Source: Acidobacteriota bacterium | Lineage (GTDB): Bacteria; Acidobacteriota; Thermoanaerobaculia; UBA5066; Gp7-AA6 | NCBI GenBank assembly: GCA_020199905.1 | Contig: JAIVJS010000001.1 | Coordinates: 61,069 to 125,068, forward strand | DNA length: 64,000 nt | Direction: 5' to 3' | Shown: positions 1 to 64,000 of the stretch, one piece after another | Layout of the letters: each line of letters opens with the position of its first letter | How positions within the stretch are numbered: position 1 is the first letter of the stretch | Translations under genes and position numbers: made by a program | Notes under the pieces: model-generated | Seen by the model: only the letters and a program-made list of their open reading frames with translations | Database searches by the model: none | What the model was told of the DNA's origin: nothing

Positions 1-165
1 TATTGAGTTATCCGTCCTCAGTGAGAGTTCTCAGGCCGTGGCCGAAGATGGATTTTCGGCCGCGAAGGCCCTGCCGGCGAAGCAAAAACTGACCACTGAA
101 CACTGAGAACGGAGCACTCTTTCCCCCTTGCCTTTTTGCCTCGGATTTCGTAGAATTCACGTTCC

Positions 166-1029
166 TTGCCCAACCGATTCCGAATCGCCATTTCGGCGGC
201 GCTTTTCTTCATTCTTCTCGGACGCCTCGCCGGAACGCCCTCTGGATTTGCGCCGCTTTCGACGCTGATCGGCACGTCGGGAAAGCTGCGCGCCGTCTTC
301 ACTCTGCCGGGCGAGGTGCCCGTTTCCGAGATTCCCGCGGAGCCCCGCGCGCCCGGCGTGTATGCCATGGACGCGGTCGGAGCGGCAGGAGCGGCGCTGC
401 GGTGGATCGTGATGACCCCCTTCTCCGCCAAGGTCAACGGGCGGATCGGGCCCTACCGGATGGGCCACTGGCCTTTCGAAAACCGCGCCCCCGGCGACCC
501 CGCCTACGCCAGCCCGAGAGGGTTTGTGCAGGTCACACCGGACAACTTCGGCCTGAAGGTTTCGGAGCATTTCGCGCTCGGCCAGTTCGTCACCAAGAAC
601 CAGCCGAACGTGTGGCCCAAGTATGTGGCCCTCCAGCCGCGTCTCCTCGACAAGCTGGAGCTGACGATCGCGGAGTTGAACCGCGAAGGCTATCGGGTGA
701 AGGGTCTCTCCGTGATGAGCGGTTTCCGCACCCCCGATTACAACGAAGAGGGTGTCGGCGCCGGCGGCCGGTCCGCGGTCTCGCGGCACCAGTACGGCGA
801 CGCCGCGGACGTGTATCCGGACGATCTCGGCCGGGGGCGCATGAGCGACCTGAATCGCGACGGCCGCGTGGATCTCAAGGACGCGCACGTTCTCGCCCAC
901 GCCGCCGAGATGGTCGAGCTCTCCCACCCGGAGCTCACCGGTGGAATTGGCATCTACCCGGCGACGTCGGCGCACGGCCCCTTCGTGCACATCGACGCGA
1001 GAGGCAAGCGCGCCCGCTGGGGTGCTTAA
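166..1029 (+). CDS. Peptidase M15 family (D-Ala-D-Ala carboxypeptidase / YcbK-DUF882-like), membrane-anchored or secreted
   Basis: Track ORF with a TTG start; an in-frame TAG at 151 blocks further upstream extension. The N-terminus has a hydrophobic anchor (AISAALFFILLGRLAG). Zn-peptidase motifs SRHQYGDAADV and VHID are present. GC3 is high. Confidence 0.7.
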   Translation: MPNRFRIAISAALFFILLGRLAGTPSGFAPLSTLIGTSGKLRAVFTLPGEVPVSEIPAEPRAPGVYAMDAVGAAGAALRWIVMTPFSAKVNGRIGPYRMGHWPFENRAPGDPAYASPRGFVQVTPDNFGLKVSEHFALGQFVTKNQPNVWPKYVALQPRLLDKLELTIAELNREGYRVKGLSVMSGFRTPDYNEEGVGAGGRSAVSRHQYGDAADVYPDDLGRGRMSDLNRDGRVDLKDAHVLAHAAEMVELSHPELTGGIGIYPATSAHGPFVHIDARGKRARWGA

Positions 1030-1062
1030 GCCGCTTCTCTCGTTTCCCGAACCGGGTCGCTT

Positions 1063-1935
1063 CTAACCCGGCTTCTCCCACACCGACAGATCCTGGTAAC
1101 CGGCAAGGCCTTGCTCCTCGAATAAGCGCGGCGTCAGCTTTTTTCCCCAGACGCGCTCGACGCGGGATCGGGCCTCGAAGGCGGCGTCGTCGTTGAAGGT
1201 TCCTCCCCCGGGCGCAAAGAGAAAGCCGCGCTGGTTCATCTCGCGGTGCTGTTCGAAGGTCAGGTCCGGCCGGGTGAAGGTGAGCACCGTCGAAAGGGTG
1301 GACGCGATCAGGAGGCCGCCAGGGCAGAGCAGGCGGTCGAGCTCCTCGAGCCACGCCGATTCCATCGTCTCGTCGAAATGCGTGAAAACCGAGACGGCGT
1401 AGACGACGTCGAAGGAAGACGCGGGAACATTCGCCGGGGGAAGGCGGCCGCAGGCCACGAACCGGCCGGGCGGATGGGACGCGGCCAGCCAGCGGATCGC
1501 GTCCGCGTCGACGTCCACACCGTGGAGCTCGACCGCGGATCCCGAGCGCGCGACGTGTCGGGTGACCCTTCCGACGCCGCATCCGAAGTCGAGCCACCGC
1601 GCATACGGACGGCCGGGACGGCGGCAGATCTCGAAGGCCCGCAGCACGTCGGCGGCGGCCAGGGCTCCCGCGCGCTCGAACTCCCGCCGGCTGCTCGAGA
1701 GCGAGACGCGCGCCCGCAGCCGCGGGGGAGGAAGCCGGTTCGCCGTGCCCCGCAGGAGGTCGAAGGCGTCGGGAATCGCGTCCGTGAGACGCACCGGGCC
1801 CTCTCTCGCCCAGCGCCGCAGCCGGCGCCGCCACACGGCGGGGATGGCGTCCCGGACGCGGCGGCGAATGACCGCGAGAGAGCCCGTTTCGCGCGGCGGG
1901 TCGGCGGCGTCCGGGGTGGTGGAGGTCGTCGTCAT
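1063..1935 (-). CDS. Class I SAM-dependent methyltransferase
   Basis: Motif I LDFGCGVGR is present. I take the internal ATG at 1935 (MTTTSTTPD...) as the start; the Arg-rich N-terminal extension in the track ORF (to 2232) overlaps the neighbouring gene and reads as frame noise. The ATG overlaps the upstream gene's stop (ATGA on the minus strand, 1932-1935). Confidence 0.7.
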   Translation of the reverse strand: MTTTSTTPDAADPPRETGSLAVIRRRVRDAIPAVWRRRLRRWAREGPVRLTDAIPDAFDLLRGTANRLPPPRLRARVSLSSSRREFERAGALAAADVLRAFEICRRPGRPYARWLDFGCGVGRVTRHVARSGSAVELHGVDVDADAIRWLAASHPPGRFVACGRLPPANVPASSFDVVYAVSVFTHFDETMESAWLEELDRLLCPGGLLIASTLSTVLTFTRPDLTFEQHREMNQRGFLFAPGGGTFNDDAAFEARSRVERVWGKKLTPRLFEEQGLAGYQDLSVWEKPG

Positions 1936-2261
1936 CGAACGGTGGAGCGCTCCAGCGCACCCTCGCGGCGGTAGAGGAAGAGCGGCAGACCACAGGAAAC
2001 GCCGACCAGGCAGACCGCGGCGACCGGGATCCAGAGATGCGTCATTCCTAGCCGCCGTCCCTCGGCGAGGATGAAGCCGCAGACCACGACCGCCGAGACG
2101 AGGACGTCGAGGGCGAACGAGGCGGCGATCCGGTTGGCGAAGAGCTCCCGGACGAAGAGCGGCACGTCGATGCCGTGAGCCGCCAGCCACGGCAGGAACT
2201 GCGAGTACGGCAGGACGGATCCGAGGAGGCACAGGGCGAGATAGAAGTGGCGGCGCGTCAT
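1932..2261 (-). CDS. Small integral membrane protein (DUF2834-like)
   Basis: Starts MTRRHFYLALCLLG; an AGGAGGG Shine-Dalgarno sits 7 nt upstream of the ATG at 2261. Three hydrophobic helices. The track start at 2279 is a TTG 6 codons upstream. Confidence 0.6.
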   Translation of the reverse strand: MTRRHFYLALCLLGSVLPYSQFLPWLAAHGIDVPLFVRELFANRIAASFALDVLVSAVVVCGFILAEGRRLGMTHLWIPVAAVCLVGVSCGLPLFLYRREGALERSTVR

Positions 2262-2344
2262 CGATCCCTCCTGCGGCAAATCTTGCCGAGGAGTCTATGC
2301 GTCACGGCGTCCGCCCGCTTCCTGACCTCTGCTCTCTCGCCTCT

Positions 2345-2401
2345 GCTCCCTCGCCCCGGGCACGGGGAGCGGGGTTCGAACCCTCGTGTGCAACCGCCGA
2401 T
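2345..2401 (+). other. tRNA 3'-half-like fragment (variable arm + T-arm GGGGTTCGAACCC + acceptor-like 3' strand), not a complete tRNA
   Basis: The sequence CCCCGGGCACGGGG-AG-CGGGG-TTCGAAC-CCTCG-TGTGCAA-CC fits a variable arm, T stem-loop and acceptor 3' strand. No matching 5' acceptor, D-arm or anticodon arm lies upstream; instead there is a 14-nt tandem repeat (CCTCTGCTCTCTCG / CCTCTGCTCCCTCG). Confidence 0.3.
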
Positions 2402-2973
2402 CAGCCGCATACAATCTCGGTATCGCGGAGGTGCCCGCCATCGTCGCAGCCGGGGAAATCCCGCCGAACGCCGCATGGAGATCCGCCCTCTGGCAGCAGT
2501 CCGGCGCGGCGATCGACATGCTCGACAACGCCGTCGCCGCCTGTCCGGAGGCGCTGTGGAGCGACCGCTCGCAGACTCCCGCGTTCTGGTACGTCGCGTT
2601 CCACACGATCTTCTTTCTGGACTTCTATGTCAGTGAGTCGCCGGACGGATTCGCGCCTCCGTCCCCGTTCACTCTCTCGGAGTTCAACCCGGAGGGCGAG
2701 CTACCCGAGCGGCCTTACACGAAGCAGGAGCTCCGCGGCTATCTCCGCCACAGCCGGGAGAAGTGCCGGCGATCGATCGAAACGCTATCGGACGAACGCG
2801 CGAGAGAGCGAACCGGCTTTCTCGACGGTTCCCTCGGCAGGCTCGAGCTGCTGTTCTACAACCTCCGGCACGTTCAGCATCATGCCGGGCAGCTGAACCT
2901 CATCCTGCGGCAGAAGACACAGTCCGCTCCCAGGTGGGTGCTCCAAGCCAGGGAAGAGGCGGAGTCACCATGA
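2386..2973 (+). CDS. DinB/YfiT-like metal-dependent hydrolase family protein
   Basis: C-terminal motif LRHVQHHAGQL (HxxxHH) with an earlier His (AFHTIF). The start is uncertain: GTG 2386 (track) or ATG 2518. The stop overlaps the next gene's ATG (ATGA at 2970-2973). Confidence 0.6.
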   Translation: MCNRRSAAYNLGIAEVPAIVAAGEIPPNAAWRSALWQQSGAAIDMLDNAVAACPEALWSDRSQTPAFWYVAFHTIFFLDFYVSESPDGFAPPSPFTLSEFNPEGELPERPYTKQELRGYLRHSREKCRRSIETLSDERARERTGFLDGSLGRLELLFYNLRHVQHHAGQLNLILRQKTQSAPRWVLQAREEAESP

Positions 2974-3311
2974 CCGAAGACGACTTCCGCAAGATCGCTC
3001 TCTCGCTTCCCGAGGCGACCGAAAGCGCCCACATGCGCCATCCCGACTTCCGCGTCGGCGGAAAAATCTTCGCGACTCTGATGCCGGAGAAAGGCTGGGC
3101 GATGGTGAAGCTGACGCCCGAGGACCAGGAAGCCTTCATGCAGATCGCGCCGAAGGTCTTCTCGCCGGTCAACGGCGCCTGGGGCCGCCAGGGCGCGACG
3201 CGCGTTCACCTGAAGAGCGCGACGAAGACGGTCGCTCGCGACGGCCTCACGGCAGCCTGGCGTTTTCGCGCCCCGAAGTCTCTCGTCGCGCGCACCGACG
3301 CGGGGAAGTAA
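2970..3311 (+). CDS. MmcQ/YjbR family DNA-binding protein
   Basis: Starts MTEDDFRKIALSLPEATE...HPDFRVGGKIFATL, typical of YjbR/MmcQ (DUF419). SD-like GAGGCGGAG lies upstream. Confidence 0.65.
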   Translation: MTEDDFRKIALSLPEATESAHMRHPDFRVGGKIFATLMPEKGWAMVKLTPEDQEAFMQIAPKVFSPVNGAWGRQGATRVHLKSATKTVARDGLTAAWRFRAPKSLVARTDAGK

Positions 3312-3374
3312 GCGATCAGACCCGCGGAAGAGGACAACTCCGAGCGAGGCGCGCGGATAGAATCACCGGCGTCT

Positions 3375-3451
3375 GGGGCCGTAGCTCAGGTGGATAGAGC
3401 AAAAGTTTCCTAAACTTTAGGTCGGCGGTTCGAGTCCGCCCGGCCCCACCA
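3375..3451 (+). tRNA. tRNA-Arg (anticodon CCT)
   Basis: Hand-folded cloverleaf: acceptor GGGGCCG/CGGCCCC; D-arm GCTC...GAGC; anticodon stem AAAGT/ACTTT with loop TTCCTAA (anticodon CCT); T-arm GGCGG-TTCGAGT-CCGCC; discriminator A; encoded CCA. Confidence 0.9.
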
Positions 3452-3573
3452 TTTTCATCGCTTTCGCGCTAATTCGTGTGACACATATGTTCCATCGCTC
3501 CGCGGGGGCGGTCACAGACGCCAGTCTCTCCGACTCTTAACTCACAACTGAAGACTGCCAACTGAAAACTCTT

Positions 3574-4024
3574 TCAGAAGAGCGGCTCCGAGATCAGCTG
3601 CTGGCGGGTCACGGAAATGCACGAGCCCGTCATCTGGCCCACCTGGCAGCGGAGCTGGATCGCGACGAAAGTCCCGGACGTGTTGACGAGTCGCAGGCTC
3701 GCCCCCTGATAAGCGTTGACCGCCTGGATCCCGGTGGGCGCGGAGACGATCGTCCACTGCGCCGCCGACAGCTCGTTGTTGCAGACGGGCGTCCCGTTGC
3801 CACACGCTCGCCGCCATCGAGGCCGGCGTCGCCGTCACGGTGCTCACCACCGGGATGACGCCCATGACCTCGAAAATGCGGTTCGCCGCGATATTGAAAT
3901 CGACTCCGGTCGTCGCCGGGTTGGGAGACCCCGTGACCGCCGACGAGAGGGCGAACGTCGTGGCGGACGCCGTCGCCGAAACCAGGATCACGAGCGTCGC
4001 AAGACCGATAAGACGCAATTTCAT
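3574..4024 (-). pseudogene. Frameshifted paralog of the small secreted Cys-containing protein at 60925-61407
   Basis: The N-terminal part (signal peptide MKLRLIGLATLVILVSATASA...EVMGVIPVVSTVTATPASMAAS) is in the frame of track ORF 3542..4024. The homologous C-terminal part (ACGNGTPVCNNELSAAQWTIVSAPTGIQAVNAYQGASLRLVNTSGTFVAIQLRCQVGQMTGSCISVTRQQLISEPLF*) is in the next frame and ends at 3574-3576. The switch lies near 3795-3800. About 8 codons present in the paralog are also missing here. Confidence 0.55.
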
Positions 4025-4115
4025 CGCCTGTTCTCCTTATGAGCTCGAATCGGGAAGTCTGAGGCGTTACCGGTGGGTGGAGTCTAGCCGGGCCGCGTAA
4101 ACCGCGCCGCGCGAG

Positions 4116-4517
4116 TCAGCGGCGGCGGTGATCGACGAAGCGGATGCTGTTGCGGTCCGCGTCCTTCACGTACAGCTCGCGGGCCCCCCAGGTCTGGTCC
4201 ATCGGCCCGCTGTCGATCGGGACTCCCCGGGCGACGAGCTCGGCGTGTACCGCGTCCACGTCGTCGACTTCCAGATGCACGACGCCGCCCGAGACGCCAT
4301 CCCCCGAAAAGGACGACAGGTGCAGCCAGACGCCGTCGCGCGATACGCCGAAATAGCACGGGTCGGGTTTCGCCTCGTCGAGACGGTGCGCGAATCCCTT
4401 TCGAAAGCCGAGCCGGCCGCAATAGAACTCCGCCGCCGCCGCGGAGCTCTCGACGTGCAGGACCGGGATCGCGGCCAGCACCGACGCGCGTTTCGGCGGG
4501 TCTGTCCGGCCGGTCAC
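4116..4517 (-). CDS. VOC family protein (glyoxalase / bleomycin-resistance fold)
   Basis: 133 aa with the typical VOC pattern: HVESSAAAAEFYCGRLGF...VHLEVDDVDAVHAELVARGV. Confidence 0.7.
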   Translation of the reverse strand: MTGRTDPPKRASVLAAIPVLHVESSAAAAEFYCGRLGFRKGFAHRLDEAKPDPCYFGVSRDGVWLHLSSFSGDGVSGGVVHLEVDDVDAVHAELVARGVPIDSGPMDQTWGARELYVKDADRNSIRFVDHRRR

Positions 4518-4520
4518 CGG

Positions 4521-4994
4521 TCAATCGCCATCGGGTTCGGGAGGCGGTTCCAGCTTCTCGAGCTTCAGAAAGACGATCGACGGCTGGAGTCCCCTCGACC
4601 GCGATGAGCACTGGGAGACGGTGCTCACGGCGCGCCGAACCAGGTCGGAAAGGTCCAGCGTCGTTTTCAGGCTGGCGTTTCCGGGCCGGGAGTGGGCGGT
4701 CTTGTCGCGCACGCAGTCGAGCGTGTTGAAAGATTCGGGCCCGAGAGGGACGATCGCGGTCCGATAGCCGGGCATTGCCACGACGATCTCCATCTCCGTG
4801 ACGCCCGACGGGACGACGATCGCCCCGGGCGTGGTGATCTGCTGCCGCCCGGCCGTTGCCGTCGCGCCGGAAGGGTTCGTGATGACGGGGACTCTCTGCG
4901 CGGAGTCGGAGGACCGCGTCGAGGCACACCCGAGGAAGAGGAGAGCGCCGAGCGCGCCGAACGGAGAGCCTGCCCGCGACCCGCGGATGAGCAC
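4521..4994 (-). CDS. Putative lipoprotein with a PEGA-like domain
   Basis: Signal peptide with Cys (ALLFLGCAS); PEGA-like segment PSGATATAGRQQITTPGAIVVPSGVTEMEIVVAMPGYRTAIV. Confidence 0.5.
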   Translation of the reverse strand: MLIRGSRAGSPFGALGALLFLGCASTRSSDSAQRVPVITNPSGATATAGRQQITTPGAIVVPSGVTEMEIVVAMPGYRTAIVPLGPESFNTLDCVRDKTAHSRPGNASLKTTLDLSDLVRRAVSTVSQCSSRSRGLQPSIVFLKLEKLEPPPEPDGD

Positions 4995-5058
4995 GCCGGG
5001 ATTTTACGCCTCCGGCACGTTTCGGGCGCGGAGATCCGTCCCGAATGGCCGCCGAGCG

Positions 5059-5892
5059 TCAGCGCATCTTGAGAGCACGCCGCATCGCGCGATCGAAGGC
5101 GCGGTCCGTCAGCACCCGCTTCAGCGCAAACAGCACCCTGGGCATCCGGCCCACCGCGTACCGGGACTTCGGGCGCGGCGATTCGATCGCGTTCACGATG
5201 ACCCTCGCGACCGCTTCGGGCGGGAGAACGCCGGCCTGAAACTCCTTGCGCATCGCGCTCTCCGCGTTCCGATACACGTCCGAATACGGGCCCGGCCGGC
5301 CGAGGAGCGCCGACACGCCCTGCCGCGCCCGGTCGGAGAACCGGCTCTCGATCGGGCCCGGCTCGACGACGACGACCCGCACGCCGAACGCGCCCGCCTC
5401 GACCCGCAGCGCGTCCGAGACGGCTTCGAGGGCGTGCTTGGAGGCGCAGTACGGAGAGGCGAACGGGATCGGGATGCGGCCGGCCACGGAGGAGACGTTC
5501 ACGATCGTGCCCGAGCGGGCCTCACGCATCGCCGGAAGCACCGCGGAGATCATCGCGACCGCTCCGAAGACGTTGACCTCGAACTGCTCGCGCCAGTCGG
5601 CGACAGTCACCTCCTCGACCGCGCCGTAGCGGCCGAAACCCGCGTTGTTGACCAGCGCGTCGATGCGTCCTTCCCCCGAAAGCGCCGCGGAGACGGCGGC
5701 GGCGATGGACGCGGCGTCCGTCACGTCCAAGGGGAGCGTCCTGATTCCGGGACGGCCCTCGAGGTCTGAGAGGGAGCCGATATCCCGGGCGGTCGCGCAG
5801 ACGCGGTGGCCGCGCGCCGCCGCTTCGAGGGCCGCCGCGCGGCCGATCCCGGACGAGCAGCCTGTCACCAGAACGACCTGTCGGCGCGGCAC
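5059..5892 (-). CDS. SDR family NAD(P)-dependent oxidoreductase
   Basis: TGCSSGIGRAAAL (TGxxxGIG), NNAG, and the YxxxK catalytic motif (YCASK). Confidence 0.85.
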   Translation of the reverse strand: MPRRQVVLVTGCSSGIGRAAALEAAARGHRVCATARDIGSLSDLEGRPGIRTLPLDVTDAASIAAAVSAALSGEGRIDALVNNAGFGRYGAVEEVTVADWREQFEVNVFGAVAMISAVLPAMREARSGTIVNVSSVAGRIPIPFASPYCASKHALEAVSDALRVEAGAFGVRVVVVEPGPIESRFSDRARQGVSALLGRPGPYSDVYRNAESAMRKEFQAGVLPPEAVARVIVNAIESPRPKSRYAVGRMPRVLFALKRVLTDRAFDRAMRRALKMR

Positions 5893-5921
5893 GGCGCGAT
5901 GTTACCCTTCGGTTCGAAGCC

Positions 5922-6587
5922 ATGGGTTACGCCGACAAGAGCCTCGCGCCCGGCGAAACGATCCTCTACCGCGCCCGCTACCACTGGATCTTCTACAGGT
6001 CCGGTCTTCTCGTTCTCTTTCTCGCGGCGCTCCTCGGCGCGGCCTCGCTCTATGCCTCCCGCACGGCGCCCGGCAGCGAGATCGCGGCGCCGGTCGGATA
6101 TCTCGCCCTCGGTTTCGCGGTGCTCGCGCTGATGCTGCTCGGCGCCCGCTGGGTGCGCGCGCAGCAGGACGAGTTCGTCGTGACGGACCGCCGCGTGCTC
6201 CGCGCTGTGGGACTGATCACCCGCGAGCACGAGCAGGCGCCGATCGAGAAGATCCAGGACATCACCGTCACGCAGAGCGGTCTCGGCCGGCTTCTCGGGT
6301 ACGGGGATGTCGCGCTCGAGACCGCCTCCGAGCGGGGCACGCTCCTTTTCCCCGCGATCGCCACCCCCGAAGCCTTTCGCACCGCGATCTGGGGCCGGCC
6401 CAGAGGCGAAGCGGCAATCGGCCTTGCGATGCCGGCGGTGGCCGCCGGGCACGCCTCGGCCCCCGCGGCGGCTCCGGCCCCGACGGCTTCGAGCCGCCTC
6501 GAGCAGCTCGAGACTCTGCGGCGGAAGGGTATGGTTTCCGAGGCCGAGTATGCCGAGAAACGCCGCGAAATCCTGGCGCACCTGTGA
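5922..6587 (+). CDS. Membrane protein with a bacterial PH (bPH_2/YdbT-like) domain and a C-terminal SHOCT domain
   Basis: Two TM helices followed by a PH-like segment (DEFVVTDRRVLRAVGLITREHEQAPIEKIQDITV). The C-terminus LEQLETLRRKGMVSEAEYAEKRREIL matches the SHOCT signature. Confidence 0.6.
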   Translation: MGYADKSLAPGETILYRARYHWIFYRSGLLVLFLAALLGAASLYASRTAPGSEIAAPVGYLALGFAVLALMLLGARWVRAQQDEFVVTDRRVLRAVGLITREHEQAPIEKIQDITVTQSGLGRLLGYGDVALETASERGTLLFPAIATPEAFRTAIWGRPRGEAAIGLAMPAVAAGHASAPAAAPAPTASSRLEQLETLRRKGMVSEAEYAEKRREILAHL

Positions 6588-6652
6588 GACAGCGCGCCTG
6601 AGCCGTCCGGAACCGATGTAAACCGAACCGGATCCATCCTCGTCCAACCCAT

Positions 6653-7267
6653 GTGCCAGCGCTCGAAATGATCCCTCGCCAGACGGATCCCGGCGTCGAC
6701 GAAGCCCTCCTCATCCGGGAGGTCCGGGCAGGCAAGGTCGAGTCGTTCGAGTATTTCGTCCGGAAGTACCAGCGCCGCATCACGCGGCTGGCGTACCGGC
6801 TCCTCCGGGACGCCGGCGAAGCCGACTGCGCGGCCCAGGAGAGCTTCCTCCGCGCGTACCAGAACTTGAACGACTTCCGCGAGGGCTCGACGTTCGAGAC
6901 GTGGGTCACGCGGATTTGCATCAACTGGTGCAAGGACCGCCTGAAGCGGCGGCGGCTGGTCTTCTACTTTCATCAGGGCCCGGCGGAGAACGACGACGAC
7001 GAGTCGGGCCCGCGTGACGCGGCCGCCGGAGACGAGCCCTCTCCCGAGCGGCGCGCGATTTCCCGTGAGATCCGCGAGCGCCTCCGGCAGGCGATCGAGT
7101 CTCTCTCCCCGCGGCAGAAGAGCGTGTTCGTTCTGAAGCATTTCGAAGAGCTTTCGATCCCGGAGATCGCGGAGCTGACGGGCCTCGATTCGGGGACCGT
7201 CAAATCGCACCTCTTCCGAGCGGCCCACAAGATCCGTGAGCGGCTCGGCGAATTTCGGAAGGCATGA
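6653..7267 (+). CDS. ECF (sigma-70 family) RNA polymerase sigma factor
   Basis: Region 2 (FEYFVRKYQRRITRLAYRLLRD...AQESFLRAYQNLNDF) and region 4 (LSPRQKSVFVLKHFEELSIPEIAELTGLDSGTVKSHLFRA). Start is GTG 6653 or ATG 6668. Confidence 0.85.
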   Translation: MPALEMIPRQTDPGVDEALLIREVRAGKVESFEYFVRKYQRRITRLAYRLLRDAGEADCAAQESFLRAYQNLNDFREGSTFETWVTRICINWCKDRLKRRRLVFYFHQGPAENDDDESGPRDAAAGDEPSPERRAISREIRERLRQAIESLSPRQKSVFVLKHFEELSIPEIAELTGLDSGTVKSHLFRAAHKIRERLGEFRKA

Positions 7268-7268
7268 C

Positions 7269-7781
7269 ATGCACGAAGCCAGATCGACGATGCACCTGAC
7301 GGACGCTCAGCTGTTCGGGCTCGCCATCCCGGCGGCCGGCGTTCCCGAGGCGCTCCCGCCGCACCTCTCAGAATGCATCGCCTGCAGCCGCGCGCTCCAG
7401 ACGTGGAAAGGCGCCGTGGGGGAGATCGCCGGAGAGATGGGCCCGATCGGCGCGCGCACCCCGGAGGCGTGGGCCGACGCCGAAGACCTCACCATGCGCT
7501 CGATCCGGCGTGCCGGTTCCATTCGCCGCGGGACGCCGCTGCGCTGGGGCGTCGGAATCGCCGCCTCGCTCCTGCTGCTCGCGCTCGCGGTTCCGATGCG
7601 GCGCTCCGGCTCCGGCGCGCCTGCCGCGGCCACGCCGTCCGACCTTTCTCCTCAGGACCAGGCAGACGACGCTCTCCTGAGAGACGTCGCGCGGCTCGCC
7701 CGCGCCGAGGAGACGGGCGGATCCTGGGACGCTCTGGTCCCCCAGCCCGGGACCCAGACCCGCGACGAGGAGCGGCTGTGA
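7269..7781 (+). CDS. Anti-sigma factor, zinc-finger (HxxxCxxC) type with one TM helix
   Basis: Starts 1 nt after the sigma gene's stop. HLSECIACS motif. TM segment WGVGIAASLLLLALAV followed by a periplasmic tail. Confidence 0.7.
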   Translation: MHEARSTMHLTDAQLFGLAIPAAGVPEALPPHLSECIACSRALQTWKGAVGEIAGEMGPIGARTPEAWADAEDLTMRSIRRAGSIRRGTPLRWGVGIAASLLLLALAVPMRRSGSGAPAAATPSDLSPQDQADDALLRDVARLARAEETGGSWDALVPQPGTQTRDEERL

Positions 7782-8290
7782 GCTCGAACGGGAAGTCGAC
7801 GGCCCGCGTCCTCATTCTCGCCGCGGCCTTCGCCGGATTCGCCCTGCCCGCGGTGTCTCAGCAGGGATTTCCGGACGGCAAATGGTGGAAGCGGCCGAGG
7901 TTGATGGCCGAGATCAACCTCTCGTCCGAGCAGTCGCGCGAGATCGAGAAAATTTTCGTTCACTCCCGCACCCGCTTGATCGACCTGAAGGCGGACCTCG
8001 AGAAGAAGCAGCTCGCGCTCCAGTCGTCGATGGAGGACCGGGGGGCCGACCGCCGCGCCGTCGAGAAGGAGATCGAGCAGGTCGAGAACGCGCGGGCGGA
8101 GCTCCAGAAGGCGCGCGCCGTCATGGTTCTCGACATCAAGCAGGTCTTGAAGCCCGACCAGTGGGACCATCTCCTCCAGATGCAGCAGGAGATGAAGGAG
8201 CGCCGGATGATGGCGAAAGAAGGGCGGCAGAACGGGTACCGACAGGGGCCGGGGGGACAGAACCGCCCGCGCGCGCCGAGGGGCGAGTAG
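7778..8290 (+). CDS. Periplasmic Spy/CpxP/ZraP-family (LTXXQ) stress protein
   Basis: GTG start overlapping the anti-sigma stop (GTGA). Signal peptide ARVLILAAAFAGFALPAVSQQ. LTXXQ-like motifs (NLSSEQSREIEKIF; QVLKPDQWDHLLQMQQEM). Confidence 0.65.
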   Translation: MSSNGKSTARVLILAAAFAGFALPAVSQQGFPDGKWWKRPRLMAEINLSSEQSREIEKIFVHSRTRLIDLKADLEKKQLALQSSMEDRGADRRAVEKEIEQVENARAELQKARAVMVLDIKQVLKPDQWDHLLQMQQEMKERRMMAKEGRQNGYRQGPGGQNRPRAPRGE

Positions 8291-8335
8291 CCGTCAGCTC
8301 CGCTGTCAGCTCTCAGCCGTCAGCCAGAGGCCTCT
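8291..8335 (+). repeat. Heptamer array (GTCAGCT/CTCAGCC type) immediately after the stop of the Spy-like gene, followed by palindrome CCAGAGGCCTCTGG
   Basis: ccgtcag ctccgct gtcagct ctcagcc gtcagcc agaggcc, read directly. Confidence 0.6.
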
Positions 8336-8897
8336 GGTCCAACGGCGTCTCGAACTCTTCGTACTCGACCCGCAGCCGGGAGGCGAACTCGAGCATCGTG
8401 CGGCGGCGGTCCTCCGCGATCTCGCGCGCCTTCGGGGTTCGCAGCTCGACTCGCGCGGCCTCCTCGATCTCCGACGCCATCTCCAGGAAGTCGAGCCGCT
8501 CGCGGTATCCCTCGACGAGGCTTCTCGCGACTCCGTACGCGCCGAGGCGGTCGAGCCTCACGGCGTCGTGCACGATCGTTTCCTCCGGGGTGCGCGGGTC
8601 GGTGTCGAACCGCGTCAGGGAACGAAAGAGGGTCGAGATCGTCTTGTGGGGTACCCCCTCGGAGGCCAGGAACAGCTCGGTGCGGCTCCGGTGCCCCATC
8701 CGGGACACCCATTTCTCCTGCCCTGAAAAGACGGCGAGCAGAAAGAGCAGGTCCGGGTCGACGTCCGGTCGGTCGCCGGCGACCAGGACCGCGGCGGAAA
8801 CGGCGCGCCGGACGTCCCCGTAGTTCGTGACGCCGTCGAGCCCGACGGCCATGGGCCTGACGTACTCCTCGACGCGCTTTCGCCCGATGGGATCCAC
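8313..8897 (-). CDS. Hypothetical protein, possibly HD-domain-like
   Basis: Coding-like GC3. Segment ETIVHDAVRLDRLGAYGVARS resembles an HD-domain HD...D region. The assignment is weak. Confidence 0.4.
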   Translation of the reverse strand: MDPIGRKRVEEYVRPMAVGLDGVTNYGDVRRAVSAAVLVAGDRPDVDPDLLFLLAVFSGQEKWVSRMGHRSRTELFLASEGVPHKTISTLFRSLTRFDTDPRTPEETIVHDAVRLDRLGAYGVARSLVEGYRERLDFLEMASEIEEAARVELRTPKAREIAEDRRRTMLEFASRLRVEYEEFETPLDQRPLADG

Positions 8898-8975
8898 GCC
8901 GCGGATGCTACGTCAGCCGAACCGTTCTTCGGTCTCGCCGCGTTCCACCTGTCGACTGCCGCCTCGCGTCCTCCG

Positions 8976-9713
8976 TTAAATCACCCTTCCGCCGTCCACG
9001 CGGAGGATCTGCCCCGTGATGAAGGCCGGGCCCGAGCAGAGAAAGACGACCGCCTGCGCCACATCCTCCGGCGTCCCGTTCCGGCGCGCCGGAACCGACT
9101 TCGCCAGGCTCGCCTCGTCTTCCGGGAACGTCCCGTCCGGGGGAAGCACGACACCGGGAGCGACGCCGTTGACGGAAACTTCCGGCGCCAGCTCGATCGC
9201 GAGCGCGCGGACGAGCCCTTCGACCGCCGCCTTCGAGACGGAGTGCGCGAGGTAGTTGCGCACGGGCCGCGCGGCGAGAAAGTCGGAGATGAGGACGATC
9301 CGTCCCGCCCGCCGGCGCAGCATGGCAGCGGCGGCCCGCGACAGCAGGAACCCGGACCGGGCATTCACGTTCAGGGCGGAATCCCAAAGCGCCGGAGTGG
9401 TCTCCTCGATGGACGCGCGGTGGAAGTTCGAGGCCGAGTGGACGAGGAGGTCGAGTCCGCCGAGCACGCGCTCCGTTTCCGCCACGACGCGCTCGCACTC
9501 GGCGGGCTCCGCCAGGTCTCCCGCGATCCCCGCGGCGCGGCGGCCGAGCGCCCGGATGGTGGCGCACACCTCTTCCGCTCCCGAGGCCGAGGACCGGTAG
9601 TGCACCGCAACGTCGGCGCCCTCCACGGCCAGCGCGAGCGCGATGGCCCGGCCCACCCGGATTCCGGCGCCGGTCACGAGCGCGCCGCGGCCGGAAAGCG
9701 GCAGATCGGCCAT
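8976..9713 (-). CDS. SDR family oxidoreductase
   Basis: LVTGAGIRVGRAIALAL glycine-rich motif; YxxxK-like catalytic region (NYLAHSVSKAAVEGL); 245 aa. Confidence 0.85.
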   Translation of the reverse strand: MADLPLSGRGALVTGAGIRVGRAIALALAVEGADVAVHYRSSASGAEEVCATIRALGRRAAGIAGDLAEPAECERVVAETERVLGGLDLLVHSASNFHRASIEETTPALWDSALNVNARSGFLLSRAAAAMLRRRAGRIVLISDFLAARPVRNYLAHSVSKAAVEGLVRALAIELAPEVSVNGVAPGVVLPPDGTFPEDEASLAKSVPARRNGTPEDVAQAVVFLCSGPAFITGQILRVDGGRVI

Positions 9714-9776
9714 GCCGGATCGTAACCTTTCGGACGAAAAACCCGTATTCTGGGCAGGTTACGCGGAGGACCCGCC

Positions 9777-12700
9777 ATGAAGAGACTCGTCGCCCTTCTC
9801 GCCGCCTGTGCGGCTCTCGGCGCGGCGCCCGCGCGAGCCGGCTCCGTCTCCGGACGCCTGCTCGACGCCTCCGGGAAGCCCGCCCCGGGCGCCCGCGTCC
9901 AGTGGGTGGCGTATCGCACCGAGGACCAGGCCATCGTCGAAATGTCGGCTGCCTCCGAGCCGGCCGCGCTCGGCGAGACGAAGACCGGACCGGACGGCGC
10001 CTTCCGCGTGGCGGTCGACAAGCCGGACCTCGTGATCGGGCTGCGGGTTTTTCCGCCCGGCTCGCCCTCCGTGCGCTTCCGGGGACCGTTCGATTCGACC
10101 GAAGACGTCTCGCTCGAGGATATTCACGCCCTGGCCGGTGCCCGGCTCACCGGACGGATCGTCGACGACGAAGGCAAACCGGTCGCCGGCGCGCGCGTGC
10201 GGGCGGCAGGAACGGAGATTTTTTCGGACCAGGATTCCTCCACGCTCTCGGAGGCGAAGACAGGGGCGGACGGCACGTTCGCGATGGAGGCGGCGCCCGC
10301 CGGAGCCCGGACCATCGTGGCGCGCGCCCCCGGGCTCGTCCAGGTGTCGCTCTTCCAGATGGACCCGAAGCCGGACGTGAAGCTGACGCTCAAACAGGGA
10401 GGAACGATCCGCGGTGTCGTCCTCGACCCAACGGGAAAGGCCGCCGCGGGCGCGATCGTCATTTCCGAAGATCAGGGAGCGGAATCCGGTCCCGACGGGA
10501 CCTTCCGCCTCGCGGGCGTCGAGCCCGGAGTGCGGAACATCCAGGCGGTCTGGAAAGAGGACTTCGCCGTCCGGCGGGACAACCTCCGCGTCAAGCGCGG
10601 CCAGGAGGTCGAAGTGCCGCTGAAGCTCGCGCGCGCCGCGGCGATCGCCGGAACGGTGATCGACGAAGCGACGAGGAAGCCGCTGGCCGGCGCGCGGCTT
10701 GCCGCCTCTTCCGCCGGACCCGCGTTCGGCCTCCGCCGGGCCGAGAGGAGGGTGCGCGCGGATGCGAAGGGGAAGTTCCGGTTGAACGGCCTCGCGCCGC
10801 GTCCGTATGCGGTCACGGGGTCGCGAGAGGGATATCTCGCCTCGGTGATCAACGGCGTCTCCGCCGGGACGGCGGCTCCAGGAACCGTCGCCCTGGCGCT
10901 CGCGAAGGCCGCGAGTGTCGCCGGGAAAGTCGTCGACGAAAAGGGCCAGCCGGTGGCCGGCGCGAACGTTCACTTCGCCCTCGAGGGGGGAATGCGCGGC
11001 TTCCTGCGCCGCGGGCCGTCAACCCTGATGGGCGCGCGGGGCGCCTTCACTGCGGCTGATGGAACCTTCCGGCTGCGCAATCTCGCGGCGGGGCGGAACA
11101 TGATTCTCGAAGCGGGGAAGCCGGGCTACACCGACGCGCGGCGCACCGGCCTCACGTTGAAGACGGGAGACGCGCTGGCCAATGTCTCTCTCACGCTGAA
11201 GAAGGGCCTCGAGGCGCGCGGCAAGGTGGTCGACGGCGAAGGAAAGCCAATACCGGAGGCGGAGGTCCGGGTCGCCGTGCGCGAAGGACGGGGCGGAGGC
11301 ATGGGCAACGTGCGCCAGCAGATCCGGATGGTGGGCATGGACGACAGCAAACCCGACGCCGTCTCGGGACCGGACGGCACCTTCGTCGTGCGAGGTCTCG
11401 AACCGGGCGAGTACAGCGCGGTCGTCGCGCGGGACGGGTACGCGAGGAAGAGCGCGTCGAATCTGGCCGTCGCGCCTGCCGCGGACAATGTGTGGCCTCC
11501 GATCACGCTCGTCAACGGCGCCGCGATCTCGGGATTCGTGCGCGACTCCCAGGGGCAGCCGATCGCCGGCGCGCAGATCTTCGGGTTCTCGATGGCGGAT
11601 GGAATGCGGCCGCAGAGCGTGGCGTCCGACGTGGACGGGCGCTTCCGGCTCGACGGCCTGACGGCGGACAGGTCCCTCTTCGTGAGCCTGACGGCGGCGG
11701 GCTTCGCCCAGACGCAGAAGAGCCTGACGCCCCCGGTGCAGGACGTCGTGATCGTCCTGAAGACGGCGGGGACGATCCGCGGCCACGTGGAGGACGGGGA
11801 CACGAAGAGGCCGATCATCGATTTTTCCGTCGGGCGCAGCGGCCCGCGGGGAGGCGGATTCAATTTCCAGGCGGGCGGGCAGGGGGGCGACAAGGCGTTC
11901 CAGTCCGAGGACGGCTCCTTCGACCTGCCGGACGTCCCCGCGGGAAAGTGGACCGTCCGGGCGACCGCGTCCGGATACCGCAACGGCGAGACGTCGGGCG
12001 TCGAGCTCGGCGAGGGGGAGACGAAAGAAGGCGTCGTCGTCTCCCTGCGCAAAGGCGGCTCGCTTTCCGGGCGTGTCCTCGACCCGAAGAAAGGCACGGG
12101 CGTGCCGAACGCGTCCGTGAGCTGGCAGGCCGCGGGCTCCTCCGGCGGCGGTCCCGGCGCGATGTTTGCCCGGATGGCGGGCGGCGCCGCGAATACCGCG
12201 ACGAATACGGACGCCGACGGGCGATTTCGGTTCGACGGCCTTCCCGAGGGACGGGTCACACTGGTCGCGGACCACCCGGATTACCTCGAGACCAGCCGCG
12301 ACGTGGATCCCGAAAAAGACACGAACGTCGACATCGCGCTCGGAACGGGTGGCGCGATCTCGGGGACCGTCGTCGATCGCGACGGCCGCACTCCGATGGC
12401 CGGGGCTCTCGTCGCGTTGAACGAAGAAGGGGATGCGGGAATGTTCGGCGGAGGAGACTCCACGCGGACGGACGGCTCGGGAGTGTTTTCCTTCGAGCAC
12501 CTGAAGGCGGGGCGATTCAAAGTGTCGGCGCAGTCCGCGGCCGGCAAGTCGGCGCCGAAGGAAGTGATCCTCGCCGAAAATCAGCGGCAGGACGGCGTCC
12601 TGATCGGGATGGTCGCCGCGGGTTCGACGGTCCGGGGTACGGTGTCGGGATTGCCCCGGGGCAAGCTCGGGGGGCTTCGCGTTTTCGCCAACGGAAAGGA

Positions 12701-13877
12701 TTACTCGGACAGCACGCAGACGGACGACACGGGCGCCTTCACGCTCAAGGACGTGCCGCCCGGAATCGTGCAGTTCAACGTCAACACGGGCATGCCCGCC
12801 GGACGGGCGGCGTCGAAGTCCGCCGAGATCCCGGACGAAGGGGGGGAGTTTCCCGTGCAGATCGTTTTCGAGGGATCCTCGCGCCTGGCCGGTCGGGTCA
12901 CGCGCGCCGACCGTCCGCTCGAAGGCCTCTTCATTTCCGCCAACGCGGATCCTCCCTCCCCGGGCGCGGCCCGCGCGACGTCGCAGACCGACGAGGACGG
13001 ACGCTTCGCGCTCGAGGGGCTCTCCGACGGCACGTACCAGATCTCCGTCGGCGGCCGGGGCGTCTCGTACCGCAAAGCCGTTTCGATTACGGGAGACACC
13101 ACCGCGGATGTCGTCATCCCGGCCTCGACGGTCTCGGGAACGGTGACCGAAGAAGGCTCCGGAGCGCCGCTCGAGGGGGCCATGATCCAGGCGGAGAGCG
13201 GGAAGGAGACGGCGGCGGTTTCCATGAAGACGGCGGTCTCCGACTCGTTGGGCCATTACGAGATCGACAGCGTCGATCCGGGCTCGTATCAGATCAGCGC
13301 GCGGAAGGCGGGATACCAGCAGAAGACCTCGACCGCGACCGTGGGCGCGGATTCCTCCACCGCGAATTTCTCTCTCGCGAAGGGGTCCGGGATCTCGATC
13401 CGCATCTCGGACGGCGTCATGGGATTTCCCCTGCACGGCGTCACGGTGCTCGCGTTCGGCGGCAGCGGCGGGGTCGCCTTCCAGGGCTCGGTCAGCCTGG
13501 ACTCATCCGGCAAGGGAGAGATCTCTTCTCTGGGACCGGGCCGGTACTCGATTTACTTCTTCTCCGACGGCTACGCTCCGAGAGCGCTGGCCGCCGTCGA
13601 TGCTCCCTCGCCGGAGGTCGCGATCGCGATGACTCCGGGCGGCCGCGTCGAGGTCCACACGGGAGTGCCCGGCACGGGGCGCCTCACCGACGGTTCCGGC
13701 GCGGTCTACCTCCTGTCGCCCTTCCGGCTCGACGGCCGCGTCACGGCCGTTCCTCCCGCCTCCACCTGGGAGCACCTCGCGCCGGGCCGGTACACCCTCC
13801 AGATGACGGGCGGAGGACAGGGCGTCTATCCCTTCACGATCGCGGAAGGGCAGACGACGCGGCTGGATTTGAAGTAG
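9777..13877 (+). CDS. Large secreted protein of about 14 tandem carboxypeptidase-regulatory-like (CarbopepD_reg / Cna-B-like) domains
   Basis: Signal peptide MKRLVALLAACAALGAAPARA. A module G-x-V-x-D-x-x-G-x-P-x-A-G-A-x-V recurs about 14 times at roughly 90-100 aa spacing (GRLLDASGKPAPGARV, GRIVDDEGKPVAGARV, GKVVDEKGQPVAGANV, GFVRDSQGQPIAGAQI, and so on). Confidence 0.85.
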   Translation: MKRLVALLAACAALGAAPARAGSVSGRLLDASGKPAPGARVQWVAYRTEDQAIVEMSAASEPAALGETKTGPDGAFRVAVDKPDLVIGLRVFPPGSPSVRFRGPFDSTEDVSLEDIHALAGARLTGRIVDDEGKPVAGARVRAAGTEIFSDQDSSTLSEAKTGADGTFAMEAAPAGARTIVARAPGLVQVSLFQMDPKPDVKLTLKQGGTIRGVVLDPTGKAAAGAIVISEDQGAESGPDGTFRLAGVEPGVRNIQAVWKEDFAVRRDNLRVKRGQEVEVPLKLARAAAIAGTVIDEATRKPLAGARLAASSAGPAFGLRRAERRVRADAKGKFRLNGLAPRPYAVTGSREGYLASVINGVSAGTAAPGTVALALAKAASVAGKVVDEKGQPVAGANVHFALEGGMRGFLRRGPSTLMGARGAFTAADGTFRLRNLAAGRNMILEAGKPGYTDARRTGLTLKTGDALANVSLTLKKGLEARGKVVDGEGKPIPEAEVRVAVREGRGGGMGNVRQQIRMVGMDDSKPDAVSGPDGTFVVRGLEPGEYSAVVARDGYARKSASNLAVAPAADNVWPPITLVNGAAISGFVRDSQGQPIAGAQIFGFSMADGMRPQSVASDVDGRFRLDGLTADRSLFVSLTAAGFAQTQKSLTPPVQDVVIVLKTAGTIRGHVEDGDTKRPIIDFSVGRSGPRGGGFNFQAGGQGGDKAFQSEDGSFDLPDVPAGKWTVRATASGYRNGETSGVELGEGETKEGVVVSLRKGGSLSGRVLDPKKGTGVPNASVSWQAAGSSGGGPGAMFARMAGGAANTATNTDADGRFRFDGLPEGRVTLVADHPDYLETSRDVDPEKDTNVDIALGTGGAISGTVVDRDGRTPMAGALVALNEEGDAGMFGGGDSTRTDGSGVFSFEHLKAGRFKVSAQSAAGKSAPKEVILAENQRQDGVLIGMVAAGSTVRGTVSGLPRGKLGGLRVFANGKDYSDSTQTDDTGAFTLKDVPPGIVQFNVNTGMPAGRAASKSAEIPDEGGEFPVQIVFEGSSRLAGRVTRADRPLEGLFISANADPPSPGAARATSQTDEDGRFALEGLSDGTYQISVGGRGVSYRKAVSITGDTTADVVIPASTVSGTVTEEGSGAPLEGAMIQAESGKETAAVSMKTAVSDSLGHYEIDSVDPGSYQISARKAGYQQKTSTATVGADSSTANFSLAKGSGISIRISDGVMGFPLHGVTVLAFGGSGGVAFQGSVSLDSSGKGEISSLGPGRYSIYFFSDGYAPRALAAVDAPSPEVAIAMTPGGRVEVHTGVPGTGRLTDGSGAVYLLSPFRLDGRVTAVPPASTWEHLAPGRYTLQMTGGGQGVYPFTIAEGQTTRLDLK
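9840..13450 (+). repeat. Intragenic tandem domain repeats (about 14 x 270-300 nt, diverged) within the giant CarbopepD_reg gene
   Basis: Periodic recurrence of the G.V.D..G.P.AGA.V module at protein level; the nucleotide copies are diverged rather than identical. Confidence 0.5.
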
Positions 13878-13998
13878 AGGGGTGAGAGGGTCGGGAATCG
13901 AGAGCCGAGCGACCAACGGGAGCAAGACGGCCGCGGTACTCCGCGGTCAACGCGCTCGGGAATAAGAGAGGAGCGGTCTTCTCCGGCCCCTGGGGCTC

Positions 13999-14040
13999 GG
14001 TATTGAAGACTCAACGCTGAACGCTCAACGCTCAACCAGC
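13999..14040 (+). repeat. Heptamer array (GCTCAAC x4) in the spacer after the giant CarbopepD_reg gene
   Basis: actcaac gctgaac gctcaac gctcaac cagctcc. Confidence 0.6.
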
Positions 14041-14543
14041 TCCCGTACCCAGGCAATCGGATCGTCCATCAAACGGTTGTTTTCGGTAAACGCGCGCCAC
14101 TCGGCGAAGAAGGCCCAGAGGTGGAGGGCGACCGCGAAGACCGACGCCGCGAGATGGACCCAGGAGGGAAGCGTCCGCGTGTGCACCGCCGCTCCGAGGA
14201 CGAAGACCGCGATCGCGGCGGCAAGCGCGAAGGTTGCGGGCGGCGAGGTCTGCGCCTTGAACCTCCGAAGGGCCGCCAGGATGGGCTTCTGGTCCACCTC
14301 CGCAAGGCTCGCCACCTCGTCCTTGACCAGGCGCCCCGTCCCGACGAAATAGAAGATCACCATCGACTGCGAGAAGAGCGAGAAGAGCACAGTCGGAATC
14401 GCCCAACCGACGTGACGGCGGACGAGGACCCGCGCGATCGCGGAGCCGGCGCCGATGCCGGTGGCGACGGAGAATCCCTGGATGGAGGTCGCGAGGAAGC
14501 CGGCGAGCGCCAGTGCCGTCGTCAGAAGGAGCGCGAACGACAT
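14025..14543 (-). CDS. Hypothetical membrane protein (4 predicted TM helices)
   Basis: I use the internal ATG at 14543 (MSFALLLTTALALAGFLATS...). The upstream part of track ORF (to 14726) overlaps the fadD promoter region and is not coding-like. Confidence 0.5.
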   Translation of the reverse strand: MSFALLLTTALALAGFLATSIQGFSVATGIGAGSAIARVLVRRHVGWAIPTVLFSLFSQSMVIFYFVGTGRLVKDEVASLAEVDQKPILAALRRFKAQTSPPATFALAAAIAVFVLGAAVHTRTLPSWVHLAASVFAVALHLWAFFAEWRAFTENNRLMDDPIAWVRELVER

Positions 14544-14599
14544 GCGCCGCAGAATAGCGCGTTCCTCGAGATCCGGACGCGGCGAACGCACCGGCAACC

Positions 14600-14628
14600 T
14601 TGACCCCCGCGGAAGCGCGAGACAGAAT
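14600..14628 (+). promoter_or_regulatory. Candidate sigma-70-type promoter for the fad operon (TTGACC-N17-CAGAAT)
   Basis: TTGACC at 14600-14605 and CAGAAT at 14623-14628, about 40 nt upstream of the fadD ATG. Sequence pattern only. Confidence 0.25.
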
Positions 14629-14667
14629 CGTTTCGCCAGACCAGAGACGCACGATCGGAGGACGAGA

Positions 14668-16473
14668 ATGGCCAGCGAGATCCGCACGCTCTGCGACATC
14701 TTTCGGAACGCGGCCGCCTCGGGCAAGCCCGACCTCCTTCTGTCGAAAGTGGGGGGTCAGTGGCGTCCGATCCCGGCGTCGGATTTCGCCTTCACGGTGC
14801 GGGCTCTCTCGCTCGGATTGAACGCGCTCGGGATCCAGCCGGGCGACCGGGTGGCGATCCTCTCGGAGAACCGGCCCGAGTGGGCGATGGCGGACTACGC
14901 GATCCTGTGCGCGGGCGCGTGGTCGGTGCCGATCTATCCCACGCTGCCGGCCAGCCAGGTCGCTCCGCTCTTGAACGACTCCGGATCGCGGGCGATCTTC
15001 GTCTCGACGCCCGAGCAGCTTACGAAGGTGTCCCGGATCCATGAGCAGTGTCCTTCACTCGAATACGTCATCTGCATCGAGGCGACTGCCCCCGCCGCCG
15101 AGGGATACATGAGCTTCGGCACCGCGGTGGACAAGGGACGCGCGACCCTGGAGATGACGCCCGCCCTCTTCGACCAGCGCGCCGACCGCGTCAAGCCCGA
15201 CGACATCGCCACGATCATCTATACGTCCGGGACCACCGGGGAGCCGAAGGGCGCGATGCTGACCCACGGCAATTTCGTCGAGAACGTCAAGGGATCGCTG
15301 AAGAACATCCCGATCACCGGAGACTCGGTGGCCCTCTCGTTCCTCCCGCTCTCCCACGTGTTCGAGAGGATGCTCGACTACGCATACCTCTACCAATCCT
15401 CGTCGATCGCGTACGCCGAGTCGATCGAGAAGCTCAAGGACAACTTCCTGGAAGTGAACCCCCACTGCTTCGGAGCGGTGCCGCGCGTTTACGAGAAGGT
15501 TCAGGCCCGGATCCTCGACAAGGTCGCGACGGCGCCGGCAATCCGCCAGAAGCTGTTTCACTGGGCGGTCGGCGTCGGGCGCGAGAACCTCGAACGCCAG
15601 GAGCGCGGCGAGGCCCCCTCTTCCTCCTTCAAGCTCAAGCTCGCGGACAAGCTCGTGCTCCACAAGATCCGGGCTCTGCTCGGAAACCGGTTCCGCTTCG
15701 CCGTCTCGGGAGGCGCCCCTCTTTCGAGGGAGCTCGCGCAATTCTTCCTCGGCGCGGGAGTCACGATCTACGAAGGATACGGATTGACAGAGACCTCCCC
15801 GGTAATCGCGGTCAACGGGCCCGGAGCCTGGAAGCTCGGGACGGTCGGCCATCCGCTCTCGAATGTCGAGGTCCGGATCGCGGAGGACGGCGAGATCCTC
15901 ACCCGGGGACCCCACGTCATGAAGGGGTACTTCCACAAACCGGAGGCGACGGCGGAGGCGATCGACAAGGAAAACTGGTTTCACACGGGCGACATCGGAC
16001 TCCTGGACCAGAAGGGCTTCCTCGTGATCACCGATCGGAAGAAGGACCTCATCGTCCTCACGAGCGGGAAGAAGGCCGCTCCGCAGCCGATCGAGAACGA
16101 CCTGAAAAAGTCGCCCTACATCGACATGCCGATCGTGCTGGGAGATCGCCACAAGTTTCTCGCGGCCCTGATCGTTCCGAAGTTCGATCGTCTGAAGGAG
16201 CTCGCGAAAGAGAAGCAGTTCGAGTTCGTGCCCGAATCGATCGACGCCAATCCGCGGATTCGCGCGCTTTTCCAGGAGGAGATCGACAAGTACAACCACG
16301 ACCGTCCGCACCACGAACAGATCCGCGCGTTCGCGCTGCTCCCCGCCGACCTGACGGTCGAAGACGGCTCGATCACGCCGACGCTCAAGGTGAAGCGGCG
16401 GATCCTCGAGAAGAGGTATCAGGACCTGATCCAGGCGATGTACCAGGCGGCGGAGAGAACGCATGTCGCCTGA
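14668..16473 (+). CDS. fadD: Long-chain-fatty-acid--CoA ligase (AMP-dependent synthetase/ligase)
   Basis: ATG at 14668 with GGAGG 8 nt upstream. AMP-binding motif YTSGTTGEPKGAML. 601 aa. Confidence 0.85.
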   Translation: MASEIRTLCDIFRNAAASGKPDLLLSKVGGQWRPIPASDFAFTVRALSLGLNALGIQPGDRVAILSENRPEWAMADYAILCAGAWSVPIYPTLPASQVAPLLNDSGSRAIFVSTPEQLTKVSRIHEQCPSLEYVICIEATAPAAEGYMSFGTAVDKGRATLEMTPALFDQRADRVKPDDIATIIYTSGTTGEPKGAMLTHGNFVENVKGSLKNIPITGDSVALSFLPLSHVFERMLDYAYLYQSSSIAYAESIEKLKDNFLEVNPHCFGAVPRVYEKVQARILDKVATAPAIRQKLFHWAVGVGRENLERQERGEAPSSSFKLKLADKLVLHKIRALLGNRFRFAVSGGAPLSRELAQFFLGAGVTIYEGYGLTETSPVIAVNGPGAWKLGTVGHPLSNVEVRIAEDGEILTRGPHVMKGYFHKPEATAEAIDKENWFHTGDIGLLDQKGFLVITDRKKDLIVLTSGKKAAPQPIENDLKKSPYIDMPIVLGDRHKFLAALIVPKFDRLKELAKEKQFEFVPESIDANPRIRALFQEEIDKYNHDRPHHEQIRAFALLPADLTVEDGSITPTLKVKRRILEKRYQDLIQAMYQAAERTHVA

Positions 16474-18631
16474 AGGACCCGGCGCCTTGTCGCTCGTCCT
16501 CGAGGACGACGGGCTGGCGGTCGTCACGTTCGATCTCCCCGGCGAAAAGGTCAACAAATTCTCCCGCGAGGTGATCCGGGAACTGGGCGAATTGCTGCTC
16601 CGTCTGTCCCGGGAGCCGCGCATCCGCGCGCTGCTCATCCGGTCCGGAAAGCCGGGAGTGTTCATCGCGGGAGCCGACATCCAGGAGTTCGTCTCGACTC
16701 CCGCGGCGGAAGCCGGCGACGCGGTGCGCGCCGTCCAGTCGCTCTTCGAGCAGCTCGCGCACCTGCCCTATGCGACCGTCGCGGCGATCGACGGCGTGTG
16801 TCTCGGCGGCGGGACGGAGCTCGCGCTCGCCTGCGACTACCGGCTCATGTCGGATTCGAAGAAGTCGCAGATCGGGCTGCCGGAAGTGAAGCTCGGGATC
16901 TTCCCCGCGTGGGGCGGCTGCACGAGGCTGCCGCGGGTGGTCGGCCTCCAGAAGGCGCTCGACCTGATCCTGACGGGCAGGACGCTCGACGCTCGACGCG
17001 CCAGGAAGATCGGTCTCGTGGACGCGGCGGTCCCGGCTCCAATTTTCGAGCAGACGGCGCGGGACTTCGCGCGCGCACGCATGGGGGAGGGCAAGCCGAA
17101 AGACCGTCGCGGCGAGCGCGGGCTCTCCGACCGCGCCCTGGAAGGCAACCCGCTCGGCCGGCGGCTCGTCTTTTCCCGGGCGCGGCAGACCGTGATGAAG
17201 CAGACGGGCGGGCACTATCCAGCGCCCCTCGAGGCGCTCGCGGTCATCGAGGAGGGATACGGAAAGCCCGTCGCGGAGGGGCTCGAGATCGAGGCGCGCC
17301 GGATCGGCCACGTCTTCGGGGGCCCGGTCCAGAAGAACCTTCTCCGGCTGTTCTTCCTGACCGAGGAGATCAAGAAGGAGACGGGGGTGGCGGACCCGGC
17401 GGTGCATCCCATCCCGGTGACGCGCGCCGCCGTTCTCGGCGCGGGCCTCATGGGAGGCGGGATCGCGCAGCTGCTCGCGGACAAGGGCGTTCCCGCCCGC
17501 ATGAAGGACATCGAGCCGAAGGCGCTCGCGCACGGGTATGCCGCGGCCGCCGCGGTCTGGAAAGATAAGTCGAAAAAGCGCCCGCTGTCTCCCCGCGAGA
17601 TGCGGTCGAAGATGGCGCTGCTCTCGGGCACCCTCGAGTACACCGGATTCCGCCGCTGCGAAGCCACCGTCGAGGCGGTCGTCGAGAAGCTCGGAGTCAA
17701 GCGATCGGTGCTGAAGGAGTGGGAAGCGGTGGTCCCCGACACCGCGATCTTCGCGTCCAACACCTCGACGCTTCCCATCGGGGAGATCGCCGCCGGCGCG
17801 CGCGTCCCCGCACGGGTCGCCGGCATGCACTTCTTCAACCCGGTGCACCGGATGCCGCTGGTGGAGGTCATCCGGGGACGGGAGACGTCCGACCTGACGG
17901 TTGCCACGGTGTTCGCGCTCGCGAAGACCCTCGGCAAGACGCCCGTCGTGGTCAAAGACTCGCCGGGCTTTCTCGTGAACCGCATCCTCGCGCCGTACCT
18001 CGCGGAGGCCGTGCGTCTGCTCCAGGAGGGATGCCGGATCGAGGACGTGGATTCCGCCATGACGTCTTTCGGGATGCCCGTCGGGCCGATCGCGCTCCTC
18101 GACGACGTGGGGCTCGACGTCGCGGTGAAGGCGGGCGAGGTTCTGGCCGCCGCCTTCCCCGACCGGATGAAGCCGGCAGGGCAGGAGTCGCTCGTCGCGC
18201 AGGGAAGACTCGGCCGGAAGTCCGGAAAGGGATTCTACGAATATCCCGACGGCAAGCGCGGCGCGCCCGCGAGAGAAGCGTACGAAGCGCTGCACGTCGC
18301 CCCGTCCGAAAAGCCTCCGCTCTCCCCGCAGGAGATCGAAGCGCGCCTCGTGCTGCTCATGATCAACGAGGCGGCCTGCTGCCTCGAGGAGGGCGTCGTC
18401 GCGCGACCGGAGAAGCTCGATCTCGCCATGATCTTCGGAACGGGCTTCCCGCCGTTCCGGGGCGGCCTGCTCCGCTACGCCGACGAGGTCGGAGTCCCGC
18501 GGGTGGCCGAGATGCTTCGGGAGCTCGCGGCGCGCCACGGCTCGCGGTTCACCCCCGCGGGATACCTGGACGAGCTCGCCCGCACGCGCGGCCGCTTCTA
18601 CCCCGAGAAGGCCGCGGGAGCCGCGGCATGA
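16463..18631 (+). CDS. Fatty-acid oxidation complex alpha subunit (enoyl-CoA hydratase + 3-hydroxyacyl-CoA dehydrogenase; FadJ/FadB-type)
   Basis: N-terminal crotonase fold (GKPGVFIAGADIQEF) plus a 3-HADH Rossmann motif (AAVLGAGLMGGGIAQ). The start overlaps the fadD stop (ATGTCGCCTGA). Confidence 0.85.
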   Translation: MSPEGPGALSLVLEDDGLAVVTFDLPGEKVNKFSREVIRELGELLLRLSREPRIRALLIRSGKPGVFIAGADIQEFVSTPAAEAGDAVRAVQSLFEQLAHLPYATVAAIDGVCLGGGTELALACDYRLMSDSKKSQIGLPEVKLGIFPAWGGCTRLPRVVGLQKALDLILTGRTLDARRARKIGLVDAAVPAPIFEQTARDFARARMGEGKPKDRRGERGLSDRALEGNPLGRRLVFSRARQTVMKQTGGHYPAPLEALAVIEEGYGKPVAEGLEIEARRIGHVFGGPVQKNLLRLFFLTEEIKKETGVADPAVHPIPVTRAAVLGAGLMGGGIAQLLADKGVPARMKDIEPKALAHGYAAAAAVWKDKSKKRPLSPREMRSKMALLSGTLEYTGFRRCEATVEAVVEKLGVKRSVLKEWEAVVPDTAIFASNTSTLPIGEIAAGARVPARVAGMHFFNPVHRMPLVEVIRGRETSDLTVATVFALAKTLGKTPVVVKDSPGFLVNRILAPYLAEAVRLLQEGCRIEDVDSAMTSFGMPVGPIALLDDVGLDVAVKAGEVLAAAFPDRMKPAGQESLVAQGRLGRKSGKGFYEYPDGKRGAPAREAYEALHVAPSEKPPLSPQEIEARLVLLMINEAACCLEEGVVARPEKLDLAMIFGTGFPPFRGGLLRYADEVGVPRVAEMLRELAARHGSRFTPAGYLDELARTRGRFYPEKAAGAAA

Positions 18632-20385
18632 GCCAGCCCGCGCCGGCGCCCGTGGATCCGCTTCTCACTTCGCCGGTCAAGACGCTCCTCTCCGGGGACG
18701 TTCCCGAGGACCTCGTCTTCCCATACCCCGCGATTCCGGCGGATGAGAAGGAGACGGTTTCCGCCTTCCTGGGGTCGTTCCGCGATTTCGCGAAGGACCA
18801 CGTCGATCCGGCCCGCTTCGACCGGGAGCACGGGATCGACGCGAAGGTCGTCCGCGGTCTCGCGGATCTCGGCGCCTTTGGAATGATCATCCCGGAGGCC
18901 TACGGCGGCTACGGCTTTTCTTCGAGCGCCTATTGCCGGGTGACCGAGGAGATCGGCCGGACGGACGCATCGCTCGGCATCCTGATCGGCGGGCACCAGT
19001 CGATCGGCCTGAAGGGCCTCATCCTCTTCGGGACCGAGGAGCAGAAAAAACGGTGGCTGCCGAAGCTCGCCGCGGGCGAGATGATCGCCGCCTTCGCCCT
19101 GACGGAGCCGGAGGCAGGCTCGGATGCGGCCTCGATCCGGACGACCGCGGAGTACGACGCGGCCACGGACACGTTCGTCTTGAATGGCAGCAAGCACTGG
19201 ATCTCCAACGGCGGTTTCGCGGAGTTCTTTACCGTGTTCGCGAAAGACGTGAAGCTCGACGCGAAGGACGAGCACCGCCGCATTACGGCGTTCGTCGTCA
19301 CGAAAGACCTCGGGGGGGTCGAGCCGGGGCCCGAGGAGAAGAAGCTCGGCCTCAAGGGCTCATCCACGGTGCCGCTCGAGCTGAAGAACGTGCGCGTTCC
19401 GGGGTCCCACCTGCTCGGGGAGCGGGGACAGGGCTTCCGCATCGCCGTCGAGATCCTCAACACCGGCCGGACGTCGCTCGGCGCCGGCTGCGTCGGCGGC
19501 TCCAAGCGAATGATCGAGCTCGCGGCGCGGCAGGCGACCTCGCGCCGGCAGTTTCAGACCCGTATCGCGGATTTCGAGATCATCCGGGCGAAGTTCGCGC
19601 GCATGGTCGTCAACACGTACGCGCTCGAGTCGATGGTGTACCTGACGGCGGGTCTCGTGGACCGCGGCCTCGCGGACTACTCGGTCGAGGGCGCGTGCTG
19701 CAAGATTTTCGGCACCGAGAGCGTCTGGCAGACGATCAACGACGCCCTGCAGATCGCGGGCGGCAACGGCTTCATGGAGGAGTATCCGTACGAGCGCGCC
19801 CTGCGGGACTCGCGCATCAACATGATCTTCGAAGGAACCAACGAGATCCTGCGAGTCCTGGTCGCCCTCTCCGGAATGAAGGAGATCGGCGAGGGGCTCC
19901 AGGAGGTCGGCCGCGCGTTGAAGGCCCCGCTCTCGTCGTTCGGGATCCTTTCCGACTACGCGGTGCGGCGCGTGCTGCGGACTCTCCCGGCGGGCCGCAT
20001 CAGCCGGGTGGCGCCTGCCCTGGCCCCGGAGGGCGAGGCCGTCGCGAGATACGCCATGGCGTGCGGGAGAGCCGTCGAGACGATCCTTCGCAAGTACGGC
20101 AAGGGCGTCCTGACGAAGGAGTACCACCACGAACGGCTGGCGAACGTGGGGATCGACCTCTACGCTTCGGTCGCGGTCCTCTCCCGCGCGACGTCGTCGA
20201 TCGAGGCGAAAGGCGAGGAGAAGTCGGCGGAAGAAATCCGGCTCGCCAGGATCTTCATCCGCGGAGCGCGCCACCGCGTCGTCGGGCAGTTGAAGGACAT
20301 AGATCGGAACCTCGACCCGGACGTCACCGCCGTTTCCGAGACGGCGTACGGCGCGCTCGGGTACGCCTTCCCGTACTGGGAGTGA
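18628..20385 (+). CDS. Acyl-CoA dehydrogenase family protein (about 586 aa, with C-terminal extension)
   Basis: The ATG overlaps the upstream stop (ATGA at 18628-18631). ACAD motifs present (LTEPEAGSDAASIRTTA...; QIAGGNGFMEEYPYERALRDSRI). Confidence 0.85.
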   Translation: MSQPAPAPVDPLLTSPVKTLLSGDVPEDLVFPYPAIPADEKETVSAFLGSFRDFAKDHVDPARFDREHGIDAKVVRGLADLGAFGMIIPEAYGGYGFSSSAYCRVTEEIGRTDASLGILIGGHQSIGLKGLILFGTEEQKKRWLPKLAAGEMIAAFALTEPEAGSDAASIRTTAEYDAATDTFVLNGSKHWISNGGFAEFFTVFAKDVKLDAKDEHRRITAFVVTKDLGGVEPGPEEKKLGLKGSSTVPLELKNVRVPGSHLLGERGQGFRIAVEILNTGRTSLGAGCVGGSKRMIELAARQATSRRQFQTRIADFEIIRAKFARMVVNTYALESMVYLTAGLVDRGLADYSVEGACCKIFGTESVWQTINDALQIAGGNGFMEEYPYERALRDSRINMIFEGTNEILRVLVALSGMKEIGEGLQEVGRALKAPLSSFGILSDYAVRRVLRTLPAGRISRVAPALAPEGEAVARYAMACGRAVETILRKYGKGVLTKEYHHERLANVGIDLYASVAVLSRATSSIEAKGEEKSAEEIRLARIFIRGARHRVVGQLKDIDRNLDPDVTAVSETAYGALGYAFPYWE

Positions 20386-21217
20386 GGCGTCCGGCGGGAA
20401 CCGAGGCGAACCGGTCGGGAACACCCCAGCCCCTGCCGGGAAAGACGCCCGCTTCGATAGCGCGCTCCACGTAATCGATCGCCTCGCGCACCGACGACTC
20501 GAGTCCCTTTCCGAGCGCGAGGTTCGCGGCGATCGCGGCGGAAAGCGTGCAGCCGGTCCCGTGGCGCGCCCGGCTCGTCGACCGCGGATGCTCGAAATCG
20601 ATGAAGCGCCGCCCGTCGAAGAGCAGGTCCCGGACGACGGCCCCGCGGCGGTGCCCGCCCTTGATGAGGACCGCGCGGGGACCCGCGTCGGCCAGGATCC
20701 CCGCGGCGAGCCGCAGGTCGCTCTGGTTGCGGATCGGAATCCCGGCGAGGGCCTCGGCCTCCGGGAGGTTCGGTGTGACGAGGTCGCAGAGCGGAAGCAG
20801 CGTCCGCCGGAGGAGCGGAATCGCGGCGGGGTCGAAGAGAGGAGAACGGTCCTTCGCGGCGAGGACCGGATCGAGCACGACGTTAGCCGGCGCGTGGAGG
20901 CGCAGGCCGGCCGCGACCGCCCGCAGGCGACGCGCGTCGTGCAGTGCCCCGATCTTCACCCCCGAGGGGCGGAAATCGGGGAAGACGGCGTCCATCTGCC
21001 GCCGGATGAACTGCGGAGAGAATGGCTCTACCGCGGAAATCCCTCGCGTGTTCTGCGCCGTGCCCGCCGTCAGCACGGACACTCCGTACACGCCGTGCGC
21101 CGCGAACGTGGCGAGGTCGGCCTGGATGCCCGCACCTCCGCCCGAATCCGAGGCGGCAATGGTCAGGGCGACGGGCGGGCGCGGCCGGCGGGAGTCGGTC
21201 GCCATTACAATCGTCAT
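20324..21217 (-). CDS. thiD: Hydroxymethylpyrimidine/phosphomethylpyrimidine kinase
   Basis: Begins MTIVMATDS...VALTIAASDSGGGAGIQADL (ThiD N-terminus). The first 93 codons of the track ORF (to 21496) have poor GC3 and lie antisense to a well-supported IscA-like gene, so I exclude them. The start could be off by up to 12 nt (MATDS). Confidence 0.8.
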   Translation of the reverse strand: MTIVMATDSRRPRPPVALTIAASDSGGGAGIQADLATFAAHGVYGVSVLTAGTAQNTRGISAVEPFSPQFIRRQMDAVFPDFRPSGVKIGALHDARRLRAVAAGLRLHAPANVVLDPVLAAKDRSPLFDPAAIPLLRRTLLPLCDLVTPNLPEAEALAGIPIRNQSDLRLAAGILADAGPRAVLIKGGHRRGAVVRDLLFDGRRFIDFEHPRSTSRARHGTGCTLSAAIAANLALGKGLESSVREAIDYVERAIEAGVFPGRGWGVPDRFASVPAGRLTPSTGRRTRARRTPSRKRR

Positions 21218-21220
21218 CCT

Positions 21221-21526
21221 ATGCCCGAGCCGCCCCTGACGATCACGCGCGACGCCGCCCGGAAACTGCGCACGGAGGCGGACTTTACCCGCGCGGTCCT
21301 CGCGGTCCGGCAGGTCCTCGGATGCGGGGGCAACGGCTACCGGATCTCGGTCGAGGAGAACGAGCCCGACGAGGGTCATCGCTTCGTCGCGGAAGGCATC
21401 CCGGTGGTGATGGACGACGTCTCGTTCACGCGCCTGCGCGGAGCGATCCTCGAGCTCGATCCGGATCCGGCGGGGGAGGGATACCGCCTCGACCATCCGG
21501 AAGCCGTGATGACGACATTCTGCTGA
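21221..21526 (+). CDS. IscA/HesB-family (Fe-S cluster insertion-like) protein lacking the C-terminal CGCG
   Basis: MPEPPLTITRDAARKL...LGCGGNGYRISVEENEPDEGHRFVAEGIPVVMDDVSFTRLRGAILELDPDPAGEGYRLDHPEA aligns along the length of E. coli IscA (ITLSDSAAARV...GCSGMAYVLEF...[28 protein letters not shown]...GFKFTNPN), up to the C-terminal CGCG which this protein lacks. High GC3. My hand indexing and the ORF track differ by 1 nt near 21230, so the start is +/-1. Confidence 0.5.
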   Translation: MPEPPLTITRDAARKLRTEADFTRAVLAVRQVLGCGGNGYRISVEENEPDEGHRFVAEGIPVVMDDVSFTRLRGAILELDPDPAGEGYRLDHPEAVMTTFC

Positions 21527-21630
21527 GAAGAAGTCGAGAGTCAGGAGATCAGAGTCGAGAGTAGAAGACCCGCCGGCGCGCCTGCGGATCCCTCCGGACT
21601 CTGAGCTCTCGACTCTCGACTGCCCCGTGC
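21527..21630 (+). repeat. Inverted pair of heptamer arrays (..GAGTCGAGAG.. / ..CTCTCGACTC..) around a GC-rich core, followed by a T-tract; candidate large terminator hairpin
   Basis: gagtcgagagtagaag ... ggactctgagctctcgactctcgactg ... cctcttttttcc; a 10-bp perfect inverted repeat flanked by further heptamers. Confidence 0.45.
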
Positions 21631-21639
21631 CTCTTTTTT

Positions 21640-22100
21640 CCTCGCTCTGGCTGTTCGTCGTGGCGTTTCTCGGGCTCGTCTCACGCCCGGGCCGGCCGTG
21701 CTCTACATCACAACCCGCTCGCTGAGCCAGGGCCGCGCCCGGCCGGCTTTTTCTCGGCGCTCGGCGTCGCGGTCGGATCCGTTGTCCACGTCGCGGCGGC
21801 GACGCTCGGTCTCTCCGCTCTTCTCGTCTTCTCCGCGCTCGCCTTCGAGCTCGTCCGATTCCTCGCAGCGGGTTACCTCATCTGGCTCGGCGTCCGGCGG
21901 ATCCTCTCGAAGGACGGCGACGAGAGCGCCGCCTCGCTGCCGAAGCGCCCGCTTGCCGCCGTGTTCCGCCAGGGGGCCGTCGTGAATCTGCTGAACCCGA
22001 AGACGACGCTCTTCTACACGATCGCGGCGGGTTCGCTCGGCGGCCGGCTGCTTGACCGGCCAGGGATTCTTTCCCGCGGCCGCTGCGTTTCAGACAGTGT
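21640..22100 (+). pseudogene. LysE/RhtB-family translocator remnant: frameshifted, no start codon, C-terminally truncated
   Basis: Across three frames the translation reads LFVVAFLGLVS / PGPAVLYITTRSLSQGR / ALGVAVGSVVHVAAATLGLSALLVFSALAFELVRFLAAGYLIWLGVRRILS...FRQGAVVNLLNPKTTLFY. This matches RhtB (LSPGSG...LKWAGAAYLIWLGIQQWR...FQRAVFVNLTNPKSIVF). After the NPK motif similarity decays, and the convergent ABC gene ends at 22183. Confidence 0.55.
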
Positions 22101-22182
22101 GTCTATCCGGCTCGGCCCGGCCACGGCCTTCGGAGCGAGCGGGACGCTAAGAGTCAAGAGTTGAGGATCGAACTCTCGCCTC

Positions 22183-22950
22183 TCAACTCCTGACGCTCAA
22201 CTTCTCCTCCAGCAGCTCCTTCGTCGCCGCGTGCTGCGGGTTCGTCAGCACGGACGACGGATCGCCTTCCTCCGCGACCCGGCCCGCCGCGAGGACGACC
22301 ACGCGGTCGGCGAATCGGCGCGCGAACTCCGCGTCGTGGGTCGTGACGAGAAGGCCGCGGCCCTCCCCGGCCAGCGAGCGGAGGACTTCTCCGAGGGCTC
22401 CGCGGCGCGCCGGATCCAGGGAGGCGGTGGGCTCATCCATCAGGAGAAGCGGCGGGTCGACGGCGAGAGCGCGGGCGATCGCGACCCGCTGCGCTTCACC
22501 GCCGGAAAGCTCGCGGGGGTACGCCGAGGCCCGGTGCCCGACGCCGAGAGACTCGAGGAGATCGACGCTCCGGGCGCGGGCTTCCTCGGCCGTGCGCCCA
22601 TGCGCGTAGACAGGAGCGAGTGTGGTATTGGCGAGGGCGGTCAGATGCTCGAACAGGGCATGCGCCTGAAAGACCATGCCGGCGCGCCGGCGCAGCTCCT
22701 TGAGGCGCGACTCCGGCGGCACGGGCCCGGGACGAAGCTCGAAGCCCTCCACGCCGATCCTCCCTCCGTCGAAGGCCTCGAGAGCGACGGCGGCCCGGAG
22801 CACGGTCGTTTTGCCGGAGCCCGAGAGCCCCATCAGGACGCAGACCTCGCCGCGGTCCACCGTCAGGTCGACCCCGTCGAGCACGCGACGGTCTCCGCGC
22901 ACGAGGCGCAGGTTGCGGACTTCGAGCAGGGCGTTTCGGCCTGCGCTCAC
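22183..22950 (-). CDS. Amino-acid ABC transporter ATP-binding protein
   Basis: Walker A GLSGSGKTT; ABC signature LSGGEAQRVAIARAL; Walker B LLLMDEPT. The GTG start overlaps the permease stop (GTGA). Confidence 0.8.
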   Translation of the reverse strand: MSAGRNALLEVRNLRLVRGDRRVLDGVDLTVDRGEVCVLMGLSGSGKTTVLRAAVALEAFDGGRIGVEGFELRPGPVPPESRLKELRRRAGMVFQAHALFEHLTALANTTLAPVYAHGRTAEEARARSVDLLESLGVGHRASAYPRELSGGEAQRVAIARALAVDPPLLLMDEPTASLDPARRGALGEVLRSLAGEGRGLLVTTHDAEFARRFADRVVVLAAGRVAEEGDPSSVLTNPQHAATKELLEEKLSVRS

Positions 22951-24467
22951 GAGGGTGCGCTCCAGCGCCGCTCGAGGGCGCGGGCCAGGCGCGACAGCGG
23001 GAGAGACAGCAGCAGATAGAGGGCGGCGCACAGCGCGCCCGGCACGACCCAGCTCCCGATGTTCGCCGCGAAGATCGAGGTCTCTTTTGTCAGCTCGACG
23101 ACGGTGATGACGGAAACGAGCGAGGAGTCCTTCAGGAGGGCGACGAAGTCGTTGGTCATCGGCGCGAGCGCGAGGCGAAAGGCCTGCGGGCCGCGGACGA
23201 GTCTCAGGATCAGCCATTCGGTGAGTCCCAGGGTCCGGGCCGCCTCGAGCTGGGAACGGGAGACGGCCTCGAGGGCGCCCCGGTAGATCTCGCTCTCATA
23301 CGCCGCGTAATTCAAGCCGAGGCCGAGCAGCGCCGCCGCGAACGCCGGAAGGCGCACGACCGCCGAGAGGCCGTAGTAGAGAACGAAGAGCTGCAGAAGC
23401 ACGGGAGTCCCGCGGACCACCTCGACATACACGGTGAAGAGGGCCTTGACGACCGGGCCTCCGTAGATGCGGCCGCTCGCCAGCACGACACCCGCGGCGA
23501 CTGCGAGGGCCATGGCGAGGCACGAGAGGAGAAGCGTGACGAGCGCCGCCCGCAGGAGCGCCGGAAGATAGGCCGCGACGCGGGCGCCGGCCGACCCCGG
23601 AAGACGCGCGGCGGACGCCGTGGACGGAGTCGGCCCTGGAGTCGATGCGGGCGCGGCGCTCTCCGCGAGGACGCGCTCGAAAAGCACGGGCTGCGCCTCG
23701 TCCCAGACGTTCCAGCGGCGGAGGATCTGCTCGAGAGCTCCGTCCCGCATCGCCCCTTTGAGCATTCCGTCGATACGGTCGCGCAAAGCGGTGTTTCTCT
23801 TCGCCAGCACGCCGACGTAGCGGCCCGTCGCGACGGCGTCGGGCTGCATCGTGAGGCCCGAGACGTGGCGCAGCGCGCGCTGCGCGATGATGTGGTCGAG
23901 CAGGACGGCATCGACGCGGCCTTCCGCCAGGTCTCCGTAGGGATGCACGTCGTCGTCGTAGCTGACGAGCTCGAGAGCGCCCGCCGCCCGCCGCGCGGAC
24001 AGAAGATCGTAGGCGAGGGTGCCGGAGAGCGTTCCGACCCGGCGGCCTCGCAGGTCGGCGAGACTGCGAAACCGCGTCCGGTCGGCCGTCCTGACCGTCA
24101 GGACCTCGCGGAACTCGAAGTAAGGAACCGTCAGCGCGTGCGCCGCGCGCCGGGCGGGAAGGTCCTCGACGCCGGACAGCCCGAGAACGAAGTCGCCTCT
24201 CTCGACGGACGCGTCGATCGAAGTGAAGGCCACCTGGACGAAATGCGGAGGCCTGCCGAGCGCGCGGGCAATCATCGCGGCGATCTCGACGTCCATTCCC
24301 CGGACGACGGAGGGGTCTCGCGGGTCGGCCTCCACGAAAGGGGCTCCTCCCTCGGCGTCCCCGCCCCAGCGAAACGTCTCCGCCGGAGAGGCGGGCAGCG
24401 CGGCGGCGGCGCTTCCGAGCAGGAAGGCGGCGATCAGCGCGGCGGCGGCCGGCGCTTTCCGAACGAT
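22947..24467 (-). CDS. Fused periplasmic solute-binding domain + permease of a polar amino-acid ABC transporter
   Basis: Signal peptide (KAPAAAALIAAFLLGSAAAALPA), a family-3 binding-protein domain, then the permease domain with the EAA-like loop (LEAARTLGLTEWLILRLV). No canonical start codon lies between the rhomboid stop and the signal peptide. The nearest in-frame GTG is at 24581, which overlaps the rhomboid 3' end. Confidence 0.65.
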   Translation of the reverse strand: MVRKAPAAAALIAAFLLGSAAAALPASPAETFRWGGDAEGGAPFVEADPRDPSVVRGMDVEIAAMIARALGRPPHFVQVAFTSIDASVERGDFVLGLSGVEDLPARRAAHALTVPYFEFREVLTVRTADRTRFRSLADLRGRRVGTLSGTLAYDLLSARRAAGALELVSYDDDVHPYGDLAEGRVDAVLLDHIIAQRALRHVSGLTMQPDAVATGRYVGVLAKRNTALRDRIDGMLKGAMRDGALEQILRRWNVWDEAQPVLFERVLAESAAPASTPGPTPSTASAARLPGSAGARVAAYLPALLRAALVTLLLSCLAMALAVAAGVVLASGRIYGGPVVKALFTVYVEVVRGTPVLLQLFVLYYGLSAVVRLPAFAAALLGLGLNYAAYESEIYRGALEAVSRSQLEAARTLGLTEWLILRLVRGPQAFRLALAPMTNDFVALLKDSSLVSVITVVELTKETSIFAANIGSWVVPGALCAALYLLLSLPLSRLARALERRWSAPS

Positions 24468-24487
24468 CGGGGAACGAGGCGCGCCGG

Positions 24488-25183
24488 CTACGGCAACACC
24501 GTCCGCGGCAGACTGCGCTCCCGACGCAGGAAGGCCCAGAACGTCAGGATCCCGGCGGCGAACCCCCCGATGTGCGCCCACCAGGCGATCCCCGAAGCCT
24601 GGCTCGACGCGGCGAGCGTGCCGCTGAAGAACTGGATCAGGAACCAGAAGCCGAGATAGACCCACGCGGGGACTTCGAAGAACACGGGCCAGAAGACGAT
24701 CAGGAACAACGCATGGATCCTCGCGCGGGGATAGAGGACGAAATAAGCGCCCATGACTCCCGCGATCGCGCCGGAGGCCCCGACCGCCGGCACGCGGGAA
24801 CCCGGATTCGTCAGGACGTGGATCAGGCCGGCCGCGATTCCGCAACCCAGGTAGAAGACGACGAACTTCAGCGGGCCCATCCGATCTTCGACGTTGTCGC
24901 CGAAAATCCACAGCGCCCACATGTTTCCGATGACGTGCAGCCATCCGCCGTGAAGGAACATCGTCGTCAAAAACGGAACGTACGTGTGGGGAAACCCGAC
25001 GTCGGCGGCCCAGCCCGGGTCCGTGAACCGGGCCGGGATGATCCCGAAGAGGGCGATCATCTGGTCCGTCGCGCCGGCCGGCAGGGACAGCTCGCGGAAG
25101 AAAAAGAAGAAGTTGAGCGCGATGATCGCCCACGTCGCGATCGGAACGTGCCGGCTCGGAATGTTGTCGCGGATCGGAAACAT
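24488..25183 (-). CDS. Rhomboid family intramembrane serine protease
   Basis: ATG at 25183 (MFPIRDNIPSRHVPIATWAIIALNFFFFF). GxSG catalytic motif (VGASGAIAGVMGAYF) and the catalytic His (WAHIGGFAAGI). The Arg-rich N-terminal portion of the track ORF is rejected. Confidence 0.75.
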   Translation of the reverse strand: MFPIRDNIPSRHVPIATWAIIALNFFFFFRELSLPAGATDQMIALFGIIPARFTDPGWAADVGFPHTYVPFLTTMFLHGGWLHVIGNMWALWIFGDNVEDRMGPLKFVVFYLGCGIAAGLIHVLTNPGSRVPAVGASGAIAGVMGAYFVLYPRARIHALFLIVFWPVFFEVPAWVYLGFWFLIQFFSGTLAASSQASGIAWWAHIGGFAAGILTFWAFLRRERSLPRTVLP

Positions 25184-25230
25184 CTTCGGTGTTCGCCGGC
25201 CGGGAAGGCCGGCCCCGGCGGTCTGGCGGG

Positions 25231-25686
25231 CTATTTCTCCGCTGCCCGAGCGGCGAGCGGCGGCCGCACGCGGAGAAGCTCGTTGACCAGGAAGAGCGGA
25301 CCGATCAGCAGGTGGACGAGATTCCGAAGAAACGCCGGCGCCTTCTTCTCGTAGCGCGCGTGGCCGATCCCCTGAAAGATCCAGCCCACCACGAATGCGG
25401 CGAGCCCGACCTTCCAGCTGTCCGTCGCATGAGCGGCGAGATCGAGCAGGGCTTCGGGCACGAGCAACGCCACGGCGAGCGGAAGGTCCAGGGCGGCGTA
25501 GAACACGAAGGCCGCAGCAATGAGCGCCTCGGCCGCCGTCCATCCGGCGAGGGGGAGCGGGGCCAGGCGGAGGAACGAAAGGATCCCGAAGACGATCAGG
25601 GGAACCCCGACGGCGTGGCACGCGAAGTTGCCCCGCGTCCGGTGATATGACCCGTACTCCGCCAGCAGAGCGTCGACGCGTTTCAT
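25231..25686 (-). CDS. DUF962 (Mpo1/YGL010w-like) membrane protein
   Basis: Starts MKRVDALLAEYGSYHRTRGNFACHAVGVPLIVFGI; four hydrophobic segments. Confidence 0.6.
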   Translation of the reverse strand: MKRVDALLAEYGSYHRTRGNFACHAVGVPLIVFGILSFLRLAPLPLAGWTAAEALIAAAFVFYAALDLPLAVALLVPEALLDLAAHATDSWKVGLAAFVVGWIFQGIGHARYEKKAPAFLRNLVHLLIGPLFLVNELLRVRPPLAARAAEK

Positions 25687-25710
25687 GCGACGGCGCGGAT
25701 TATAGAGCCG

Positions 25711-26865
25711 TCACTCGACGCGCAGCAGGAGCCGCCGCTGCCGGTCTCCCGGCGTGAACCGCAGCGAAAGCAGGGAGGGAATCTCCTCCTTCCGGGCGTC
25801 CGCCGCGGCTTCCTGAGCCGCCGCCGGTTTCTCGGAAGCGACCTGGCGGACGCGTCCCGCCGCGTCGACGACGAGTATGAAGCTGCGTCCGCGGAGCGAC
25901 GCGGGCACGTCGACGTCGCGCGGTGCCAGGAGATCGGGCGGCGACCCGGCGCCGTCCGCCTGCGCGACGACCAGCCGCACCGGCCGGGAGGCTCCATCCC
26001 CGAACCCGGCGGCGGCGCCCTCCCCGCCCGCCCGCTCGGACGCGCGCAACGAGGGCTTCGACGCGATCGCCTCCGTCGGCGCCTGCGCGGCGGCGGCCGA
26101 TGGCATCGAAGGCGCGGCGTTCTTCGAGGCGAGGCGCGGCGGGCCGGCCGCGGCATCCTTCTCGGCCTCGGCCGCGATCTGCTTCTCGCGCATCGGCTCG
26201 GCGGCGAATTCGTCCCGGCGTTCCTTGTCCTTCTTGAGCTCCGATGGCGCGGCCGCCATCTTGCCCTGCGCCTCCTCGCGCTGCCGCACGGCGCCGGCGC
26301 CGCCAGACGCCGCCGCCGCTCGCCGGCTCGTCAGGCGGGGAGACCGCGCGGCCTCTTCCCGGAGCGGCTCGGGAGCGGAAGGAGCCTGCGGCGCCGCCGC
26401 GGAGGGTGCGGCCGGCTCCACAACTGAGGGAGTTCCCGGTGCCCCGGCGGCGGGCTTGCGCCCCGGGACCACCGAAATCGGGATCGCCTCGTCGCGCGAG
26501 AGGCGGCGCTCCGTCGCCTCGTTCTTCGCCACGATCGCCGAGCCGACGATCGTCGCGATGACCGCCGCCGCGAACGCGCCCGCCCATCGGAGGTCGATGC
26601 CGAAGGTCACCCCGAAGGGGGGTCTCCTCGCCGGGCGCGACTGCAGCTTTCTCAGGATGCGGGCGGCCAGGTCCGGAGACGCGGGGCTCGGATGGCTCGA
26701 GCGGTACAGCGCGAGCGCGGCCTCGAACTCCGCCGCCGCCCCGCGGCATTCGACGCAATGGGCGCGGTGCGACTCGAAGTGCGCCCGCTCGGCGGGGGAG
26801 AGCTCCCCGTCGTGGAGCCGAGACAGGAATTCGGCGGACCGGCCGGGATGCGAGCCGGCCGTCAT
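25711..26865 (-). CDS. Anti-sigma factor (zinc-finger HxxxCxxC type) with TM helix and a long Ala/Pro-rich periplasmic region
   Basis: HFESHRAHCVECR motif near the N-terminus; TM segment WAGAFAAAVIATIVGSAIVA. The start overlaps the sigma gene's stop (ATGA at 26862-26865). Confidence 0.7.
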   Translation of the reverse strand: MTAGSHPGRSAEFLSRLHDGELSPAERAHFESHRAHCVECRGAAAEFEAALALYRSSHPSPASPDLAARILRKLQSRPARRPPFGVTFGIDLRWAGAFAAAVIATIVGSAIVAKNEATERRLSRDEAIPISVVPGRKPAAGAPGTPSVVEPAAPSAAAPQAPSAPEPLREEAARSPRLTSRRAAAASGGAGAVRQREEAQGKMAAAPSELKKDKERRDEFAAEPMREKQIAAEAEKDAAAGPPRLASKNAAPSMPSAAAAQAPTEAIASKPSLRASERAGGEGAAAGFGDGASRPVRLVVAQADGAGSPPDLLAPRDVDVPASLRGRSFILVVDAAGRVRQVASEKPAAAQEAAADARKEEIPSLLSLRFTPGDRQRRLLLRVE

Positions 26866-27515
26866 GGCGAAAACCCCGGCGCGAGCCGCGGCGCGAGCAG
26901 CACCTTCAGCTGGGCACGGCCGCGCGCGATCCTGGATTTGACGGTTCCGAGAGGCAGGTCGAGTGACACGGCAATCTCCTCATAGCTCCACTCTTCGAGG
27001 TCCCTCAGGACGACCGGCATGCGGAAGTCCGCCGGCAGCCGGGAAAGAGCCTCCGTCACGAACGCGCGCGACTCGTTCGACCTCGCGTTCTCCTCCGGCC
27101 CCGCGGCGGTTTCCGTGGCCGCCGGCGCAGCCTCGTCGTCCGAGCTGCCGGCGAAGATGCGGCGGAAGCGCCCCCGCGCCCGATAGCGATTCTTGACGGC
27201 ATTGTCGGCGATCGAGGCCAGCCACGCCCGGGGCGGCGCCTCGTTGCGGAATCGGGAGACGCCCCGGTACGCTTTCAACAGAACTTCCTGGGTCATGTCG
27301 TCGGCCTCCTGTTCTCCGACGGCGCGCGCCATCCAGCGGTGCACCGTCGCGGTATGCCGCACGACGAACTCGGAAAAGGCATCCTCCTCGCCCGACTGAG
27401 CGAGGAGGATCAGACGCTCGTCCGAGAGACTCGGAAGGCTCTCAGCGGTCGCGGTGCGGGTCGGGAGCGTACTCCCGCTCGAAACCGCGTCCCCGATCTC
27501 GGGCATACAGCTCAT
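26862..27515 (-). CDS. ECF RNA polymerase sigma factor
   Basis: Region 2 (LSDERLILLAQSGEEDAFSEFVVRHTATVHRWMARAV...EVLLKAYRGVSRFRNE) and region 4 (VVLRDLEEWSYEEIAVSLDLPLGTVKSRIARGRAQL). Start is ATG 27515 or 27506. The first 65 codons of the track ORF are rejected as an overlap artefact. Confidence 0.8.
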   Translation of the reverse strand: MSCMPEIGDAVSSGSTLPTRTATAESLPSLSDERLILLAQSGEEDAFSEFVVRHTATVHRWMARAVGEQEADDMTQEVLLKAYRGVSRFRNEAPPRAWLASIADNAVKNRYRARGRFRRIFAGSSDDEAAPAATETAAGPEENARSNESRAFVTEALSRLPADFRMPVVLRDLEEWSYEEIAVSLDLPLGTVKSRIARGRAQLKVLLAPRLAPGFSP

Positions 27516-28380
27516 CCTCGCGTGGGAACACTCCGAGCCGAACGAGCTCGGCACGGAACTCGTACCTGACGGCGATGCGGGCCGCGGGAACCGGGTCCTC
27601 GTCGAAGGAGATCCACTGGACCGCGAACGGCGTGCGGTCCCCGATCCCGGTGGCCGCGAAGGAATCTGACTCGCGATCCTTCGCGGGCGGACGCGCGCCG
27701 GGCTTATCACGGCTCATCTTCGCGGAGCGGGAGTCGAGGACAGGCGCTTCGCCGCTGACCGTGCTCTCGGAACGGGAGCCGGCAGATTCGTTCGTGGCGG
27801 ACGGATCTGCCGGCATACCGCCTTCGATCCCCCCCTCGACCGCCCTTTCGTCGGATGGAAGATCCACACGATCCCGCTGCCGACGCCGCGGTGCAATCGG
27901 GACCGCGACAGCGGGACGCCGCTCTCGGAAGAACACGGCCTCGATCGTGCCGGCGTTGGAGGTGTCGCCGAGCCACTGCGCGTAGGACCGGCGGGTCTCG
28001 GTGAAGAAGAAACGGCGCGAGGTTTCACCCGAGATCTGCCAGCCCGGGATGTCGGCGGTCTGCCCCGGCATCAGGATCCATTTCGTGGCTTTGCCCGCGC
28101 TCGTCCGCTTCGCGTCGATGACGTTGCGTCCGTCCACGGAGAGGGCGACGGCGACGCGTTCGGACGTCGGGTTGGACAGCCGCACGGAGAACGTCCTCCC
28201 CTTGAGCGCCTCGATGTAGATGCGCCCGCGGGCGGAATACTCCGGAGCGGGGGACCCGTCGACGAGCACGGTGACGGACCAGGGGGCGTAGCCCGAGGCA
28301 GACGCGACCCGAGCGCCGCCCAGGGCAAGACCCAGTCCCAGACCCGCGAACAACAGCATCTTCTCCCGGTGCAGCTTCAT
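27442..28380 (-). CDS. Secreted hypothetical protein, first gene of the ECF sigma operon
   Basis: ATG at 28380 with GAGGAGG 6 nt upstream. Signal peptide MKLHREKMLLFAGLGLGLALGGARVASA. No recognizable domain. Its 3' end overlaps the sigma gene start by about 70 nt. Confidence 0.55.
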   Translation of the reverse strand: MKLHREKMLLFAGLGLGLALGGARVASASGYAPWSVTVLVDGSPAPEYSARGRIYIEALKGRTFSVRLSNPTSERVAVALSVDGRNVIDAKRTSAGKATKWILMPGQTADIPGWQISGETSRRFFFTETRRSYAQWLGDTSNAGTIEAVFFRERRPAVAVPIAPRRRQRDRVDLPSDERAVEGGIEGGMPADPSATNESAGSRSESTVSGEAPVLDSRSAKMSRDKPGARPPAKDRESDSFAATGIGDRTPFAVQWISFDEDPVPAARIAVRYEFRAELVRLGVFPREDELYARDRGRGFEREYAPDPHRDR

Positions 28381-28401
28381 GCTTTGAGCCTCCTCGGGGA
28401 A

Positions 28402-28431
28402 GTGGGACACCTCAATTCGCTCGAGGTTCCC
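28402..28431 (-). promoter_or_regulatory. Candidate ECF-type promoter (GGAACC-N17-GTC) upstream of the secreted-protein/sigma/anti-sigma operon
   Basis: On the minus strand, GGGAACC-tcgagcgaattgaggt-GTCCCAC ends about 20 nt upstream of the SD for the ATG at 28380. This matches the AAC / GTC pattern of autoregulated ECF promoters. Confidence 0.25.
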
Positions 28432-28500
28432 GCCATTCTGCGGCCTTTTCCCGGATTCCGGGGATTCGAGACGTTTCCGTGATCCCATCGGAACCGAAAA

Positions 28501-28532
28501 CTGACAGCCGACAGCTGACAGCTGAGAGCTAC
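28501..28532 (-). repeat. Heptamer array (CTCTCAG CTGTCAG CTGTCGG CTGTCAG on the minus strand) immediately after the NDH-2 stop
   Basis: Plus strand reads ctgacag ccgacag ctgacag ctgagag; its orientation matches the coding strand of the upstream (minus-strand) gene. Confidence 0.6.
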
Positions 28533-29788
28533 TTTCTCCGCGGCTCCTCGAGCCGCCCCGTGATCAGGCGGGCGCCGCGCTGGTCCGTCAGGTAGGCCCA
28601 GGCCCACTCGAACATGACGACGAAGCGGTTGCGAAAGCCGATCAGGAAGAAGATGTGGACGAAGCACCAGACGAGCCAGGCGGCGAGACCGGAGAGACGG
28701 ACCCCCGCGATCTCCGCGACCGCCTGGGCGCGTCCGATCACGGCCATGCTTCCCTTGTCGCGGAAGTGAAACGCCCGGAGAGGCTGGCCCGACCGGGCGA
28801 GCACGATGTTCTTCGCCGCGTGCCGGCCCTGCTGGATGGCGGCCGGGGACGTTCCCGGAAGCAGCGTTCCGCCCTGGTGAAGAAAGGCTGCCAGGTCGCC
28901 GATCACCGAAATCTCGGGGTGACCGGGGATCGTGAGATCGGGCTCCACGAGGACGCGCCCCGCCCGGTCGAGCGGGACTCCCAGCGACCGCGCGAGAGGG
29001 GACGCGGCGACGCCGGCGGCCCAGAGGACGGTCCCCGCCGCCAGCGACTCTCCCGCGACACGGACTTCGTTCTCGCGGATGTCCTCGACCGCGTGCCCCG
29101 TTCTGACCTCCACTCCTTTGCGGGTGAGGACGGCCTGGGCCTTCGTGGAGGTCTCGGGCGTGTAGGCGGGCAGGATGCGCGGACCCGCCTCGACCAGGAC
29201 GATCCGCGCCTCGCGCGGGTCGATCGCGCGAAAGTCCCGGACCAGCACTTCCCTCGAGATCTCGGCGATCGCCCCTGAGAGCTCGACGCCGGTCGGGCCC
29301 GCTCCGACGACCACGAAGGTCAAGAGCCGCTTCCGTTTTTCCGGGTCCGGCTCCCGCTCCGCGCGCTCAAAGGCGAGCAGAATTTCCCGGCGGATCTCGA
29401 GCGCGTCTTCCAGGCTCTTCAGGCCCGGCGCAAACGGCTCCCAGTCGTCACGCCCGAAATAGGAATGGCGCGCGCCCGTGGCGACGATCAGGTAGTCGTA
29501 GGGGAGCCGCCCGTCGGCGAGCACGACCTCCCGGCTGTCCGGTTCGATCGAGACCGCGTCCGCGAGGAGCACCTCCGCGTTGCGCTGGTGGCGGAGGATC
29601 GCGCGGATCGGATACGCGATGTCGCCGGGGGAGACCACCGCGGTGGCGACCTGGTAGAGGAGCGGCTGGAAGAGGTGATGGTTCCGGCGGTCCACGACGG
29701 TGACCCGGACCGGCGCGCCGTCGAGCGCGCGCGCCGCCGTGAGACCTCCGAAGCCCGCCCCGATCACGATGACGCGCGGATCCTCCAT
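28529..29788 (-). CDS. ndh: Type II NADH:quinone oxidoreductase (NDH-2), FAD-dependent pyridine nucleotide-disulfide oxidoreductase
   Basis: FAD-binding motif VIVIGAGFGGLTAARAL, a second NAD(P)-binding motif (VVVGAGPTGVELSGAIA), and C-terminal amphipathic membrane helices. Confidence 0.8.
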   Translation of the reverse strand: MEDPRVIVIGAGFGGLTAARALDGAPVRVTVVDRRNHHLFQPLLYQVATAVVSPGDIAYPIRAILRHQRNAEVLLADAVSIEPDSREVVLADGRLPYDYLIVATGARHSYFGRDDWEPFAPGLKSLEDALEIRREILLAFERAEREPDPEKRKRLLTFVVVGAGPTGVELSGAIAEISREVLVRDFRAIDPREARIVLVEAGPRILPAYTPETSTKAQAVLTRKGVEVRTGHAVEDIRENEVRVAGESLAAGTVLWAAGVAASPLARSLGVPLDRAGRVLVEPDLTIPGHPEISVIGDLAAFLHQGGTLLPGTSPAAIQQGRHAAKNIVLARSGQPLRAFHFRDKGSMAVIGRAQAVAEIAGVRLSGLAAWLVWCFVHIFFLIGFRNRFVVMFEWAWAYLTDQRGARLITGRLEEPRRK

Positions 29789-29793
29789 CGCGG

Positions 29794-32667
29794 TCAGCGC
29801 GCGAAGACGTCCTCCACCGGCGTGACGCGGACCGCTTCCGCCCGGACGGCCAGCTTCCGCGCCCCGATCGCCTTGTCCTCGTCGAGGAGCTCCTTCGGCT
29901 TGTCGGCGTCGTACTGGATCGGAGAGAACGCGTCGGCGACAAGCCTGTCCCGAAGGCCGGCCGCGTCCTTCGTCACGATCACGAAGGAGAGGTCTTTGAA
30001 CGAGAAGTGCCGGCGGATCGCGGCGTTGACGTCCTCGAGCTTCAGGGCGGCAAGCCTCTCGCGCATCGTCGCGGCAAACTCGCCCGTCCCGTAGAACTTC
30101 GAGTCGAGGGCGTAACCGAGCTGCTGGTTCTGCGTGGCGGTCATCACGAACACGTTCTTGCGCAGGTAGCCGCGCGTCTTCTCGAAGTCCTCGGCGGACA
30201 TGCCGTTCTCCACGAGCTTCTGCAACTCGTGCAGAGCCAGGCGAATCGCCATGTGAGCGTTGACCGGTACGACGGGACGGATCCAGACCTCGAAGAGCTG
30301 CGCGCGCCGAGCGACATTGGGATTGGGAAGCATCGCGAACATGCCGCCCGGGAACGCCTCGATGTACGCGTAGTCGCCGTAGTTCATCCCCCGCGCCTCG
30401 CGCAGCCGCTGGTAGAGGTGCGAGGTGGAGGAGCGGTGCTCGCCGAGCCAGGCGCGGGCGATCGACAACGCGGCAAAATCCGGGTGCGACCGGGTGACCT
30501 CAATCGGCCGTCCGAAGGAGATCGCCGTGGCGCGCGTGTCCTTCTCGATGATCTGGAACTCGAGGCCGCTCGGCTTGCGCCCCGCGATCTCGATCCGGGG
30601 AGCCGCCGTTCCTTCGGGCAGCTTCGAGAGCTCGGAGTTCAACCGCGCCAGAAGCTCGTCCGGGACGGCTCCGTTTGCGCCGATCGTCAGGTTGCCTCGC
30701 GTGTAGAACGATTTCCAGAACGCGCGGACGTCGTCGGGGGTCAGAGCGCCGATCCCCGCGAGCGTGCCCAGTACGGGATGCCCGTACGGGGTTCCGGCGA
30801 AGAGGTCGTTCTGAAGGGCCTCCTTGGCGAGCTCCTCCTCGTTGTCCGAGCGGAGGTCCTGCCTCAGGGCGTTGCGCTGTCCGTCCCGCACGCGCTGGAA
30901 GTCGTCGTCGCGCATTCCGGGATCGAGCAGCATCGGCAGGACGATGTCGAGAAAGGGCTTCCAGTTGTCCCGGTGGATGCGCAGCGTGAAGGTCGCCAAT
31001 TCCTTGTCCGTCTGCGCGGAGAAGCCCCCGGCGATCGGATAGAAGGCCTTCCGGATCTCGTCGATCCGCATCGCCTTCGACCCCGCGTCGGACACCATTG
31101 AGGCGGCAAGGGCGGCCAGGCCTTCCTTGCCCTTGGGATCGCGCGCCGAACCGGCCTGGAACTGGAGCTTGACCATCAGCTGCGGCAGCTCCGACTTCTG
31201 CAGGATCACCGGGACATCGGAGGCGGCCGCGGCTGCGCCTCGCGAATCGGCCGGCGCGAAAGATGCGAGCGACGGAGTGGTCGAAATGGCCGCCGGCATT
31301 GCCTCCTGGGACAGGGTGGTCACGACGAGGCGCGGGTCGGTGAAGTACCTGTTCGCGGCCGACTGAAGATCGGCGGGCGTCAGGGTGGAGAGCCGCCGGT
31401 AGAACGCGTTCAACGTCGAATACGAGCGGCGATATCGCACGAAGCGGGCGAGAGTCGAAGCGATCGTGTCGGTATTGTCGAGAGTGCGGGCGAAGGAATA
31501 CCGCACGTTGGACTTGGCCTCGCGCAGGCGGTCCTCCGACACCGGCGTCGCCCGGGCCGCCGCCATCGTCTTCAGGATCGCGTCCCGGACGGCGGCTGCG
31601 TCTCCGATCTTCTTCACCCGCGCCGAGATGACCGGCAGCTCCGGGTCGATGTTGGTCGGCTTGAACGCCGCGAGCTGGTCGACGATCTGCTCCTGCTGCA
31701 CGAGGCGCCTGTACAGGTCGGAAGTCGGGCCGAAATACAGGTCGAAGAGCATGTGGATCGAGGCGAAGTCGGGCTCCGTCTCCGAGAACGCGGGACCGTG
31801 GAAGCCGACCCAGACGATGGGAAGCGTCGGGCTCGTCCAGGGAACGTGGGCATAGACGGGGCCGCGAGGGGCCGGCTCAGCGGGGATGGGGACGTCGTTG
31901 GGGCCGCCCTTCCAGCCGCCCCAGTATTTCTCGACCAGCCTCAGGACCTCGGGAGGATTCACGTCTCCGGCGACGATGACGGTCGTGTAGGCCGGCCGGT
32001 ACCAGCGCCTGAAGAATGTCTTCGAGTAGTCGAACTGGTTCGGCATGTCCTCGATGTCCTTGATGTAGCCCATCGTGGTGTGCCGGTAGGTGTGCGTCGA
32101 GAAGGCGCTCTCCCGCTGCACTTCCTCCATCTTCGAAAAGGGGTTGGCGCTGTTCTTGTTGTACTCGCCGAGAATGGCGCGCGCCTCCGTCTTGAATCCT
32201 TCGACGGAGTAGTCGAGGTTCTGGAAACGGTCCGCCTCGACCTCGAGCATCGTCTCCAGGTCTTCCTTGGAAAACGTCGTGTAGTAGTTGGTGAAGTCGT
32301 CGGACGTGGAGGCGTTCTGGCGGGCCCCGACGCGCGTCAAAATCGCCTGGTACTTCTCCGCCGGGTACGCCTTCGTTCCGCGAAACATCATGTGCTCGAA
32401 GAAGTGCGCGAACCCCGACTTGCCGGGCTCGACTTCGTTCCGGGAGCCCGTCTGCACCGGGATCTGCAGGGACACGATGTTCGGAAATCCGGTGGGAACG
32501 ACGATGACCTTCAGGCCGTTCGGCAGGGTCTTCTCGACGGCGGCGAAAGGGAGCACGTCGCTCGAGGGCGTCTTGCCCGCCGTCGTGCCTCGGGTCCTGG
32601 GAGCCGGAGACGCATTGGCCGCCATCACGGCCAGCAGAATAAAGGCAAGCGCGCGGAATCGCCGCAT
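29794..32667 (-). CDS. M16 family (pitrilysin/insulinase-like) zinc peptidase, tandem double-domain, secreted
   Basis: Signal peptide MRRFRALAFILLAVMAANA. Inverted zinc motif HFFEHMMF (HxxEH). 957 aa, consistent with two M16 active/inactive domain pairs. Confidence 0.85.
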   Translation of the reverse strand: MRRFRALAFILLAVMAANASPAPRTRGTTAGKTPSSDVLPFAAVEKTLPNGLKVIVVPTGFPNIVSLQIPVQTGSRNEVEPGKSGFAHFFEHMMFRGTKAYPAEKYQAILTRVGARQNASTSDDFTNYYTTFSKEDLETMLEVEADRFQNLDYSVEGFKTEARAILGEYNKNSANPFSKMEEVQRESAFSTHTYRHTTMGYIKDIEDMPNQFDYSKTFFRRWYRPAYTTVIVAGDVNPPEVLRLVEKYWGGWKGGPNDVPIPAEPAPRGPVYAHVPWTSPTLPIVWVGFHGPAFSETEPDFASIHMLFDLYFGPTSDLYRRLVQQEQIVDQLAAFKPTNIDPELPVISARVKKIGDAAAVRDAILKTMAAARATPVSEDRLREAKSNVRYSFARTLDNTDTIASTLARFVRYRRSYSTLNAFYRRLSTLTPADLQSAANRYFTDPRLVVTTLSQEAMPAAISTTPSLASFAPADSRGAAAAASDVPVILQKSELPQLMVKLQFQAGSARDPKGKEGLAALAASMVSDAGSKAMRIDEIRKAFYPIAGGFSAQTDKELATFTLRIHRDNWKPFLDIVLPMLLDPGMRDDDFQRVRDGQRNALRQDLRSDNEEELAKEALQNDLFAGTPYGHPVLGTLAGIGALTPDDVRAFWKSFYTRGNLTIGANGAVPDELLARLNSELSKLPEGTAAPRIEIAGRKPSGLEFQIIEKDTRATAISFGRPIEVTRSHPDFAALSIARAWLGEHRSSTSHLYQRLREARGMNYGDYAYIEAFPGGMFAMLPNPNVARRAQLFEVWIRPVVPVNAHMAIRLALHELQKLVENGMSAEDFEKTRGYLRKNVFVMTATQNQQLGYALDSKFYGTGEFAATMRERLAALKLEDVNAAIRRHFSFKDLSFVIVTKDAAGLRDRLVADAFSPIQYDADKPKELLDEDKAIGARKLAVRAEAVRVTPVEDVFAR

Positions 32668-33308
32668 GGAAGCTCCTGTAAGAAGGGGAGAAGCTATCAG
32701 CTCTCAACCGCCGGCTTTCCGCGGTTCCGGACGGTCAGGTGGTCCGTTCCTGTCTTCGCGATCGACCGCCTGCGCCAGCTGGCGTCCGGGGGCGTGATCG
32801 GCGGAACGACCGCTTTCATTTCTCGATGGCGTTCAGGCGGCAGGTCGCAGAGATTCGGAAGACGACGATTCCGGCGCTCGTTCGCGCGGGTCGACAAGGT
32901 TCGGCCGGAGGCTGTCATCCTGACCCGTGGCTGACGGTTCTGCCACCGCACGGTCGTGCCGGTGCAGCGCGCGATAAAATGATGCATCCCGACCGGGGTG
33001 ATCACCGTCGAGCCGGAAAAAAGCCGTCAGGCGCGACCACCGCGGGCGCTCCAAAAGACAGGTTGTCCGGGTCTCGGTCGGCCCGGACGTCCCAACGATC
33101 AAGAGAGCTCCCCAACGATCGAGAGCCCACCGGGCGATCCTGCGGGACGCCCGGCCGGTGCTCACCTCTCCCGGGGGAACCCGGGGAAATTGAGCTCCGG
33201 AGTACGAAAAGGCCATCCTGGACGGTGGTTTCACGCCTGTGATCCAATATTCCCTGTTTCGAGTTAACCGGGTAACCCCCGGGTCTTTGGCGAAACAGGA
33301 GATCCATC

Positions 33309-33447
33309 ATGTCGTCGAACCCCACTCCCGTACGTGTTCCGGAGCGTCAGCCCGCGTCGAATCTGCCCGGTACGTCAAATTCGTCTTCAAAAGAGAACGA
33401 GAAGGCCTGGCGGCCGATTCGCATCGTCAGCAGCGTCCCGACCTAGG
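33309..33447 (+). CDS. Small hydrophilic ORF (46 aa) with a strong Shine-Dalgarno
   Basis: AGGAG 7 nt upstream of the ATG (aaacAGGAGatccatcATG). Encodes MSSNPTPVRVPERQPASNLPGTSNSSSKENEKAWRPIRIVSSVPT. Below the track's length cutoff. Lies at the edge of the lower-GC islet. Confidence 0.25.
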
Positions 33448-33518
33448 TTTTCCCGAGCGCCGCGTTGACGGGGCAAGTGCCCCCGTGTAACCTGCCGCTT
33501 CGGCAAAGGTCCGAATCG

Positions 33519-33857
33519 ATGACGGAACTGCCCGACAGCGTGAAATCGATGTTCGAAACGACGCAGCCGGTGGTGCGTTCTTTGTTCCGTTTTTATTTCG
33601 GATTGACTGACGTCGAAAGCGAGACCGGGGAGATCGAATTGCAGAACTGGCTTGGCCGGTTTACGAGACGGCGCTCTTGCGGAGAGACCCCGACGAGAGT
33701 GATTCGCCGCGCTCTTCTCGCCGCTGCCTGCCGCTATGGACTCTCCCGGACAGGTCTATCTCATCCGGTCATCGCGGAAGGCACGCACCCGCGACAGCCT
33801 TTCGCCGGAACGAACGACCTCGCTTTCGAACTGGATCAGGAGCGCGCCACGTGGTAG
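33519..33857 (+). CDS. Hypothetical protein (112 aa), lower-GC islet
   Basis: ATG at 33519 (MTELPDSVKSMFETTQPVVRSLFRFYFGLTDVESETGEIELQNWLGRF...). Codon usage is atypical for this window (TTT, TAT, TTG, ACT present). Confidence 0.45.
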   Translation: MTELPDSVKSMFETTQPVVRSLFRFYFGLTDVESETGEIELQNWLGRFTRRRSCGETPTRVIRRALLAAACRYGLSRTGLSHPVIAEGTHPRQPFAGTNDLAFELDQERATW

Positions 33858-34963
33858 CGGGAAGGGTTCTCGCCTTTCGTCTTCGACGCGATCCCGCGCC
33901 CGATCAATTCGCGGCCGCACAGGGGATTTTCGCGCTGTCGTTCGAGGATCGGATCTCGAGAGCTGCGGAGCTGAAACTGGACGATCCCGAAATTCTTTTG
34001 GCCGTCTCCGGGGCGCTTCGCGAGGGGATCGAGGGCTCCCCCTCGCCGACCCTTACCGAGGCGGACTTCTTTTATCGGTATCTCGAAAAGCCGCGGCGCC
34101 CGATCGGCCTCTTCGACGAACGTGAGTATTTCCTCGGCGAGATCGCTCTTCTGGCGGGCTCCGCGGCGCGTATTCTTGGAAGACACGAGGAAGCGCGCCG
34201 CTGGTTGGATCGAGCCGATTCAAATTTCCGGCTGACGGTCAACGCCGTCGCTGAAACGGCGCGAGTGTCCTATCAGCGCCTGACCCTTTCGATTCAGGAG
34301 AGGCAATTCGCCGTCGTACTGGAGCTTGTCCCTTCCCTCGCCGAGTGCTTCACGCGTCAGGAAATGCATCAGGACGCCCTGAAGTGCTTTTTCCTGGAGG
34401 CGATCGCGTACAAAGAGACGGGGGAGTGGTCAGAGGCTCTTTCGAGATTCGAGGCCCTCGCAGAAAAATGCGAAGTGGCGGGAAACGACAAGATGCGCGC
34501 TTCCGCGTATGTCAATCTGATCCAACTCCATTCGGAGAACGGCAACGAGGCCGAGGCGCTCGAACTGTCGAAGGGAACGCTCTCGCTTCTGAGGCAGTTG
34601 GGAAACCGTGTCGATGAAGCGAAGGTTCATTGGGGCATCTCGATGTTGCTGCGGCAGAAAGGCCGCTACGAAGAGGCTCTCGAAAGCTTCCGTTCCTGTG
34701 ATGAGAAATACCTGGCTCTCGAGATGTTCCCCGACTCGGCTGCCACCCGGCTGGTGATGGCCGACCTCCTTTTAGAGCGGGGACGGGATGCGGAGGCCAC
34801 TGCGGCAATCCTCTCGGCTCTCCCGATCATCGAGAAGTACGAGATGATTCCAGAAGGAACGGCGGCCCTGGTGCTTTTGCGCGAATCCGCTCGCGTGAAC
34901 CAGGTGAACCGGGGAGCTCTTCGAGAAGTGCACGGCTACTTCGACCAGCTTTCCGAGCGATAG
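33851..34963 (+). CDS. Tetratricopeptide-repeat protein
   Basis: Multiple TPR-like helical pairs (EEALESFRSCDEKYLALEMF..., EATAAILSALPIIEKY...). A GTG at 33851 overlaps the upstream stop. The track's Arg-rich N-terminal 58 codons are an overlap artefact. GC is about 57-60%, against about 70% elsewhere. Confidence 0.6.
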   Translation: MVAGRVLAFRLRRDPAPDQFAAAQGIFALSFEDRISRAAELKLDDPEILLAVSGALREGIEGSPSPTLTEADFFYRYLEKPRRPIGLFDEREYFLGEIALLAGSAARILGRHEEARRWLDRADSNFRLTVNAVAETARVSYQRLTLSIQERQFAVVLELVPSLAECFTRQEMHQDALKCFFLEAIAYKETGEWSEALSRFEALAEKCEVAGNDKMRASAYVNLIQLHSENGNEAEALELSKGTLSLLRQLGNRVDEAKVHWGISMLLRQKGRYEEALESFRSCDEKYLALEMFPDSAATRLVMADLLLERGRDAEATAAILSALPIIEKYEMIPEGTAALVLLRESARVNQVNRGALREVHGYFDQLSER

Positions 34964-35027
34964 CACCCGGGCGCGGTACCGACGACACGAATCGTCCGCC
35001 ACAGCGTGAGCGGGGGTTTCGCTCCCT

Positions 35028-36408
35028 TCACCGTGACGCGTCGGAAGCCAGCGCCGCAGTCTTGATCCCAGCCGGCGGAGTCGTGGCGGCGATCCGCCCC
35101 GCCTGACGGACGATCCCCCGGAGCATTCCGGCGAACATGCGGCGGTGGATCGGGTAGAGCGCCCACCAGTAAGCCAGGCCCGGCAGGCCGAAAGGGTCGA
35201 AGATCGCCGTCTGCCGGATCTCCGTGCCGCCCGCCGCCGGGCTGGTTTCAAACTGGAGCCAGGCGCGGCCCGGCAGCTTCATCTCCGCGGCGAGGCGCAG
35301 CAGCCGGCCGGGCTCGACCGCCTCGACCCGCCAGAAATCCAGCGGGTCGCCCGGGTAGAGCGCGTCGGGGTCTCGGCGTCCGCGGCGCAGGCCGACGCCA
35401 CCGGCCAGAAGATCGAGGAAGCCGCGGATTTTCCAGAGCGAGTCTGCGTAGTACCACCCGGTGTCGCCGCCGATCCGGCGCAGGGCGGAAAACGCGGTGT
35501 CGGGGTCCACGGGAGCGAGGGCCGCCCGGCTGTCGACGAGCCGCGAGCCGACGCGCCGGTTGCCGCCGCGCCCCTCGGCGAGCCCCGACGCCGAAAAGGC
35601 GTCGCTCCACCTCGTCTCCGCGAGATCCTTTTCCTCCCGGACGAGGGCGCGCGCGATCGCCTCCCGGACGCCGCGCGGCCGGATCGGAAAGGCCGCCGCG
35701 GCCGCTTCCGGGTGCTCGACGACGGTGCGATTGCGAAGGCTGTCGATCAGCGCGCGCCCGACGCGCGCGTACAGAGGCGTCACGAGGCCGAGCCAGAGAC
35801 TCGACAGCCGCGGGGTGAGGAGAGGAACGGGGATCAGACGCCGGCGCAGCCCTCTCTGCCGCGAGTACTCCCGCATGAGCTCCCCGTAGTTCACGCGATC
35901 CGGGCCGCCGATCTCGTAGATTCCCTCCGTGCCGGGGGGGAGATCGAGTGCGTCGAGGAGATAGGCGATCACGTCCTCGACCGCTATGGGCTGGGTCAAG
36001 ACGGACACCCAGCGCGGGCAGATCATCACAGGAAGCCGCTCGACGAGCGCGCGGATCATCTCGAAGGACAGGCTGCCCGAGCCGATCACGACGGAGGCGC
36101 GGAACTCGACGACAGGAACCCCGGAACCCCGAAGCGTGTCGCCCGTCGCCTGGCGGCTCCGGAGATGCTCCGAGAGATCCGCCGCCGGCTCGCCCAGGCC
36201 GCCGAGATAAACGATCCGGCGGACGCGGGCCGCCTTCGCCGCCGCGCCGAAATTCGCCGCGGCATCCCGGTCGCGGCGGGCGAAGTCTTCGCCCGAGCCC
36301 ATCGAGTGTACGAGGTAGTACGCCGCCGCGCGCCTCGAGCGCCGGACGCAGCCGCCCGCCCACATACCCCGTCGCGCCGGTCAGAAGCACGTGCTGCACA
36401 GGCCGCAT
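35028..36408 (-). pseudogene. NAD(P)-binding epimerase/SDR-like protein with C-terminal DUF2867, disrupted by an internal deletion plus frameshift
   Basis: The N-terminus MRPVQHVLLTGATGYVGGRLRPALEARG (GxxGxxG) is in the frame of ORF 35248..37338. It is fused with a +1 shift directly onto AAAYYLVHSMGSGEDFARRDRDAAANFGAAAKAARVRRIVYLGGLG... in the frame of ORF 35028..36365. Homologs carry about 40-45 residues between these two segments. Confidence 0.55.
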
Positions 36409-36522
36409 CGTATGGCCCGGCGGCGACATCCCGAACATCCGTCCATGTCCCGGGGGCTTGACGCTCGACGCGGGACGCGCCACGCTCAACCCCCGTCCCT
36501 TCCGGGCGCATATCCTCACGCC

Positions 36523-37791
36523 GTGCGTCGCCTCCTCCTCCTGCTTCCCACGTCGAGCTATCGCGCCCGGGACTTCCTCGAGGCGGCCGCGCGCGCCGGC
36601 GCGGACGTCGTCGTGGCGACGGAGGAGACGAGCGCCCTCGCCGCGGTCGACCCGGACGGTCTCTGGACGCTCGATTTCCGCGATCCCGGAGGCGCCGCCC
36701 GACGGGTCCTCGAGCTTTCGGCCGGCGGACCTCCACTCGACGCGGTGCTCGGCGTGGACGACGACACGGCGGTCGCCGCGGCGGCGATCGCGCAGGCACT
36801 GGGACTCCGCCACGTCCCGCTCGCGGCCGCGGTTGCGGCTCGCCGCAAGGGACAGATGCGGGACCTGCTCGCCGCGGCCGGCGTGCCAGTCCCGGCCCAT
36901 CGGGTGTTTCCGCGGAGCGCCGACCCGGCCGAGACGGCGCGCGCCGCCGCCTATCCCTGCGTCCTGAAGCCGACGTTCCTCGCGGCGAGCCGCGGTGTCA
37001 TCCTCGCCAGAGACGCGGAGGAATTCCGCCGGGCTTGGGACCGGATCGGGAGAATTCTGGATGACCCGGAGGTTCGGGCGCGTGGGGGCGACGCCGCGGG
37101 AGAGATCCTCGTCGAGGAGTTCATCCGGGGACCGGAGGTCGCCGTCGAAGGGCTGGTGACGGCTGGCGCGCTCCGCGTCCTCGCTTTCTTCGACAAGCCG
37201 GATCCTCTGGACGGCCCGTTCTTCGAGGAAACGCTCTACGTCACTCCCTCGCGGCTTTCTCGCGGGACTCAGAACGCAGTCGGCGACGTCGTCGCGCGAG
37301 CGGCGCGGGCGCTCGGGCTGAGCCACGGCCCCGTGCACGCCGAGGCGCGGCTGGGTCCGCGCGGTCCCGTGCTGATCGAAGCGGCGGCGCGCTCGATCGG
37401 CGGGCTCTGCTCACGGACACTCCGCTTCGGGACGGGTCTGTCCCTCGAGGAGTTGATCGTGCGGCAAGCGCTGGGACTGCCGGCGACGGCCTCACGAGAA
37501 GCGGCCGCGGCCGGAGTCATGATGATTCCGATTCCCCGAGCCGGTGTTCTCGAGCGGGTGACGGGCCTCGACGAGGCGCGCGCGGTCGAAGGAATCGTCG
37601 AAGCCACGATCACTCTGCGGCCCGGCCAGAGACTCGTGCCCCTTCCGGAGGGCTGGCGCTACCTCGGTTTCCTCTTCAGCCGCGCCGGCACACCGGAGGA
37701 GGCGGAACAGGCGCTGCGCCGGGCGCACGCGAAGCTCAGAATCGAAACGCGGGGGGATTCGGACGGCTCGGAGCCGAAAGGTGAGAGCTGA
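36523..37791 (+). CDS. ATP-grasp domain protein (carboxylate-amine ligase-like)
   Basis: GTG at 36523 (VRRLLLLLPTSSYRARDFLEAAARAGADVVV). ATP-grasp features (VLKPTFLAASRGVILARD...EILVEEFIRGPEVAVEGLV). An alternative start is ATG 36445. Confidence 0.65.
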   Translation: MRRLLLLLPTSSYRARDFLEAAARAGADVVVATEETSALAAVDPDGLWTLDFRDPGGAARRVLELSAGGPPLDAVLGVDDDTAVAAAAIAQALGLRHVPLAAAVAARRKGQMRDLLAAAGVPVPAHRVFPRSADPAETARAAAYPCVLKPTFLAASRGVILARDAEEFRRAWDRIGRILDDPEVRARGGDAAGEILVEEFIRGPEVAVEGLVTAGALRVLAFFDKPDPLDGPFFEETLYVTPSRLSRGTQNAVGDVVARAARALGLSHGPVHAEARLGPRGPVLIEAAARSIGGLCSRTLRFGTGLSLEELIVRQALGLPATASREAAAAGVMMIPIPRAGVLERVTGLDEARAVEGIVEATITLRPGQRLVPLPEGWRYLGFLFSRAGTPEEAEQALRRAHAKLRIETRGDSDGSEPKGES

Positions 37792-37802
37792 GAGCCGACG
37801 GC

Positions 37803-38393
37803 TTACTTCCCGGGCGAGTAGTACGGATTCCGTCCCGCGCCATGGTCCGTCGTGTCCAGGATCTCCCCGACGCGGGGCACCAGCTCGCGGATCGCCTTCT
37901 CGATGCCCTGCTTCAACGTCACGTCGGCAGCGCCGCAGCCCTGGCACCCGCCGCCCAGCCGCAGGTAAACGTTGTTCTTCTTCACGTCGATCAGCTCGAC
38001 GAATCCGCCGTGGGACGCGACGGCCGGATTGATCTGCCGGGCGAGAAGATCGCCGATCGCCCATTTGAGATCGCCCTCGGAGGGGAGGTCCTGAAAGTAG
38101 CGGTCGGCCACGATCGGGCCTCCGGCGCGGAGGTGCTTTCGGATCACGTTTCCGAGCGCCAGCGCGGGCCAGTCGACCGCGTGGGCGGCGGCCACCGTCA
38201 TGACGTTTTCCGCCAGAAGCACCGATTCGACGCTCTCGATTGCCAGGATCTCCTCCGCGAGCGCGGAGACACCGGGCTCGGCCGGGGACGCGAAAAACGC
38301 CGATTCTCCAGGGACCAGGGGTTGGTCGACTGTGTATTTACAGCGGTCTCCCCGCTCGGAAGGCTCGCCCGTGATCTTGATCTCGTCCTGCAC
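37803..38393 (-). CDS. NifU/Nfu-type Fe-S cluster scaffold protein (Nfu N-terminal + NifU C-terminal domains)
   Basis: C-terminal GGGCQGCGAADVTLKQGIE (CxxC) and an Nfu_N-like KITGEPSERGDRCKYTVDQPLVPGESAFF. GTG start at 38393; the upstream 118 codons of the track ORF are rejected. Confidence 0.7.
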   Translation of the reverse strand: MQDEIKITGEPSERGDRCKYTVDQPLVPGESAFFASPAEPGVSALAEEILAIESVESVLLAENVMTVAAAHAVDWPALALGNVIRKHLRAGGPIVADRYFQDLPSEGDLKWAIGDLLARQINPAVASHGGFVELIDVKKNNVYLRLGGGCQGCGAADVTLKQGIEKAIRELVPRVGEILDTTDHGAGRNPYYSPGK

Positions 38394-38511
38394 GGACTCA
38401 GTATACGTTCGGACTTTTGCGGCGGCACCGCCCCGTCCGGCTTTCCGCGGGTAACCGGGAAAGGACCGAAAATGAGATAAAATGGACAAAATTTCATCTT
38501 CGGGAGACCTG

Positions 38512-39303
38512 ATGTCCGGGCACGCCCTGCATCGCTCGATTTCTCCGGTCCCCGCTCGGGGAAGAGGCCATCGGCGGTCCTGGGGATTCACCATGGCCGA
38601 AATGCTGATCGTTCTCGCGATCATGGCAATGGTCATCGCGATCGGCATCCCGTTTTTCATGCGATTCGTGAGGCGGGAAAACCTCCGCGCGCCCGTCCGC
38701 GAGGTCCACTCGATCGTCCTCGCCGCGCGCATGCAGGCAGCCAAACGCAACCAGCAGGTGATCGTCCTGTTCGATCTCCCGAGTCATCGCGTCACGTCCT
38801 GGGCCGACAATCTGCCGTACAACTACATCCACGACGTGGCCGAACCTCTTCTCGCCGACTTTCACGTTCCCGACAACGTCGTCTTCCGCGCCGCCCCGAA
38901 CGGCGGGGCGGTCAACGACGCCGACGCCGTCGCGTTCGACACCTATCTCGGGAACAACACGCGCGTCGACATGATCGTCTTTCGCCCGGACGGAACGAGC
39001 CTGCCCCCTCAGGCGGCCAATTCGGTCCGCCCGGTCCTGCCCGGAAGCCCGCCCGGCTCGGGATACACGGCGACGGTGCCCGCCGGCTCGGTCAACTGCG
39101 CCGCCGGCTGCCGGGGGATCTACATGGCCGACAACAACTCCACGGGCGACTCTCCAAATCGCAACGTGTTCCGGATCAGCGTGGATGATTCGGGATCGAC
39201 CGGGCGCGTGACGCTTCTGAAGTGGCTCCCCAGCTCCGAAGGGGGAAACCCCGGAGAGGTCAACTTCGTCCCGAGCCCCTGGCGCTGGAACAACGGCAGC
39301 TGA
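38512..39303 (+). CDS. Type IV pilin-like / pseudopilin (GspH/FimT-like) with prepilin N-terminal cleavage/methylation motif
   Basis: Leader ...GHRRSWG followed by FTMAEMLIVLAIMAMVIAIGIPFF (a G|FTxxE prepilin motif plus hydrophobic helix). No other pilus-system genes occur in the window. Confidence 0.65.
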   Translation: MSGHALHRSISPVPARGRGHRRSWGFTMAEMLIVLAIMAMVIAIGIPFFMRFVRRENLRAPVREVHSIVLAARMQAAKRNQQVIVLFDLPSHRVTSWADNLPYNYIHDVAEPLLADFHVPDNVVFRAAPNGGAVNDADAVAFDTYLGNNTRVDMIVFRPDGTSLPPQAANSVRPVLPGSPPGSGYTATVPAGSVNCAAGCRGIYMADNNSTGDSPNRNVFRISVDDSGSTGRVTLLKWLPSSEGGNPGEVNFVPSPWRWNNGS

Positions 39304-39370
39304 TCCCGGCGCGTCCGCGCCGCCTTGAACCCCCCGATCCGGTCGGACATAATCGCCGGCTGGAGATTTC

Positions 39371-40060
39371 ATGACCCAGAAGATCAGCCGCAGGGCCCTG
39401 AAGCGCAACGACCTCGCCGACACGATGGGCAAGACGGTCGACTACGTCTCGCACCACCGGCGGGGCGTCGTCGAGGGGGCCGTGATCTTCGGGGGCGTGG
39501 TCCTGCTGGCCGCCGCGTTCGTGACCTACCGCAGCTACCGCGAGAACGAAGCCGGCCGCGAGCTGTCGGCGGGGCTGGCGGCCCTCGCGGCCCCGATCGC
39601 CGGTCAGCCCGCGGCAACCGGAACCGCCCGCACTTTCCCGACCGCCGTCGAGCGGGACCGCGAGGCGGACGACCACCTGAAGAGAGCGGCGAAGAGCGCC
39701 GGAACTTCGGCGGGACGCGCAGCGGGCGTCATTCTCGCGGCTCGCGACTCGAAGTCGCCCGACGCGATCGACCGTCTCGCCCGGGCAGCGCGCTCCGGCA
39801 AGGGTGAGGTGGCGGCGGCGGCGGAGCTCGACCAGGCGCGCCTCCTTGCCGCGGCCGGCAAGACGACGGAAGCCATCGACCGCCTGAAGCGGGCGATCGA
39901 GTCCTCCGACTCCGCCGCGCCCAAAGACGCGATGATGTTCACGCTGGCCGAGATCTACGAGAAGGCCGGATCCGCCGCCGATGCGCGGGCGACGTACCAG
40001 CGTCTCGTCAGCGACTACCCGAACTCGCCGTATCGCGCCGACGCCCGGCAAAAGCTCTGA
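39371..40060 (+). CDS. Membrane-anchored TPR-like protein (YfgM/YbgF-like)
   Basis: N-terminal TM segment (VIFGGVVLLAAAFVTY), then an Ala-rich helical repeat region ending in a TPR-like motif (ATYQRLVSDYPNSPYRADARQKL). Confidence 0.55.
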   Translation: MTQKISRRALKRNDLADTMGKTVDYVSHHRRGVVEGAVIFGGVVLLAAAFVTYRSYRENEAGRELSAGLAALAAPIAGQPAATGTARTFPTAVERDREADDHLKRAAKSAGTSAGRAAGVILAARDSKSPDAIDRLARAARSGKGEVAAAAELDQARLLAAAGKTTEAIDRLKRAIESSDSAAPKDAMMFTLAEIYEKAGSAADARATYQRLVSDYPNSPYRADARQKL

Positions 40061-40100
40061 GGAGGCGGGGAACCCCGCCCCGCGTTCCCGGAAGATTCTG

Positions 40101-41255
40101 ATGCCCGCCCGCCGCCGCGTCGTCGTCCTCGTCTGCGACGGGCTCGGAGTCGGAGCCGCTCCCGACGCCGCCGCCTACGGCGACACGGACAGCAACACGC
40201 TCGGGCACGCGCTCGCCGCGCACCCGGCGCCGCTGCCGAACCTCGAGCGCCTGGGATTGCTCGCGCTCATCGGGAAGGGCGCGCCGAGCGGAGCGCGCGG
40301 GCGCCTCCGGGAGCTCTCCGCCGGCAAGGACACCACCACCGGGCACTGGGAAATGATGGGCCTCGTCACGGAACGGCCCTTTCCGCTGTATCCCGACGGT
40401 TTTCCCGACGAGATCGTCCGCCCCTTCGAAGCCTATGCGGGCAAGCGCGTTCTCGGCAACAAAGCCGCTTCCGGCACGGAGATCCTGAAGGAGCTCGGCC
40501 CCGAGCACCAGGCCACGGGCCGTCCCATCCTCTACACGTCGGGGGACTCGGTATTCCAGGTGGCGTGTCACGAGGACGTCTGGCCACCCGAGCGGCTCTG
40601 GGAGCTCTGCCGCCACGCGCGCGGGCTCCTGACCGGCGCCCACAACGTGGGCCGCGTCATCGCGCGCCCCTTCACGGGCGGACCCGGCGCGTACGCCCGG
40701 ACGGCCAACCGCCGCGACTTCACCGTCGCTCCCACCGGGCAGACCTGGCTCGACCGGCTGGTCGCGGCCGGGCGCCACGTGTACGGGATCGGGAAGATCG
40801 TGGACATCTTCTCGGGCCGCGGGATCTCCGACTCGGTCCATACCGGATCGGACGCGGAGGGCGTTTCGAAGACCGTCTCGGCCCTCGCCGAAGGGCGGGC
40901 CGACTGCGTGTTCACGAACCTCGTGGACTTCGACAGCAAGTATGGGCATCGCAACGATCCGGCGGGATTCGTGCGGAACCTGGCTTCGCTGGACGCGCTC
41001 GTTCCAGAAATTCTGGCGGCGCTCGGAGCCGGCGATCTCTTCCTGCTGACCGCGGACCACGGCTGCGAGACGACCGACGCGTCGACCGATCACACGCGCG
41101 AGCTCGTCCCGCTTCTCGCCGCCGGACCCGCCGTGCGGGTAGAGGCCGATCTCGGCGTCCGCGAGGGCTTCTGCGATCTCGCCGCGACGGCGGGCGAGTG
41201 GCTCGGGGTCGGCGCGCCTCGAGGCGCCAGCGTGCTCGGCCTTCTCCTGCGCTGA
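40101..41255 (+). CDS. deoB: Phosphopentomutase
   Basis: ATG at 40101. Metal-binding motifs VLVCDGLGVG; TTGHWEMMG; LLTADHGCE. Confidence 0.85.
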   Translation: MPARRRVVVLVCDGLGVGAAPDAAAYGDTDSNTLGHALAAHPAPLPNLERLGLLALIGKGAPSGARGRLRELSAGKDTTTGHWEMMGLVTERPFPLYPDGFPDEIVRPFEAYAGKRVLGNKAASGTEILKELGPEHQATGRPILYTSGDSVFQVACHEDVWPPERLWELCRHARGLLTGAHNVGRVIARPFTGGPGAYARTANRRDFTVAPTGQTWLDRLVAAGRHVYGIGKIVDIFSGRGISDSVHTGSDAEGVSKTVSALAEGRADCVFTNLVDFDSKYGHRNDPAGFVRNLASLDALVPEILAALGAGDLFLLTADHGCETTDASTDHTRELVPLLAAGPAVRVEADLGVREGFCDLAATAGEWLGVGAPRGASVLGLLLR

Positions 41256-41262
41256 GCTGACC

Positions 41263-42420
41263 GTGCTCCACGCGCTTCTCGCCGGCTGCGCGGCGTGCTC
41301 GGTCTTCTGGCTCGTCGCGCTGCTCGTGAATCTGGCGGCGCTCCCGCGGCTTTCCCGCCAGGCGCCCGCGTCCGGCAACCTGCCTTTTGTCTCGATCGTC
41401 GTCCCGGCGCGCAACGAGGAGCGCGCGATCGGCTCGGCCCTGCGATCCCTTCTCGCACAGGACTATCCGGAATCCAGGCGGGAGGTGATCGTCGTTGACG
41501 ACCGCTCGACGGACGGCACCCGGCGGGTTCTCGCCGGCCTCGAGAACGATCCCGGCCTGAAAATCATCGACGGGGCCGAACCGCCTCCCGGCTGGCTCGG
41601 CAAACCCCACGCTCTCTTTCAGGGCTCCCGCGCCGCGCGCGGCGAGTGGCTCCTCTTCGTCGACGCCGACGTCCGGTACCGTCCCGATGCGGTTTCGCGC
41701 GCGATGGGGTACGCCCTTCGAGAGCGAACGGACTTCGCGGCGCTCCTGCCGCACCTGGAGACCTCCGGTTTCTGGGAGAGCGTGTTGATGCCCAATCTCC
41801 TGTGCGCCGTCTTCTTCGGCCCGGCCGTCCTCGCCAACCGCCGGTGGCCCCGATGGCTCGCCGCCGGCGGGGGAGCGGGCAACCTCATTCGCCGGGCGGC
41901 CTACGACGCGATCGGAGGGCACGAATCGCTGCGCGCGTCGGTCATCGACGACGTCCGCCTCGCCGTCATGTCCAAGCAGGCGGGATTTGCGACGCGCACT
42001 GTGCTCGCGCACGAGCTCGTCGCGGTGCGGATGTACCACGGCTTTCGGGAGGTCTGGGACGGGTTCACCAAGAACATCGCCTACGCCCTGGGGGGCGTCA
42101 CCGGCTTCGCGTTTGCGGGAATGTCGCTGGTGTGGACCGCGGTGGCGCTGTCTCCGCCCGCGGTCCTCATGGCGGCAGCCTTCGGGGCCTCCCTTCCCGC
42201 GGCCGACGTGGCCCTGGCCGGAGCCTCCTTCGGCGTGCTCGTCTTCGCGCGCGCGCTTCTCTCGAAAGCGTTGCATGACCCGGTCTGGCCGTCGCTGACC
42301 CATCCCCTGATGGCGGCGGTGTGGGCCGGCCTTCTCGTGCGCTCCGTCTACCAGCGCCTCGTCCGCCGCTCGGTCCCGTGGCGGGGGCGGCACTTCGACG
42401 CGAGGAAGGCGGGGTTTTAG
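41263..42420 (+). CDS. Family 2 glycosyltransferase, membrane-bound
   Basis: GTG start 8 nt after the deoB stop. GT-A fold motifs (VSIVVPARNEE; DDRSTDGT; FVDADV) and C-terminal TM helices. Confidence 0.7.
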   Translation: MLHALLAGCAACSVFWLVALLVNLAALPRLSRQAPASGNLPFVSIVVPARNEERAIGSALRSLLAQDYPESRREVIVVDDRSTDGTRRVLAGLENDPGLKIIDGAEPPPGWLGKPHALFQGSRAARGEWLLFVDADVRYRPDAVSRAMGYALRERTDFAALLPHLETSGFWESVLMPNLLCAVFFGPAVLANRRWPRWLAAGGGAGNLIRRAAYDAIGGHESLRASVIDDVRLAVMSKQAGFATRTVLAHELVAVRMYHGFREVWDGFTKNIAYALGGVTGFAFAGMSLVWTAVALSPPAVLMAAAFGASLPAADVALAGASFGVLVFARALLSKALHDPVWPSLTHPLMAAVWAGLLVRSVYQRLVRRSVPWRGRHFDARKAGF

Positions 42421-42424
42421 CGAG

Positions 42425-42490
42425 TTTTCCATCTTCAGTTTTCAGTTTTCACTGTTGGCTCAGAGGTGACGACTGATAACTGACAACGGA
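42425..42490 (+). repeat. Heptamer array (TTTTCAG / TGACAAC types) after the GT2 stop
   Basis: ttttcca tcttcag ttttcag ttttcac tgttggc tcagagg tgacgac tgataac tgacaac. Confidence 0.55.
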
Positions 42491-42574
42491 TTACTCCTTC
42501 TGCGCTAACATCCCGCCCGCCATCAACGTCCCTCTGCCCCCTCGCCCGCGAAAAACGCGTCGGAGGAGGAAATC

Positions 42575-43665
42575 ATGCGCTGGATAGGCCTCGTCGGCAT
42601 GGCGGTTGTGCTCGGGATGCCTTTCTCTTCAGCTGGCTCGCCGGCCCGATGAACGACCTGGGCAGCAAGACCGGGCTCCCGATCGGCGGATTCATTTTTG
42701 CCTTCAAGGTCCTGCCGATCATCATCTTCATCTGCTCCTTCTTCTCGCTTCTGTACTACTTCGGCATCATCCAGATCATCGTCAAGGGCATGGCGTGGGT
42801 GATGCAGAAAACGATGAAGGTGTCGGGCGCCGAGGCGCTCTGCGTCGCAGCGAACGTCTTCATCGGCCAGACGGAGGCGCCGGTCCTGATTGCCCCGTAC
42901 ATCCCGGCCATGACGCACTCCGAGCTTCTGACGATGATGACGGGCGGCATGGCGCACGTCTCCGGCGCCGTGATGCTCGCGTACGTGACCATGGGCGCCC
43001 CATTGAAATACCTGATTACCGCTTCGGTCATGGCCGCACCGGGAACGTTCCTGATCGCCAAGATCCTCTGGCCCGAGACCGAGACGCCGGTGACGATGGG
43101 CACCGTGAAGATGCACGTCGAGAAGACCAGCGCCAACTTCATCGACGCGGCCGCGTCCGGCGCCACCCAGGGGATGTCCCTCGTGCTGAACATCTCCGCG
43201 ATGCTGATCGCGTTCGTGGCCCTGATCGCGATGCTGAACGGGTTCCTGGGGTGGATCGGCAGCTTCTGGGGCCAGCCCACGTTCGCGCTGCAGACGATCT
43301 TCGGCTGGGTCCTCGGGCCGCTGGCATTCATCCTCGGCACGCCACCCCAGGACATCGACAAGGTCGGCAACCTGATCGCCAACAAGACGGTGATCAACGA
43401 GTTCTTCGCGTTTTCGATGATGAAGGACATGGTGGGTCAGCTCTCCGAGAAGGGAAAGCTGATCGCCACGTTCGCGCTGTGCGGGTTCGCCAATTTCTCG
43501 TCGATTGGAATCCAGATCGGCGGCATCGGAGGGCTCGCTCCGACTCGCAAGTCCGACATCGCCCGGCTCGGATTTCGCGCCCTCCTCGCCGGCTCGCTCG
43601 TGAGCTTCATGACGGCGTCCATCGCCGGCCTGATCTGGGAAGTCGCGGGCGCGCCCGTCAAATGA
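42575..43665 (+). pseudogene. nupC: NupC/CNT-family nucleoside transporter with N-terminal lesion (frameshift and about 50-residue internal deletion)
   Basis: AGGAGGAAATC-ATG at 42575 encodes MRWIGLVGMAVVLGMPFSSAGSPAR*, a NupC-like N-terminus. A 1-nt shift gives ...DAFLFSWLAGP and continues into track ORF 42649..43665 (MNDLGSKTGLPIGGFIF...), which aligns from about residue 75 of E. coli NupC. The segment equivalent to NupC residues 24-72 is absent. Confidence 0.6.
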
Positions 43666-44507
43666 AGGCGCCTGCCCTCATGGCGTCCCTGGACGCCGCC
43701 GCCGCCCGCATCCGCAGGACCGCGGCGGCCGAGCCTCTCATCGGCCTCGTCCTCGGCTCGGGCCTCGGGGCGTTTGCCGAGCGCCTGACGGACCGGACGG
43801 CGATTCCGTACACGGAGATTCCGCGGTTCCCCGCTTCGACCGGGGTGGTCGGCCATGCCGGCGAGCTCGTACTCGGAAGGGTCGGTAAGACGCCCGTCGC
43901 GGTGCTGTCGGGGCGTGTCCACTTCTACGAGGGCCACTCCATGGCGGACGTGGTCTTTCCGGCGCGCGTCCTCGCGCGCCTGGGCGTGAAGGCCGTCGTC
44001 CTGACAAACGCGGCCGGCGGCGTGCGCCTGACTTTCAAACCCGGCGACCTCATGGTCATCACCGATCACATCAACTTTTTCGGCCACCACCCGCTGATCG
44101 GACGCAACGAGGAGAAGCTCGGGCCGCGCTTTCCCGACATGAGCTTCATCTACGACCCCGAGCTGCGCCGGATCCTGAAGGCCACGGGACGCGCGGAGAA
44201 AATCCCGCTGCGCGAGGGCGTCTACCTCGGCACCTCGGGGCCCTCGTATGAAACCCCGGCGGAGATCCGGGCGTTCCGCCGGATGGGCGCCGACGCCGTC
44301 GGCATGTCCACCGTTCCGGAGGCGATCGCCCTGCGCCACGCCGGCGTGCGCGTCGCCGGCATCTCGACCATCACCAACATGGCGGCCGGGATCCTCGAGC
44401 AGCCGCTCGAGCATGGCGAGGTCCTCGAGACGACGCGCCGCGTGGGCGATCGGTTCGTGCGCCTCCTGACGAAAGCGATTCCCCGCCTCGCGAAGGCGCT
44501 GAAATGA
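43662..44507 (+). CDS. Purine nucleoside phosphorylase (PNP/MTAP family, trimeric type)
   Basis: The ATG overlaps the nupC stop (ATGA). PNP motifs (LVLGSGLG; GSTGVVGHAGELVLG; MSTVPEAIAL). Confidence 0.85.
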   Translation: MKAPALMASLDAAAARIRRTAAAEPLIGLVLGSGLGAFAERLTDRTAIPYTEIPRFPASTGVVGHAGELVLGRVGKTPVAVLSGRVHFYEGHSMADVVFPARVLARLGVKAVVLTNAAGGVRLTFKPGDLMVITDHINFFGHHPLIGRNEEKLGPRFPDMSFIYDPELRRILKATGRAEKIPLREGVYLGTSGPSYETPAEIRAFRRMGADAVGMSTVPEAIALRHAGVRVAGISTITNMAAGILEQPLEHGEVLETTRRVGDRFVRLLTKAIPRLAKALK

Positions 44508-44902
44508 GCGGCGCTCCGGGAAACCAGGAGGACCGGCTCGTCGAAGCCGCCGCGGCCTATCGCCGCAACGCGGTCTCGAACCGGAGCGGGTTCTCCGTCG
44601 GCGCGGCCATCGAGGACGGGAACGGCCGGATCTGGGGCGGCTGCAACGTCGAGAACAGCACGTACGGGCTGACGGTCTGTGCCGAACGCGTGGCGATCTG
44701 GAAGGCGCTCTCGGAGGGCATCCGCTCCTTTCGCGCCGTCGCGGTCGTGACGGGAGCCGACGAGCCCACGCCGCCTTGCGGTGCGTGCCGGCAGATACTG
44801 TGGGAGTTCGCCGGAGACGTTCCCGTCGTGATGGCCACGGAGGGCGGCAAGCGCAAGCGGCTCCAGCTCGCGGCCCTCTTTCCGGAGCCCTTCGACTTCT
44901 GA
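44504..44902 (+). CDS. cdd: Cytidine deaminase
   Basis: CAERVAI and PCGACRQ zinc-binding motifs. 132 aa. The start overlaps the PNP stop. Confidence 0.85.
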   Translation: MSGAPGNQEDRLVEAAAAYRRNAVSNRSGFSVGAAIEDGNGRIWGGCNVENSTYGLTVCAERVAIWKALSEGIRSFRAVAVVTGADEPTPPCGACRQILWEFAGDVPVVMATEGGKRKRLQLAALFPEPFDF

Positions 44903-46404
44903 TGCACCCGACCGGCCCGGGACGGCACCCTCTCTTTGTCACCGCGATCCTCTGCGCCTGCGCGCTGGTTCTTGGGGGGGCCGCGCCCCGCCGCAAACCG
45001 AAGCCGGCCGCGAGCGAGCGCTCCGCGTCCGCGGGCGCCGCCGCGGACCTTCTCGTGGTCGGGGGCCGGGTCGTGACGATGGACGCGTCTTTTTCGGTGA
45101 TCGAAGACGGCGGGCTTTTCCTCTCGGGCGGAAAGATCGTCGCCGTCGGGCGGTCGGCGGACCTGAAATCTCAATACCAGGGCAAGCCCGTCTGGGACGC
45201 GCAGGGCCGCATCCTCATGCCCGGCCTCGTCAACACGCACGGCCACGCCGCGATGACCCTCCTTCGCGGCCTCGCCGACGATCTGACGCTCGATAAGTGG
45301 CTCACGGAGCACATCTTTCCCGCCGAAGCGAAGAACGTCTCGCCGGAGTTCGTGTACGACGGAACGCTCCTCGCGTGTCTCGAGATGATCGAGGGCGGGA
45401 CGACTACGTTCGCCGACATGTATTACTTCGAGTCGGAGGCGGCGCGCGCGGTGGATCGAGCCGGGCTGCGGGGGGTCCTGGGAGAGACCTTCATCGACTT
45501 TCCGGTGCCCGACCACAAGGACCTTCCCGCCACGCTGGCCGTGATGAAGGCCTTCGCGGCGAAATGGAAATCGCATCCGCGGATCGTGCCGGCGGCGGCT
45601 CCGCACGCGCCGTACACCTGCTCGAAGGAGACGCTCGTCGCGGCGCGCGATTTCGCCCTCGCGGAAAACATCCCGCTGCTGATTCACGTCGCCGAGACCC
45701 GCAAGGAGGTCGACGACGCGCGCAAGGCCTGGCAGCAGACGCCGTTCATGCGGCTGGCGTCCGTCGGTTTCTTCGATCCCGGTGCCGGCGGCCGGCGCGT
45801 CCCGATCCTCGCCGCTCACGGCGTCTGGATGGACGAGGGGGATATCGCGATCGCGCGCCAGTACGGGATCGCCCTGTCGCACAACCCGGAGTCGAACATG
45901 AAGCTCGCGTCCGGGACGGCGGACGTTCCCGGATGGCAGAAGGCCGGGCTCGTCTGGGGGCTCGGAACCGACGGGCCGGCCGGGTCGAACAACGATCTCT
46001 CGATGTTCGAGGCGATGGACTTCGCCGGGAAGCTCGCGAAGGTCTCGAAGATGGATCCGACAGTCCTTCCGGCGCGCGACCTCGTCGCCGCAGCCACGAG
46101 AGGCGGCGCGAAGGCGCTCGGCCTTGAAGCGAAGATCGGGTCTCTGGAGCCCGGAAAGCAGGCCGACTTCATCGCGGTGCGCACGAAGACGGCTCACGAG
46201 CAGCCCTTCGACGACCCGTATTCCGCCCTCGTGTACTCGATCAAGACCTCGGACGTCTCGGACGTCTGGGTGGACGGCCGGCGCCTGCTCGCCGACGGGC
46301 GGTCCACGACTCTGGACGCCGCCGCGATCCTGGAGAAGGCCGCCTCGTGGCGCCGCCGGGTCGATGCGTCGCTCGCCTCGCCGAAAGGAGAGACACCGAA
46401 GTGA
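44902..46404 (+). CDS. Amidohydrolase-family protein (nucleobase/nucleoside deaminase-like) with N-terminal signal/anchor
   Basis: ATG at 44902 (TGATG overlap with cdd). Metal-binding motifs (VNTHGHAAMT; HVAE; HGVWMDE). Hydrophobic N-terminus FVTAILCACALVLGGAA. Confidence 0.75.
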   Translation: MHPTGPGRHPLFVTAILCACALVLGGAAPRRKPKPAASERSASAGAAADLLVVGGRVVTMDASFSVIEDGGLFLSGGKIVAVGRSADLKSQYQGKPVWDAQGRILMPGLVNTHGHAAMTLLRGLADDLTLDKWLTEHIFPAEAKNVSPEFVYDGTLLACLEMIEGGTTTFADMYYFESEAARAVDRAGLRGVLGETFIDFPVPDHKDLPATLAVMKAFAAKWKSHPRIVPAAAPHAPYTCSKETLVAARDFALAENIPLLIHVAETRKEVDDARKAWQQTPFMRLASVGFFDPGAGGRRVPILAAHGVWMDEGDIAIARQYGIALSHNPESNMKLASGTADVPGWQKAGLVWGLGTDGPAGSNNDLSMFEAMDFAGKLAKVSKMDPTVLPARDLVAAATRGGAKALGLEAKIGSLEPGKQADFIAVRTKTAHEQPFDDPYSALVYSIKTSDVSDVWVDGRRLLADGRSTTLDAAAILEKAASWRRRVDASLASPKGETPK

Positions 46405-47705
46405 AGAGCGTTTACGAGATCCTGCGCGCCAAGCGCGACGGGAAGGAGCTTTCCCGGGAGGAGATCGCCTTTCTCGTCGCCGGGGTCGTCTCGGGAGAGG
46501 TACCGGACTACCAGGCCGCCGCGTTCCTCATGGCGGCCGTCATCCGAGGGCTCTCGACGCCGGAGATGGCTGCGCTCACCGAGGCCATGCGCGACTCCGG
46601 CGACTCGTGGGACCTCTCCGATCTCGCGCCCGTCGTCGACAAGCACTCGACCGGTGGAGTCGGGGACAAGGCGACGCTCGTTCTCGCCCCGCTCGTGGCC
46701 GCCGCGGGAGGACGCGTGGGGATGATGTCCGGACGCGGGCTCGGGCACACCGGCGGAACGCTCGACAAGCTCGCCGCGATCCCTGGATTTCGGACCGATC
46801 TCGACCTGCCGCGAGTCCGCCGGGCGCTCACCGAGGTCGGAGCGGCGCTCTTCGCGCAGACGGACACGGTCGCCCCCGCGGACCGCAAGCTCTACGCGCT
46901 GCGCGACGTCACGGGGACGGTCGAGTCGCTCGGCCTCATCGTTGCCTCGATCCTGTCGAAGAAGCTCGCATCCGGGACGACCGGCATCGTCTTCGACGTA
47001 AAAACCGGCAACGGGGCGTTTCTGAAGACCGTGCCCGAATCGCGGGCGCTCGGCCGGGCGCTCGTCGACACCTCGCGCGCCGCGGGGCGCGAGGCCAGCG
47101 GATGGATCACCGACATGTCGCGGCCTCTCGGACGCGCCGTCGGCAACGCGCTCGAGGCCGAGGAGTCGATCCTCGTCCTGCGCAACGAGGGTCCGCCGGC
47201 GGTCCGCGAGCTCTGCCTCGTGCTCGGCGCGGACATGCTGCGCTTCGCCGAGCCCGCGCTCTCCGAGCCGGACGCCCGCCGGCGGCTCGAAGAGGCGTTC
47301 ACGTCCGGGAAGGCCGCCGAGCGTTTCGCGAAGCTGGTCGAGTTCCAGGGGGGCGACCCCCGCGTCGTCGAAGACCCGTCGATCCTGCCTCAGCCGAAAT
47401 CCAGGATCCCCGCGGCCGCGCCCCGGTCGGGATTCGTCCGGTCGATCCAGACCGAGAAGATGGGATTCCTGTCGATCGACATCGGCTGCGGACGGCGCAA
47501 GCGGGAGGACGACATCGACTTCGCCGCGGGGTTCCTGGTCGAGAAGACGGTGGGGGACCGCGTCGAAAAAGGAGAGCCGCTCGCCATCCTCTGCCTCGGG
47601 GAGCGCCCCGCGCCGAGACCGTCCTTCGAGCGGGAGCTCGCGGACCTCTTCGAGATCGGCGACGAACCCGCCGCGCCGCCGGCTCTCGCCATAGAGAAGC
47701 TGTAG
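46401..47705 (+). CDS. Thymidine / pyrimidine-nucleoside phosphorylase
   Basis: GTG at 46401 overlapping the upstream stop (GTGA). Motifs (VDKHSTGGVGDK; GHTGGTLDKL). Confidence 0.85.
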   Translation: MKSVYEILRAKRDGKELSREEIAFLVAGVVSGEVPDYQAAAFLMAAVIRGLSTPEMAALTEAMRDSGDSWDLSDLAPVVDKHSTGGVGDKATLVLAPLVAAAGGRVGMMSGRGLGHTGGTLDKLAAIPGFRTDLDLPRVRRALTEVGAALFAQTDTVAPADRKLYALRDVTGTVESLGLIVASILSKKLASGTTGIVFDVKTGNGAFLKTVPESRALGRALVDTSRAAGREASGWITDMSRPLGRAVGNALEAEESILVLRNEGPPAVRELCLVLGADMLRFAEPALSEPDARRRLEEAFTSGKAAERFAKLVEFQGGDPRVVEDPSILPQPKSRIPAAAPRSGFVRSIQTEKMGFLSIDIGCGRRKREDDIDFAAGFLVEKTVGDRVEKGEPLAILCLGERPAPRPSFERELADLFEIGDEPAAPPALAIEKL

Positions 47706-47826
47706 GAGCATGCGCTGCAGCTGTCAGCTCTCAGCTCTCAGTTCAGAGCTCTCGAACCCGAGCTCTCCACTTTCCACTCGCAACCCTTGACTCTCAGCGC
47801 TTAACTCTCAACTCTCCACTTCCCCC
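47706..47826 (+). repeat. Phased array of 15 degenerate heptamers (CAGCTGT CAGCTCT CAGCTCT CAGTTCA GAGCTCT ... CAACTCT CCACTTC)
   Basis: Read directly: 12 nt + 15 x 7 nt + 4 nt fills the whole spacer between the pdp stop and the GDPD ATG. The array is C/T-rich and G-poor on the coding strand. Confidence 0.75.
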
Positions 47827-48852
47827 ATGACCATGCTCGGAAGGGCAAACCCGCTCGAACGGATTTTTCGCGGCGTGCGAGGGAAGCTCTGGCCGGGGCG
47901 CGGCGTGTCCGCTGCGGCGCCGCGCACCGTGCGGGTGATCGCCCACCGCGGCGCGGCTCGGGTGAGAGCGGAGAACACGATCGAGGCGTACGCGGCCGCG
48001 GTCGACCTCGGGGCCGACGGCGTCGAGGCGGACGTCTGCGTCACGCGCGATGGGCGGTTCGTGATCTGGCACGACGCCGACCCGGGCGAGAAGATCGCCC
48101 TCGCGCGGCAGTCGGGACGGGAGGGGCTGCTGTGCACTCCGGACGTTCCGACCCTCGTCTCGAAATGGCGCCGGCGCGTCAAAGACCTCGACTACGAAGA
48201 CTTCCGCACCCACTACGGATACCGCCTGCGGGAGGGGGGCATCGCGGACCTGATCGGCAACGACGACCCGCCGAAGATCCCCGCCGCCACATTCGATGAC
48301 CTGATCGCGTGGGCGGACCGGGAGCCGCGGCTCGCCACGATCTGCCTCGACATCAAGCTGGCGCCCGACCAGACTGATTCGGCCGCGCGGCTCTTCGACC
48401 TTCTGCGGGATCTCTTCGCCGAACGGCGGGACGCGGCCTTTCCGGCCGTCGCGCTCCTGACCCCGCAGCGCGAGATCTTCGAGGCGTTTCAAAGGGAGTC
48501 GGCACGGCATCCCCACGACGACCGGCTCACCGTTCACGCCGACTTCGAGCTCCCTGGCGTGCTGGCCGCAGCGCGGCGCCTGCGATTCCGCCGCGTGAGC
48601 ATGGGAGTCGGACAGCGGTTCTGGCCGGGCTTCCGCGACGAGGTGGCGGACGTCGTGCGGGCGCGGGAGCGCGGAGAGCTCGACGCCGTGATCGTCTGGA
48701 CGCTAAACGAGCCGGACCGGCTGGCCAGACTGGTCGCGTTCGGCGTGGACGGAATCCTCACCGACGAGCCGGCGGCGCTTCGAAAGATGATCTCCGAAGG
48801 CCGCTCCGAGTCGCTGCGCTCTCGCCATTCGGAGGCGCGGGCGCGCAGTTAG
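47827..48852 (+). CDS. Glycerophosphodiester phosphodiesterase family protein
   Basis: GDPD motifs (RVIAHRGAARVRAENTIEAYAAAVDLGADGVEADVCVTRDGRFVIWHD). Confidence 0.8.
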   Translation: MTMLGRANPLERIFRGVRGKLWPGRGVSAAAPRTVRVIAHRGAARVRAENTIEAYAAAVDLGADGVEADVCVTRDGRFVIWHDADPGEKIALARQSGREGLLCTPDVPTLVSKWRRRVKDLDYEDFRTHYGYRLREGGIADLIGNDDPPKIPAATFDDLIAWADREPRLATICLDIKLAPDQTDSAARLFDLLRDLFAERRDAAFPAVALLTPQREIFEAFQRESARHPHDDRLTVHADFELPGVLAAARRLRFRRVSMGVGQRFWPGFRDEVADVVRARERGELDAVIVWTLNEPDRLARLVAFGVDGILTDEPAALRKMISEGRSESLRSRHSEARARS

Positions 48853-48861
48853 AATCCCGCA

Positions 48862-50847
48862 GTGCTCTATCGATTCGATCACGTCCGCAAGGCCTACGGC
48901 TCGAAGGACGTGCTGCGCGACGTCACGTGGCAGCACAACCCGGGTCAGAAGGTCGGTCTCGTCGGCCGCAACGGCGCGGGAAAGACCACTCTTCTTCGAA
49001 TCGCCCTCGGACGCGAGGAGCCGGACTCGGGGCAGTTCGTGCGGGCTAATGCCCTCCGGGTCCAGACCGTCGACCAGGCCTTGAACGCCGACGCGCTCTC
49101 GGAGTCGCTGCACGACTACACTGCCGGCGCGTTCGCCGACCTCCACCGGATCGAATCGGAGATGCGCCGCCTCGAGCACGCGATGGCCGACGGCGACAAT
49201 TCGGCCCCCGTCCACGACCGCTACGACGCCCTGTCGCATCGATTCGAAAACGAGGGCGGCTACGAGATGGTCGCCGAGGTCGAAAAGGCGCTGTCCGGCC
49301 TCGGCTTCGACAAGGCGGACTTCGAGAGGCCGCTCGCCGAGCTCTCCGGGGGCCAGAAGAACCGGGCGATGCTGGCGCGGTCCATCCTGTCCAATCCCGA
49401 CGTCCTGCTGCTCGACGAGCCCACGAACCATCTCGACTTCAACGCCGTGGAGTTCCTGGAGGACTACCTCGCGCGCTCACGCCGCGCGTACCTCGTGGTG
49501 ACGCACGACCGAAGGTTCCTCGACCAGGTCGCCGAGGAGATCATCGATCTCGAGAACGGGCGGCTCTCCGATTACAGCGGCGGGTACAGCTCCTACCGGC
49601 GGCAGAAAGCCGAGCGGATTCTGACCGCGACGCGAGCGTTCGACAAGCAGCAGGAGTTCGTCGAGAAGGAGAAGGAGTACATCCGCCGCAACATCGCGGG
49701 GCAGAACTCCCGTCAGGCGAAGGGGAGGCGGACGAAGCTCGAGCGGGTCGACCTCCTCGAGAGACCGATGGACGACACGACGACGGTCGCGTTCCGTTTC
49801 GACGCGGCGCGGATCGGCGGGAGGAGCTTTCTCCGCACGAAGCACCTGAACGCCGGGTACGAGGCGGGTTTGCCGATCGTCGGGGACGTCAGCTTCGAGC
49901 TTCTTCGAGGCGAGCGGCTCGCGATTCTCGGCGAGAACGGCACCGGCAAGACGACTCTCCTGAAAACGCTCGCGGGACGTCTGCCCGCGCTTTCGGGCTC
50001 CGTAGCCACCGGCCACGACGTCACGATCGGGTACTACGATCAGGAGCTCAGGGACCTCGACCCGAAGGGCCGCGCGATCGACGCGGTGTGGAACCTCAAC
50101 CCGAACGCCACGGAGCAGGCGATGCGGTCCTACCTCGCGCGCTTCGCGTTCCGGGGAGACGAAGTCTTTGCGCAGATCTCGGGCCTGTCGGGCGGCGAGA
50201 AGGGGAGGCTGACCCTCGCCGTCGTGATGATGCAGAGGCACAACCTGCTCCTTCTGGACGAGCCCACGAACCATCTCGACCTCGATTCCCGGGAGGCGCT
50301 GGAAGAGTCGCTCGACGGGTTTCCCGGCTCGATCGTCTTCGTCTCGCACGACCGCGCGTTCATCGACCGGCTCGCGACCCGGGTCCTGGATCTGCGGGCC
50401 GGGCGCGCCGCCGCGATGGACGGCAACTACTCCGAGACGGCCGCCGCCCGCGCCGAGCGGCGGCGCCGTCCCGAGCCCGGGCGCGGCTCTGGCGTCCCCG
50501 CCCCGGCGTTCCCGTCCCCGCGCGGGGCCGCGGCCGCCGCTTCCTCCCGGACCGGGAGCGCCTCGCGTCCCGCGCCGGCCCCCGCCACACACCGGGAGGC
50601 GCCGGATCGGGATAACGGCAGGCGCCGCCGCCGCATCCGGACGCTCGAGGAGAAGATCGCGTCGCTCGAGGCGGCCGTCGATGAGCTGGAGAGCCGACTG
50701 TGGCAGGAGGCCCTGACGCTCGGTCCGGTCGCCTCCCGCGACCTCGCCGCTCAGAAGGCGGCGCGGCAGAAGGAGCTCGATGCGCTGGTCGAGGACTGGG
50801 CGAAGCTGTCGGAGGAAGAGGCGCAGGAGGCGGGCCGCCCGTCGTGA
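48862..50847 (+). CDS. ABC-F family ATPase (tandem ABC domains with C-terminal coiled-coil; Uup/EttA-like)
   Basis: GTG start. Two Walker A sites (GRNGAGKTT; GENGTGKTT), two LSGG signature motifs, and a C-terminal Ala/Arg-rich coiled-coil. Confidence 0.85.
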   Translation: MLYRFDHVRKAYGSKDVLRDVTWQHNPGQKVGLVGRNGAGKTTLLRIALGREEPDSGQFVRANALRVQTVDQALNADALSESLHDYTAGAFADLHRIESEMRRLEHAMADGDNSAPVHDRYDALSHRFENEGGYEMVAEVEKALSGLGFDKADFERPLAELSGGQKNRAMLARSILSNPDVLLLDEPTNHLDFNAVEFLEDYLARSRRAYLVVTHDRRFLDQVAEEIIDLENGRLSDYSGGYSSYRRQKAERILTATRAFDKQQEFVEKEKEYIRRNIAGQNSRQAKGRRTKLERVDLLERPMDDTTTVAFRFDAARIGGRSFLRTKHLNAGYEAGLPIVGDVSFELLRGERLAILGENGTGKTTLLKTLAGRLPALSGSVATGHDVTIGYYDQELRDLDPKGRAIDAVWNLNPNATEQAMRSYLARFAFRGDEVFAQISGLSGGEKGRLTLAVVMMQRHNLLLLDEPTNHLDLDSREALEESLDGFPGSIVFVSHDRAFIDRLATRVLDLRAGRAAAMDGNYSETAAARAERRRRPEPGRGSGVPAPAFPSPRGAAAAASSRTGSASRPAPAPATHREAPDRDNGRRRRRIRTLEEKIASLEAAVDELESRLWQEALTLGPVASRDLAAQKAARQKELDALVEDWAKLSEEEAQEAGRPS

Positions 50848-52115
50848 GCGACGTCCCCGAAACCCGCGCCGCCATCCTCGCGGTCGGCAGCGAGATGCTT
50901 GGCCCCCTCCGGCAGGACACGAACTCCCTCTGGCTGACGGCTCGCCTCGAGGAGATCGGTATCCGGGTCGTCCGCAAGTCGATCATCGGCGACGACCCGG
51001 CCGTCATCGTGCGGGAGCTCGAGACCGCCTCGAGCGAGGCCTCGCTGCTGATCTCGACCGGCGGGCTCGGTCCGACGGCGGACGACGTGACGGCGGCCGC
51101 GGTGGCTCGATGGCTCGGCGCCCCCCTCATCCGAAACGCGGAGTTCGTCGCGCGCATGCGGGCGAGGTTCGAGGCGCGCGGTGTCCGGATGGCGGCGGTG
51201 AACGAGAAGCAGGCCGACTTCATCGAAGGAGCGCGCGTCCTGGAGAATCCGCGCGGCACCGCGCCCGGTTTCTGGGCGAAGAAGGGAGAGTGCGAGATCG
51301 TCGTTCTCCCCGGCGTGCCTTCGGAGATGCGCGAGATCATGGAACAGAGCGTCCTGCCCGAGCTCGTCCGGCGTTCGGGCGGAGTCGTCTCTCGCCGCAG
51401 GATCCTGCGGATCGCCGGCATGGGAGAGTCCGCCGTGGAAGAGCTCGTCGAGCCTGTCTACGCCCGGTGGAAACAGCATCCGGTCACGATCCTCGCCTCT
51501 CCTGGAGAGGTTCAGCTGCACCTGTACGTACGCGGCGAGCCCGACTTCGCCGAGACGACGGTGCGGGCGATGGAGGAAGATTTCCGATCGGTCCTCAAGG
51601 AACGCATCTTCGGCGGCGACGGGGAGGACCTGCCCTCGGCCGTCGGGCGCCTCCTGCGCGACGCGGGCAAGACGCTGGCGCTCGCGGAGTCCTGCACCGG
51701 CGGCATGGCCGCCTCGCTCATCACCGACGTCCCTGGCTCGAGCGACTACTTCCTCGGCGGCGTCGTCTCCTACGGTAACGGCGCCAAGGAATCGCTTCTC
51801 GGAGTGGCGCCGGAGACGCTGTCCTCCCGAGGCGCGGTGTCGGAAGAAAGCGTCCTCGAGATGGCGCGGGGCGCGAGGGAGCGTTTCGACTCCGACGTCG
51901 CCGGCGCGATCACCGGCATCGCGGGCCCGGGCGGAGGCACGCCCGAGAAGCCCGTCGGCCTCGTGTGGTTCGGCATCGCTGATCGCGACGGCGCGGCGAC
52001 GGCGAAGCGCAGGTACTTCGTCGGAGACCGCACCCACGTCCGTCGGTCGGCCTCGGTTCACGCCCTGGAGCTGATCCGTCGGCACCTGGTCGGCTGGAAG
52101 TCGCCCGATGCCTGA
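50844..52115 (+). CDS. cinA: CinA-family protein (MoCF-biosynthesis-like N-domain + nicotinamide-nucleotide amidohydrolase PncC-like C-domain)
   Basis: GTG overlapping the upstream stop (GTGA). AAILAVGSEML...ISTGGLGPTADD; C-terminal LALAESCTGGMAA. Confidence 0.8.
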   Translation: MSDVPETRAAILAVGSEMLGPLRQDTNSLWLTARLEEIGIRVVRKSIIGDDPAVIVRELETASSEASLLISTGGLGPTADDVTAAAVARWLGAPLIRNAEFVARMRARFEARGVRMAAVNEKQADFIEGARVLENPRGTAPGFWAKKGECEIVVLPGVPSEMREIMEQSVLPELVRRSGGVVSRRRILRIAGMGESAVEELVEPVYARWKQHPVTILASPGEVQLHLYVRGEPDFAETTVRAMEEDFRSVLKERIFGGDGEDLPSAVGRLLRDAGKTLALAESCTGGMAASLITDVPGSSDYFLGGVVSYGNGAKESLLGVAPETLSSRGAVSEESVLEMARGARERFDSDVAGAITGIAGPGGGTPEKPVGLVWFGIADRDGAATAKRRYFVGDRTHVRRSASVHALELIRRHLVGWKSPDA

Positions 52116-52743
52116 GGCGCGTTCCGCGCAGCCGCGAGCCGCGGACGGGCCGGCGGTGCGGGCGTTCCTCGCGATTCCCCGGGACCCCGCGTGGGGAGAG
52201 AGCGCCGCGCGGCTCGTCGAAGCGCTCCGGCCGACATCTCCCGACGCCGCGTGGACGCGGCCGGAATCCTGGCACGTGACGATCAAGTTCCTGGGAGACG
52301 GCACTCCCGAGGCCCTCGAGGACTTTTCGCGCGCCCTTGCCCCCGCGGCTTCCGCCGTGCGCTCGGGCGCTCTCTTTCCCGGCGGCGCGACCGTATTTCC
52401 CTCCCGCGGGCCGGCGCGGGTGCTCGGCCTGGGGTTCGCGCGTTCCGCTTCGCTCGAGGACCTGGAGGGGCTGGCTTCCGCCGCCGAGAGGGAAGCGCGG
52501 CGCCTCGGCCTGAAGCAGGAGGATCGCCCCTTTCATCCGCACGTCACGCTGGCGCGCCTCCCATCCCGATGGCCGCGCGACGCCGTCGAGCGCTTCCGGC
52601 GCGTCGCCGGGGAGTGGAAGGTTCCCGCATTCCGCGCCGCCGCCTGCGTCTTGTTCGGGAGCCGCCTCGGGCCTCGCGGCGCGGTCCACATCCCGCTGGC
52701 GGAGTGGGCCTTTCGAGCGGACGGCGCCGGGGCGACCGCGTGA
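52108..52743 (+). CDS. thpR: RNA 2',3'-cyclic phosphodiesterase (2H phosphoesterase, LigT/ThpR)
   Basis: Two HxT/S motifs (HVTIKFLG and HPHVTLAR). The start overlaps the cinA stop. Confidence 0.75.
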   Translation: MPEARSAQPRAADGPAVRAFLAIPRDPAWGESAARLVEALRPTSPDAAWTRPESWHVTIKFLGDGTPEALEDFSRALAPAASAVRSGALFPGGATVFPSRGPARVLGLGFARSASLEDLEGLASAAEREARRLGLKQEDRPFHPHVTLARLPSRWPRDAVERFRRVAGEWKVPAFRAAACVLFGSRLGPRGAVHIPLAEWAFRADGAGATA

Positions 52744-53330
52744 GCGCGCGCTCTCTCGGGTTCGTCGCCCTGTCCTATCTTCTCGGCTCGATCTCCTTCG
52801 CGGTCCTGCTCGTCCGGTGGAAGACCGGCACCGACATCCGATCGGAGGGGTCGGGAAACGCGGGCGCGACGAACGTGCTCCGCGCGCACGGAAAGAAGCT
52901 CGGCCTTCTGGTCGCCCTCTTCGACGTGGCGAAGGGCGGGGCCGCCGTGCTCCTGATGCGGCTCGTTTCTTCCGACCCCCGCGCCGCCGCGGCCGCCGCG
53001 CTCGCGGCGATCCTGGGGCACGTCTTCCCGGTTTTCTACGACTTCCGGGGGGGCAAGGGCGTCGCGACCGCCGTGGGAGCGTTTCTCGCGCTGATCCCCA
53101 TCCCCACCCTGGTCTGTGTGGGGGGGTTCGTCGTCCTCGTCGCGCTCACGCGGTACGTGTCGCTGGGGTCGATCCTCGGGATGGCGATCCTTCCGGCGGT
53201 CGCGGGCCTCTTTCACGCTCCGCTGCCGGCCGTCGGGGCGGCCGCCCTGGCAGCGGTGCTCATCGTGTTCAAGCACCTCGAGAACCTGAAGCGTCTGGTG
53301 GCCGGAACGGAACGCAAGATCGGCCGCTGA
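52740..53330 (+). CDS. plsY: Glycerol-3-phosphate acyltransferase PlsY
   Basis: GTG overlapping the upstream stop. Motifs SGNAGATN and FKGGKGVAT-like (FRGGKGVATAVG). 196 aa, multi-TM. Confidence 0.85.
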   Translation: MSARSLGFVALSYLLGSISFAVLLVRWKTGTDIRSEGSGNAGATNVLRAHGKKLGLLVALFDVAKGGAAVLLMRLVSSDPRAAAAAALAAILGHVFPVFYDFRGGKGVATAVGAFLALIPIPTLVCVGGFVVLVALTRYVSLGSILGMAILPAVAGLFHAPLPAVGAAALAAVLIVFKHLENLKRLVAGTERKIGR

Positions 53331-54313
53331 TGCGCGTCACCGTTCTCGGCGCCGGATCCTGGGGCACCGCGCTCGCCCTGCACCTCGGCCGCGGGGGGCA
53401 CGACGTCGTTCTCTGGAGCCGGGACCCGGCGGTCGCGGAGCACATCCAGTCCACGCGCCGACATCTTCGCCGTTTCGCGAATTCCGCGCTCCCGGCGAGC
53501 GTTCGCGCGACGGCGAACCTCCCCGAGGCGCTCGACTACGCCGACACGGCGCTCGTGGCCGTGCCGTGCGCCTCCTTCCGGCCGCTCTTCGAATCGATGC
53601 CGAGGGAAATGGCGGCTCGCCGTTTCGTGTCTGTCGCCAAGGGGATCGAGCCCGACACGCTGTCCCGCATGACGTCGATCATTCTCGAGTACCGCCCCGG
53701 CGCCGACGTCGCCGCCCTCTCGGGCCCGACCTTTGCGGAGGGGGTCGCGAGGGGAGATCCGAGCGCCGCCGTCATCGCGGACGCCGGCGGAGGGCTCGCG
53801 CAGGAGCTCCAGGGGCAGTTCTCTGACGGCCGTCTCCGCCTCTACAGCTCGCGCGACCTCGTCGGCGTCGAGCTCGCGGGGGCGCTGAAGAACGTCGTGG
53901 CGATCGCGGCGGGCGTCGTCTCCGGACTCGGGTTCGGGCCGAACACCGTCGCGGCGCTCGTCACCCGGGGCCTGGCGGAGCTCGGCCGGATCGTGCGGGC
54001 ACGCGGCGGAGAGGCGCGCACCGTTGCGGGGCTCGCGGGCGTCGGCGACCTCATGCTGACGTGCACGGGCCGCGAGTCGCGCAACCGGCGGGTCGGCGAG
54101 GAAATCGGGCGGGGAGGGCGGCTGTCGGAGATCCTCCTCCGGATGCCCGAAGTCGCCGAAGGGGCCCGGACCTGTCTCGCCGTTCCCCGGATGGCGGCCG
54201 AGGCCGGAATGGAGTCGCCCATCGCGGACGCCGTGGTGCAGGTGCTCTACCAGGACGTACCGCCCGGGGAGGCCGTCGAAAGACTGATGACGAGAACGCT
54301 GAGAAGCGAATGA
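53330..54313 (+). CDS. gpsA: NAD(P)H-dependent glycerol-3-phosphate dehydrogenase
   Basis: MRVTVLGAGSWGTALA Rossmann motif. GpsA catalytic region (LKNVVAIAAGVVSGLGFGPN). TGATG overlap with plsY. Confidence 0.9.
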   Translation: MRVTVLGAGSWGTALALHLGRGGHDVVLWSRDPAVAEHIQSTRRHLRRFANSALPASVRATANLPEALDYADTALVAVPCASFRPLFESMPREMAARRFVSVAKGIEPDTLSRMTSIILEYRPGADVAALSGPTFAEGVARGDPSAAVIADAGGGLAQELQGQFSDGRLRLYSSRDLVGVELAGALKNVVAIAAGVVSGLGFGPNTVAALVTRGLAELGRIVRARGGEARTVAGLAGVGDLMLTCTGRESRNRRVGEEIGRGGRLSEILLRMPEVAEGARTCLAVPRMAAEAGMESPIADAVVQVLYQDVPPGEAVERLMTRTLRSE

Positions 54314-54314
54314 G

Positions 54315-54356
54315 TTGTCAGTTCTCAGTTCTCAGTTCTCAGTTCTCAGTTCTTGG
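54315..54356 (+). repeat. (GTTCTCA)n tandem heptamer array, 4 perfect + 2 degenerate copies, starting 2 nt after the gpsA stop
   Basis: Sequence gttgtca gttctca gttctca gttctca gttctca gttcttg, read directly. Confidence 0.85.
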
Positions 54357-54391
54357 TTTCCGGACGTGAGCGGACTGCCGACCCGAACTGA

Positions 54392-56365
54392 TTACTCTTT
54401 CTTTTCCAGCACCCGGATCGGGAGCACGATCGCCTGGAGCCCCGCAAACTGGAGCCGGCGCTGGATCCCGAACGCCGTTTCGTTGTGAAGGATTCGATAG
54501 TAGAACCGGTCGTTCTGGAAGACGAGCTGGCCGAGGTAGAAAACGGCGCGCGGAAACTCTTCCCGGATCTTTTCGCAGAGGTCGACCACGGCGCTGACGG
54601 CCTCGGTGCCGATTCCGTAGCGCCCGACCGCGCGAAACCCGCCGAGCCCCCGTGCGAAGTCCACGTACTTGTCGACGTCCTCGACCGTCTGGGCCTTCAG
54701 GGCTTCGAGCTCATCCGCCCCCTTGAAGTGCGACGAGTCGATGACCCCGACGGAGGCGAAGACGTAGTTCTTGTACAGCCGCGGAAAGAGATTCTGGATC
54801 GAGAGGAGCGTGTGGACGCCCAGGCCCGAGAAGCCGTTCACCAGCATCACCGCGACCGGTTCCTCGCGGGGGATGGTCTCCGGCACGGCTTCGTGATGCA
54901 GGGGCAGGTTCAGCAGCTGATCGTCCAGACGGCGCAGCTGCTCCCGTACGCGCAGGTAGTGACGCTTCACGGAAAAGGCGACCGCGATGACGCTCGCTGT
55001 CACGACCACGGTCACCCAGCCGCCCTCTCCGAACTTTTCATAAATCGTGACGACGAGGATCGAGCCGCAGAGGACCAGTCCGGTGAACTGGAGGGCGAAG
55101 CTCCGCATCCAGCCCGGCGTCCCACGCTGGAGCCACCAGTGGCGCGTCATGCCGAGCAGCGTCAGGCTGAAGGTCAGGAAGACGTTGATGGCGTACATGA
55201 CGAGCAGCAGGGAAACGGAGCCGTGCGTATAGACGAGGGTGGCGAACGCGGCGAGCCCCATGAGCCAGATTCCGTTGTTGGTCACGAGGCGGTCGGAGAG
55301 CTGCGCGAAGCGCCGGGGAGCCCACGAATCCGTGGCCATGTTCGCCAGGATCCGCGGCCCGTCGAGGAACCCCGTCTGGGCGGCGACGAAGAGCAGGCAT
55401 CCCGCGGAGATCAGCGTCACCACGACGAGAGTCGGCCCGATCGAGAGTCCGCCGACGGTCCACCCGTCGAAGACACGATCGGCCAGAACGGCGTTCATCA
55501 CCTTCGTCGGGTGAGGGCGGGAGCCGGTCAGGAGATACGCCAGGATGATGCCGCTCGCCGTGAAGGCCAGGGAGACGGCCATGTAGAGCATCGTCTTTTT
55601 CGCGTTGGGCACCTTGGGCTCGCGGAGAATCTGCACGCCGTTCGATACCGCTTCGATTCCCGTGTACGCGCCGCCGCCGAGCGAATACGCCCGCAGGATG
55701 ATCAGGAACATCGGAAGAAACCCGATCGAAAGAGAGGTGTTCTTCGCCTCGCGGACCGCGCCGGAGAAGACGGCGGGGAGCGCGAAGAAGTGCTGCGCGA
55801 GCGCGGCCGTGATCATGAGGAAATGGGTCGCGATGAAGAGGAGAAAGATCGGAACCAGGATCGTGACGCTCTCCTTGATCCCTCGCAGGTTCAGGAGGAC
55901 GAGGAGCGCCAGGATCACGAGCTTGGAGCCGAACTGGAAGGAGTGGAGGCGCTCGGGCAGAAAACTGAAGATCTGATCCACACCGGAGGCCGCGGAGGTC
56001 GAGATCGTCAGCACGTAGTCCACGATCAGGGCGCAACCGGAGACGACCCCGAAGCGCGGGCCCAGGAGCTTTGTTGCCACCAGGTACCCGCCGCCGCCCC
56101 CGGGAAACAGCTCGATGACTTTGCTGTAGCAGGCGGAGATGATGAGGACCGTTCCGGCGATCATGGCGGCGAGCAGCACCGCGAGATAGGCATGGGAGCC
56201 CAGGGCTTTGAAGGCCTCCTCGGGTCCGTAGGCGGAGGAGGAGAGGCCGTCGGCGCCGAGACCCACCCAGGCGAGGAAGGCGACGAGAGTGACGTGATGG
56301 AAGATCTGCGGATCAAGAGGATCGCGGGCCTTCCCGACGAGTATCGTTTTGAGGGTGCTGGGCAA
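54392..56365 (-). CDS. APC-superfamily amino-acid permease with a large C-terminal cytoplasmic domain
   Basis: Twelve TM-like segments. The N-terminal consensus LKTILVGKARDPLDPQIFHHVTLVAFLAWVGLGADGLSSSAYGPEE is typical of this family. The true start is probably TTG 56365 (MPSTLKT...). The track ORF extends to 56575 through a low-complexity Gly/Ala/Arg stretch. About 240 aa follow the last TM helix. Confidence 0.7.
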   Translation of the reverse strand: MPSTLKTILVGKARDPLDPQIFHHVTLVAFLAWVGLGADGLSSSAYGPEEAFKALGSHAYLAVLLAAMIAGTVLIISACYSKVIELFPGGGGGYLVATKLLGPRFGVVSGCALIVDYVLTISTSAASGVDQIFSFLPERLHSFQFGSKLVILALLVLLNLRGIKESVTILVPIFLLFIATHFLMITAALAQHFFALPAVFSGAVREAKNTSLSIGFLPMFLIILRAYSLGGGAYTGIEAVSNGVQILREPKVPNAKKTMLYMAVSLAFTASGIILAYLLTGSRPHPTKVMNAVLADRVFDGWTVGGLSIGPTLVVVTLISAGCLLFVAAQTGFLDGPRILANMATDSWAPRRFAQLSDRLVTNNGIWLMGLAAFATLVYTHGSVSLLLVMYAINVFLTFSLTLLGMTRHWWLQRGTPGWMRSFALQFTGLVLCGSILVVTIYEKFGEGGWVTVVVTASVIAVAFSVKRHYLRVREQLRRLDDQLLNLPLHHEAVPETIPREEPVAVMLVNGFSGLGVHTLLSIQNLFPRLYKNYVFASVGVIDSSHFKGADELEALKAQTVEDVDKYVDFARGLGGFRAVGRYGIGTEAVSAVVDLCEKIREEFPRAVFYLGQLVFQNDRFYYRILHNETAFGIQRRLQFAGLQAIVLPIRVLEKKE

Positions 56366-56724
56366 AGCGTGACCGGCGGCGATTATTGAGGCGGCCGGCT
56401 CGGGTGTCAAACCCGCGCCGGCGGAGGCCTCCCGGATCTCCGTTCTTCCGGTCGAACGTGCATTTTGGGTGCCCTCCGGCGGCTCGAGAGCATATGATCC
56501 CCGTAGGCCAGCGGGTTGCCGGGCGTCCGAAGCTCTCGAGAGACCGGCGCCGACGGTTCCCGATGAAGGACCCACCCGGACTGGTCAATGGTGGCAAGGT
56601 CCGCAGAAAACGCCCGAAATCAATCCGAGCACGGGTCGAGTTTCGTAATTTCGAGGTGGGATCGATTGACGAAGGTTTTTGACGTCCGCGGCGCAATTTC
56701 GCGCCTCGAGGCTGAGGAGGATGA

Positions 56725-57042
56725 ATGAAGAAGGTATTTGCTCTCTCGCTGGTGGCTGTGCTGTGTCTGGCGGTCGTCGCGGTGGCCGGGGACGACAAGA
56801 TGATGGGCAAGGGAAAGATGGGCGGCGCCAGCGAAGGCACCGTCTCGAAGCTCGACATGGCCGGGAAGATGATGATGGTCAAGGACAGCGCCGGCAAGGA
56901 ATCCACGATCTATTGGAACGATTCCACGAAGGTCGAGGGCGGGGAGCTCAAGGAAGGCGCCCTCGTTAACTACAAGGGCGCGGAGAAGGACGGCAAGATG
57001 TGGGCGACCTGGGTCCACGTCGGCGAAATGAAAAAGATGTGA
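56725..57042 (+). CDS. Small periplasmic Met/Lys-rich protein (possible CusF-like OB-fold metal-binding protein)
   Basis: GAGGAGG 6 nt upstream of the ATG. Signal peptide MKKVFALSLVAVLCLAVVAVAG. Met-rich motifs (KMMGKGKMGG, GKMMMVKD) and conserved Trp (WATWVHV). GC is lower than the surroundings. Confidence 0.6.
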   Translation: MKKVFALSLVAVLCLAVVAVAGDDKMMGKGKMGGASEGTVSKLDMAGKMMMVKDSAGKESTIYWNDSTKVEGGELKEGALVNYKGAEKDGKMWATWVHVGEMKKM

Positions 57043-57056
57043 ATCCGGAGAAAAAA

Positions 57057-57080
57057 GGGCGGCACGGACCGCCCTTTTTT
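57057..57080 (+). terminator. Rho-independent terminator (GGGCGG-cacgga-CCGCCC-TTTTTT)
   Basis: A perfect 6-bp GC stem with a 6-nt loop followed by T6, 15 nt after the stop of the Met-rich protein gene. Confidence 0.75.
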
Positions 57081-57537
57081 CTGTTCTGAGTTCTCAGTCG
57101 TTCCCCCGCATCCGAGGAGCACGGGGTTGAAATCTCACCGTTTCCCCGCGCCGCCCTTCCCCTTTCGCCTCCAGGGGCCATTTGAGTGAAAAATGACCAG
57201 AATTGACGCGCATTCCGACTAGAATTCGCCAACGGCCTCACGACGATTCCTCCCGCGGCGCCTCGTCGCCCTCCTGTTCCTGCTCCTCTCCGGCGGGCCG
57301 CTCTCGCTTCGCGCGGAGCGCAAGACGCCGCCCGGCGCCGCGGCGGCGCAGCGCGAGCCGGAAGCGGAAAGCGAGAAGGAGGACGGCCCCGGGCAGATTC
57401 GCGAACGCGTTCGCCTCTATCTGAAGAGACATTCCGAGAACGGCCGGATCGATCCGGAGCGCCGCCTCGAAAAGGTCGCCGCCGAATACACGCGGTTTCG
57501 GGACGAGGAACGGCGCGGCGGCCGCGCGAGGCTGTCC

Positions 57538-60500
57538 GTGGGAGGCTCGACGTGGGTGTCTCTCGGTCCGACGAACGGCGCGGGCCGCATGACGGGGATC
57601 TCTCCTCACCCGACCGACGTCGGAACCGTGCTCGCCGGAGCGGCGGGCGGGGGAGTCTGGAAGACGACGGACGGCGGGGCGAGCTGGGTTTCGCTGACGG
57701 ATGGTTTGAACGACCTGTCGGTGGGAGCGGTCGCCTACGCGCCGTCCTCACCCAACGTCGTCTACCTCGGAACCGGGGAGGGGAGCTACGCGGTCGACTT
57801 CATCCCCGGGATCGGGCTTCTGAAGTCCACGGACGGGGGCGCCACCTGGACCTTGCCCTCCTCGGTCCTGGCGTCACGCTTCCATCGGATCAACGTGCAC
57901 CCGACGAACCCGAACGAGCTGCTGGTGGGGACGAGCCGCGGAGCGCTGCGATCCACCGACGGCGGGGCGAGCTGGGAGACGGTGATCTCGCCGACCGCTT
58001 ACGGGGACGTTCCGGAGATCCTGCGGGACCCGACCGATCCCCGGAACCTCTTCGCCACCACGTGGTGCATCTCGGGAGGGTGCACGTTCAAGACGGCGCA
58101 CGTCCTGAAGTCGACGGACGGAGGCGCCACCTGGACGGACCGCAGCTTCGGTCTGCCGACCGCGAACCCGTCGGACTTCGCCTACGAGCGCACCGCCCTC
58201 GCGCTCTCTCCTTCGAACACGTCGGTCCTCTACGCCGCGCGATCGGTCCGGCCGGCGGCGGGCACGATCATTTCCCACGTCTACAGGACCGTGGACGGCG
58301 GCGCTACATGGACGGACCTGCCCTCGGTGAGCGCACGGAACAGCCGGTATCTCGCCGACCAGTCCTGGTACAACAACACGATCATCGTCTCTCCAACCGA
58401 CTCCAACACGGTAATCGCCGGCGGGACGAGATACCTGCGCTCGACCGACGGCGGAGCCAACTTCACCCCCGTGCTCGACGGGGAGGTCCACGTGGACGCG
58501 CACGACCTGCGGTACCAGGGATCGACGCTCTGGTTCGCCAATGACGGGGGCGTGTGGACGAGCGTCGACGACGGGATCTCCTCGACCGACCGGAACAACG
58601 GGCTCGTGACGCGCCAGTACTACGCGCTCGCGATCGACCCCATCAACCGCAACCGGATTCTCGCCGGCGCGCAGGACAACGGCACCAATCAGCGGATGGA
58701 CGGGGGAGGGACGGTCTGGCGCCCGGTCATCGGCTCCGACGGCTTCGAGTGCGTCGTGAATCCCTTCTCGCCGGCGATCGCCTGGGGGAGCACGCAGCAG
58801 GGACAGATCTTCCGGAGCCGGAACGTCGGCGCCTCGACGGATCCCTCGTTCCAGTCCGTGACCCCGCCCTACGACGCCAACGAGGAGACACCGTTCCTGA
58901 CGGTCCTCCGCAACGACCCGCGCGCCCCTCAGACGATCTATACCGGCTCTTACCGTCTCTGGCGCTCGCGCGACGGCGGCACCGTGTGGGTCCCCCTCCC
59001 CACGACGACCACAGACGGCTCGGCCTGGCCCAGGTCCACGACCGTGACGTCGCTGGCGCTCTCGCGCACGGATCCTCTTCTGATCCTGGTCGGCAAGGAA
59101 AACGGCATCTACCGGTCCGGTGACGGAGGCCAGACCTGGACACCGGCGACCGGAGTTCCGGATCGGGTGCTGACCAATCTCGAGATCGACCCGACCAACT
59201 CCGGCATCGCCTACGCCACCTTCTCCGCGATCACCTTGCCGAGCGTGTACCGGAGCGTCGACGGCGGGTTGACCTGGGCGCCGAGCGCGTCCGGCCTTCC
59301 GGCATTTCCCTCGCAGGTGATCCGCGTCGATCCGACCGATTCCAACGTCGTGTTCGTCGGCACCGACGTCGGCGTCTTCCGTTCGCCGGACCGGGGGGCG
59401 ACGTGGAGCCGTTTCGGCACAGGCCTTCCGAGCTCCTCGGTCCACGACCTGCAGGTGCTGGACGACGGTTCCATGCTCCGTGTCGCGACGCACGGGCGCG
59501 GAATCTGGGAGCTGCAGGTGCCGGCGACCGGAAACAATCCGCCCGTCCCGACCGTCGTCGCTCCCGCGTCGTCGATCGCCGTCCCGCTCGGAACGACGGT
59601 GTCCTTCTCCGGGACGGTGACGGATCCGGATCCTGGAGACACCGCCTCCGGAACCTGGTTCTTCCCGGACACGTCCGAGAACATCCCGCTGCCGGGCGGG
59701 GCGGGCACGGTGGCACACACGTTCCGGCGTGCGGGCTCCTTCCCGGTCGCGCTCTCGGCTCGCGATTCCCGCGGCGCTCTCGGCACCGCCGTCGTTCAGG
59801 TGTCCGTGACGGACAGCGGAGACGCGTGCGCGACGCCGGTCGTGATCCCATCCAACGGTCCCTTCCCGTACGCCGTCCTCGCCAGCAGCGAGTCCGCGAC
59901 GACGGAGGCAACGGATCCTTCGCCCTCGTGCTGGGTGAGCGCCAAGGCGGCGTCGCTCTGGTTCGAGTACACGCCCCCGGCCGACGGCCAGTATGAGATC
60001 TCGACGTGCGGGAGCGCACCCGACACCGTTCTCTCCGTTTTCACCGGCGCCGCGTGCGGTCCGTACACGCCCGTTTCCGGCGGGTGCAATGACGACGCCC
60101 CCGCGTCCTCCGGATGCGGAACACAGGCTTCCCTCGTGACCGTGACCGGCAGGGCGGGACAGACGTTCCGGATCCAGGCCACCGGTTTCGATGAGTCCAG
60201 TCTCGGCTCGTTCGCCCTGAACGTGAGGCCGATTTCCGTGCCGGCGTCTTCGCCCCGGGTCGGCGGAGTGAACGCCGGCGAGGGTCCGGCGCCCGGCGGG
60301 ACCACGGTGCTGATCACGGGCAGCGGATTCCAGAACGATGCCACGGTCTCTTTCGGCGGCGTCGCGGGCACCGACGTCGTCGTCCTCGCGCCGACGCTTC
60401 TCTCCGTGCGAACGCCGGCGCACGCGCCCGGAGACGTGGACGTCTCGGTGACCTCGGGCGGCGGGACCGGGACGCTCTCCCGCGCGTTCGCGTTCACCCC

Positions 60501-60852
60501 GTACACCCCGGTGGCCTGCGCGCCGGGCGATTCGACGCTCTGCATGAACGGCGGCCGCTTTCGCGCTCAGGTCGTCTGGCGTGTTCCGACGCAGAACGCG
60601 GCCGGCCTCGCCTCGGCGGTCGCCCTGACCGGCGATACGGGCTATTTCTGGTTCTTCTCGTCGAACAACATCGAGCTCGTCGTGAAAGTCGTCGACGGCC
60701 GAGGCTTCAATGGCAAATTCTGGGTGTTCTACGGCGCTCTCTCGAACGTGGAGTACACCCTGACCGTCACGGACATCGTGACGGGAGCGGTCCGCGTCTA
60801 CACGAATCCCAGCGGGTTACTGTCGAGCGTCGCGGACACCTCCGCGTTCTAG
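57538..60852 (+). CDS. Large extracellular multidomain protein: about 10 BNR/Asp-box (SxDxGxTW) repeats, PKD domain, PPC-like domain, IPT/TIG domain, and a conserved C-terminal domain of unknown function
   Basis: Repeated TTDGGASW / STDGGATW / TVDGGATW motifs. PKD-like VTDPDPGDTASGTWFFPD...GSFPVALSARDSRGALG. IPT-like TTVLITGSGFQNDATVSFGGVAGTDVVVLAPTLLSVRTPAHAPGDVDVSV. The track start is GTG 57538. An in-frame ATG (57193) and a Tat-like signal peptide lie upstream, separated from the ORF by a TAG at 57220-57222 (see findings). Confidence 0.8.
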   Translation: MGGSTWVSLGPTNGAGRMTGISPHPTDVGTVLAGAAGGGVWKTTDGGASWVSLTDGLNDLSVGAVAYAPSSPNVVYLGTGEGSYAVDFIPGIGLLKSTDGGATWTLPSSVLASRFHRINVHPTNPNELLVGTSRGALRSTDGGASWETVISPTAYGDVPEILRDPTDPRNLFATTWCISGGCTFKTAHVLKSTDGGATWTDRSFGLPTANPSDFAYERTALALSPSNTSVLYAARSVRPAAGTIISHVYRTVDGGATWTDLPSVSARNSRYLADQSWYNNTIIVSPTDSNTVIAGGTRYLRSTDGGANFTPVLDGEVHVDAHDLRYQGSTLWFANDGGVWTSVDDGISSTDRNNGLVTRQYYALAIDPINRNRILAGAQDNGTNQRMDGGGTVWRPVIGSDGFECVVNPFSPAIAWGSTQQGQIFRSRNVGASTDPSFQSVTPPYDANEETPFLTVLRNDPRAPQTIYTGSYRLWRSRDGGTVWVPLPTTTTDGSAWPRSTTVTSLALSRTDPLLILVGKENGIYRSGDGGQTWTPATGVPDRVLTNLEIDPTNSGIAYATFSAITLPSVYRSVDGGLTWAPSASGLPAFPSQVIRVDPTDSNVVFVGTDVGVFRSPDRGATWSRFGTGLPSSSVHDLQVLDDGSMLRVATHGRGIWELQVPATGNNPPVPTVVAPASSIAVPLGTTVSFSGTVTDPDPGDTASGTWFFPDTSENIPLPGGAGTVAHTFRRAGSFPVALSARDSRGALGTAVVQVSVTDSGDACATPVVIPSNGPFPYAVLASSESATTEATDPSPSCWVSAKAASLWFEYTPPADGQYEISTCGSAPDTVLSVFTGAACGPYTPVSGGCNDDAPASSGCGTQASLVTVTGRAGQTFRIQATGFDESSLGSFALNVRPISVPASSPRVGGVNAGEGPAPGGTTVLITGSGFQNDATVSFGGVAGTDVVVLAPTLLSVRTPAHAPGDVDVSVTSGGGTGTLSRAFAFTPYTPVACAPGDSTLCMNGGRFRAQVVWRVPTQNAAGLASAVALTGDTGYFWFFSSNNIELVVKVVDGRGFNGKFWVFYGALSNVEYTLTVTDIVTGAVRVYTNPSGLLSSVADTSAF

Positions 60853-60924
60853 ATCCTCCAGCGGGAACCGGGCCCTCCCATCGCCGGCGCGTCTGTGAAA
60901 GGATCTCTTCAAAAGGAGATCCCC

Positions 60925-61407
60925 ATGAAATTCCGTTCCGGCGCCCCGGCGGTCCTGGTCCTCCTCGCGCTCCTCGTCTCGTCAACGACCCTCGCCAGCA
61001 CGGGCGTCATCTCCGTCACGATCACGGGGACCACGACTCCGCCGCCGAACCCGCTGACTCTCAGTTTTTTCAATAACACCACGCTGGAGGTGATGGCGGC
61101 GCTCCCGGTCGTCAGCACGGTGACGGGCAGCCCTGCTTCGATCGCGGCTTCCCTGAACATGGGAACGACCCTTTTCAACACCTGCGGCAGCACGGCGTGC
61201 AGCGGCGATCTCTGGGCGGGGCAGTGGACGATCGTTTCTGCTCCGACGGGGATACAGGCGGTGGCCGCGTATCAGGGATCTTCGATCAGGCTCGTCAACA
61301 ATTCGGGCTCGAGCGTCAACCTCACCCTGCGTTGTCAGGTGGGGAACATGACCGGCTCCTGCATCTTTCTCATCCGCATCACGCCGATCAGCGACCCCCT
61401 GTTCTGA
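60925..61407 (+). CDS. Small secreted Thr/Ser-rich protein with four conserved Cys; intact member of a paralog family
   Basis: ATG at 60925 with AAGGAG 7 nt upstream (the track's earlier start at 60895 lies inside a hairpin). Signal peptide MKFRSGAPAVLVLLALLVSSTTLAS. Cys pairs at NTCGSTAC and RCQVGNMTGSC. Paralogous to 3574-4024 and to the remnant at 61521. Confidence 0.65.
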   Translation: MKFRSGAPAVLVLLALLVSSTTLASTGVISVTITGTTTPPPNPLTLSFFNNTTLEVMAALPVVSTVTGSPASIAASLNMGTTLFNTCGSTACSGDLWAGQWTIVSAPTGIQAVAAYQGSSIRLVNNSGSSVNLTLRCQVGNMTGSCIFLIRITPISDPLF

Positions 61408-61520
61408 GAGGCCCGTCCCTTCGCGCGTTTCGGAACGAGGAACGCGACGAGCGCGACGTCCCTGGATGCGGTTCCGATCCCTCCGTGACAGGATCCACGG
61501 AAAGGGAGGAGCTCACGAAA

Positions 61521-61580
61521 ATGCGTCCCGGCGTCCTCGCTGTCGTTGCACTCTTCGCCTCCACGACCGCCCCTGGCTGA
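61521..61580 (+). pseudogene. Signal-peptide-only remnant (19 codons) of the small secreted protein family
   Basis: AAGGGAGGAG 8 nt upstream of the ATG. Encodes MRPGVLAVVALFASTTAPG then TGA, resembling the signal peptide of the neighbouring paralog. Nothing homologous follows. Confidence 0.35.
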
Positions 61581-61962
61581 GACCGAGGCGTTGTTGTCTA
61601 CGGGGGTGCGGGTTCCGCGACCCCCGCTTCCACGGCCGTCAGATACGCCCCGCCCTCTGCAGAAGGAACTGGAGCCCGACGGTCGTTTTCCCGACGCCCG
61701 GGTCGCCCTGGAGAGGTAGAGGCGATGGCGGGGGAGCCCCCCCGCCGAGGACCTCGTCAGACCGGGGATTCCGCTGGGGGCCGGAGACCGGAGGCTGTCG
61801 GGCATCAGGTCTTCCTCAAAACCATCGTAAAGGTCGCGATCGTCATATCTTTCAACGCGTGCGTTGCCGCTGCATTGAAGAACCGTGCCTCCCGGCGGGG
61901 AGTCCCCAAAGCGCCGCGATTCTCTACCGGGATCGCCTCCTCGGGAAGATGGGCCCGCGGGG

Positions 61963-62727
61963 ATGATCAGTCCCGAAACCCCTCCCGACGAGAGGCCGGC
62001 CGACGTTTACTACTACGGGACCTGCCTCGTCGATCTCTTCTACCCGGAGGCAGGGCTCTCCGGGATCCGGCTGCTCGAAAGGGAGGGCGTCCGGGTCGTC
62101 TACCCCCAGGGCCAGACGTGCTGCGGCCAGCCGGCCTACAACTCCGGATATTCCTCGGAGGCGCGAGCGGTGGCGAGAAGCCAGATCGAGCGTTTCTCCC
62201 GGCCCTGGCCCGTCGTGGTTCCCTCGGGCTCGTGCGCGGGGATGATGAAGCACTACTACCCGTCGCTGTTCGACGGGGATCCTTTCCTGGAGCGGGCGCT
62301 GGAGTTCGCCGGTCGCATTCACGAGTTGACGTCGTTCCTCGTCCGCGTGCTTCGGGTGCGGCTGGTCGACCGGGGAGAGCCGGCCCGGGTCACGTGGCAT
62401 ACGTCCTGTCATGCGTTGCGGGAAATGGGGATCCGCGACGAGCCGGCGTCCCTCCTGGCGCAGCTCGAGCGCGTCGAGGTGATCCCGCTCGCCCGCGAAA
62501 GCGAGTGCTGCGGGTTCGGCGGCACGTTCGCGGTGAGGCACCCGGAGATCTCCGCGGCGATGGTCGAGGACAAGGCGGCGGCCGTCGCCGCGACCGGAGC
62601 GCCGACCCTTCTCTCCGGGGACGGAGGCTGTCTCCTGAACATCGCCGGCCGGCTCGAGGCGACCGGGCAGCGCGTGCGGCCGGTGCACATCGCCCAATTT
62701 CTGTGGGAGCGCACGCGTGCCCGTTGA
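61963..62727 (+). CDS. lutA: L-lactate utilization protein LutA-like (Fe-S) oxidoreductase (CCG domain)
   Basis: ATG at 61963 (MISPETP...VYYYGTCLVDLFYPEAG). Cys-rich CCG motifs (GQTCCGQPAYNSGY; ESECCGFGGTFAV). Confidence 0.8.
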   Translation: MISPETPPDERPADVYYYGTCLVDLFYPEAGLSGIRLLEREGVRVVYPQGQTCCGQPAYNSGYSSEARAVARSQIERFSRPWPVVVPSGSCAGMMKHYYPSLFDGDPFLERALEFAGRIHELTSFLVRVLRVRLVDRGEPARVTWHTSCHALREMGIRDEPASLLAQLERVEVIPLARESECCGFGGTFAVRHPEISAAMVEDKAAAVAATGAPTLLSGDGGCLLNIAGRLEATGQRVRPVHIAQFLWERTRAR

Positions 62728-64000
62728 GCCCGGGTCTCACCGTTTCCGCGACGCGGCGTCGTCGGCGCTGAAGGACCCGGGTCTGCGCGCCAACTTCCGG
62801 CGCGCGATGGACGGCCTGATCTCCAAGCGCGCCGCACAGTTCGCGGACCCGGTGGAGTGGCGGGATCTGAAACGCCTGGGATCGGCGATCCGGGCTCGAT
62901 CGCTCGCCAGGCTCCCGGAGCTGCTCGAGAGGCTGGAAGGCCGATGTCTGGGAAACGGAATCCAGGTTCGCTGGGCGGAGACCACCGAAGACGCGAACCG
63001 GATCGTGCTCGAGATCCTGCGGTCCCACGGCGCCACGCGCGTCGTCAAGGGAAAGTCCATGGTCTCGGAAGAGATGCACCTGAACGAATTTCTGGAAGAG
63101 CACGGCGTCGAGTCGCTCGAGTCGGATCTCGGCGAATACATCATTCAGCTCGACGGCGAGACCCCGTCGCACATCATCATGCCGGCGATCCACAAGAACC
63201 GGCAGCAGATCGCAAGACTGCTCGGGGAGAAGATCCGGGGCGCCCGCTACACGGAGGACATCGACGAGCTGACCGGAATCGCGCGGCGGGTGCTGCGGAA
63301 GAAGTTCTTCGAGGCGGACGCCGGGATCTCCGGTGTCAACTTCGCGGTCGCGGAGACCGGGACGCTCTGCCTCGTCGAGAATGAAGGGAACGGGCGCATG
63401 TCCACGCACGTTCCGCCGGTGCACATCGCGCTGATGGGGCTCGAGAAAGTGGTCGAGAACCTCGAGGACGTGCCGCCTCTCTACAGCCTGCTGACCCGGT
63501 CGGCGACGGGTCAGAGCATCACCACGTACTTCAACATGATCACGCGGCCGCGTACGGAGGCTGAAAAGGACGGACCGCTCGCCGTGTACCTCGTGATCCT
63601 CGACAACGGCCGCTCCCGGATCTTCGAAGACCCGGAGCTCGCCGCCACCCTGCGGTGCATCCGCTGCGGGGCTTGCATGAACCACTGCCCCGTGTACACC
63701 CGCGTCGGAGGCCATGCCTACGAATCGACGTACCCCGGGCCGATCGGAAAGATTCTGGCTCCGCAGACGGACGGCGTCGGCGCGCGGCACGACCTGGTCG
63801 AGGCGTCCAGCCTCTGCGGCGCGTGCGGCGAAGTCTGTCCCGTCGGAATTCCCATCCCCGAGTTGATCGTGCGCCTGAGGCAGGAAGCCGCACAGCCGGA
63901 GCCGGGGTCGACCGTCCGGGGCGCCGGGACGGGGGGGAGCCGGGGCGAATCTCTCGCCTGGCGGCTGTGGGCGAAGTCGCACCGCCATCCCGTCCTCTAC
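62717..64000 (+). CDS. lutB: L-lactate utilization protein LutB-like (4Fe-4S ferredoxin + LUD/DUF162 domain); 3' end beyond the window
   Basis: Not in the ORF track because no stop is reached. Hand translation from GTG 62717 is open to the window end and contains LCLVENEGNGRMSTHVPPVHIALMGLEK and two Cys clusters (CIRCGACMNHCPVY; CGACGEVCPVG). Confidence 0.8.
   Translation, partial: MPVEPGSHRFRDAASSALKDPGLRANFRRAMDGLISKRAAQFADPVEWRDLKRLGSAIRARSLARLPELLERLEGRCLGNGIQVRWAETTEDANRIVLEILRSHGATRVVKGKSMVSEEMHLNEFLEEHGVESLESDLGEYIIQLDGETPSHIIMPAIHKNRQQIARLLGEKIRGARYTEDIDELTGIARRVLRKKFFEADAGISGVNFAVAETGTLCLVENEGNGRMSTHVPPVHIALMGLEKVVENLEDVPPLYSLLTRSATGQSITTYFNMITRPRTEAEKDGPLAVYLVILDNGRSRIFEDPELAATLRCIRCGACMNHCPVYTRVGGHAYESTYPGPIGKILAPQTDGVGARHDLVEASSLCGACGEVCPVGIPIPELIVRLRQEAAQPEPGSTVRGAGTGGSRGESLAWRLWAKSHRHPVLY

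What the first reader, a model, noticed from the sequence alone, without database searches (positions are those of the whole stretch)
3574..4024. Frameshifted, internally deleted paralog of a small secreted Cys-protein, located directly 3' of tRNA-Arg
The N-terminal 85 residues and the C-terminal 75 residues both match the intact paralog at 60925-61407 (for example EVMGVIPVVSTVTATPASMAAS against EVMAALPVVSTVTGSPASIAAS, and IQLRCQVGQMTGSCISVTRQQLISEPLF against LTLRCQVGNMTGSCIFLIRITPISDPLF). They lie in different reading frames, and about 8 codons are missing at the join (around 3795). The cause is gene decay, a sequencing error, or a programmed shift. The position next to a tRNA gene is typical for laterally acquired cargo. 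The family has no recognizable domain.
Basis: seen in the sequence. Interest (0 to 1): 0.5.

Follow-up and report, generated by a model that had tools for sequence, protein, structure and literature searches.

The report
Pseudogene of small secreted protein family
One copy of a small secreted protein gene, from a family found only in some uncultured Acidobacteria, was broken by a 32-base deletion and is decaying; this is an ordinary pseudogene, not a programmed frameshift or a recently imported gene.

Summary
Window 3574-4024 (- strand) is a member of a ~160-aa secreted, four-Cys protein family. Its two halves lie in different frames, and the intact paralog is at 60925-61407 (51% identity, E 2e-46). 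Aligning the DNA with the intact ortholog in a related Thermoanaerobaculia MAG (89% aa identity, same neighbours, same tRNA-Arg(CCT)) shows a single lesion: a 32-nt deletion at window 3804|3805. It removes about 10 codons of the family's hypervariable Cys loop and also shifts the frame. An outgroup copy has the full loop, so the deletion is derived. The identical broken ORF is on record on three contigs, and the one compared base by base differs from the window only by SNPs, so an assembly error is unlikely. This copy alone has radical substitutions (W->S, F->S, G->A) at otherwise invariant positions. Pairwise dN/dS is still low (0.11 and 0.18), so the inactivation is recent. No slippery site and no conserved shift were found, so a programmed frameshift is rejected. 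No integrase, att repeat or compositional anomaly was found and synteny is conserved, so lateral cargo is not supported here. The family has about 40 proteins, no Pfam match and a predicted jelly-roll fold. About 7 of 31 copies examined are broken. Family copies sit next to tRNA genes more often than chance would predict, and this is unexplained. Interest is low.

The parts
3806..4024 (-). N-terminal part of the broken gene: ATG, a Sec-type signal peptide (MKLRLIGLATLVILVSATASA, with an AxA cleavage site inferred by eye) and the first strands up to ...PASMAAS (codons 1-73), in the frame of the start codon
   Evidence: 92% aa identity to the same part of ortholog P0020
3804..3805 (-). Deletion junction. 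32 nt present in the ortholog (TATACGTCGGGATTGGCGGAACCTTCAACGGC, coding V-YVGIGGTFNG) are missing between these two bases. Base 3805 is the orphan first base of the former Val codon. The junction can be placed 1 nt either way because of a shared T.
   Evidence: DNA alignment A2, coordinates; outgroup L010 has the full loop
3574..3804 (-). C-terminal part in the original (+1) frame: CGNGTPVCNNELSAAQWTIVSAPTGIQ...CQVGQMTGSCISVTRQQLISEPLF plus TGA (3574-3576). As the sequence stands it is no longer translated in this frame.
   Evidence: GC3 is 0.91 in this frame, but the frame actually read has 0.50 at codon position 3. W->S and F->S occur at invariant columns.
3542..3573 (-). Read-through tail: the shifted frame runs 32 nt past the original stop to a new TGA, giving the annotated 160-aa chimeric ORF 3542-4024
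4033..4038 (-). Shine-Dalgarno-like AAGGAG, 8 nt upstream of the ATG, still intact
   Evidence: read from the sequence; conserved in the ortholog alignment
3375..3451 (+). tRNA-Arg(CCT), convergent with the broken gene. It is a neighbour, not part of the gene.
   Evidence: ARAGORN, Rfam tRNA 68.6 bits; same tRNA at the same place in the ortholog locus
60925..61407 (+). Intact paralog (P0001, 160 aa, NCBI LC796_00590), directly downstream of a 1104-aa BNR/Sortilin-PKD-TIG protein

Best explanation
Window 3574-4024 is a recently inactivated gene copy (a unitary pseudogene) of a multi-copy family of about 160-aa Sec-secreted, disulfide-containing jelly-roll proteins, found so far only in Acidobacteriota (Thermoanaerobaculia) MAGs. 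One 32-nt deletion inside the segment coding the family's hypervariable Cys loop removed about 10 codons and shifted the frame. Translation from the intact RBS and ATG now gives the signal peptide, roughly the first four strands, and then 87 residues of Arg/Pro/Gly/Asp-rich out-of-frame sequence. Such a product cannot complete the eight- or nine-strand sandwich. The copy is drifting: it has lost an invariant Trp, Phe and Gly. Shown here: the homology, the deletion and its polarity, its presence in more than one assembly, and the conserved synteny. Inferred: loss of function, relaxed selection, secretion, disulfides and the jelly-roll fold. The family as a whole turns over by birth and death: it forms tandem clusters, has dispersed single copies, and about a quarter of the copies examined are broken.
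For: Homology of both halves to the paralog. The family has 24 close members, all in Acidobacteria MAGs. Ortholog P0020 is 89% identical, and its locus has the same tRNA-Arg(CCT), YjbR, DinB_2 and adh_short neighbours. The DNA alignment shows one gap of exactly 32 nt and is otherwise collinear at about 90% identity. The outgroup L010 copy has the full loop, so the deletion is derived. L004 (GCA_046262695.1) carries the same deletion with 0 gaps over 14 kb but 19 SNPs, one of them inside the gene (3977). The identical broken product has three NCBI accessions on three contigs. This copy alone has W->S and F->S at columns invariant in all 24 intact members, plus G->A at another invariant column; its ortholog has no such change. 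Relative rate against the outgroup: 10 amino-acid changes on the window lineage against 3 on the ortholog lineage, with synonymous-codon changes 14 against 10. dN/dS is 0.106 (N part) and 0.179 (C part) with dS about 0.4, and GC3 in the original frame is 0.85-0.91, so the gene was under selection until recently. Other copies are broken at other positions (1-nt deletion, nonsense codon, multiple shifts). The AF2 model (pLDDT 79.6) places the deleted residues at the end of strand 71-78 and in the low-confidence loop 79-94.
Against: No reads could be inspected. The three assemblies may derive partly from the same or related samples, so their independence is not proven. I aligned only one of the other assemblies (L004) base by base. 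The excess of amino-acid changes is only suggestive (binomial p = 0.09). Pairwise dN/dS is still well below 1, so relaxed selection rests mainly on three radical substitutions. Non-function of the truncated product is inferred, not tested.
Confidence: 0.85

Rival explanations
1. Assembly or sequencing artefact: the real genome carries an intact gene, and the 32-nt gap comes from misassembly in a multi-copy family or from a collapsed strain variant.
For: All sources are short-read MAGs. The family has several paralogs per genome with highly conserved stretches that could confuse a de Bruijn graph. Another indel between assemblies lies nearby: 259 nt in the BNR gene.
Against: The gap is 32 nt, not a homopolymer slip, and no repeat flanks it that could cause a collapse. 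The same junction appears in an assembly that differs from the window by SNPs, one of them inside the gene, and the identical product is recorded on three contigs. An artefact would not explain the W->S, F->S and G->A changes at invariant positions of this copy only.
Confidence: 0.07
2. Programmed +1 ribosomal frameshift (or another recoding event) that still yields a full-length protein with a shortened loop.
For: RBS and ATG are intact. Both halves keep a coding-like signature, with GC3 of 0.85 and 0.91 in their own frames. L025 also has a shift in the same loop.
Against: The ortholog, the outgroup and 24 family members are single uninterrupted ORFs. The shift was created by a derived deletion. 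The join (GCG AGC G|TG TGG CAA) has no slippery heptamer, no in-frame stop and no hungry-codon context. Breaks in other copies are at other positions and of other kinds. Even a rescued product would lack two nearly invariant loop residues and the invariant Trp and Phe.
Confidence: 0.02
3. On origin, compatible with the pseudogene reading: the copy is old cargo of an integrative element that once targeted the 3' end of tRNA-Arg, and the element itself has eroded away.
For: The gene lies 123 nt from the 3' end of the tRNA. Family copies lie within 170 nt of four different tRNAs (Arg-CCT, Gly-CCC, Glu-CTC, Asn-GTT), against about 2% expected. At tRNA-Glu (L022) there are tandem tRNA fragments like those left by integration events. 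Three of the four tRNA-adjacent positions hold a broken copy in at least one genome.
Against: At this locus there is no integrase, transposase or phage gene within 10 kb on either side, and no repeat of the tRNA 3' end in 64 kb. GC3 is host-like. Both flanks are collinear with a related species at 85-87% nt identity. Orientation relative to the tRNA differs between loci.
Confidence: 0.1

Closest known systems
Ordinary bacterial pseudogenes in multigene families (birth-and-death evolution of paralogous secreted or surface proteins)
   Same: A disabling frameshift deletion relative to an intact ortholog. The RBS and start are retained. Radical substitutions have begun to accumulate. Many other broken copies exist in the family, along with tandem clusters and dispersed single copies.
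   Different: Nothing essential differs. The only peculiarity is that the high G+C content keeps the wrong frame open, so the lesion is hidden from gene callers and the ORF is annotated as a normal protein.
[not shown]
   Same: The predicted eight- or nine-strand jelly-roll topology of the intact family members.
   Different: Sequence identity is 5-14%, and there is no profile match (Pfam, NCBIfam, PHROGs, PDB sequences). These proteins are bacterial, Sec-secreted and contain Cys. The matches show a shared fold class only.
Ena endospore-appendage subunits (DUF3992; PDB 7a02, 9i0y, 8pdz), the disulfide-linked jelly-roll pilus subunits of Bacillus
   Different: The scores are weak. There is no sequence relationship. 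The Cys pattern differs: here it is two local pairs (Cx4-6C in a loop and Cx8C in a hairpin), not an N-terminal connector. No Ena-type operon is present. Any fibre-forming role is speculation.
tRNA-linked genomic islands
   Same: Position immediately 3' of a tRNA gene, and a family-wide excess of tRNA neighbours.
   Different: All the defining features tested were absent at this locus: integrase, att direct repeat, atypical composition and a synteny break.

Membership tests
Pseudogene (disabled copy of a protein-coding gene) | Clear homology to a functional gene family over both sides of the lesion | tested here: met
   tblastn/blastp E 7e-32 and 2e-46 to the paralog; 89% aa identity to ortholog P0020
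Pseudogene (disabled copy of a protein-coding gene) | A disabling mutation that is derived relative to the intact ortholog and an outgroup | tested here: met
   A 32-nt deletion (not a multiple of 3) in alignment A2; outgroup L010 and all intact members have the loop
Pseudogene (disabled copy of a protein-coding gene) | The lesion is real in the genome, not an artefact | tested here: inconclusive
   Same junction in an assembly that differs by 19 SNPs per 14 kb. The identical product is on three contigs with three accessions. Reads were not available.
Pseudogene (disabled copy of a protein-coding gene) | Relaxed selective constraint after inactivation | tested here: inconclusive
   W->S, F->S and G->A at invariant columns in this copy only. 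Amino-acid changes are 10 against 3 with the outgroup, p = 0.09. Pairwise dN/dS is still 0.11-0.18, which fits a recent event.
Pseudogene (disabled copy of a protein-coding gene) | No functional product is made | not testable with these tools
   Needs a transcriptome, a proteome or genetics
Programmed ribosomal frameshift gene | The frameshift is conserved in orthologs | tested here: not met
   The ortholog (L001), the outgroup (L010) and 24 family members are single ORFs
Programmed ribosomal frameshift gene | A slippery or shift-prone motif at the frame junction | tested here: not met
   The junction reads GCG AGC G|TG TGG CAA: no X XXY YYZ heptamer and no stop or rare-codon pause site (sequence)
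tRNA-linked genomic island | An integrase or recombinase gene next to the tRNA | tested here: not met
   The neighbours are YjbR, DinB_2, DUF2834 and a methyltransferase on one side, and glyoxalase, a 157-aa unknown, adh_short, bPH_2 and an ECF sigma factor on the other
tRNA-linked genomic island | A direct repeat of the tRNA 3' end marking the far border | tested here: not met
   No second match to the 25-nt 3' end with up to 3 mismatches in 64 kb. blastn-short finds only chance 9-15-mers. The repeat finder finds nothing relevant.
tRNA-linked genomic island | Atypical composition or codon usage | tested here: not met
   GC3 is 0.85-0.91 against 0.84-0.90 for the neighbouring genes; there is only a mild dip in total GC
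tRNA-linked genomic island | Presence or absence polymorphism, or a synteny break, in related genomes | tested here: not met
   Same gene at the same site with collinear flanks in GCA_038203955.1. More distant genomes were not examined.
Any described protein family (Pfam, NCBIfam, PHROGs, PDB sequences) | A significant profile match | tested here: not met
   0 hits at E<=1 in Pfam and NCBIfam. No PHROG hit for the close family. Only chance hits to PDB sequences, E>=0.17.

The most novel reading that the evidence does not exclude
The broken gene belongs to an undescribed, lineage-restricted family of secreted, disulfide-stabilised jelly-roll proteins with a hypervariable Cys loop. The family turns over quickly (about a quarter of copies are broken). 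It has a conserved 'home' cluster beside a glycosyltransferase/methyltransferase operon and a trypsin-like protease. Its dispersed copies lie next to tRNA genes far more often than chance predicts. Together these could point to a surface or extracellular structure under diversifying pressure whose gene copies spread through a tRNA-associated mechanism, such as small integrative elements or co-transcription with tRNAs.
Probability: 0.15. Interest if true: 0.45.

Novelty: new member of a known kind. Interest (0 to 1): 0.17.

Why it matters
The practical consequence is for annotation. In this high-G+C genome the frameshifted ORF stays open for exactly 160 aa, so public records list a chimeric product (half real protein, half out-of-frame sequence) as a normal hypothetical protein under three accessions. 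It has also entered clustered protein databases as its own representative. Biologically this is one more example of gene decay in a fast-turnover paralog family of uncultured Thermoanaerobaculia. The family itself has no described domain, a predicted jelly-roll fold, a hypervariable Cys loop, a home cluster next to glycosyltransferases and an excess of tRNA neighbours. It is a modest lead for anyone studying the cell surface of Acidobacteriota, but nothing here bears on a long-standing open question.

Tried and rejected
- Profile searches of the intact and rejoined proteins found nothing: Pfam, NCBIfam, PHROGs and PDB sequences.
- The exhaustive profile search of 1.84 billion representatives found 16 hits. 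One was the broken ORF itself. Another was a 1396-aa repeat protein (P0038, E 1e-5), which I take to be a low-complexity resemblance (VLPSVTTSATPAS against VIPVVSTVTGAPAS), not homology.
- I searched JGI metagenome contigs for an intact allele, using the 64-nt left flank of the deletion, and then for further family loci. Both scans found nothing.
- I looked for att-like repeats of the tRNA, promoter or terminator consensus sites, and Rfam elements between the gene and the tRNA. Only the tRNA itself was found.
- I considered slipped-strand deletion between direct repeats. In the ortholog the deleted segment is flanked by at most 1 nt of microhomology, so no mechanism can be named.
- I considered a recurrent frameshift hotspot in the loop, because L025 also shifts there. 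I rejected it because the other broken copies break elsewhere and by other kinds of mutation.

Full report
**Observation**

On the - strand of the window an ATG at 4024 opens a 160-aa ORF (3542-4024). Its first 73 residues (MKLRLIGLATLVILVSATASATTF...EVMGVIPVVSTVTATPASMAAS) resemble the intact 160-aa ORF at 60925-61407. After residue 73 the similarity moves to the +1 frame (CGNGTPVCNNELSAAQWTIVSAPTGIQAVNAYQG...LRCQVGQMTGSCISVTRQQLISEPLF, then TGA at 3574-3576).

tblastn of the intact paralog hits the two pieces in two frames with a joint E of 7e-32. The rejoined protein is 51% identical to the paralog (blastp 2e-46). Nothing else in the 64 kb matches. ARAGORN and Rfam place tRNA-Arg(CCT) at 3375-3451 (+), 123 nt from the original stop and convergent with the gene.

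**What the lesion is**

A search of 5.8 billion proteins found only 24 relatives, all unnamed proteins of Acidobacteria MAGs. One of them, P0020, is 89% identical to the rejoined protein. Its locus (L001, a Thermoanaerobaculia MAG, GCA_038203955.1) has the same neighbours: adh_short, a roughly 157-aa unknown protein, the family gene, tRNA-Arg(CCT), YjbR, DinB_2, DUF2834 and a methyltransferase. It is collinear with the window at 85-87% nt identity on both sides.

The nucleotide alignment of the two genes is gap-free except for one block. The window lacks exactly 32 nt (TATACGTCGGGATTGGCGGAACCTTCAACGGC) between + strand positions 3804 and 3805. So the 'missing codons' and the 'frameshift' are the same event. 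A more distant copy (L010, 79% identical) also has the full loop, so the deletion is derived in the window's lineage. At most 1 nt of microhomology flanks the deleted block, so no slippage mechanism can be named.

**Real or artefact**

I could not inspect reads. Three lines of evidence argue against an artefact.

- Another assembly (GCA_046262695.1, locus L004) matches window 1-14024 with 19 mismatches and no gaps. One mismatch lies inside the gene, at 3977. That assembly therefore carries the same junction on a slightly different haplotype or consensus.
- The exact 160-aa chimeric product is recorded under three NCBI accessions on three contigs, as 'hypothetical protein LC796_00335'.
- A third assembly of the same population (GCA_020200255.1) differs from the window by SNPs and a 259-nt indel elsewhere, so these are not copies of one assembly.

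The lesion is also 32 nt long rather than a homopolymer slip. I rate an artefact at about 7%.

**Signs of decay**

In the 24-member alignment, W97, F148 and G68 (P0001 numbering) are invariant. The window copy alone has Ser, Ser and Ala at these columns. Its ortholog has no such change.

With L010 as outgroup, 10 amino-acid replacements map to the window lineage and 3 to the ortholog lineage. Changes in synonymous codons are 14 and 10 (binomial p = 0.09, suggestive only).

Pairwise dN/dS against the ortholog is 0.106 upstream of the junction and 0.179 downstream, with dS about 0.4. Each half keeps GC3 of 0.85-0.91 in its original frame. The frame now read after the junction has its G+C peak at codon position 1 (0.86) and only 0.50 at position 3. 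The gene was therefore under purifying selection for most of the time since the two species split, and it was inactivated recently.

**Programmed frameshift**

I reject this reading. The shift was created by a derived deletion. Orthologs and paralogs are single ORFs. The junction (GCG AGC G|TG TGG CAA) has no slippery or pause motif.

Broken copies elsewhere in the family break in different ways:

- a 1-nt deletion at residue 52, and a copy with several lesions (L021)
- a TGG->TGA change at the invariant Trp, plus an altered start (L022)
- a shift near residue 105 with the terminal Phe lost (L023/L024)
- two shifts (L025)

By my count 7 of 31 non-redundant copies in the fetched loci are broken (with manual checks).

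**Lateral cargo**

This is not supported at this locus. There is no integrase, transposase or phage gene within about 10 kb. There is no second copy of the tRNA 3' end or other att-like repeat. Codon usage matches the host genes, and synteny with a related species is conserved.

**The family**

An exhaustive profile search of 1.84 billion cluster representatives gave 16 hits. A profile that included the most distant members gave about 40 proteins, all 'hypothetical' and all from Acidobacteriota or Thermoanaerobaculia MAGs. Pfam, NCBIfam, PHROGs and PDB sequence searches are empty.

Members are 150-165 aa long. They have a Sec-type signal peptide (AxA site, by eye), an invariant PVV.TV..PAS strand, QWTIVS.P.GIQ, a CxVGxMTGSC hairpin and an invariant C-terminal [DE]PxF. 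The loop between PASMAAS and QWTIV varies in length and carries a second Cys pair that is not conserved in the distant subfamily. The deletion lies in this loop.

In three genomes the family has a conserved cluster: a methyltransferase and GT1/GT4/GT2 operon, then 2-6 family genes of two subfamilies, then a Trypsin_2 protease on the opposite strand, then another family gene, then large FG-GAP proteins. My working guess is a secreted, possibly glycosylated and oligomeric surface or extracellular component with a variable exposed loop. This is inference only.

**Unexplained side observation**

Family copies lie within 170 nt of a tRNA gene at four different paralog positions:

- Arg-CCT (this locus)
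- Gly-CCC (L017/L018)
- Glu-CTC (L022, which also has tandem tRNA fragments)
- Asn-GTT (L023/L024)

A fifth copy is 1.1 kb from tRNA-Thr. About 2% of genes flank a tRNA (my estimate from typical tRNA and gene counts), so 4 of about 19 positions is far above expectation (roughly p < 1e-3, post hoc). The tRNA-adjacent copies are scattered over the family tree, and their orientation relative to the tRNA varies. Three of the four positions hold a broken copy in at least one genome. I could not find a cause.

**Verdict**

This is a genuine but ordinary finding: a recent pseudogene made by one 32-nt deletion in an uncharacterised, lineage-restricted secreted protein family. Public records annotate it as a normal protein. 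Confidence is 0.85 and interest is low (0.17).

Noticed in passing
window 3375-4024; L017 5001-5661; L018 4995-5673; L022 4626-5480; L023 ~845-1546; L010 5001-6630: Family copies sit within 170 nt of four different tRNA genes (Arg-CCT, Gly-CCC, Glu-CTC, Asn-GTT), and one more is 1.1 kb from tRNA-Thr. This is far more than the roughly 2% expected for random genes. The adjacent copies are scattered over the family tree, and three of the four positions hold broken copies in at least one genome.
   Followed up: partly
L022 4626-4950: Downstream of a complete tRNA-Glu(CTC) there are two further partial, degenerate copies of the tRNA (anticodon arm to 3' end), each preceded by the same roughly 35-nt spacer. 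They end just upstream of a family copy that has a TGG->TGA nonsense codon. This looks like scars of repeated integration or duplication at this tRNA.
   Followed up: no
window 3542-4024 (-): The shifted frame stays open in this 68% G+C genome, so the chimeric 160-aa ORF is deposited as an ordinary 'hypothetical protein' (LC796_00335; MCA1579843.1, MCA1609447.1, MFN2632892.1). It also stands as its own cluster representative (P0032) in protein databases.
   Followed up: yes
window 59712-59970 (inside the 1104-aa BNR/Sortilin-PKD-TIG gene 57538-60852): The near-identical assembly GCA_020200255.1 (L006) lacks these 259 nt, and its gene is split into 780-aa and 236-aa ORFs. The segment is not a tandem repeat of its flanks. 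It is either a strain-level deletion or an assembly difference.
   Followed up: partly
L021/L026, L011/L027, L028: A conserved 'home' cluster of the family occurs in three genomes: a methyltransferase and GT1/GT4/GT2 operon, 2-6 family genes of two subfamilies (QWTIV type and GQFTV type), a Trypsin_2 protease on the opposite strand, another family gene, then large FG-GAP proteins. L021 alone holds six copies, three of them broken.
   Followed up: partly
L021 5130-5145; L023 1065-1546; L025 1-563: Further broken family copies: a single-G deletion at GAG GTC (L021); a frameshift near residue 105 with DPLF changed to DPLL, seen in an NCBI MAG and a Logan assembly (L023/L024); and two frameshifts plus Cys->Arg on a 563-nt contig (L025). 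About 7 of 31 non-redundant copies examined are disabled.
   Followed up: partly
window 4521-4994 (-): A 157-aa ORF with a signal-peptide-like N-terminus and no Pfam or PHROG match lies two genes upstream of the pseudogene and is conserved in the ortholog locus (a 159-aa ORF in L001).
   Followed up: no
P0038 (1396 aa, from the representative search): A large repeat protein with eight copies of a roughly 70-aa unit (…VIDVLPSVTTSATPASDAGTYEI…) matched profile positions 7-77 at E 1e-5. I judge this a compositional or short-motif resemblance rather than homology.
   Followed up: no

Follow-up and report, generated by a model that had tools for sequence, protein, structure and literature searches.

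Older pseudogenes, probable assembly joins and misreadings behind an apparent cluster of broken genes in an acidobacterial metagenome-assembled genome

The 64-kb stretch of DNA analysed here (the window) derives from a metagenome-assembled genome (MAG) of a soil bacterium of the Thermoanaerobaculia (Acidobacteriota) and seems at first sight to carry a cluster of broken genes. With a probability of roughly 0.7, this apparent cluster is made up of two older pseudogenes, two local assembly or scaffolding errors and two misreadings. The original prediction had listed six lesions; four of them are present in the sequence, whereas a TAG codon and a mini-ORF turned out not to be lesions.

The comparison set consisted of two public assemblies from the same population as the window, GCA_020200255.1 (assembly A) and GCA_046262695.1 (assembly B). 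Both match the window at 99.8–100% identity, yet its structure agrees with neither. Judged from their substitution pattern, the window, A and B appear to be independent assemblies. The three-way comparison over about 64 kb returned differences of two kinds only, substitutions and indels of at least 7 nt. Between the window and A, which are 99.95% identical, about 63 kb yielded just 29 substitutions but five structural differences, each of at least 32 nt and four of them gene-breaking. The relatives found by scanning GTDB genomes lie at no more than 94% amino-acid identity, and an Rfam scan gave a tRNA-Arg as its sole match. Sister assemblies of this kind can tell real pseudogenes from assembly joins without recourse to reads.

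Gaps in nupC and in a DUF2867 gene

The loci that bear on the assembly question are the following:

42575–43665, + strand: nupC, CNT-family nucleoside transporter; 175 nt missing between 42618 and 42619
35028–36408, − strand: NAD(P)-binding (NmrA-like) + DUF2867 gene; 128 nt missing between 36323 and 36324
19633–19918, + strand: control locus in an acyl-CoA dehydrogenase gene; intact in the window and B, 286 nt missing in A, where the gene is split
59712–59970, + strand: control locus in a BNR gene; intact in the window and B, 259 nt missing in A, where the gene is split

An internal deletion with a frameshift had been called in each of the first two genes, and both calls hold in the sequence. 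NupC is split over two frames, with residues 1–18 at 42575–42628 (frame 2) and residues 74–421 at 42619–43662 (frame 1); the 175-nt gap removes codons 19–73, including domain PF01773, and changes the frame. Among the best 120 homologues, all but one are 407–425 aa long and carry PF01773, the exception being a 340-aa fragment annotated as partial. A CNT/NupC transporter combines Nucleos_tra2_N, Gate and Nucleos_tra2_C in about 420 aa; the window NupC is missing the N domain, which is present in B. The DUF2867 gene is affected in a similar manner. The intact protein from the same species maps in two frames, aa 1–56 at 36483–36316 (frame −2) and aa 97–527 at 36323–35031 (frame −3), and the 128-nt gap takes out aa 57–96 of the intact allele and changes the frame.

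Neither gap is reproduced in the sister assemblies, being absent from B and of another size in A. In B, the DUF2867 gene is intact and 527 aa long as called (L084, 5530–7113). Contig 73 of B stops exactly at the left edge of the nupC gap, ...CTCGGGAT, and contig 237 begins about 10 nt beyond the end of contig 73 and holds nupC codons 19–421; from 42619 on, the window is 100% identical to this contig 237 allele over 1,044 nt. Neither flank of the nupC junction gave a match when metagenome contigs from JGI were scanned. Assembly A has a gap of 89 nt in the DUF2867 gene and one of 136 nt in nupC, each with the same left edge as in the window, which lacks these nucleotides and the next 39 as well. 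The excess over A is exactly 39 nt at both loci and lies on the same contig side, even though the two genes are on opposite strands. The possibility that the 39-nt segments were N runs or adaptor was considered and rejected, since the segments belong to the genes themselves and have homologous sequence in B and L001.

In assembly A, a 32-nt stretch is also duplicated imperfectly in tandem, with clustered mismatches after it, as is characteristic of two contig ends strung together with their overlap left unmerged. The junctions in the window thus coincide with breaks or joins in the sister assemblies, namely the end of contig 73 in B, and the duplicated join and two further gaps in A. Because of the 39-nt offset, the contig end in B, and the private gaps and duplicated join in A, concatenation of contig ends is indicated, and the two lesions are most likely assembly skips of 128 and 175 nt. 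In the 5′ parts of nupC and the DUF2867 gene, a short stretch would have stayed unassembled and the contig ends on either side of it been joined end to end, leaving the draft short of 175 and 128 nt, so that the genes would appear deleted and frameshifted. As a guess, the downstream contig could have been trimmed at joining by a constant overlap of about 39 nt.

Another explanation is that both gaps are real strain-specific deletions, with alleles that are intact in B, shorter in A and longer in the window, which would imply recent gene inactivation or the onset of genome decay in the window's strain. This is considered unlikely. Short, imperfect direct repeats (CGCTTTCGCTCTT / GCCTTTCTCTT) flank the nupC junction, and a 3-nt microhomology (CGC) is present at the DUF2867 junction; both features fit slippage, but a second, abutting deletion of exactly 39 nt on the same contig side would then be required at each of two independent loci. 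The window and A, the closest pair (99.95% identical), are hit at the same two loci and could have inherited a deletion from a common ancestor; even so, the 39-nt difference would still call for at least one of the assemblies to contain an artefact. While disrupted genes do recur in MAGs of this clade, as in the M16 peptidase gene with its nonsense codon in B and its 907-nt loss in L092, the 286-nt and 259-nt gaps that A has in addition, together with its duplicated join, put the number of large events far too high for so few substitutions. Three further observations speak against real deletions: the contig of B breaks at the same nucleotide as the left edge of the nupC gap, the substitutions show purifying selection, and nupC sits in a nucleoside-catabolism operon that is otherwise intact. 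That the gaps are real and represent nested deletion alleles (intact, −89/−136 nt, −128/−175 nt) at two 5′-end hotspots is more doubtful still. If true, deletions would have to recur through a site-directed process, or selection would have to act strongly to inactivate both genes, in a free-living acidobacterium.

The preferred reading, in which the two joins are technical, has precedents in the literature. In MAGs, local gene-corrupting assembly errors and duplicated overlaps at scaffold joins have been documented (Chen et al., 2020, Genome Res, PMC7111523). The lesions in nupC and the DUF2867 gene resemble those errors in being short, gene-corrupting and unreproduced in assemblies from the same population, and the likeness extends to duplicated overlaps at joins and to breaks where the population sequence is non-unique. 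They differ in that the joins carry no N run and show a fixed 39-nt offset that does not appear in that paper. Lack of read support is the defining mark of the published errors. A low-quality MAG consensus, one of the explanations proposed for the cluster as a whole, can be retained for these two lesions, the largest ones, which are absent in B, differ in size in A and fall at breaks or mis-joins of the other assemblies. For annotation, this calls for caution: the nupC and NAD-binding/DUF2867 "pseudogenes" in the public MAG are probably intact in the organism and, if both are, inferring metabolic loss such as that of nucleoside uptake from the window would mislead.

Lesions common to the three assemblies and the homopolymer question

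Three features are involved here:

3577–4024, − strand: pseudogene of a secreted four-cysteine protein of about 160 aa, from a two-frame alignment to orthologue P0241
60925–61407, + strand: intact paralogue of this pseudogene, 160 aa, used as in-window reference
21640–22164, + strand: LysE-family transporter relic, from Pfam PF01810

The frameshift and small deletion predicted at 3574–4024 are confirmed by the two-frame mapping of P0241, a 160-aa orthologue with 89% identity. Its residues 1–75 correspond to 4024–3800 (frame −1) and residues 85–160 to 3804–3577 (frame −2), while residues 76–84 are absent; a 32-nt out-of-frame deletion near 3800–3804 changes the frame. The 160-aa ORF at 3542–4024 (− strand) is the frameshifted reading of this gene, and the same ORF (P0264) has also been called in A and B. 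The lesion is taken as real solely because the locus is identical in the window, A and B. It can be regarded as a genuine, older pseudogene: a redundant paralogue from a family of small secreted proteins that is present in multiple copies.

The multiple frameshifts reported at 21640–22100 are likewise found. The PF01810 match is split over three frames: the main frame covers profile positions 25–126 of 193, and positions 5–126 are covered only once the three frames are merged. Small frameshifts occur at two points, near 21683 and 21738, there is no start codon, and the C-terminal third is undetectable with PF01810, whereas a LysE/RhtB exporter is a single ORF of about 190–210 aa spanning the whole profile. 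Hairpins flank the relic at 21532–21621 and at about 22150–22195. The segment is colinear in A and B, with no indels and with identical frameshifts in the three assemblies, and it is wholly absent from the related species L092. These features point to an eroding LysE exporter relic, a genuine older pseudogene that is already gone from a sister species.

It had also been proposed that the lesions stem from a homopolymer-prone platform, four of them being placed in GC homopolymer-rich stretches; indel errors of nanopore, 454 or Ion Torrent sequencing would be of this kind. What speaks for such errors is the LysE relic, whose two small frameshifts lie in GC-rich sequence with 3-nt runs, beside a T5 run; these frameshifts, however, are identical in the three assemblies. 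In the remaining lesions 32, 128 and 175 nt are deleted, unlike the 1–2-nt run indels typical of this error profile, and no run longer than 2–3 nt occurs within 20 nt of the junction in the secreted-protein pseudogene, the DUF2867 gene or nupC. Elsewhere in the window, 27 G/C runs of 6–7 nt show no length difference among the three assemblies. The three-way comparison contained no 1–2-nt indels between the window, A and B in about 64 kb, and for this reason homopolymer error is refuted as the source of the lesions, with a residual probability that is close to negligible. The placement of four lesions in homopolymer-rich stretches was not confirmed.

Genome decay

The lesions common to all three assemblies are two among about 57 genes. 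In free-living bacteria, pseudogenes make up a few per cent of genes. The secreted-protein pseudogene and the LysE relic are like the ordinary pseudogenes of such bacteria, the former being a redundant paralogue with a frameshifting deletion and the latter a multiply damaged relic, both stable across strains, and nothing notable sets them apart. Two real pseudogenes in about 57 genes are ordinary, and there is no unusual decay in the window.

Reductive genome evolution is exemplified by Mycobacterium leprae and by recent host-restricted symbionts. The window resembles such genomes superficially, in that several disrupted genes lie close together, and a genome-wide process of this kind, leading to a pseudogene-rich genome and a host-restricted lifestyle, could in principle account for all lesions. 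If all are taken at face value, four disruptions in about 57 genes (7%) are slightly over the usual range. A pseudogene-rich genome, however, would hold pseudogenes far above a few per cent and fixed in the lineage; here the sister assemblies share only two lesions, those in nupC and the DUF2867 gene being unshared. Signs of relaxed selection or of mobile-element expansion are equally missing from the window. Between the window and B there are 34 synonymous and 18 non-synonymous substitutions and one stop, a synonymous bias that indicates purifying selection, and no transposase family was matched among the approximately 65 window ORFs scanned against Pfam. Codon bias is strong at a GC content of 68%, the genes form a rich set of free-living type, and all other genes keep their synteny with species at 83–88% nucleotide identity. 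Reductive evolution as the common cause is thus very improbable, and the ongoing genome decay offered in the original prediction is left unsupported.

Two side observations concern other genes of the window. The M16 peptidase gene has a private nonsense codon in B (GAG>TAG at window position 31641), and in L092 907 nt are missing from it. The stretch at 32.7–33.5 kb was considered as a further decayed gene, since a 288-aa gene is called there in L001, and was rejected: what is called as a "protein" in L001 is nonsense rich in arginine, and only the nucleotide sequences are similar. Rfam returned nothing in the uncalled 32.6–33.6 kb stretch.

An upstream motif, a mini-ORF and genes lacking a canonical start

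The last group of features comprises:

57194–57234, + strand: region with a TAGAAT box and an ACG, conserved in the clade; not a lesion
57223–60852, + strand: gene for a secreted BNR/sortilin-PKD-TIG protein, from Pfam
61521–61580, + strand: 19-codon signal-peptide-like ORF, intergenic
22947–24467, − strand: gene for a fused solute-binding + permease ABC component, from Pfam

A nonsense codon had been reported at 57220. The TAG does exist (57220–57222), but it lies within a TAGAAT box (57220–57225), which is separated by 6 nt from a conserved downstream ACG (57232–57234), and it is found at the same place in six related species (L002, L059, L004, L067, L003 and L005). In these six relatives the frame upstream of the TAG is closed or shifted, and no conserved reading frame starts from the ATG at 57194, so that the supposedly interrupted frame is not open in them. 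The TAG can be assigned to a non-coding upstream motif. The conservation of the box suggests a −10 element; a sigma-70 promoter scan around it found no promoter. The segment 57223–57537 behaves as coding, with an excess of third-position substitutions in comparison with the six relatives, and it contains no ATG, GTG or TTG, the first canonical start being the GTG at 57538.

The truncation claimed at 61521–61580 is a 19-codon ORF located in the 555-nt intergenic region between the intact paralogue (60925–61407) and lutA (61963–62727). No homologue was found for it and nothing marks it as a gene remnant; it is a chance mini-ORF.

The ABC gene had been described as lacking a canonical start, which is correct in a narrow sense. 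Its expected start region reads CCG ATC GTT CGG AAA, and there is no in-frame ATG, GTG or TTG between the stop of the rhomboid gene (24488) and the ABC signal peptide. The public annotation uses a GTG at 24581. This GTG was examined as a start and rejected. It makes the ABC gene overlap the rhomboid gene by 94 nt that are unconstrained as coding in the ABC frame: in comparison with L092, seven of the nine substitutions in the overlap are synonymous in the rhomboid frame and non-synonymous in the ABC frame.

The BNR and ABC genes, both encoding secreted or membrane proteins, thus have no canonical start codon at the beginning of the conserved N-terminus across the clade. For this pair the candidate start codons are ACG and ATC, and the ACG after the TAGAAT box is conserved across seven species. 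Non-canonical starts are known in bacteria, as in infC with its AUU. In E. coli, a survey of all 64 codons confirmed ACG-initiated GFP by mass spectrometry, and such codons yield about 0.1–2% of the output of AUG (bioRxiv 10.1101/063800). The two genes described here are comparable to infC and to the surveyed codons in having no ATG, GTG or TTG at the conserved N-terminus. Unlike the codons of the E. coli survey, the ACG in the window is conserved in seven species and stands directly after a TAGAAT box. This clade-wide absence of a canonical start in two genes is the only lead of some biological interest in the window.

Disrupted loci and reference sequences

Of the six lesions in the original prediction, four proved to be real sequence disruptions (L1-L4) and two were found not to be lesions (L5 and L6). 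These loci, together with a fused ABC component, are as follows:

3577-4024 (-): pseudogene of a small secreted protein (L1)
21640-22164 (+): LysE relic (L2)
35028-36408 (-): NAD(P)-binding/DUF2867 gene (L3)
42575-43665 (+): nupC (L4)
57220-57222: TAG codon 5' of a BNR/sortilin gene (L5)
61521-61580 (+): 19-codon ORF (L6)
22947-24467 (-): ABC component

The window has a GC content of 68% with a strong third-position GC bias, and encodes one tRNA-Arg and about 57 proteins. The gene set is of a free-living type and includes ECF sigma/anti-sigma pairs, a fatty-acid beta-oxidation set, an amino-acid ABC transporter, a nucleoside-catabolism operon, lutABC and large secreted repeat proteins. Homologues of its proteins assign the window to Thermoanaerobaculia, Acidobacteriota, a group known almost only from MAGs. 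The window was compared with two public assemblies of the same population (A and B), with loci of related species, several of them more distant, and with a third kind of reference, the in-window paralogue of the L1 gene (60925-61407 (+)).

Main reference sequences
A: GCA_020200255.1, contig JAIVJB010000005.1, 86.7 kb; 99.8-100% identical to the window
B: GCA_046262695.1, contigs JBHEMI010000073.1 and ...237.1; 99.8-100% identical to the window
L092: related species, about 87% nucleotide identity; syntenic with window 12-35 kb
L001: related species, about 83% nucleotide identity; syntenic with window 32-46 kb
L002: related species, 87.6% nucleotide identity; syntenic with window 44-64 kb

A region of lower GC (0.62) at 32668-33518 comprises 850 nt without a credible gene or an Rfam match. 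Within it, a block of ~220 nt (33123-33344) shares 80% identity with L001 741-961, the site of a spurious 288-aa gene call, and the region may be a conserved non-coding element.

Pseudogenes of a secreted protein and of LysE

The frameshift and small deletion called at 3574-4024 were confirmed by the orthologue P0241 (160 aa, 89% identity), which maps in two frames, aa 1-75 to 4024-3800 in frame -1 and aa 85-160 to 3804-3577 in frame -2. This mapping corresponds to a single 32-nt deletion (GTGT|GGC), by which a conserved, cysteine-bearing loop loses about ten residues and the frame is shifted. Both A and B have the identical frameshifted 160-aa ORF, so the lesion is older than the split of these strains. 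The loss of one copy is unremarkable in a family with four or more paralogues in each genome (LC796_00335, _00590, _14470 and _15870). Its members (3577-4024 (-), 60925-61407 (+) and P0241-P0272) are secreted proteins of ~160 aa, most with four conserved cysteines; the family has no Pfam model and has so far been seen only in Acidobacteriota MAGs.

The multiple frameshifts at 21640-22100 were likewise borne out, as the LysE relic covers Pfam positions 5-126 of 193 only when three frames are used, with two small indels near 21683 and 21738 and no start codon; its C-terminal third is not detectable. The locus is colinear in A and B, without indels, and the segment between its two flanking hairpins is wholly missing from L092. 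L2 is a genuine, old pseudogene. The hairpins, at 21532-21621 and about 22150-22195, are long and built of GAGTCGAGAG-like units, a T run follows the first, and the interval from hairpin to hairpin is the extent of the indel separating the window's species from L092.

Gaps in the DUF2867-type gene and nupC

Internal deletions plus a frameshift had been predicted at both 35028-36408 and 42575-43665, and 128 and 175 nt, respectively, are indeed missing from the window sequence. The L3 gap lies at 36323|36324: of an intact protein from the same species, aa 1-56 match frame -2 and aa 97-527 frame -3. In L4, the frame changes from 2 (NupC aa 1-18) to 1 (aa 74-421), and the gap at 42618|42619 removes the Nucleos_tra2_N domain, found in all but one of the best 120 homologues, the exception being a 340-aa fragment annotated as partial. 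The DUF2867-type gene is intact in B (NAD_binding_10 and DUF2867); contig 237 of this assembly has nupC codons 19-421 intact, and its contig 73 terminates exactly at the left edge of the window's nupC gap (...CTCGGGAT). Assembly A has gaps of 89 nt (L3) and 136 nt (L4) with the same left edges as in the window, and at both loci the window is short of a further 39 nt directly adjoining A's gap; viewed along the contig, this extension falls on the same side of both gaps, although the genes are on opposite strands.

That two independent loci should each have undergone a second deletion, of exactly 39 nt and adjoining the first, is not biologically credible, and MAGs are documented to contain gene-corrupting local assembly errors and scaffold joins with mishandled overlaps (PMC7111523); for these reasons, we infer that L3 and L4 are contig ends joined across short unassembled stretches. 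If a joining step cut an assumed overlap off the downstream contig, it would leave a fixed offset of the k-mer size. Real deletions would also fit the gaps, both junctions carrying short imperfect repeats or microhomology, but the true loss of nupC alone is unlikely, because the surrounding nucleoside-catabolism operon (39981-47705: phosphopentomutase, GT2 glycosyltransferase, nupC, purine nucleoside phosphorylase, cytidine deaminase, amidohydrolase and pyrimidine nucleoside phosphorylase) is otherwise intact and syntenic in L001.

The structure of the window matches neither A nor B. Of the 64 substitutions between window and B in the first 42 kb, 34 are synonymous, 18 are non-synonymous, 1 creates a stop and 11 are intergenic; they reflect true strain divergence under purifying selection. 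By our own count, substitutions between window and B are ~2.5 times denser near the four gap sites than elsewhere, a hint that the assembly breaks arose from sequence that varies between strains. Only 29 substitutions separate the window from A over about 63 kb, and all remaining differences among the three are structural (at least 7 nt). In A, 286 nt of an acyl-CoA dehydrogenase gene (window 19633-19918) are missing, as are 259 nt of the BNR gene (59712-59970). The same assembly carries, at 13936-13968, an imperfect tandem duplication of 32 nt with a mismatch cluster after it, the expected product of overlapping error-prone contig ends that were concatenated, not merged. Assembly B has a 7-nt intergenic indel and a private nonsense codon (GAG>TAG, window 31641) in an M16 peptidase gene that is intact (957 aa) in the window and A. 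In L092, the same gene is missing 907 nt around 4888 (window 29801-30707), its C-terminal third; in L092 and B alike, the damage could be either a real lesion or a further MAG error.

The probable joining of contig ends at the two largest lesions bears out the proposal of a low-quality MAG consensus for L3 and L4, though not for L1 and L2, which are unchanged in A and B. A homopolymer-prone platform is refuted by the absence of 1-2-nt indels among the three assemblies in about 64 kb; the 27 G/C runs of 6-7 nt in the window are constant in length between assemblies, and, contrary to the predicted homopolymer-rich setting, runs at the L1, L3 and L4 junctions are of 3 nt or less. Ongoing genome decay is not supported either: once assembly-specific gaps are removed, two pseudogenes remain in about 57 genes, which is ordinary.

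Missing canonical gene starts and the short ORF

The 19-codon ORF at 61521-61580, taken for a truncation, lies in a 555-nt spacer between the L1-paralogue gene and lutA, and no homology in L002 or other relatives marks it as a gene remnant.

The 5' end of the BNR/sortilin gene (window 57220-57537) was compared with L002, L059, L004, L067, L003, L005, L047 and L027. The TAG at 57220, predicted to be a nonsense codon, occurs at the same position in the first six of these species, in most of which the upstream "ATG ... TAG" frame is closed or shifted; there is therefore no nonsense mutation. This TAG belongs to a conserved TAGAAT box (TACAAT in L027). The 105 codons 3' of the TAG behave as coding sequence: third-position substitutions are in excess, and both a signal peptide and a DGPxQIRER...LYLKRH block are conserved. 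No ATG, GTG or TTG precedes codon 106 in the window, and none occurs in 120 codons in three relatives. An ACG six nucleotides 3' of the box is kept in 7/7 close relatives, and the more distant L047 has TAGAAT, 10 nt and TTG, which suggests leaderless and/or ACG-initiated translation. The public annotation begins the gene at GTG 57538, cutting off about 100 conserved residues. Opposite this unannotated 5' region, a 64-aa hypothetical protein annotated in A and B (57238-57432 (-)) is probably spurious and a result of the lack of a canonical start.

The ABC component was correctly described as lacking a canonical start: none exists between the rhomboid stop and the signal peptide, either in the window (24380-24581 (-)) or in L092 (9962-10210). 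Its fused SBP_bac_3 and BPD_transp_1 architecture is normal for the clade, and the missing start is a puzzle common to the sister species, not a lesion. The publicly annotated start, GTG 24581, sits within the rhomboid WAHIGG motif and implies a 94-nt overlap with that gene, in which 7/9 substitutions relative to L092 are silent for rhomboid but alter the amino acid in the ABC frame; the overlap evolves as rhomboid coding sequence only, and this N-terminal extension was rejected as non-coding. In more distant homologues, the initial residue is M, L or V and precedes a conserved WGGDAEGG motif by about 25-35 residues. ATC 24467 is a candidate start, at a position not conserved in L092. The clade-conserved absence of canonical start codons merits a separate look.

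Follow-up and report, generated by a model that had tools for sequence, protein, structure and literature searches.

Stop-adjacent, strand-specific TCAG heptamer arrays in an Acidobacteriota genome compared with known intergenic repeat families

Dispersed families of tandem heptamers, the STRR, were reportedly described by Mazel and colleagues in 1990 in the non-coding DNA of heterocystous cyanobacteria, with units such as CCCCAGT and CAACAGT; to our knowledge, neither adjacency to stop codons nor a polarity of inverted pairs has been described for them. The REP/BIME (REPIN) sequences of Enterobacteria and Pseudomonas are dispersed extragenic elements found in 3' UTRs and intercistronic spacers, often as inverted pairs that form hairpins without U-tracts, and many REPs are said, in work by Liang and colleagues from 2015, to be no more than about 15 nt away from a stop codon. 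The individual REP is one imperfect palindrome, 20-40 nt long, which a RAYT transposase spreads. REP pairs are polar, with a conserved tetranucleotide on the outside (GTAG/CGTC; PMC3733652). A second heptamer family, the TAACTGA intergenic direct repeats, occurs in marine Beggiatoaceae, cyanobacteria and Bacteroidetes (MacGregor 2015, PMC4679880). In Nostoc, heptamer repeats near starts alter reporter expression (bioRxiv 10.1101/2022.06.06.494920).

In this study, we analysed 64,000 nt of an Acidobacteriota bacterium (GCA_020199905.1, JAIVJS010000001.1:61069-125068), referred to as the window, with positions counted from its first letter. An initial annotation of this stretch had described phased pyrimidine-rich 7-mers after stop codons in at least 12 spacers. 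They are present, about ten solid and two weak, and their period and strand bias stand; what was said of their composition and non-coding nature holds only in part. What unites the arrays is a TCAG core with a spacing of 7 nt, not their pyrimidine content, and the unit can be written nnnTCAG, mostly CAG[C/T]TCT in the window. The pattern TCAGN3TCAGN3TCAG, with at most one mismatch, has 16 matches at 8 loci of the window against 0.13 expected, and its period-6 and period-8 versions have none. Counts of identical intergenic 4-mers peak at spacings of 7 nt (129 recurrences) and 14 nt (99), the other spacings from 4 to 15 giving 29-64. Six of the eight strong period-7 segments lie in non-coding DNA, which makes up 11% of the window, and TRF reports period 7 at 88-106, 8289-8325, 14010-14036, 21532-21562, 21597-21621, 28501-28530, 42423-42451, 47718-47753, 47763-47820 and 54313-54353. 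Taken as heptanucleotide SSRs (7-nt units in at least three head-to-tail copies), the window arrays occur above chance and are dispersed and mostly non-coding (12 loci in 64 kb). They are contiguous 7-nt units and not CRISPR repeats of 23-50 nt with unique spacers, as the initial annotation had recognized, and no cas domains were seen in their annotated neighbours. An Rfam search of the window returned a tRNA-Arg as the sole match, and no further arrays were found in 10 kb more of the same genome upstream. Growth at one array end was considered and set aside: degenerate units are equally frequent on either side of the perfect core, the trailing CAG excepted.

These arrays are a variant, not previously described, of an already known heptamer repeat class. 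With the STRR they share dispersed tandem heptamer families in non-coding DNA and a CAGT core; the units and the phylum differ. With REP/BIME they share a dispersed position near gene 3' ends, frequent inverted pairing and hairpins without U-tracts. Unlike REPs, their arms are direct heptamer tandems that change by slippage, no single unit is palindromic, the copies lack a common core or loop, and no RAYT (Y1 transposase) gene is annotated in the window contigs. Nor do they resemble MITEs, the loops between the arms having by inspection no common sequence among the window copies. The closest likeness in the unit itself is to the TAACTGA repeats, which are likewise tandem 7-nt intergenic units in 2 to dozens of copies: six of seven positions are identical to the complement (TCAGTTA versus TCAGTTC/TCAGCTC), stops occur in all frames on one strand and in none on the other, and CTGA-sense copies appear to stand directly before start codons in many of the loci that we fetched. 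The window units are nevertheless TCAGTTC, TCAGCTC and variants rather than TAACTGA, whose exact sequence occurs once in the window arrays (42473-42479, in arm 42466-42490); its complement CAGTTAT lies beside CAGTTCT in mixed arrays of two fetched loci, L004 and L021. In contrast to the TAACTGA repeats, the Acidobacteriota form has a GC-richer unit, lies dominantly on the opposite strand, flush past stops, and forms polar inverted pairs in about 30% of cases, whereas BOGUAY has 169 direct sets and one indirect set (PMC4679880). Its hosts Acidobacteriota, Verrucomicrobiota, Planctomycetota and Gemmatimonadota are absent from MacGregor 2015 (PMC4679880). That the class might be genome-specific, as had been suggested, does not hold: CAGYTCT x3 is found in species-representative genomes at more than 120 loci of other species, against about 2 expected, 79 of 120 in Acidobacteriota, and the unit recurs across many species and several phyla. 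Judged by its units, the family appears to be widespread in Acidobacteriota and to be a sibling, richer in GC, of the TAACTGA/STRR repeats known from Beggiatoaceae, cyanobacteria and Bacteroidota.

For the window arrays, stop positions were taken from the annotation of near-identical contigs. The start 0-15 nt past a stop claimed for them was found, at 0-13 nt, for those at 20-34, 8291, 28501 (minus), 37785 (minus), 42425, 47718 and 54315; it fails at 13999-14040, which lies 122 nt from the plus-strand gene. The first locus has a 5' arm (GAGAGTTCTCAG; 20-34, plus strand) 13 nt past the stop of a YkuD-domain gene that ends at position 6, and a 3' arm (ACTGACC ACTGAAC ACTGAGAAC; 86-115) with its TCAG on the minus strand, 50 nt upstream of gene 166-1029(+). 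At 3536-3580, 85 nt past a tRNA-Arg, stands a lone array (AGTTnnn x5) with its TCAG on the minus strand and no appreciable structure (z = -0.2). It overlaps the final 12 codons of the annotated ORF 3542-4024(-), which reads through 3545-3580, and the arrays are thus not strictly non-coding; likewise the ORFs 8313-8897(-) and 14025-14543(-) take their TGA from units. The former is convergent to gene 7778-8290(+), whose stop is followed at 0 nt by the plus-strand array 8291-8335 (CCGTCAG / CTGTCAG / CTCTCAG). The latter is overlapped at its 3' end by the plus-strand array 13999-14040 (CAACGCT x3.9, 90% match), 122 nt past 9777-13877(+) and unstructured (z = -0.7).

The next two loci are inverted pairs. 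A plus-strand 5' arm at 21532-21562 (AGTCGAG / AGTCAGG / AGATCAG), directly past an unsupported 101-aa ORF (21221-21526, plus) and upstream of LysE 21601-22164(+), is predicted to fold with a minus-strand 3' arm at 21597-21621 (GACTCTGAGCTCTCGACTCTCGACT) into hairpin 21532-21621 (z = -3.4), both arms being detected by TRF. A short pair at 22150-22195 (AAGAGTC AAGAGTTGAG ... CTCAACTC; minus strand -31.4 kcal/mol, z = -4.1) covers the stops of LysE(+) at 22164 and of an ABC ATPase gene(-) at 22183. On the minus strand, a lone array at 28501-28530 (CTCTCAG CTGTCAG CTGTCGG CTGTCAG) lies 0 nt past the stop of NDH-2 gene 28529-29788(-), and a weak one at 37785-37805 (GCTCTCA GCTCTCA) lies at an 11-nt gap between convergent stops. 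A plus-strand 5' arm at 42423-42452 (TCTTCAG TTTTCAG TTTTCAC; z = -4.2) begins 4 nt past the stop of 41263-42420(+), a gene for which an exact-protein look-up gave no match, and pairs with a minus-strand 3' arm at 42466-42490 (GACGACTGATAACTGACAACGGA) that lies 85 nt before a start. A 403-aa NupC-like gene call in GCA_046262695.1, which suggested a sequence difference at array 42425-90, was set aside: contig JBHEMI010000237.1 begins near window position 42454, and the call is most probably a gene cut off by the contig end. About 15 same-sense heptamers (CAGCTCT, CAACTCT, CCACTTT and others; 109 nt, C 43%, G 13%) fill the plus strand at 47718-47826, from 12 nt past the thymidine phosphorylase stop up to the ATG of the co-directional GDPD gene. 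The best array, (TTCTCAG)5-6 at 54312-54353(+), overlaps the TGA of gpsA; its degenerate inverted partner at 54370-54391(-) (ACTGCCG ACCCGA ACTGA) adjoins the stop of a convergent permease gene, with weak predicted pairing (z = -0.6). A weak two-unit copy (TCTGAGTTCTCAGTCG) at 57085-57100(+) directly follows the canonical terminator 57057-57080. The entries at 37785-37805 and 57085-57110, listed initially as arrays, comprise merely 2-3 units each. The claim that the arrays are C/T-rich and G-poor is borne out at 42425-52, 47718-47826, 54315-56 and 57085-110 (C+T 0.69-0.79, G 0.07-0.19), is marginal at 8291, 28501 and 37785 (G 0.24-0.29), and fails at 20-34, 3536-80, 13999-14040, 21527-62 and 22141-95.

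In the fetched loci, gene positions come from a crude gene caller that makes at least one error in the window, at 20588-21526. That call, on the plus strand, is antisense to a PfkB-family kinase gene. Where a co-oriented upstream gene is present, 39 of 58 arrays start -3 to +13 nt from its stop. The orientation with the upstream gene reported for the window recurs in this independent, wider sample, with 39 sense arrays within 15 nt of a stop against 13 antisense ones. Sense-after-stop is the dominant form of lone arrays (29/44), and in convergent spacers lone arrays adjoin the stop of the sense gene in 15 cases against 3 (p = 0.0075). TCAG is read on the coding strand of the gene at whose stop the array lies, and the CTGA arm, where present, lies 3' of the TCAG arm and faces the next gene. 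Such stop-adjacent, strand-specific placement is what would be expected of an element acting in the 3' UTR. Of 73 antisense arrays in the fetched loci, 20 have a predicted start no more than 15 nt away, start calls being biased by the arrays' own stops. We also took an unbiased sample of 690 kb from gpsA relatives, in which arrays are not significantly enriched in spacers with a 3' end (6/73 and 13/243) over divergent ones (2/81; p = 0.27), and are equally frequent in the 60 nt before starts (5/545) and the 60 nt past stops (7/550). Stop-codon identity carries no signal, given TAG at 16 of 39 array-flanked genes and a background of 35%. The uneven register of TCAG relative to the stop (29/39 in three registers) merely restates that arrays start 2-4 nt past it. 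Convergent spacers are without an RBS constraint.

About 30% of arrays in the wider sample have an inverted partner. In 35 pairs the TCAG arm is 5' and the CTGA arm 3' (type I), against 2 of the reverse type II, and a regex count gives 36 versus 3. Between co-directional genes, 30 of 34 pairs start at most 15 nt from the stop; nine pairs lie between divergent genes. The hairpins anticipated for inverted pairs are recovered by folding at 7-115, 21527-21640, 22135-22200 and 42421-42495 (z = -2.1 to -4.5; region 7-125 reaches -47.7 kcal/mol, z = -4.5), whereas lone window arrays have z > -0.8. Among long palindromic pairs of the wider sample, energies go down to -202 kcal/mol, and of the two strands of a pair it is the sense RNA that has the better predicted fold (Wilcoxon p = 0.015; 112 G-U pairs versus 80 in antisense). 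The two arms are thus predicted to pair into a long hairpin that starts a few nt past the stop, and no U-tract lies directly past the window hairpins as it would in an intrinsic terminator. It is important to note that no partner was detected for about 70% of CAGYTCT arrays, and the hairpin is therefore not the whole story; the arm polarity, too, is not explained by the hairpin alone. A preference for the stop-rich arm in second place was considered as the cause of polarity, but the few pairs without a TCAG core follow no rule (4 versus 3).

Based on these observations, we consider with a probability of roughly 0.45 that the arrays form a slippage-prone heptamer microsatellite family, nnnTCAG, that may act in RNA like REP/BIME elements, both in 3' UTRs and between cistrons, a function that we infer from anatomy alone. 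The initial annotation had suggested that they may be Rho-loading or 3'-UTR elements, with a protein-binding array as the alternative. In the Rho version, sense arrays would be compact Rho utilisation (rut) sites, exposed when the ribosome leaves the stop and terminating transcription at gene ends. Of that interpretation, non-coding, strand-specific 3'-end elements are supported, and Rho loading is quite unlikely. Some copies do look like rut sites, being C > G, YC-rich, predicted to be unstructured and past stop codons: the sense-after-stop form dominates among lone arrays and in convergent spacers, CAGUUCU has two UC dimers per unit, and every second unit would place YC dimers 14 nt apart, within the accepted 11-15 nt (PMC6144790). 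Canonical terminators, noted earlier as scarce, are not enriched in the window, terminator-like sites in consensus scans being at shuffle level. E. coli-based rules, however, demand YC dimers with 9-13 nt linkers over a footprint of about 57 nt (PMC6144790), whereas the arrays have period 7 and a median in the wider sample of 5 units, or 35 nt; in the window 47718-47826 alone has the C > G, YC-rich composition over some 57 nt, the others measuring 15-45 nt. The paired arrays would sequester the supposed rut in stable hairpins, the stop-proximal arm in relatives can be G-rich (GTCAGAG x26), antisense copies appear to stand in front of start codons, and some flush arrays, 47718-47826 among them, separate co-directional genes, the second of which would be silenced by termination. 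Finally, the stop-flush geometry recurs at an Oscillatoria locus (L063), yet cyanobacteria have no Rho (PMC12642595).

Array length changes by whole units, as slippage would predict. Over 20.6 kb, the sole indel relative to a 99.8%-identical strain is one exact 7-nt unit at 54318-54324, the gpsA array 54312-54353 being one unit shorter in strain GCA_046262695.1. Between species, orthologous arrays differ in unit number (10 versus 11, 15 versus 16, 9 versus 5) and keep the same perfect unit, with flanks 74-88% identical. Intergenic tandem repeats of the 690-kb sample have mainly periods 7 and 14 (21 of 33 period-7 and all six period-14 arrays are intergenic). Heptamer arrays directly follow gpsA in six lineages, with differing units and with inverted pairs in five. 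The window's own gpsA and thymidine-phosphorylase arrays are missing from syntenic relatives (65-83% protein identity), and each copy is therefore dispensable. These differences of copy number and unit, the missing copies, and a distribution roughly proportional to spacer types would suit a functionless neutral or selfish by-product, in which slippage acts in unconstrained spacers, arms arise by template switching and deletion bias produces the flush edges; among the long SSRs of prokaryotes, moreover, heptanucleotides are reported to be the most frequent class (Mrazek 2007, cited after PMC4679880). We regard this as possible but rather doubtful: orientation is non-random past stops, in convergent spacers and in pair polarity, CAGYTCT recurs in many species and several phyla, the perfect unit persists at orthologous sites while the flanks diverge by 12-26%, and a TCAG or CAG core is common to most units of the unbiased sample.

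The same comparisons touch on a DNA-level role, as recombination or rearrangement hot spots, cruciforms or arrays of sites for a DNA-binding protein. The 121-nt array spacer coincides with a break in synteny (relative L135 has no GDPD gene), arrays come after gpsA wherever a different gene lies downstream of it, long pairs can be strongly palindromic, and MacGregor suggested rearrangement roles for long TAACTGA arrays (PMC4679880). Strand specificity, however, tracks the direction of the adjacent gene, the folding bias for sense over antisense points to RNA, and 7 bp does not match the DNA helical repeat, which makes such a role highly improbable.

At the RNA level, the arrays might instead be a platform for a putative single-strand RNA-binding protein with a 7-nt footprint (e.g. 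of the cold-shock-domain type), one per unit on the first-transcribed TCAG arm, controlling the hairpin and with it read-through, stability or translation. This would account for the period of 7, the conserved core, the RNA-level strand specificity and the binding arm always coming first; T and C predominate in many units, around a TTCT or GTTTC core. The heptanucleotide bound by B. subtilis CspB has the consensus GTCTTTG/T, with pyrimidines preferred (PMC1904285), and Csp, S1 or CsrA were proposed for the TAACTGA repeats (PMC4679880). Against it, purines prevail in some stop-proximal arms (GTCAGAG, GGGCAGAAGGCAGT), Csp proteins discriminate only weakly between sequences, and CAGTTCT matches the CspB consensus only partially; we judge the platform to be unlikely. 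A bolder version, to which we give an equally small chance, would be a cross-phylum, strand-specific heptamer code, (NNNUCAG)n past stops and (CUGANNN)n before starts, read by a putative dedicated RNA-binding protein with a 7-nt footprint that decides arm pairing and so couples or uncouples neighbouring genes via stability, read-through or re-initiation. If true, it would be a layer of post-transcriptional control not yet described in Acidobacteriota, PVC bacteria or cyanobacteria, whose setting mutates in 7-nt steps.

Under the reading that we prefer, that of slippage-prone REP/BIME-like RNA elements, arrays would grow and shrink by replication slippage in 7-nt steps. Hairpins in the transcript would stop 3'-to-5' exonucleases, reduce read-through or serve as processing sites, and arrays this near to the stop, inside a ribosome footprint, might affect the ribosome as it terminates, with a strength tunable via unit number. 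Lone arrays would be half-elements, unstructured tails that perhaps recruit a single-strand RNA-binding factor.

As the window shows, heptanucleotide repeats regularly accompany the boundaries of genes in an acidobacterial genome. The arrays also matter for annotation: they supply ORFs with stop codons or lengthen them, and short-read assemblies may break at them. From the wider sample come three rules not foreseen by a neutral model, namely the stop-flush position on the sense strand, the fixed order of the arms and the TCAG core across phyla; with them, a loosely defined repeat class becomes the subject of an RNA-level hypothesis that can be tested. Should transcript ends or the coupling of adjacent genes be modulated by the arrays, the slippage of units would be a cheap and reversible way of tuning many operons in soil bacteria.

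Our analysis establishes that the heptamer arrays of the window belong to a slippage-driven microsatellite family with a TCAG core, strand-specific at gene boundaries, and that they frequently form polar hairpins beginning at the stop codon. The arrays reported in the initial annotation are real and statistically robust: TRF recovered period-7 arrays at ten coordinates that it had listed, and the sequences match its description. Across the intergenic DNA (7.1 kb), recurrences of an identical 4-mer number 129 at distance 7 and 99 at distance 14, compared with 29-64 at the remaining distances in the range 4-15. Of eight strong period-7 segments, six fall between genes, and periods 8 to 12 yield at most one segment. 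The pattern TCAGN3TCAGN3TCAG, with up to one mismatch, has 16 matches at eight loci against 0.13 expected, and the window holds none with the TCAG core at period 6 or 8. The initial annotation is largely correct as a description, although its wording "pyrimidine-rich and G-poor" suits the composition of no more than roughly one locus in three.

The window (G+C 68%) is 99.8-99.96% identical to two MAG assemblies, GCA_020200255.1 (contig JAIVJB010000005.1) and GCA_046262695.1, whose gene calls and Pfam hits provided a gene map independent of our codon-usage caller, which mis-called 20588-21526. The gene content, which includes a 1366-aa protein carrying 12 CarboxypepD_reg domains, and the relatives found in the later scans suggest an acidobacterial source. 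Set against the annotated genes by inspection, arrays are present in 7 of the 9 convergent spacers, in 4-5 of the roughly 15 co-directional ones and in 0-1 of some 10 divergent ones; the last two are given as ranges because the class of the pair at 21527-21630 hangs on an unsupported 101-aa ORF (21221-21526). Seven arrays start 0-13 nt after a stop codon; three overlap annotated ORF ends, and two donate the TGA stop. The TGA stop codons of these two minus-strand genes, at 8313-8315 and 14025-14027, come from array units, and the array at 3545-3580 is read through in its stop-free orientation by ORF 3542-4024 (minus strand), whose last 12 codons are repeat-encoded; the arrays therefore reshape ORF ends. 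A clear canonical terminator at 57057-57080 (GGGCGG CACGGA CCGCCC, then T6), 3' of the 105-aa gene at 56725-57042, is absent from the output of our consensus scan. At 32668-33997 lies a 1.3-kb segment whose G+C, 0.62, is the lowest in the window; codon-usage calls gave no confident gene in it and Rfam no match, and a single TCAGCTCTCAAC stands alone at about 32697. Compared through the fetched contig L002, GCA_020200255.1 carries 13936-13967 as a tandem duplication of 32 nt, within the spacer that precedes the array at 13999; 286 nt of the acyl-CoA dehydrogenase gene (19633-19918) are also missing from it, and there the gene appears as two separate calls.

The initial annotation suggested that the family is genome-specific, which proved incorrect. 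An exact scan for CAGYTCT x3 over one genome per GTDB species found at least 120 stretches, against a chance expectation of about 2 for a random 18+3Y pattern over 1.2e12 positions. Going by record titles, Acidobacteriota account for 79 of the 120 matches listed (Acidobacteriaceae, Terriglobales, Sulfotelmatobacter, Vicinamibacterales, Thermoanaerobaculia, and Pyrinomonadaceae); the others listed comprise 13 Verrucomicrobiota, 7 Bacteroidota, 3 Planctomycetota, 3 cyanobacteria, 2 Gemmatimonadota, and 13 others. The same pattern occurs on 23 viral or proviral contigs from IMG/VR (L206-L228).

Placement was examined in 120 independent loci, whose gene positions depend on a crude caller, a self-trained codon model. 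Of the 145 arrays in these loci, 134 lie outside genes. Globally the arrays show no bias towards the sense orientation, co-directional spacers holding 30 arrays with TCAG on the coding strand (sense) and 49 antisense arrays. Locally, a strong rule applies. When a co-oriented gene lies 5' of the TCAG strand, 39 of 58 arrays start between positions -3 and +13 relative to its stop; only 13 arrays are equally near a stop in the opposite orientation, and in some of these the array itself supplies the stop. Convergent spacers contain no start codon or ribosome-binding site that could bias placement, and there 15 of 18 lone arrays, those with no inverted partner, are nearer the stop of the gene with TCAG on its coding strand (p = 0.0075), so that the proposed orientation with the upstream gene holds in an independent test. 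Antisense arrays tend to precede predicted start codons, as (AGARCTG)n followed by 2-8 nt and ATG, which would be the arrangement of MacGregor's TAACTGA repeats; start calls near them are biased because that strand has TGA in all three frames.

The inverted pairs show a marked polarity. Four pairs in the window (7-115, 21527-21640, 22135-22200, and 42421-42495) are predicted to fold into long hairpins (z = -2.1 to -4.5), and its lone arrays are predicted to be unstructured. A CTGA-type partner lies within 220 nt on the 3' side of 36 of 124 arrays in the wider sample and on the 5' side of only 3. Among pairs defined by TRF, 35 have the TCAG arm 5' (type I) and 2 the reverse order (type II), both exceptions (loci L025 and L157) lying between convergent genes. 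Hairpin stability does not explain this bias because the arrangement is strand-symmetric and both types form the same duplex. With both neighbours called (n = 47), 34 pairs are between co-directional genes; 30 of these start no more than 15 nt from the upstream stop, and 14 end no more than 15 nt from the next start. In the same 34 pairs the sense transcript is predicted to fold more stably than the antisense one (23 vs 11, Wilcoxon p = 0.015), with 112 G-U pairs vs 80, which is modest evidence that RNA, and not DNA alone, is under constraint. Very large heptamer hairpins occur in some relatives, among them locus L145 (606-865), where (GTCAGAG)26 and its inverted arm take up a convergent spacer and leave no more than 4 nt to either stop, and locus L048 (6482-6783), a 302-nt heptamer pair with a predicted -202 kcal/mol. 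Directly 3' of the hairpin at 7-115, a sigma-70-like promoter (128-166; TTGCCT, 17 nt, TAGAAT) ends 9 nt before a TTG start at 166, which suggests a possible leaderless mRNA and a possible terminator-then-promoter layout.

These observations bear on the earlier proposal that the arrays are a class of rut sites for loading Rho. It agrees with the orientation rule and with the base composition that some copies have, but the length and period of the arrays are unfit for Rho (PMC6144790), many arrays are predicted to pair into hairpins, arms can be G-rich in relatives, and arrays also lie between co-directional genes and in cyanobacteria, which lack Rho (PMC12642595). We consider this reading unlikely.

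Relatives of gpsA, sought in metagenomes by a protein-based scan, provided a sample unbiased by the repeat pattern: 80 contigs, of which the 60 of at least 3 kb (690 kb) were analysed. Intergenic tandem repeats in it are mainly of period 7 (21 of 33 arrays intergenic) and 14 (6 of 6), and other periods are mostly coding. Units are specific to locus and genome (GTCAGAG x26, AGTCCGT/AGTCAGT, GTTTCAG, AGCTGTC, TATTTTC, and others), with TCAG or CAG in most of them, and the inverted pairs number ten. In five further lineages (L128, L164, L152, L153, and L205) a heptamer hairpin with units unlike those of the window starts 1-7 nt after the gpsA stop. Two results count against a strict 3'-end role: depletion from divergent spacers is not significant in this sample (p = 0.27), and strong period-7 windows are no rarer before starts (5 of 545 stretches of 60 nt) than after stops (7 of 550). 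Mid-gene controls of this sample had none.

Over the 20.6 kb shared with GCA_046262695.1, the sole indel lies at 54318-54324, where that assembly is short of exactly one TTCTCAG unit, which is slippage-type behaviour; five arrays within the fetched contig L001 show zero indels relative to the window. Terriglobia species with flanks 74-88% identical carry arrays of the same unit at orthologous positions in unequal copy numbers, pairs that are ascertainment-biased because the pattern selected both loci. The gpsA and thymidine-phosphorylase arrays are missing in syntenic relatives of the window's own lineage (65-83% protein identity), so individual copies are dispensable and fairly young, and the class is old and widespread. 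Locus L127 has a single TTCTCAG at the place equivalent to a window array. Within the region 47706-48861, the GDPD gene (47827-48852) is missing in locus L135 (4436-4500), where the ABC-F gene directly follows thymidine phosphorylase; the 121-nt all-heptamer spacer coincides with this synteny break. By coordinate arithmetic, contig JBHEMI010000237.1 of GCA_046262695.1 starts at about 42454, a position in the loop of the 42425-42490 hairpin; heptamer arrays of this kind may thus be able to break short-read assemblies.

The nearest published match is MacGregor's TAACTGA repeats (PMC4679880), whose complement, TCAGTTA, is one base off the TCAGTTC of the present arrays. Loci L004 and L021 mix both unit types in one array, and the window has one exact TAACTGA (42473-42479). 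The function of heptamer repeats was left open in that paper and in a Nostoc preprint (10.1101/2022.06.06.494920). Our literature search turned up no publication that deals with arrays of this kind in Acidobacteriota. To our knowledge, the STRR literature leaves function open too. Stop-flush sense arrays and polar hairpin pairs are a new Acidobacteriota variant of this known, functionally unexplained repeat class.

From their anatomy, we infer that the arrays most resemble REP/BIME elements, because they start inside the footprint of the terminating ribosome and have no U-tracts. Lone arrays and arm polarity need something beyond a hairpin: a putative factor that binds single-stranded RNA and covers 7 nt (the binding site of CspB is a heptanucleotide, PMC1904285, and MacGregor put forward Csp for TAACTGA repeats, PMC4679880), or selection against having the strand rich in purines and stops directly behind a stop codon. 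As transcribed extragenic hairpins, the pairs would make the upstream message more stable or set its limit, and may also act on the terminating ribosome. If the 3' arm reaches the next start, as it does in no window copy, that ribosome could open the foot of the hairpin and so couple the translation of both genes.
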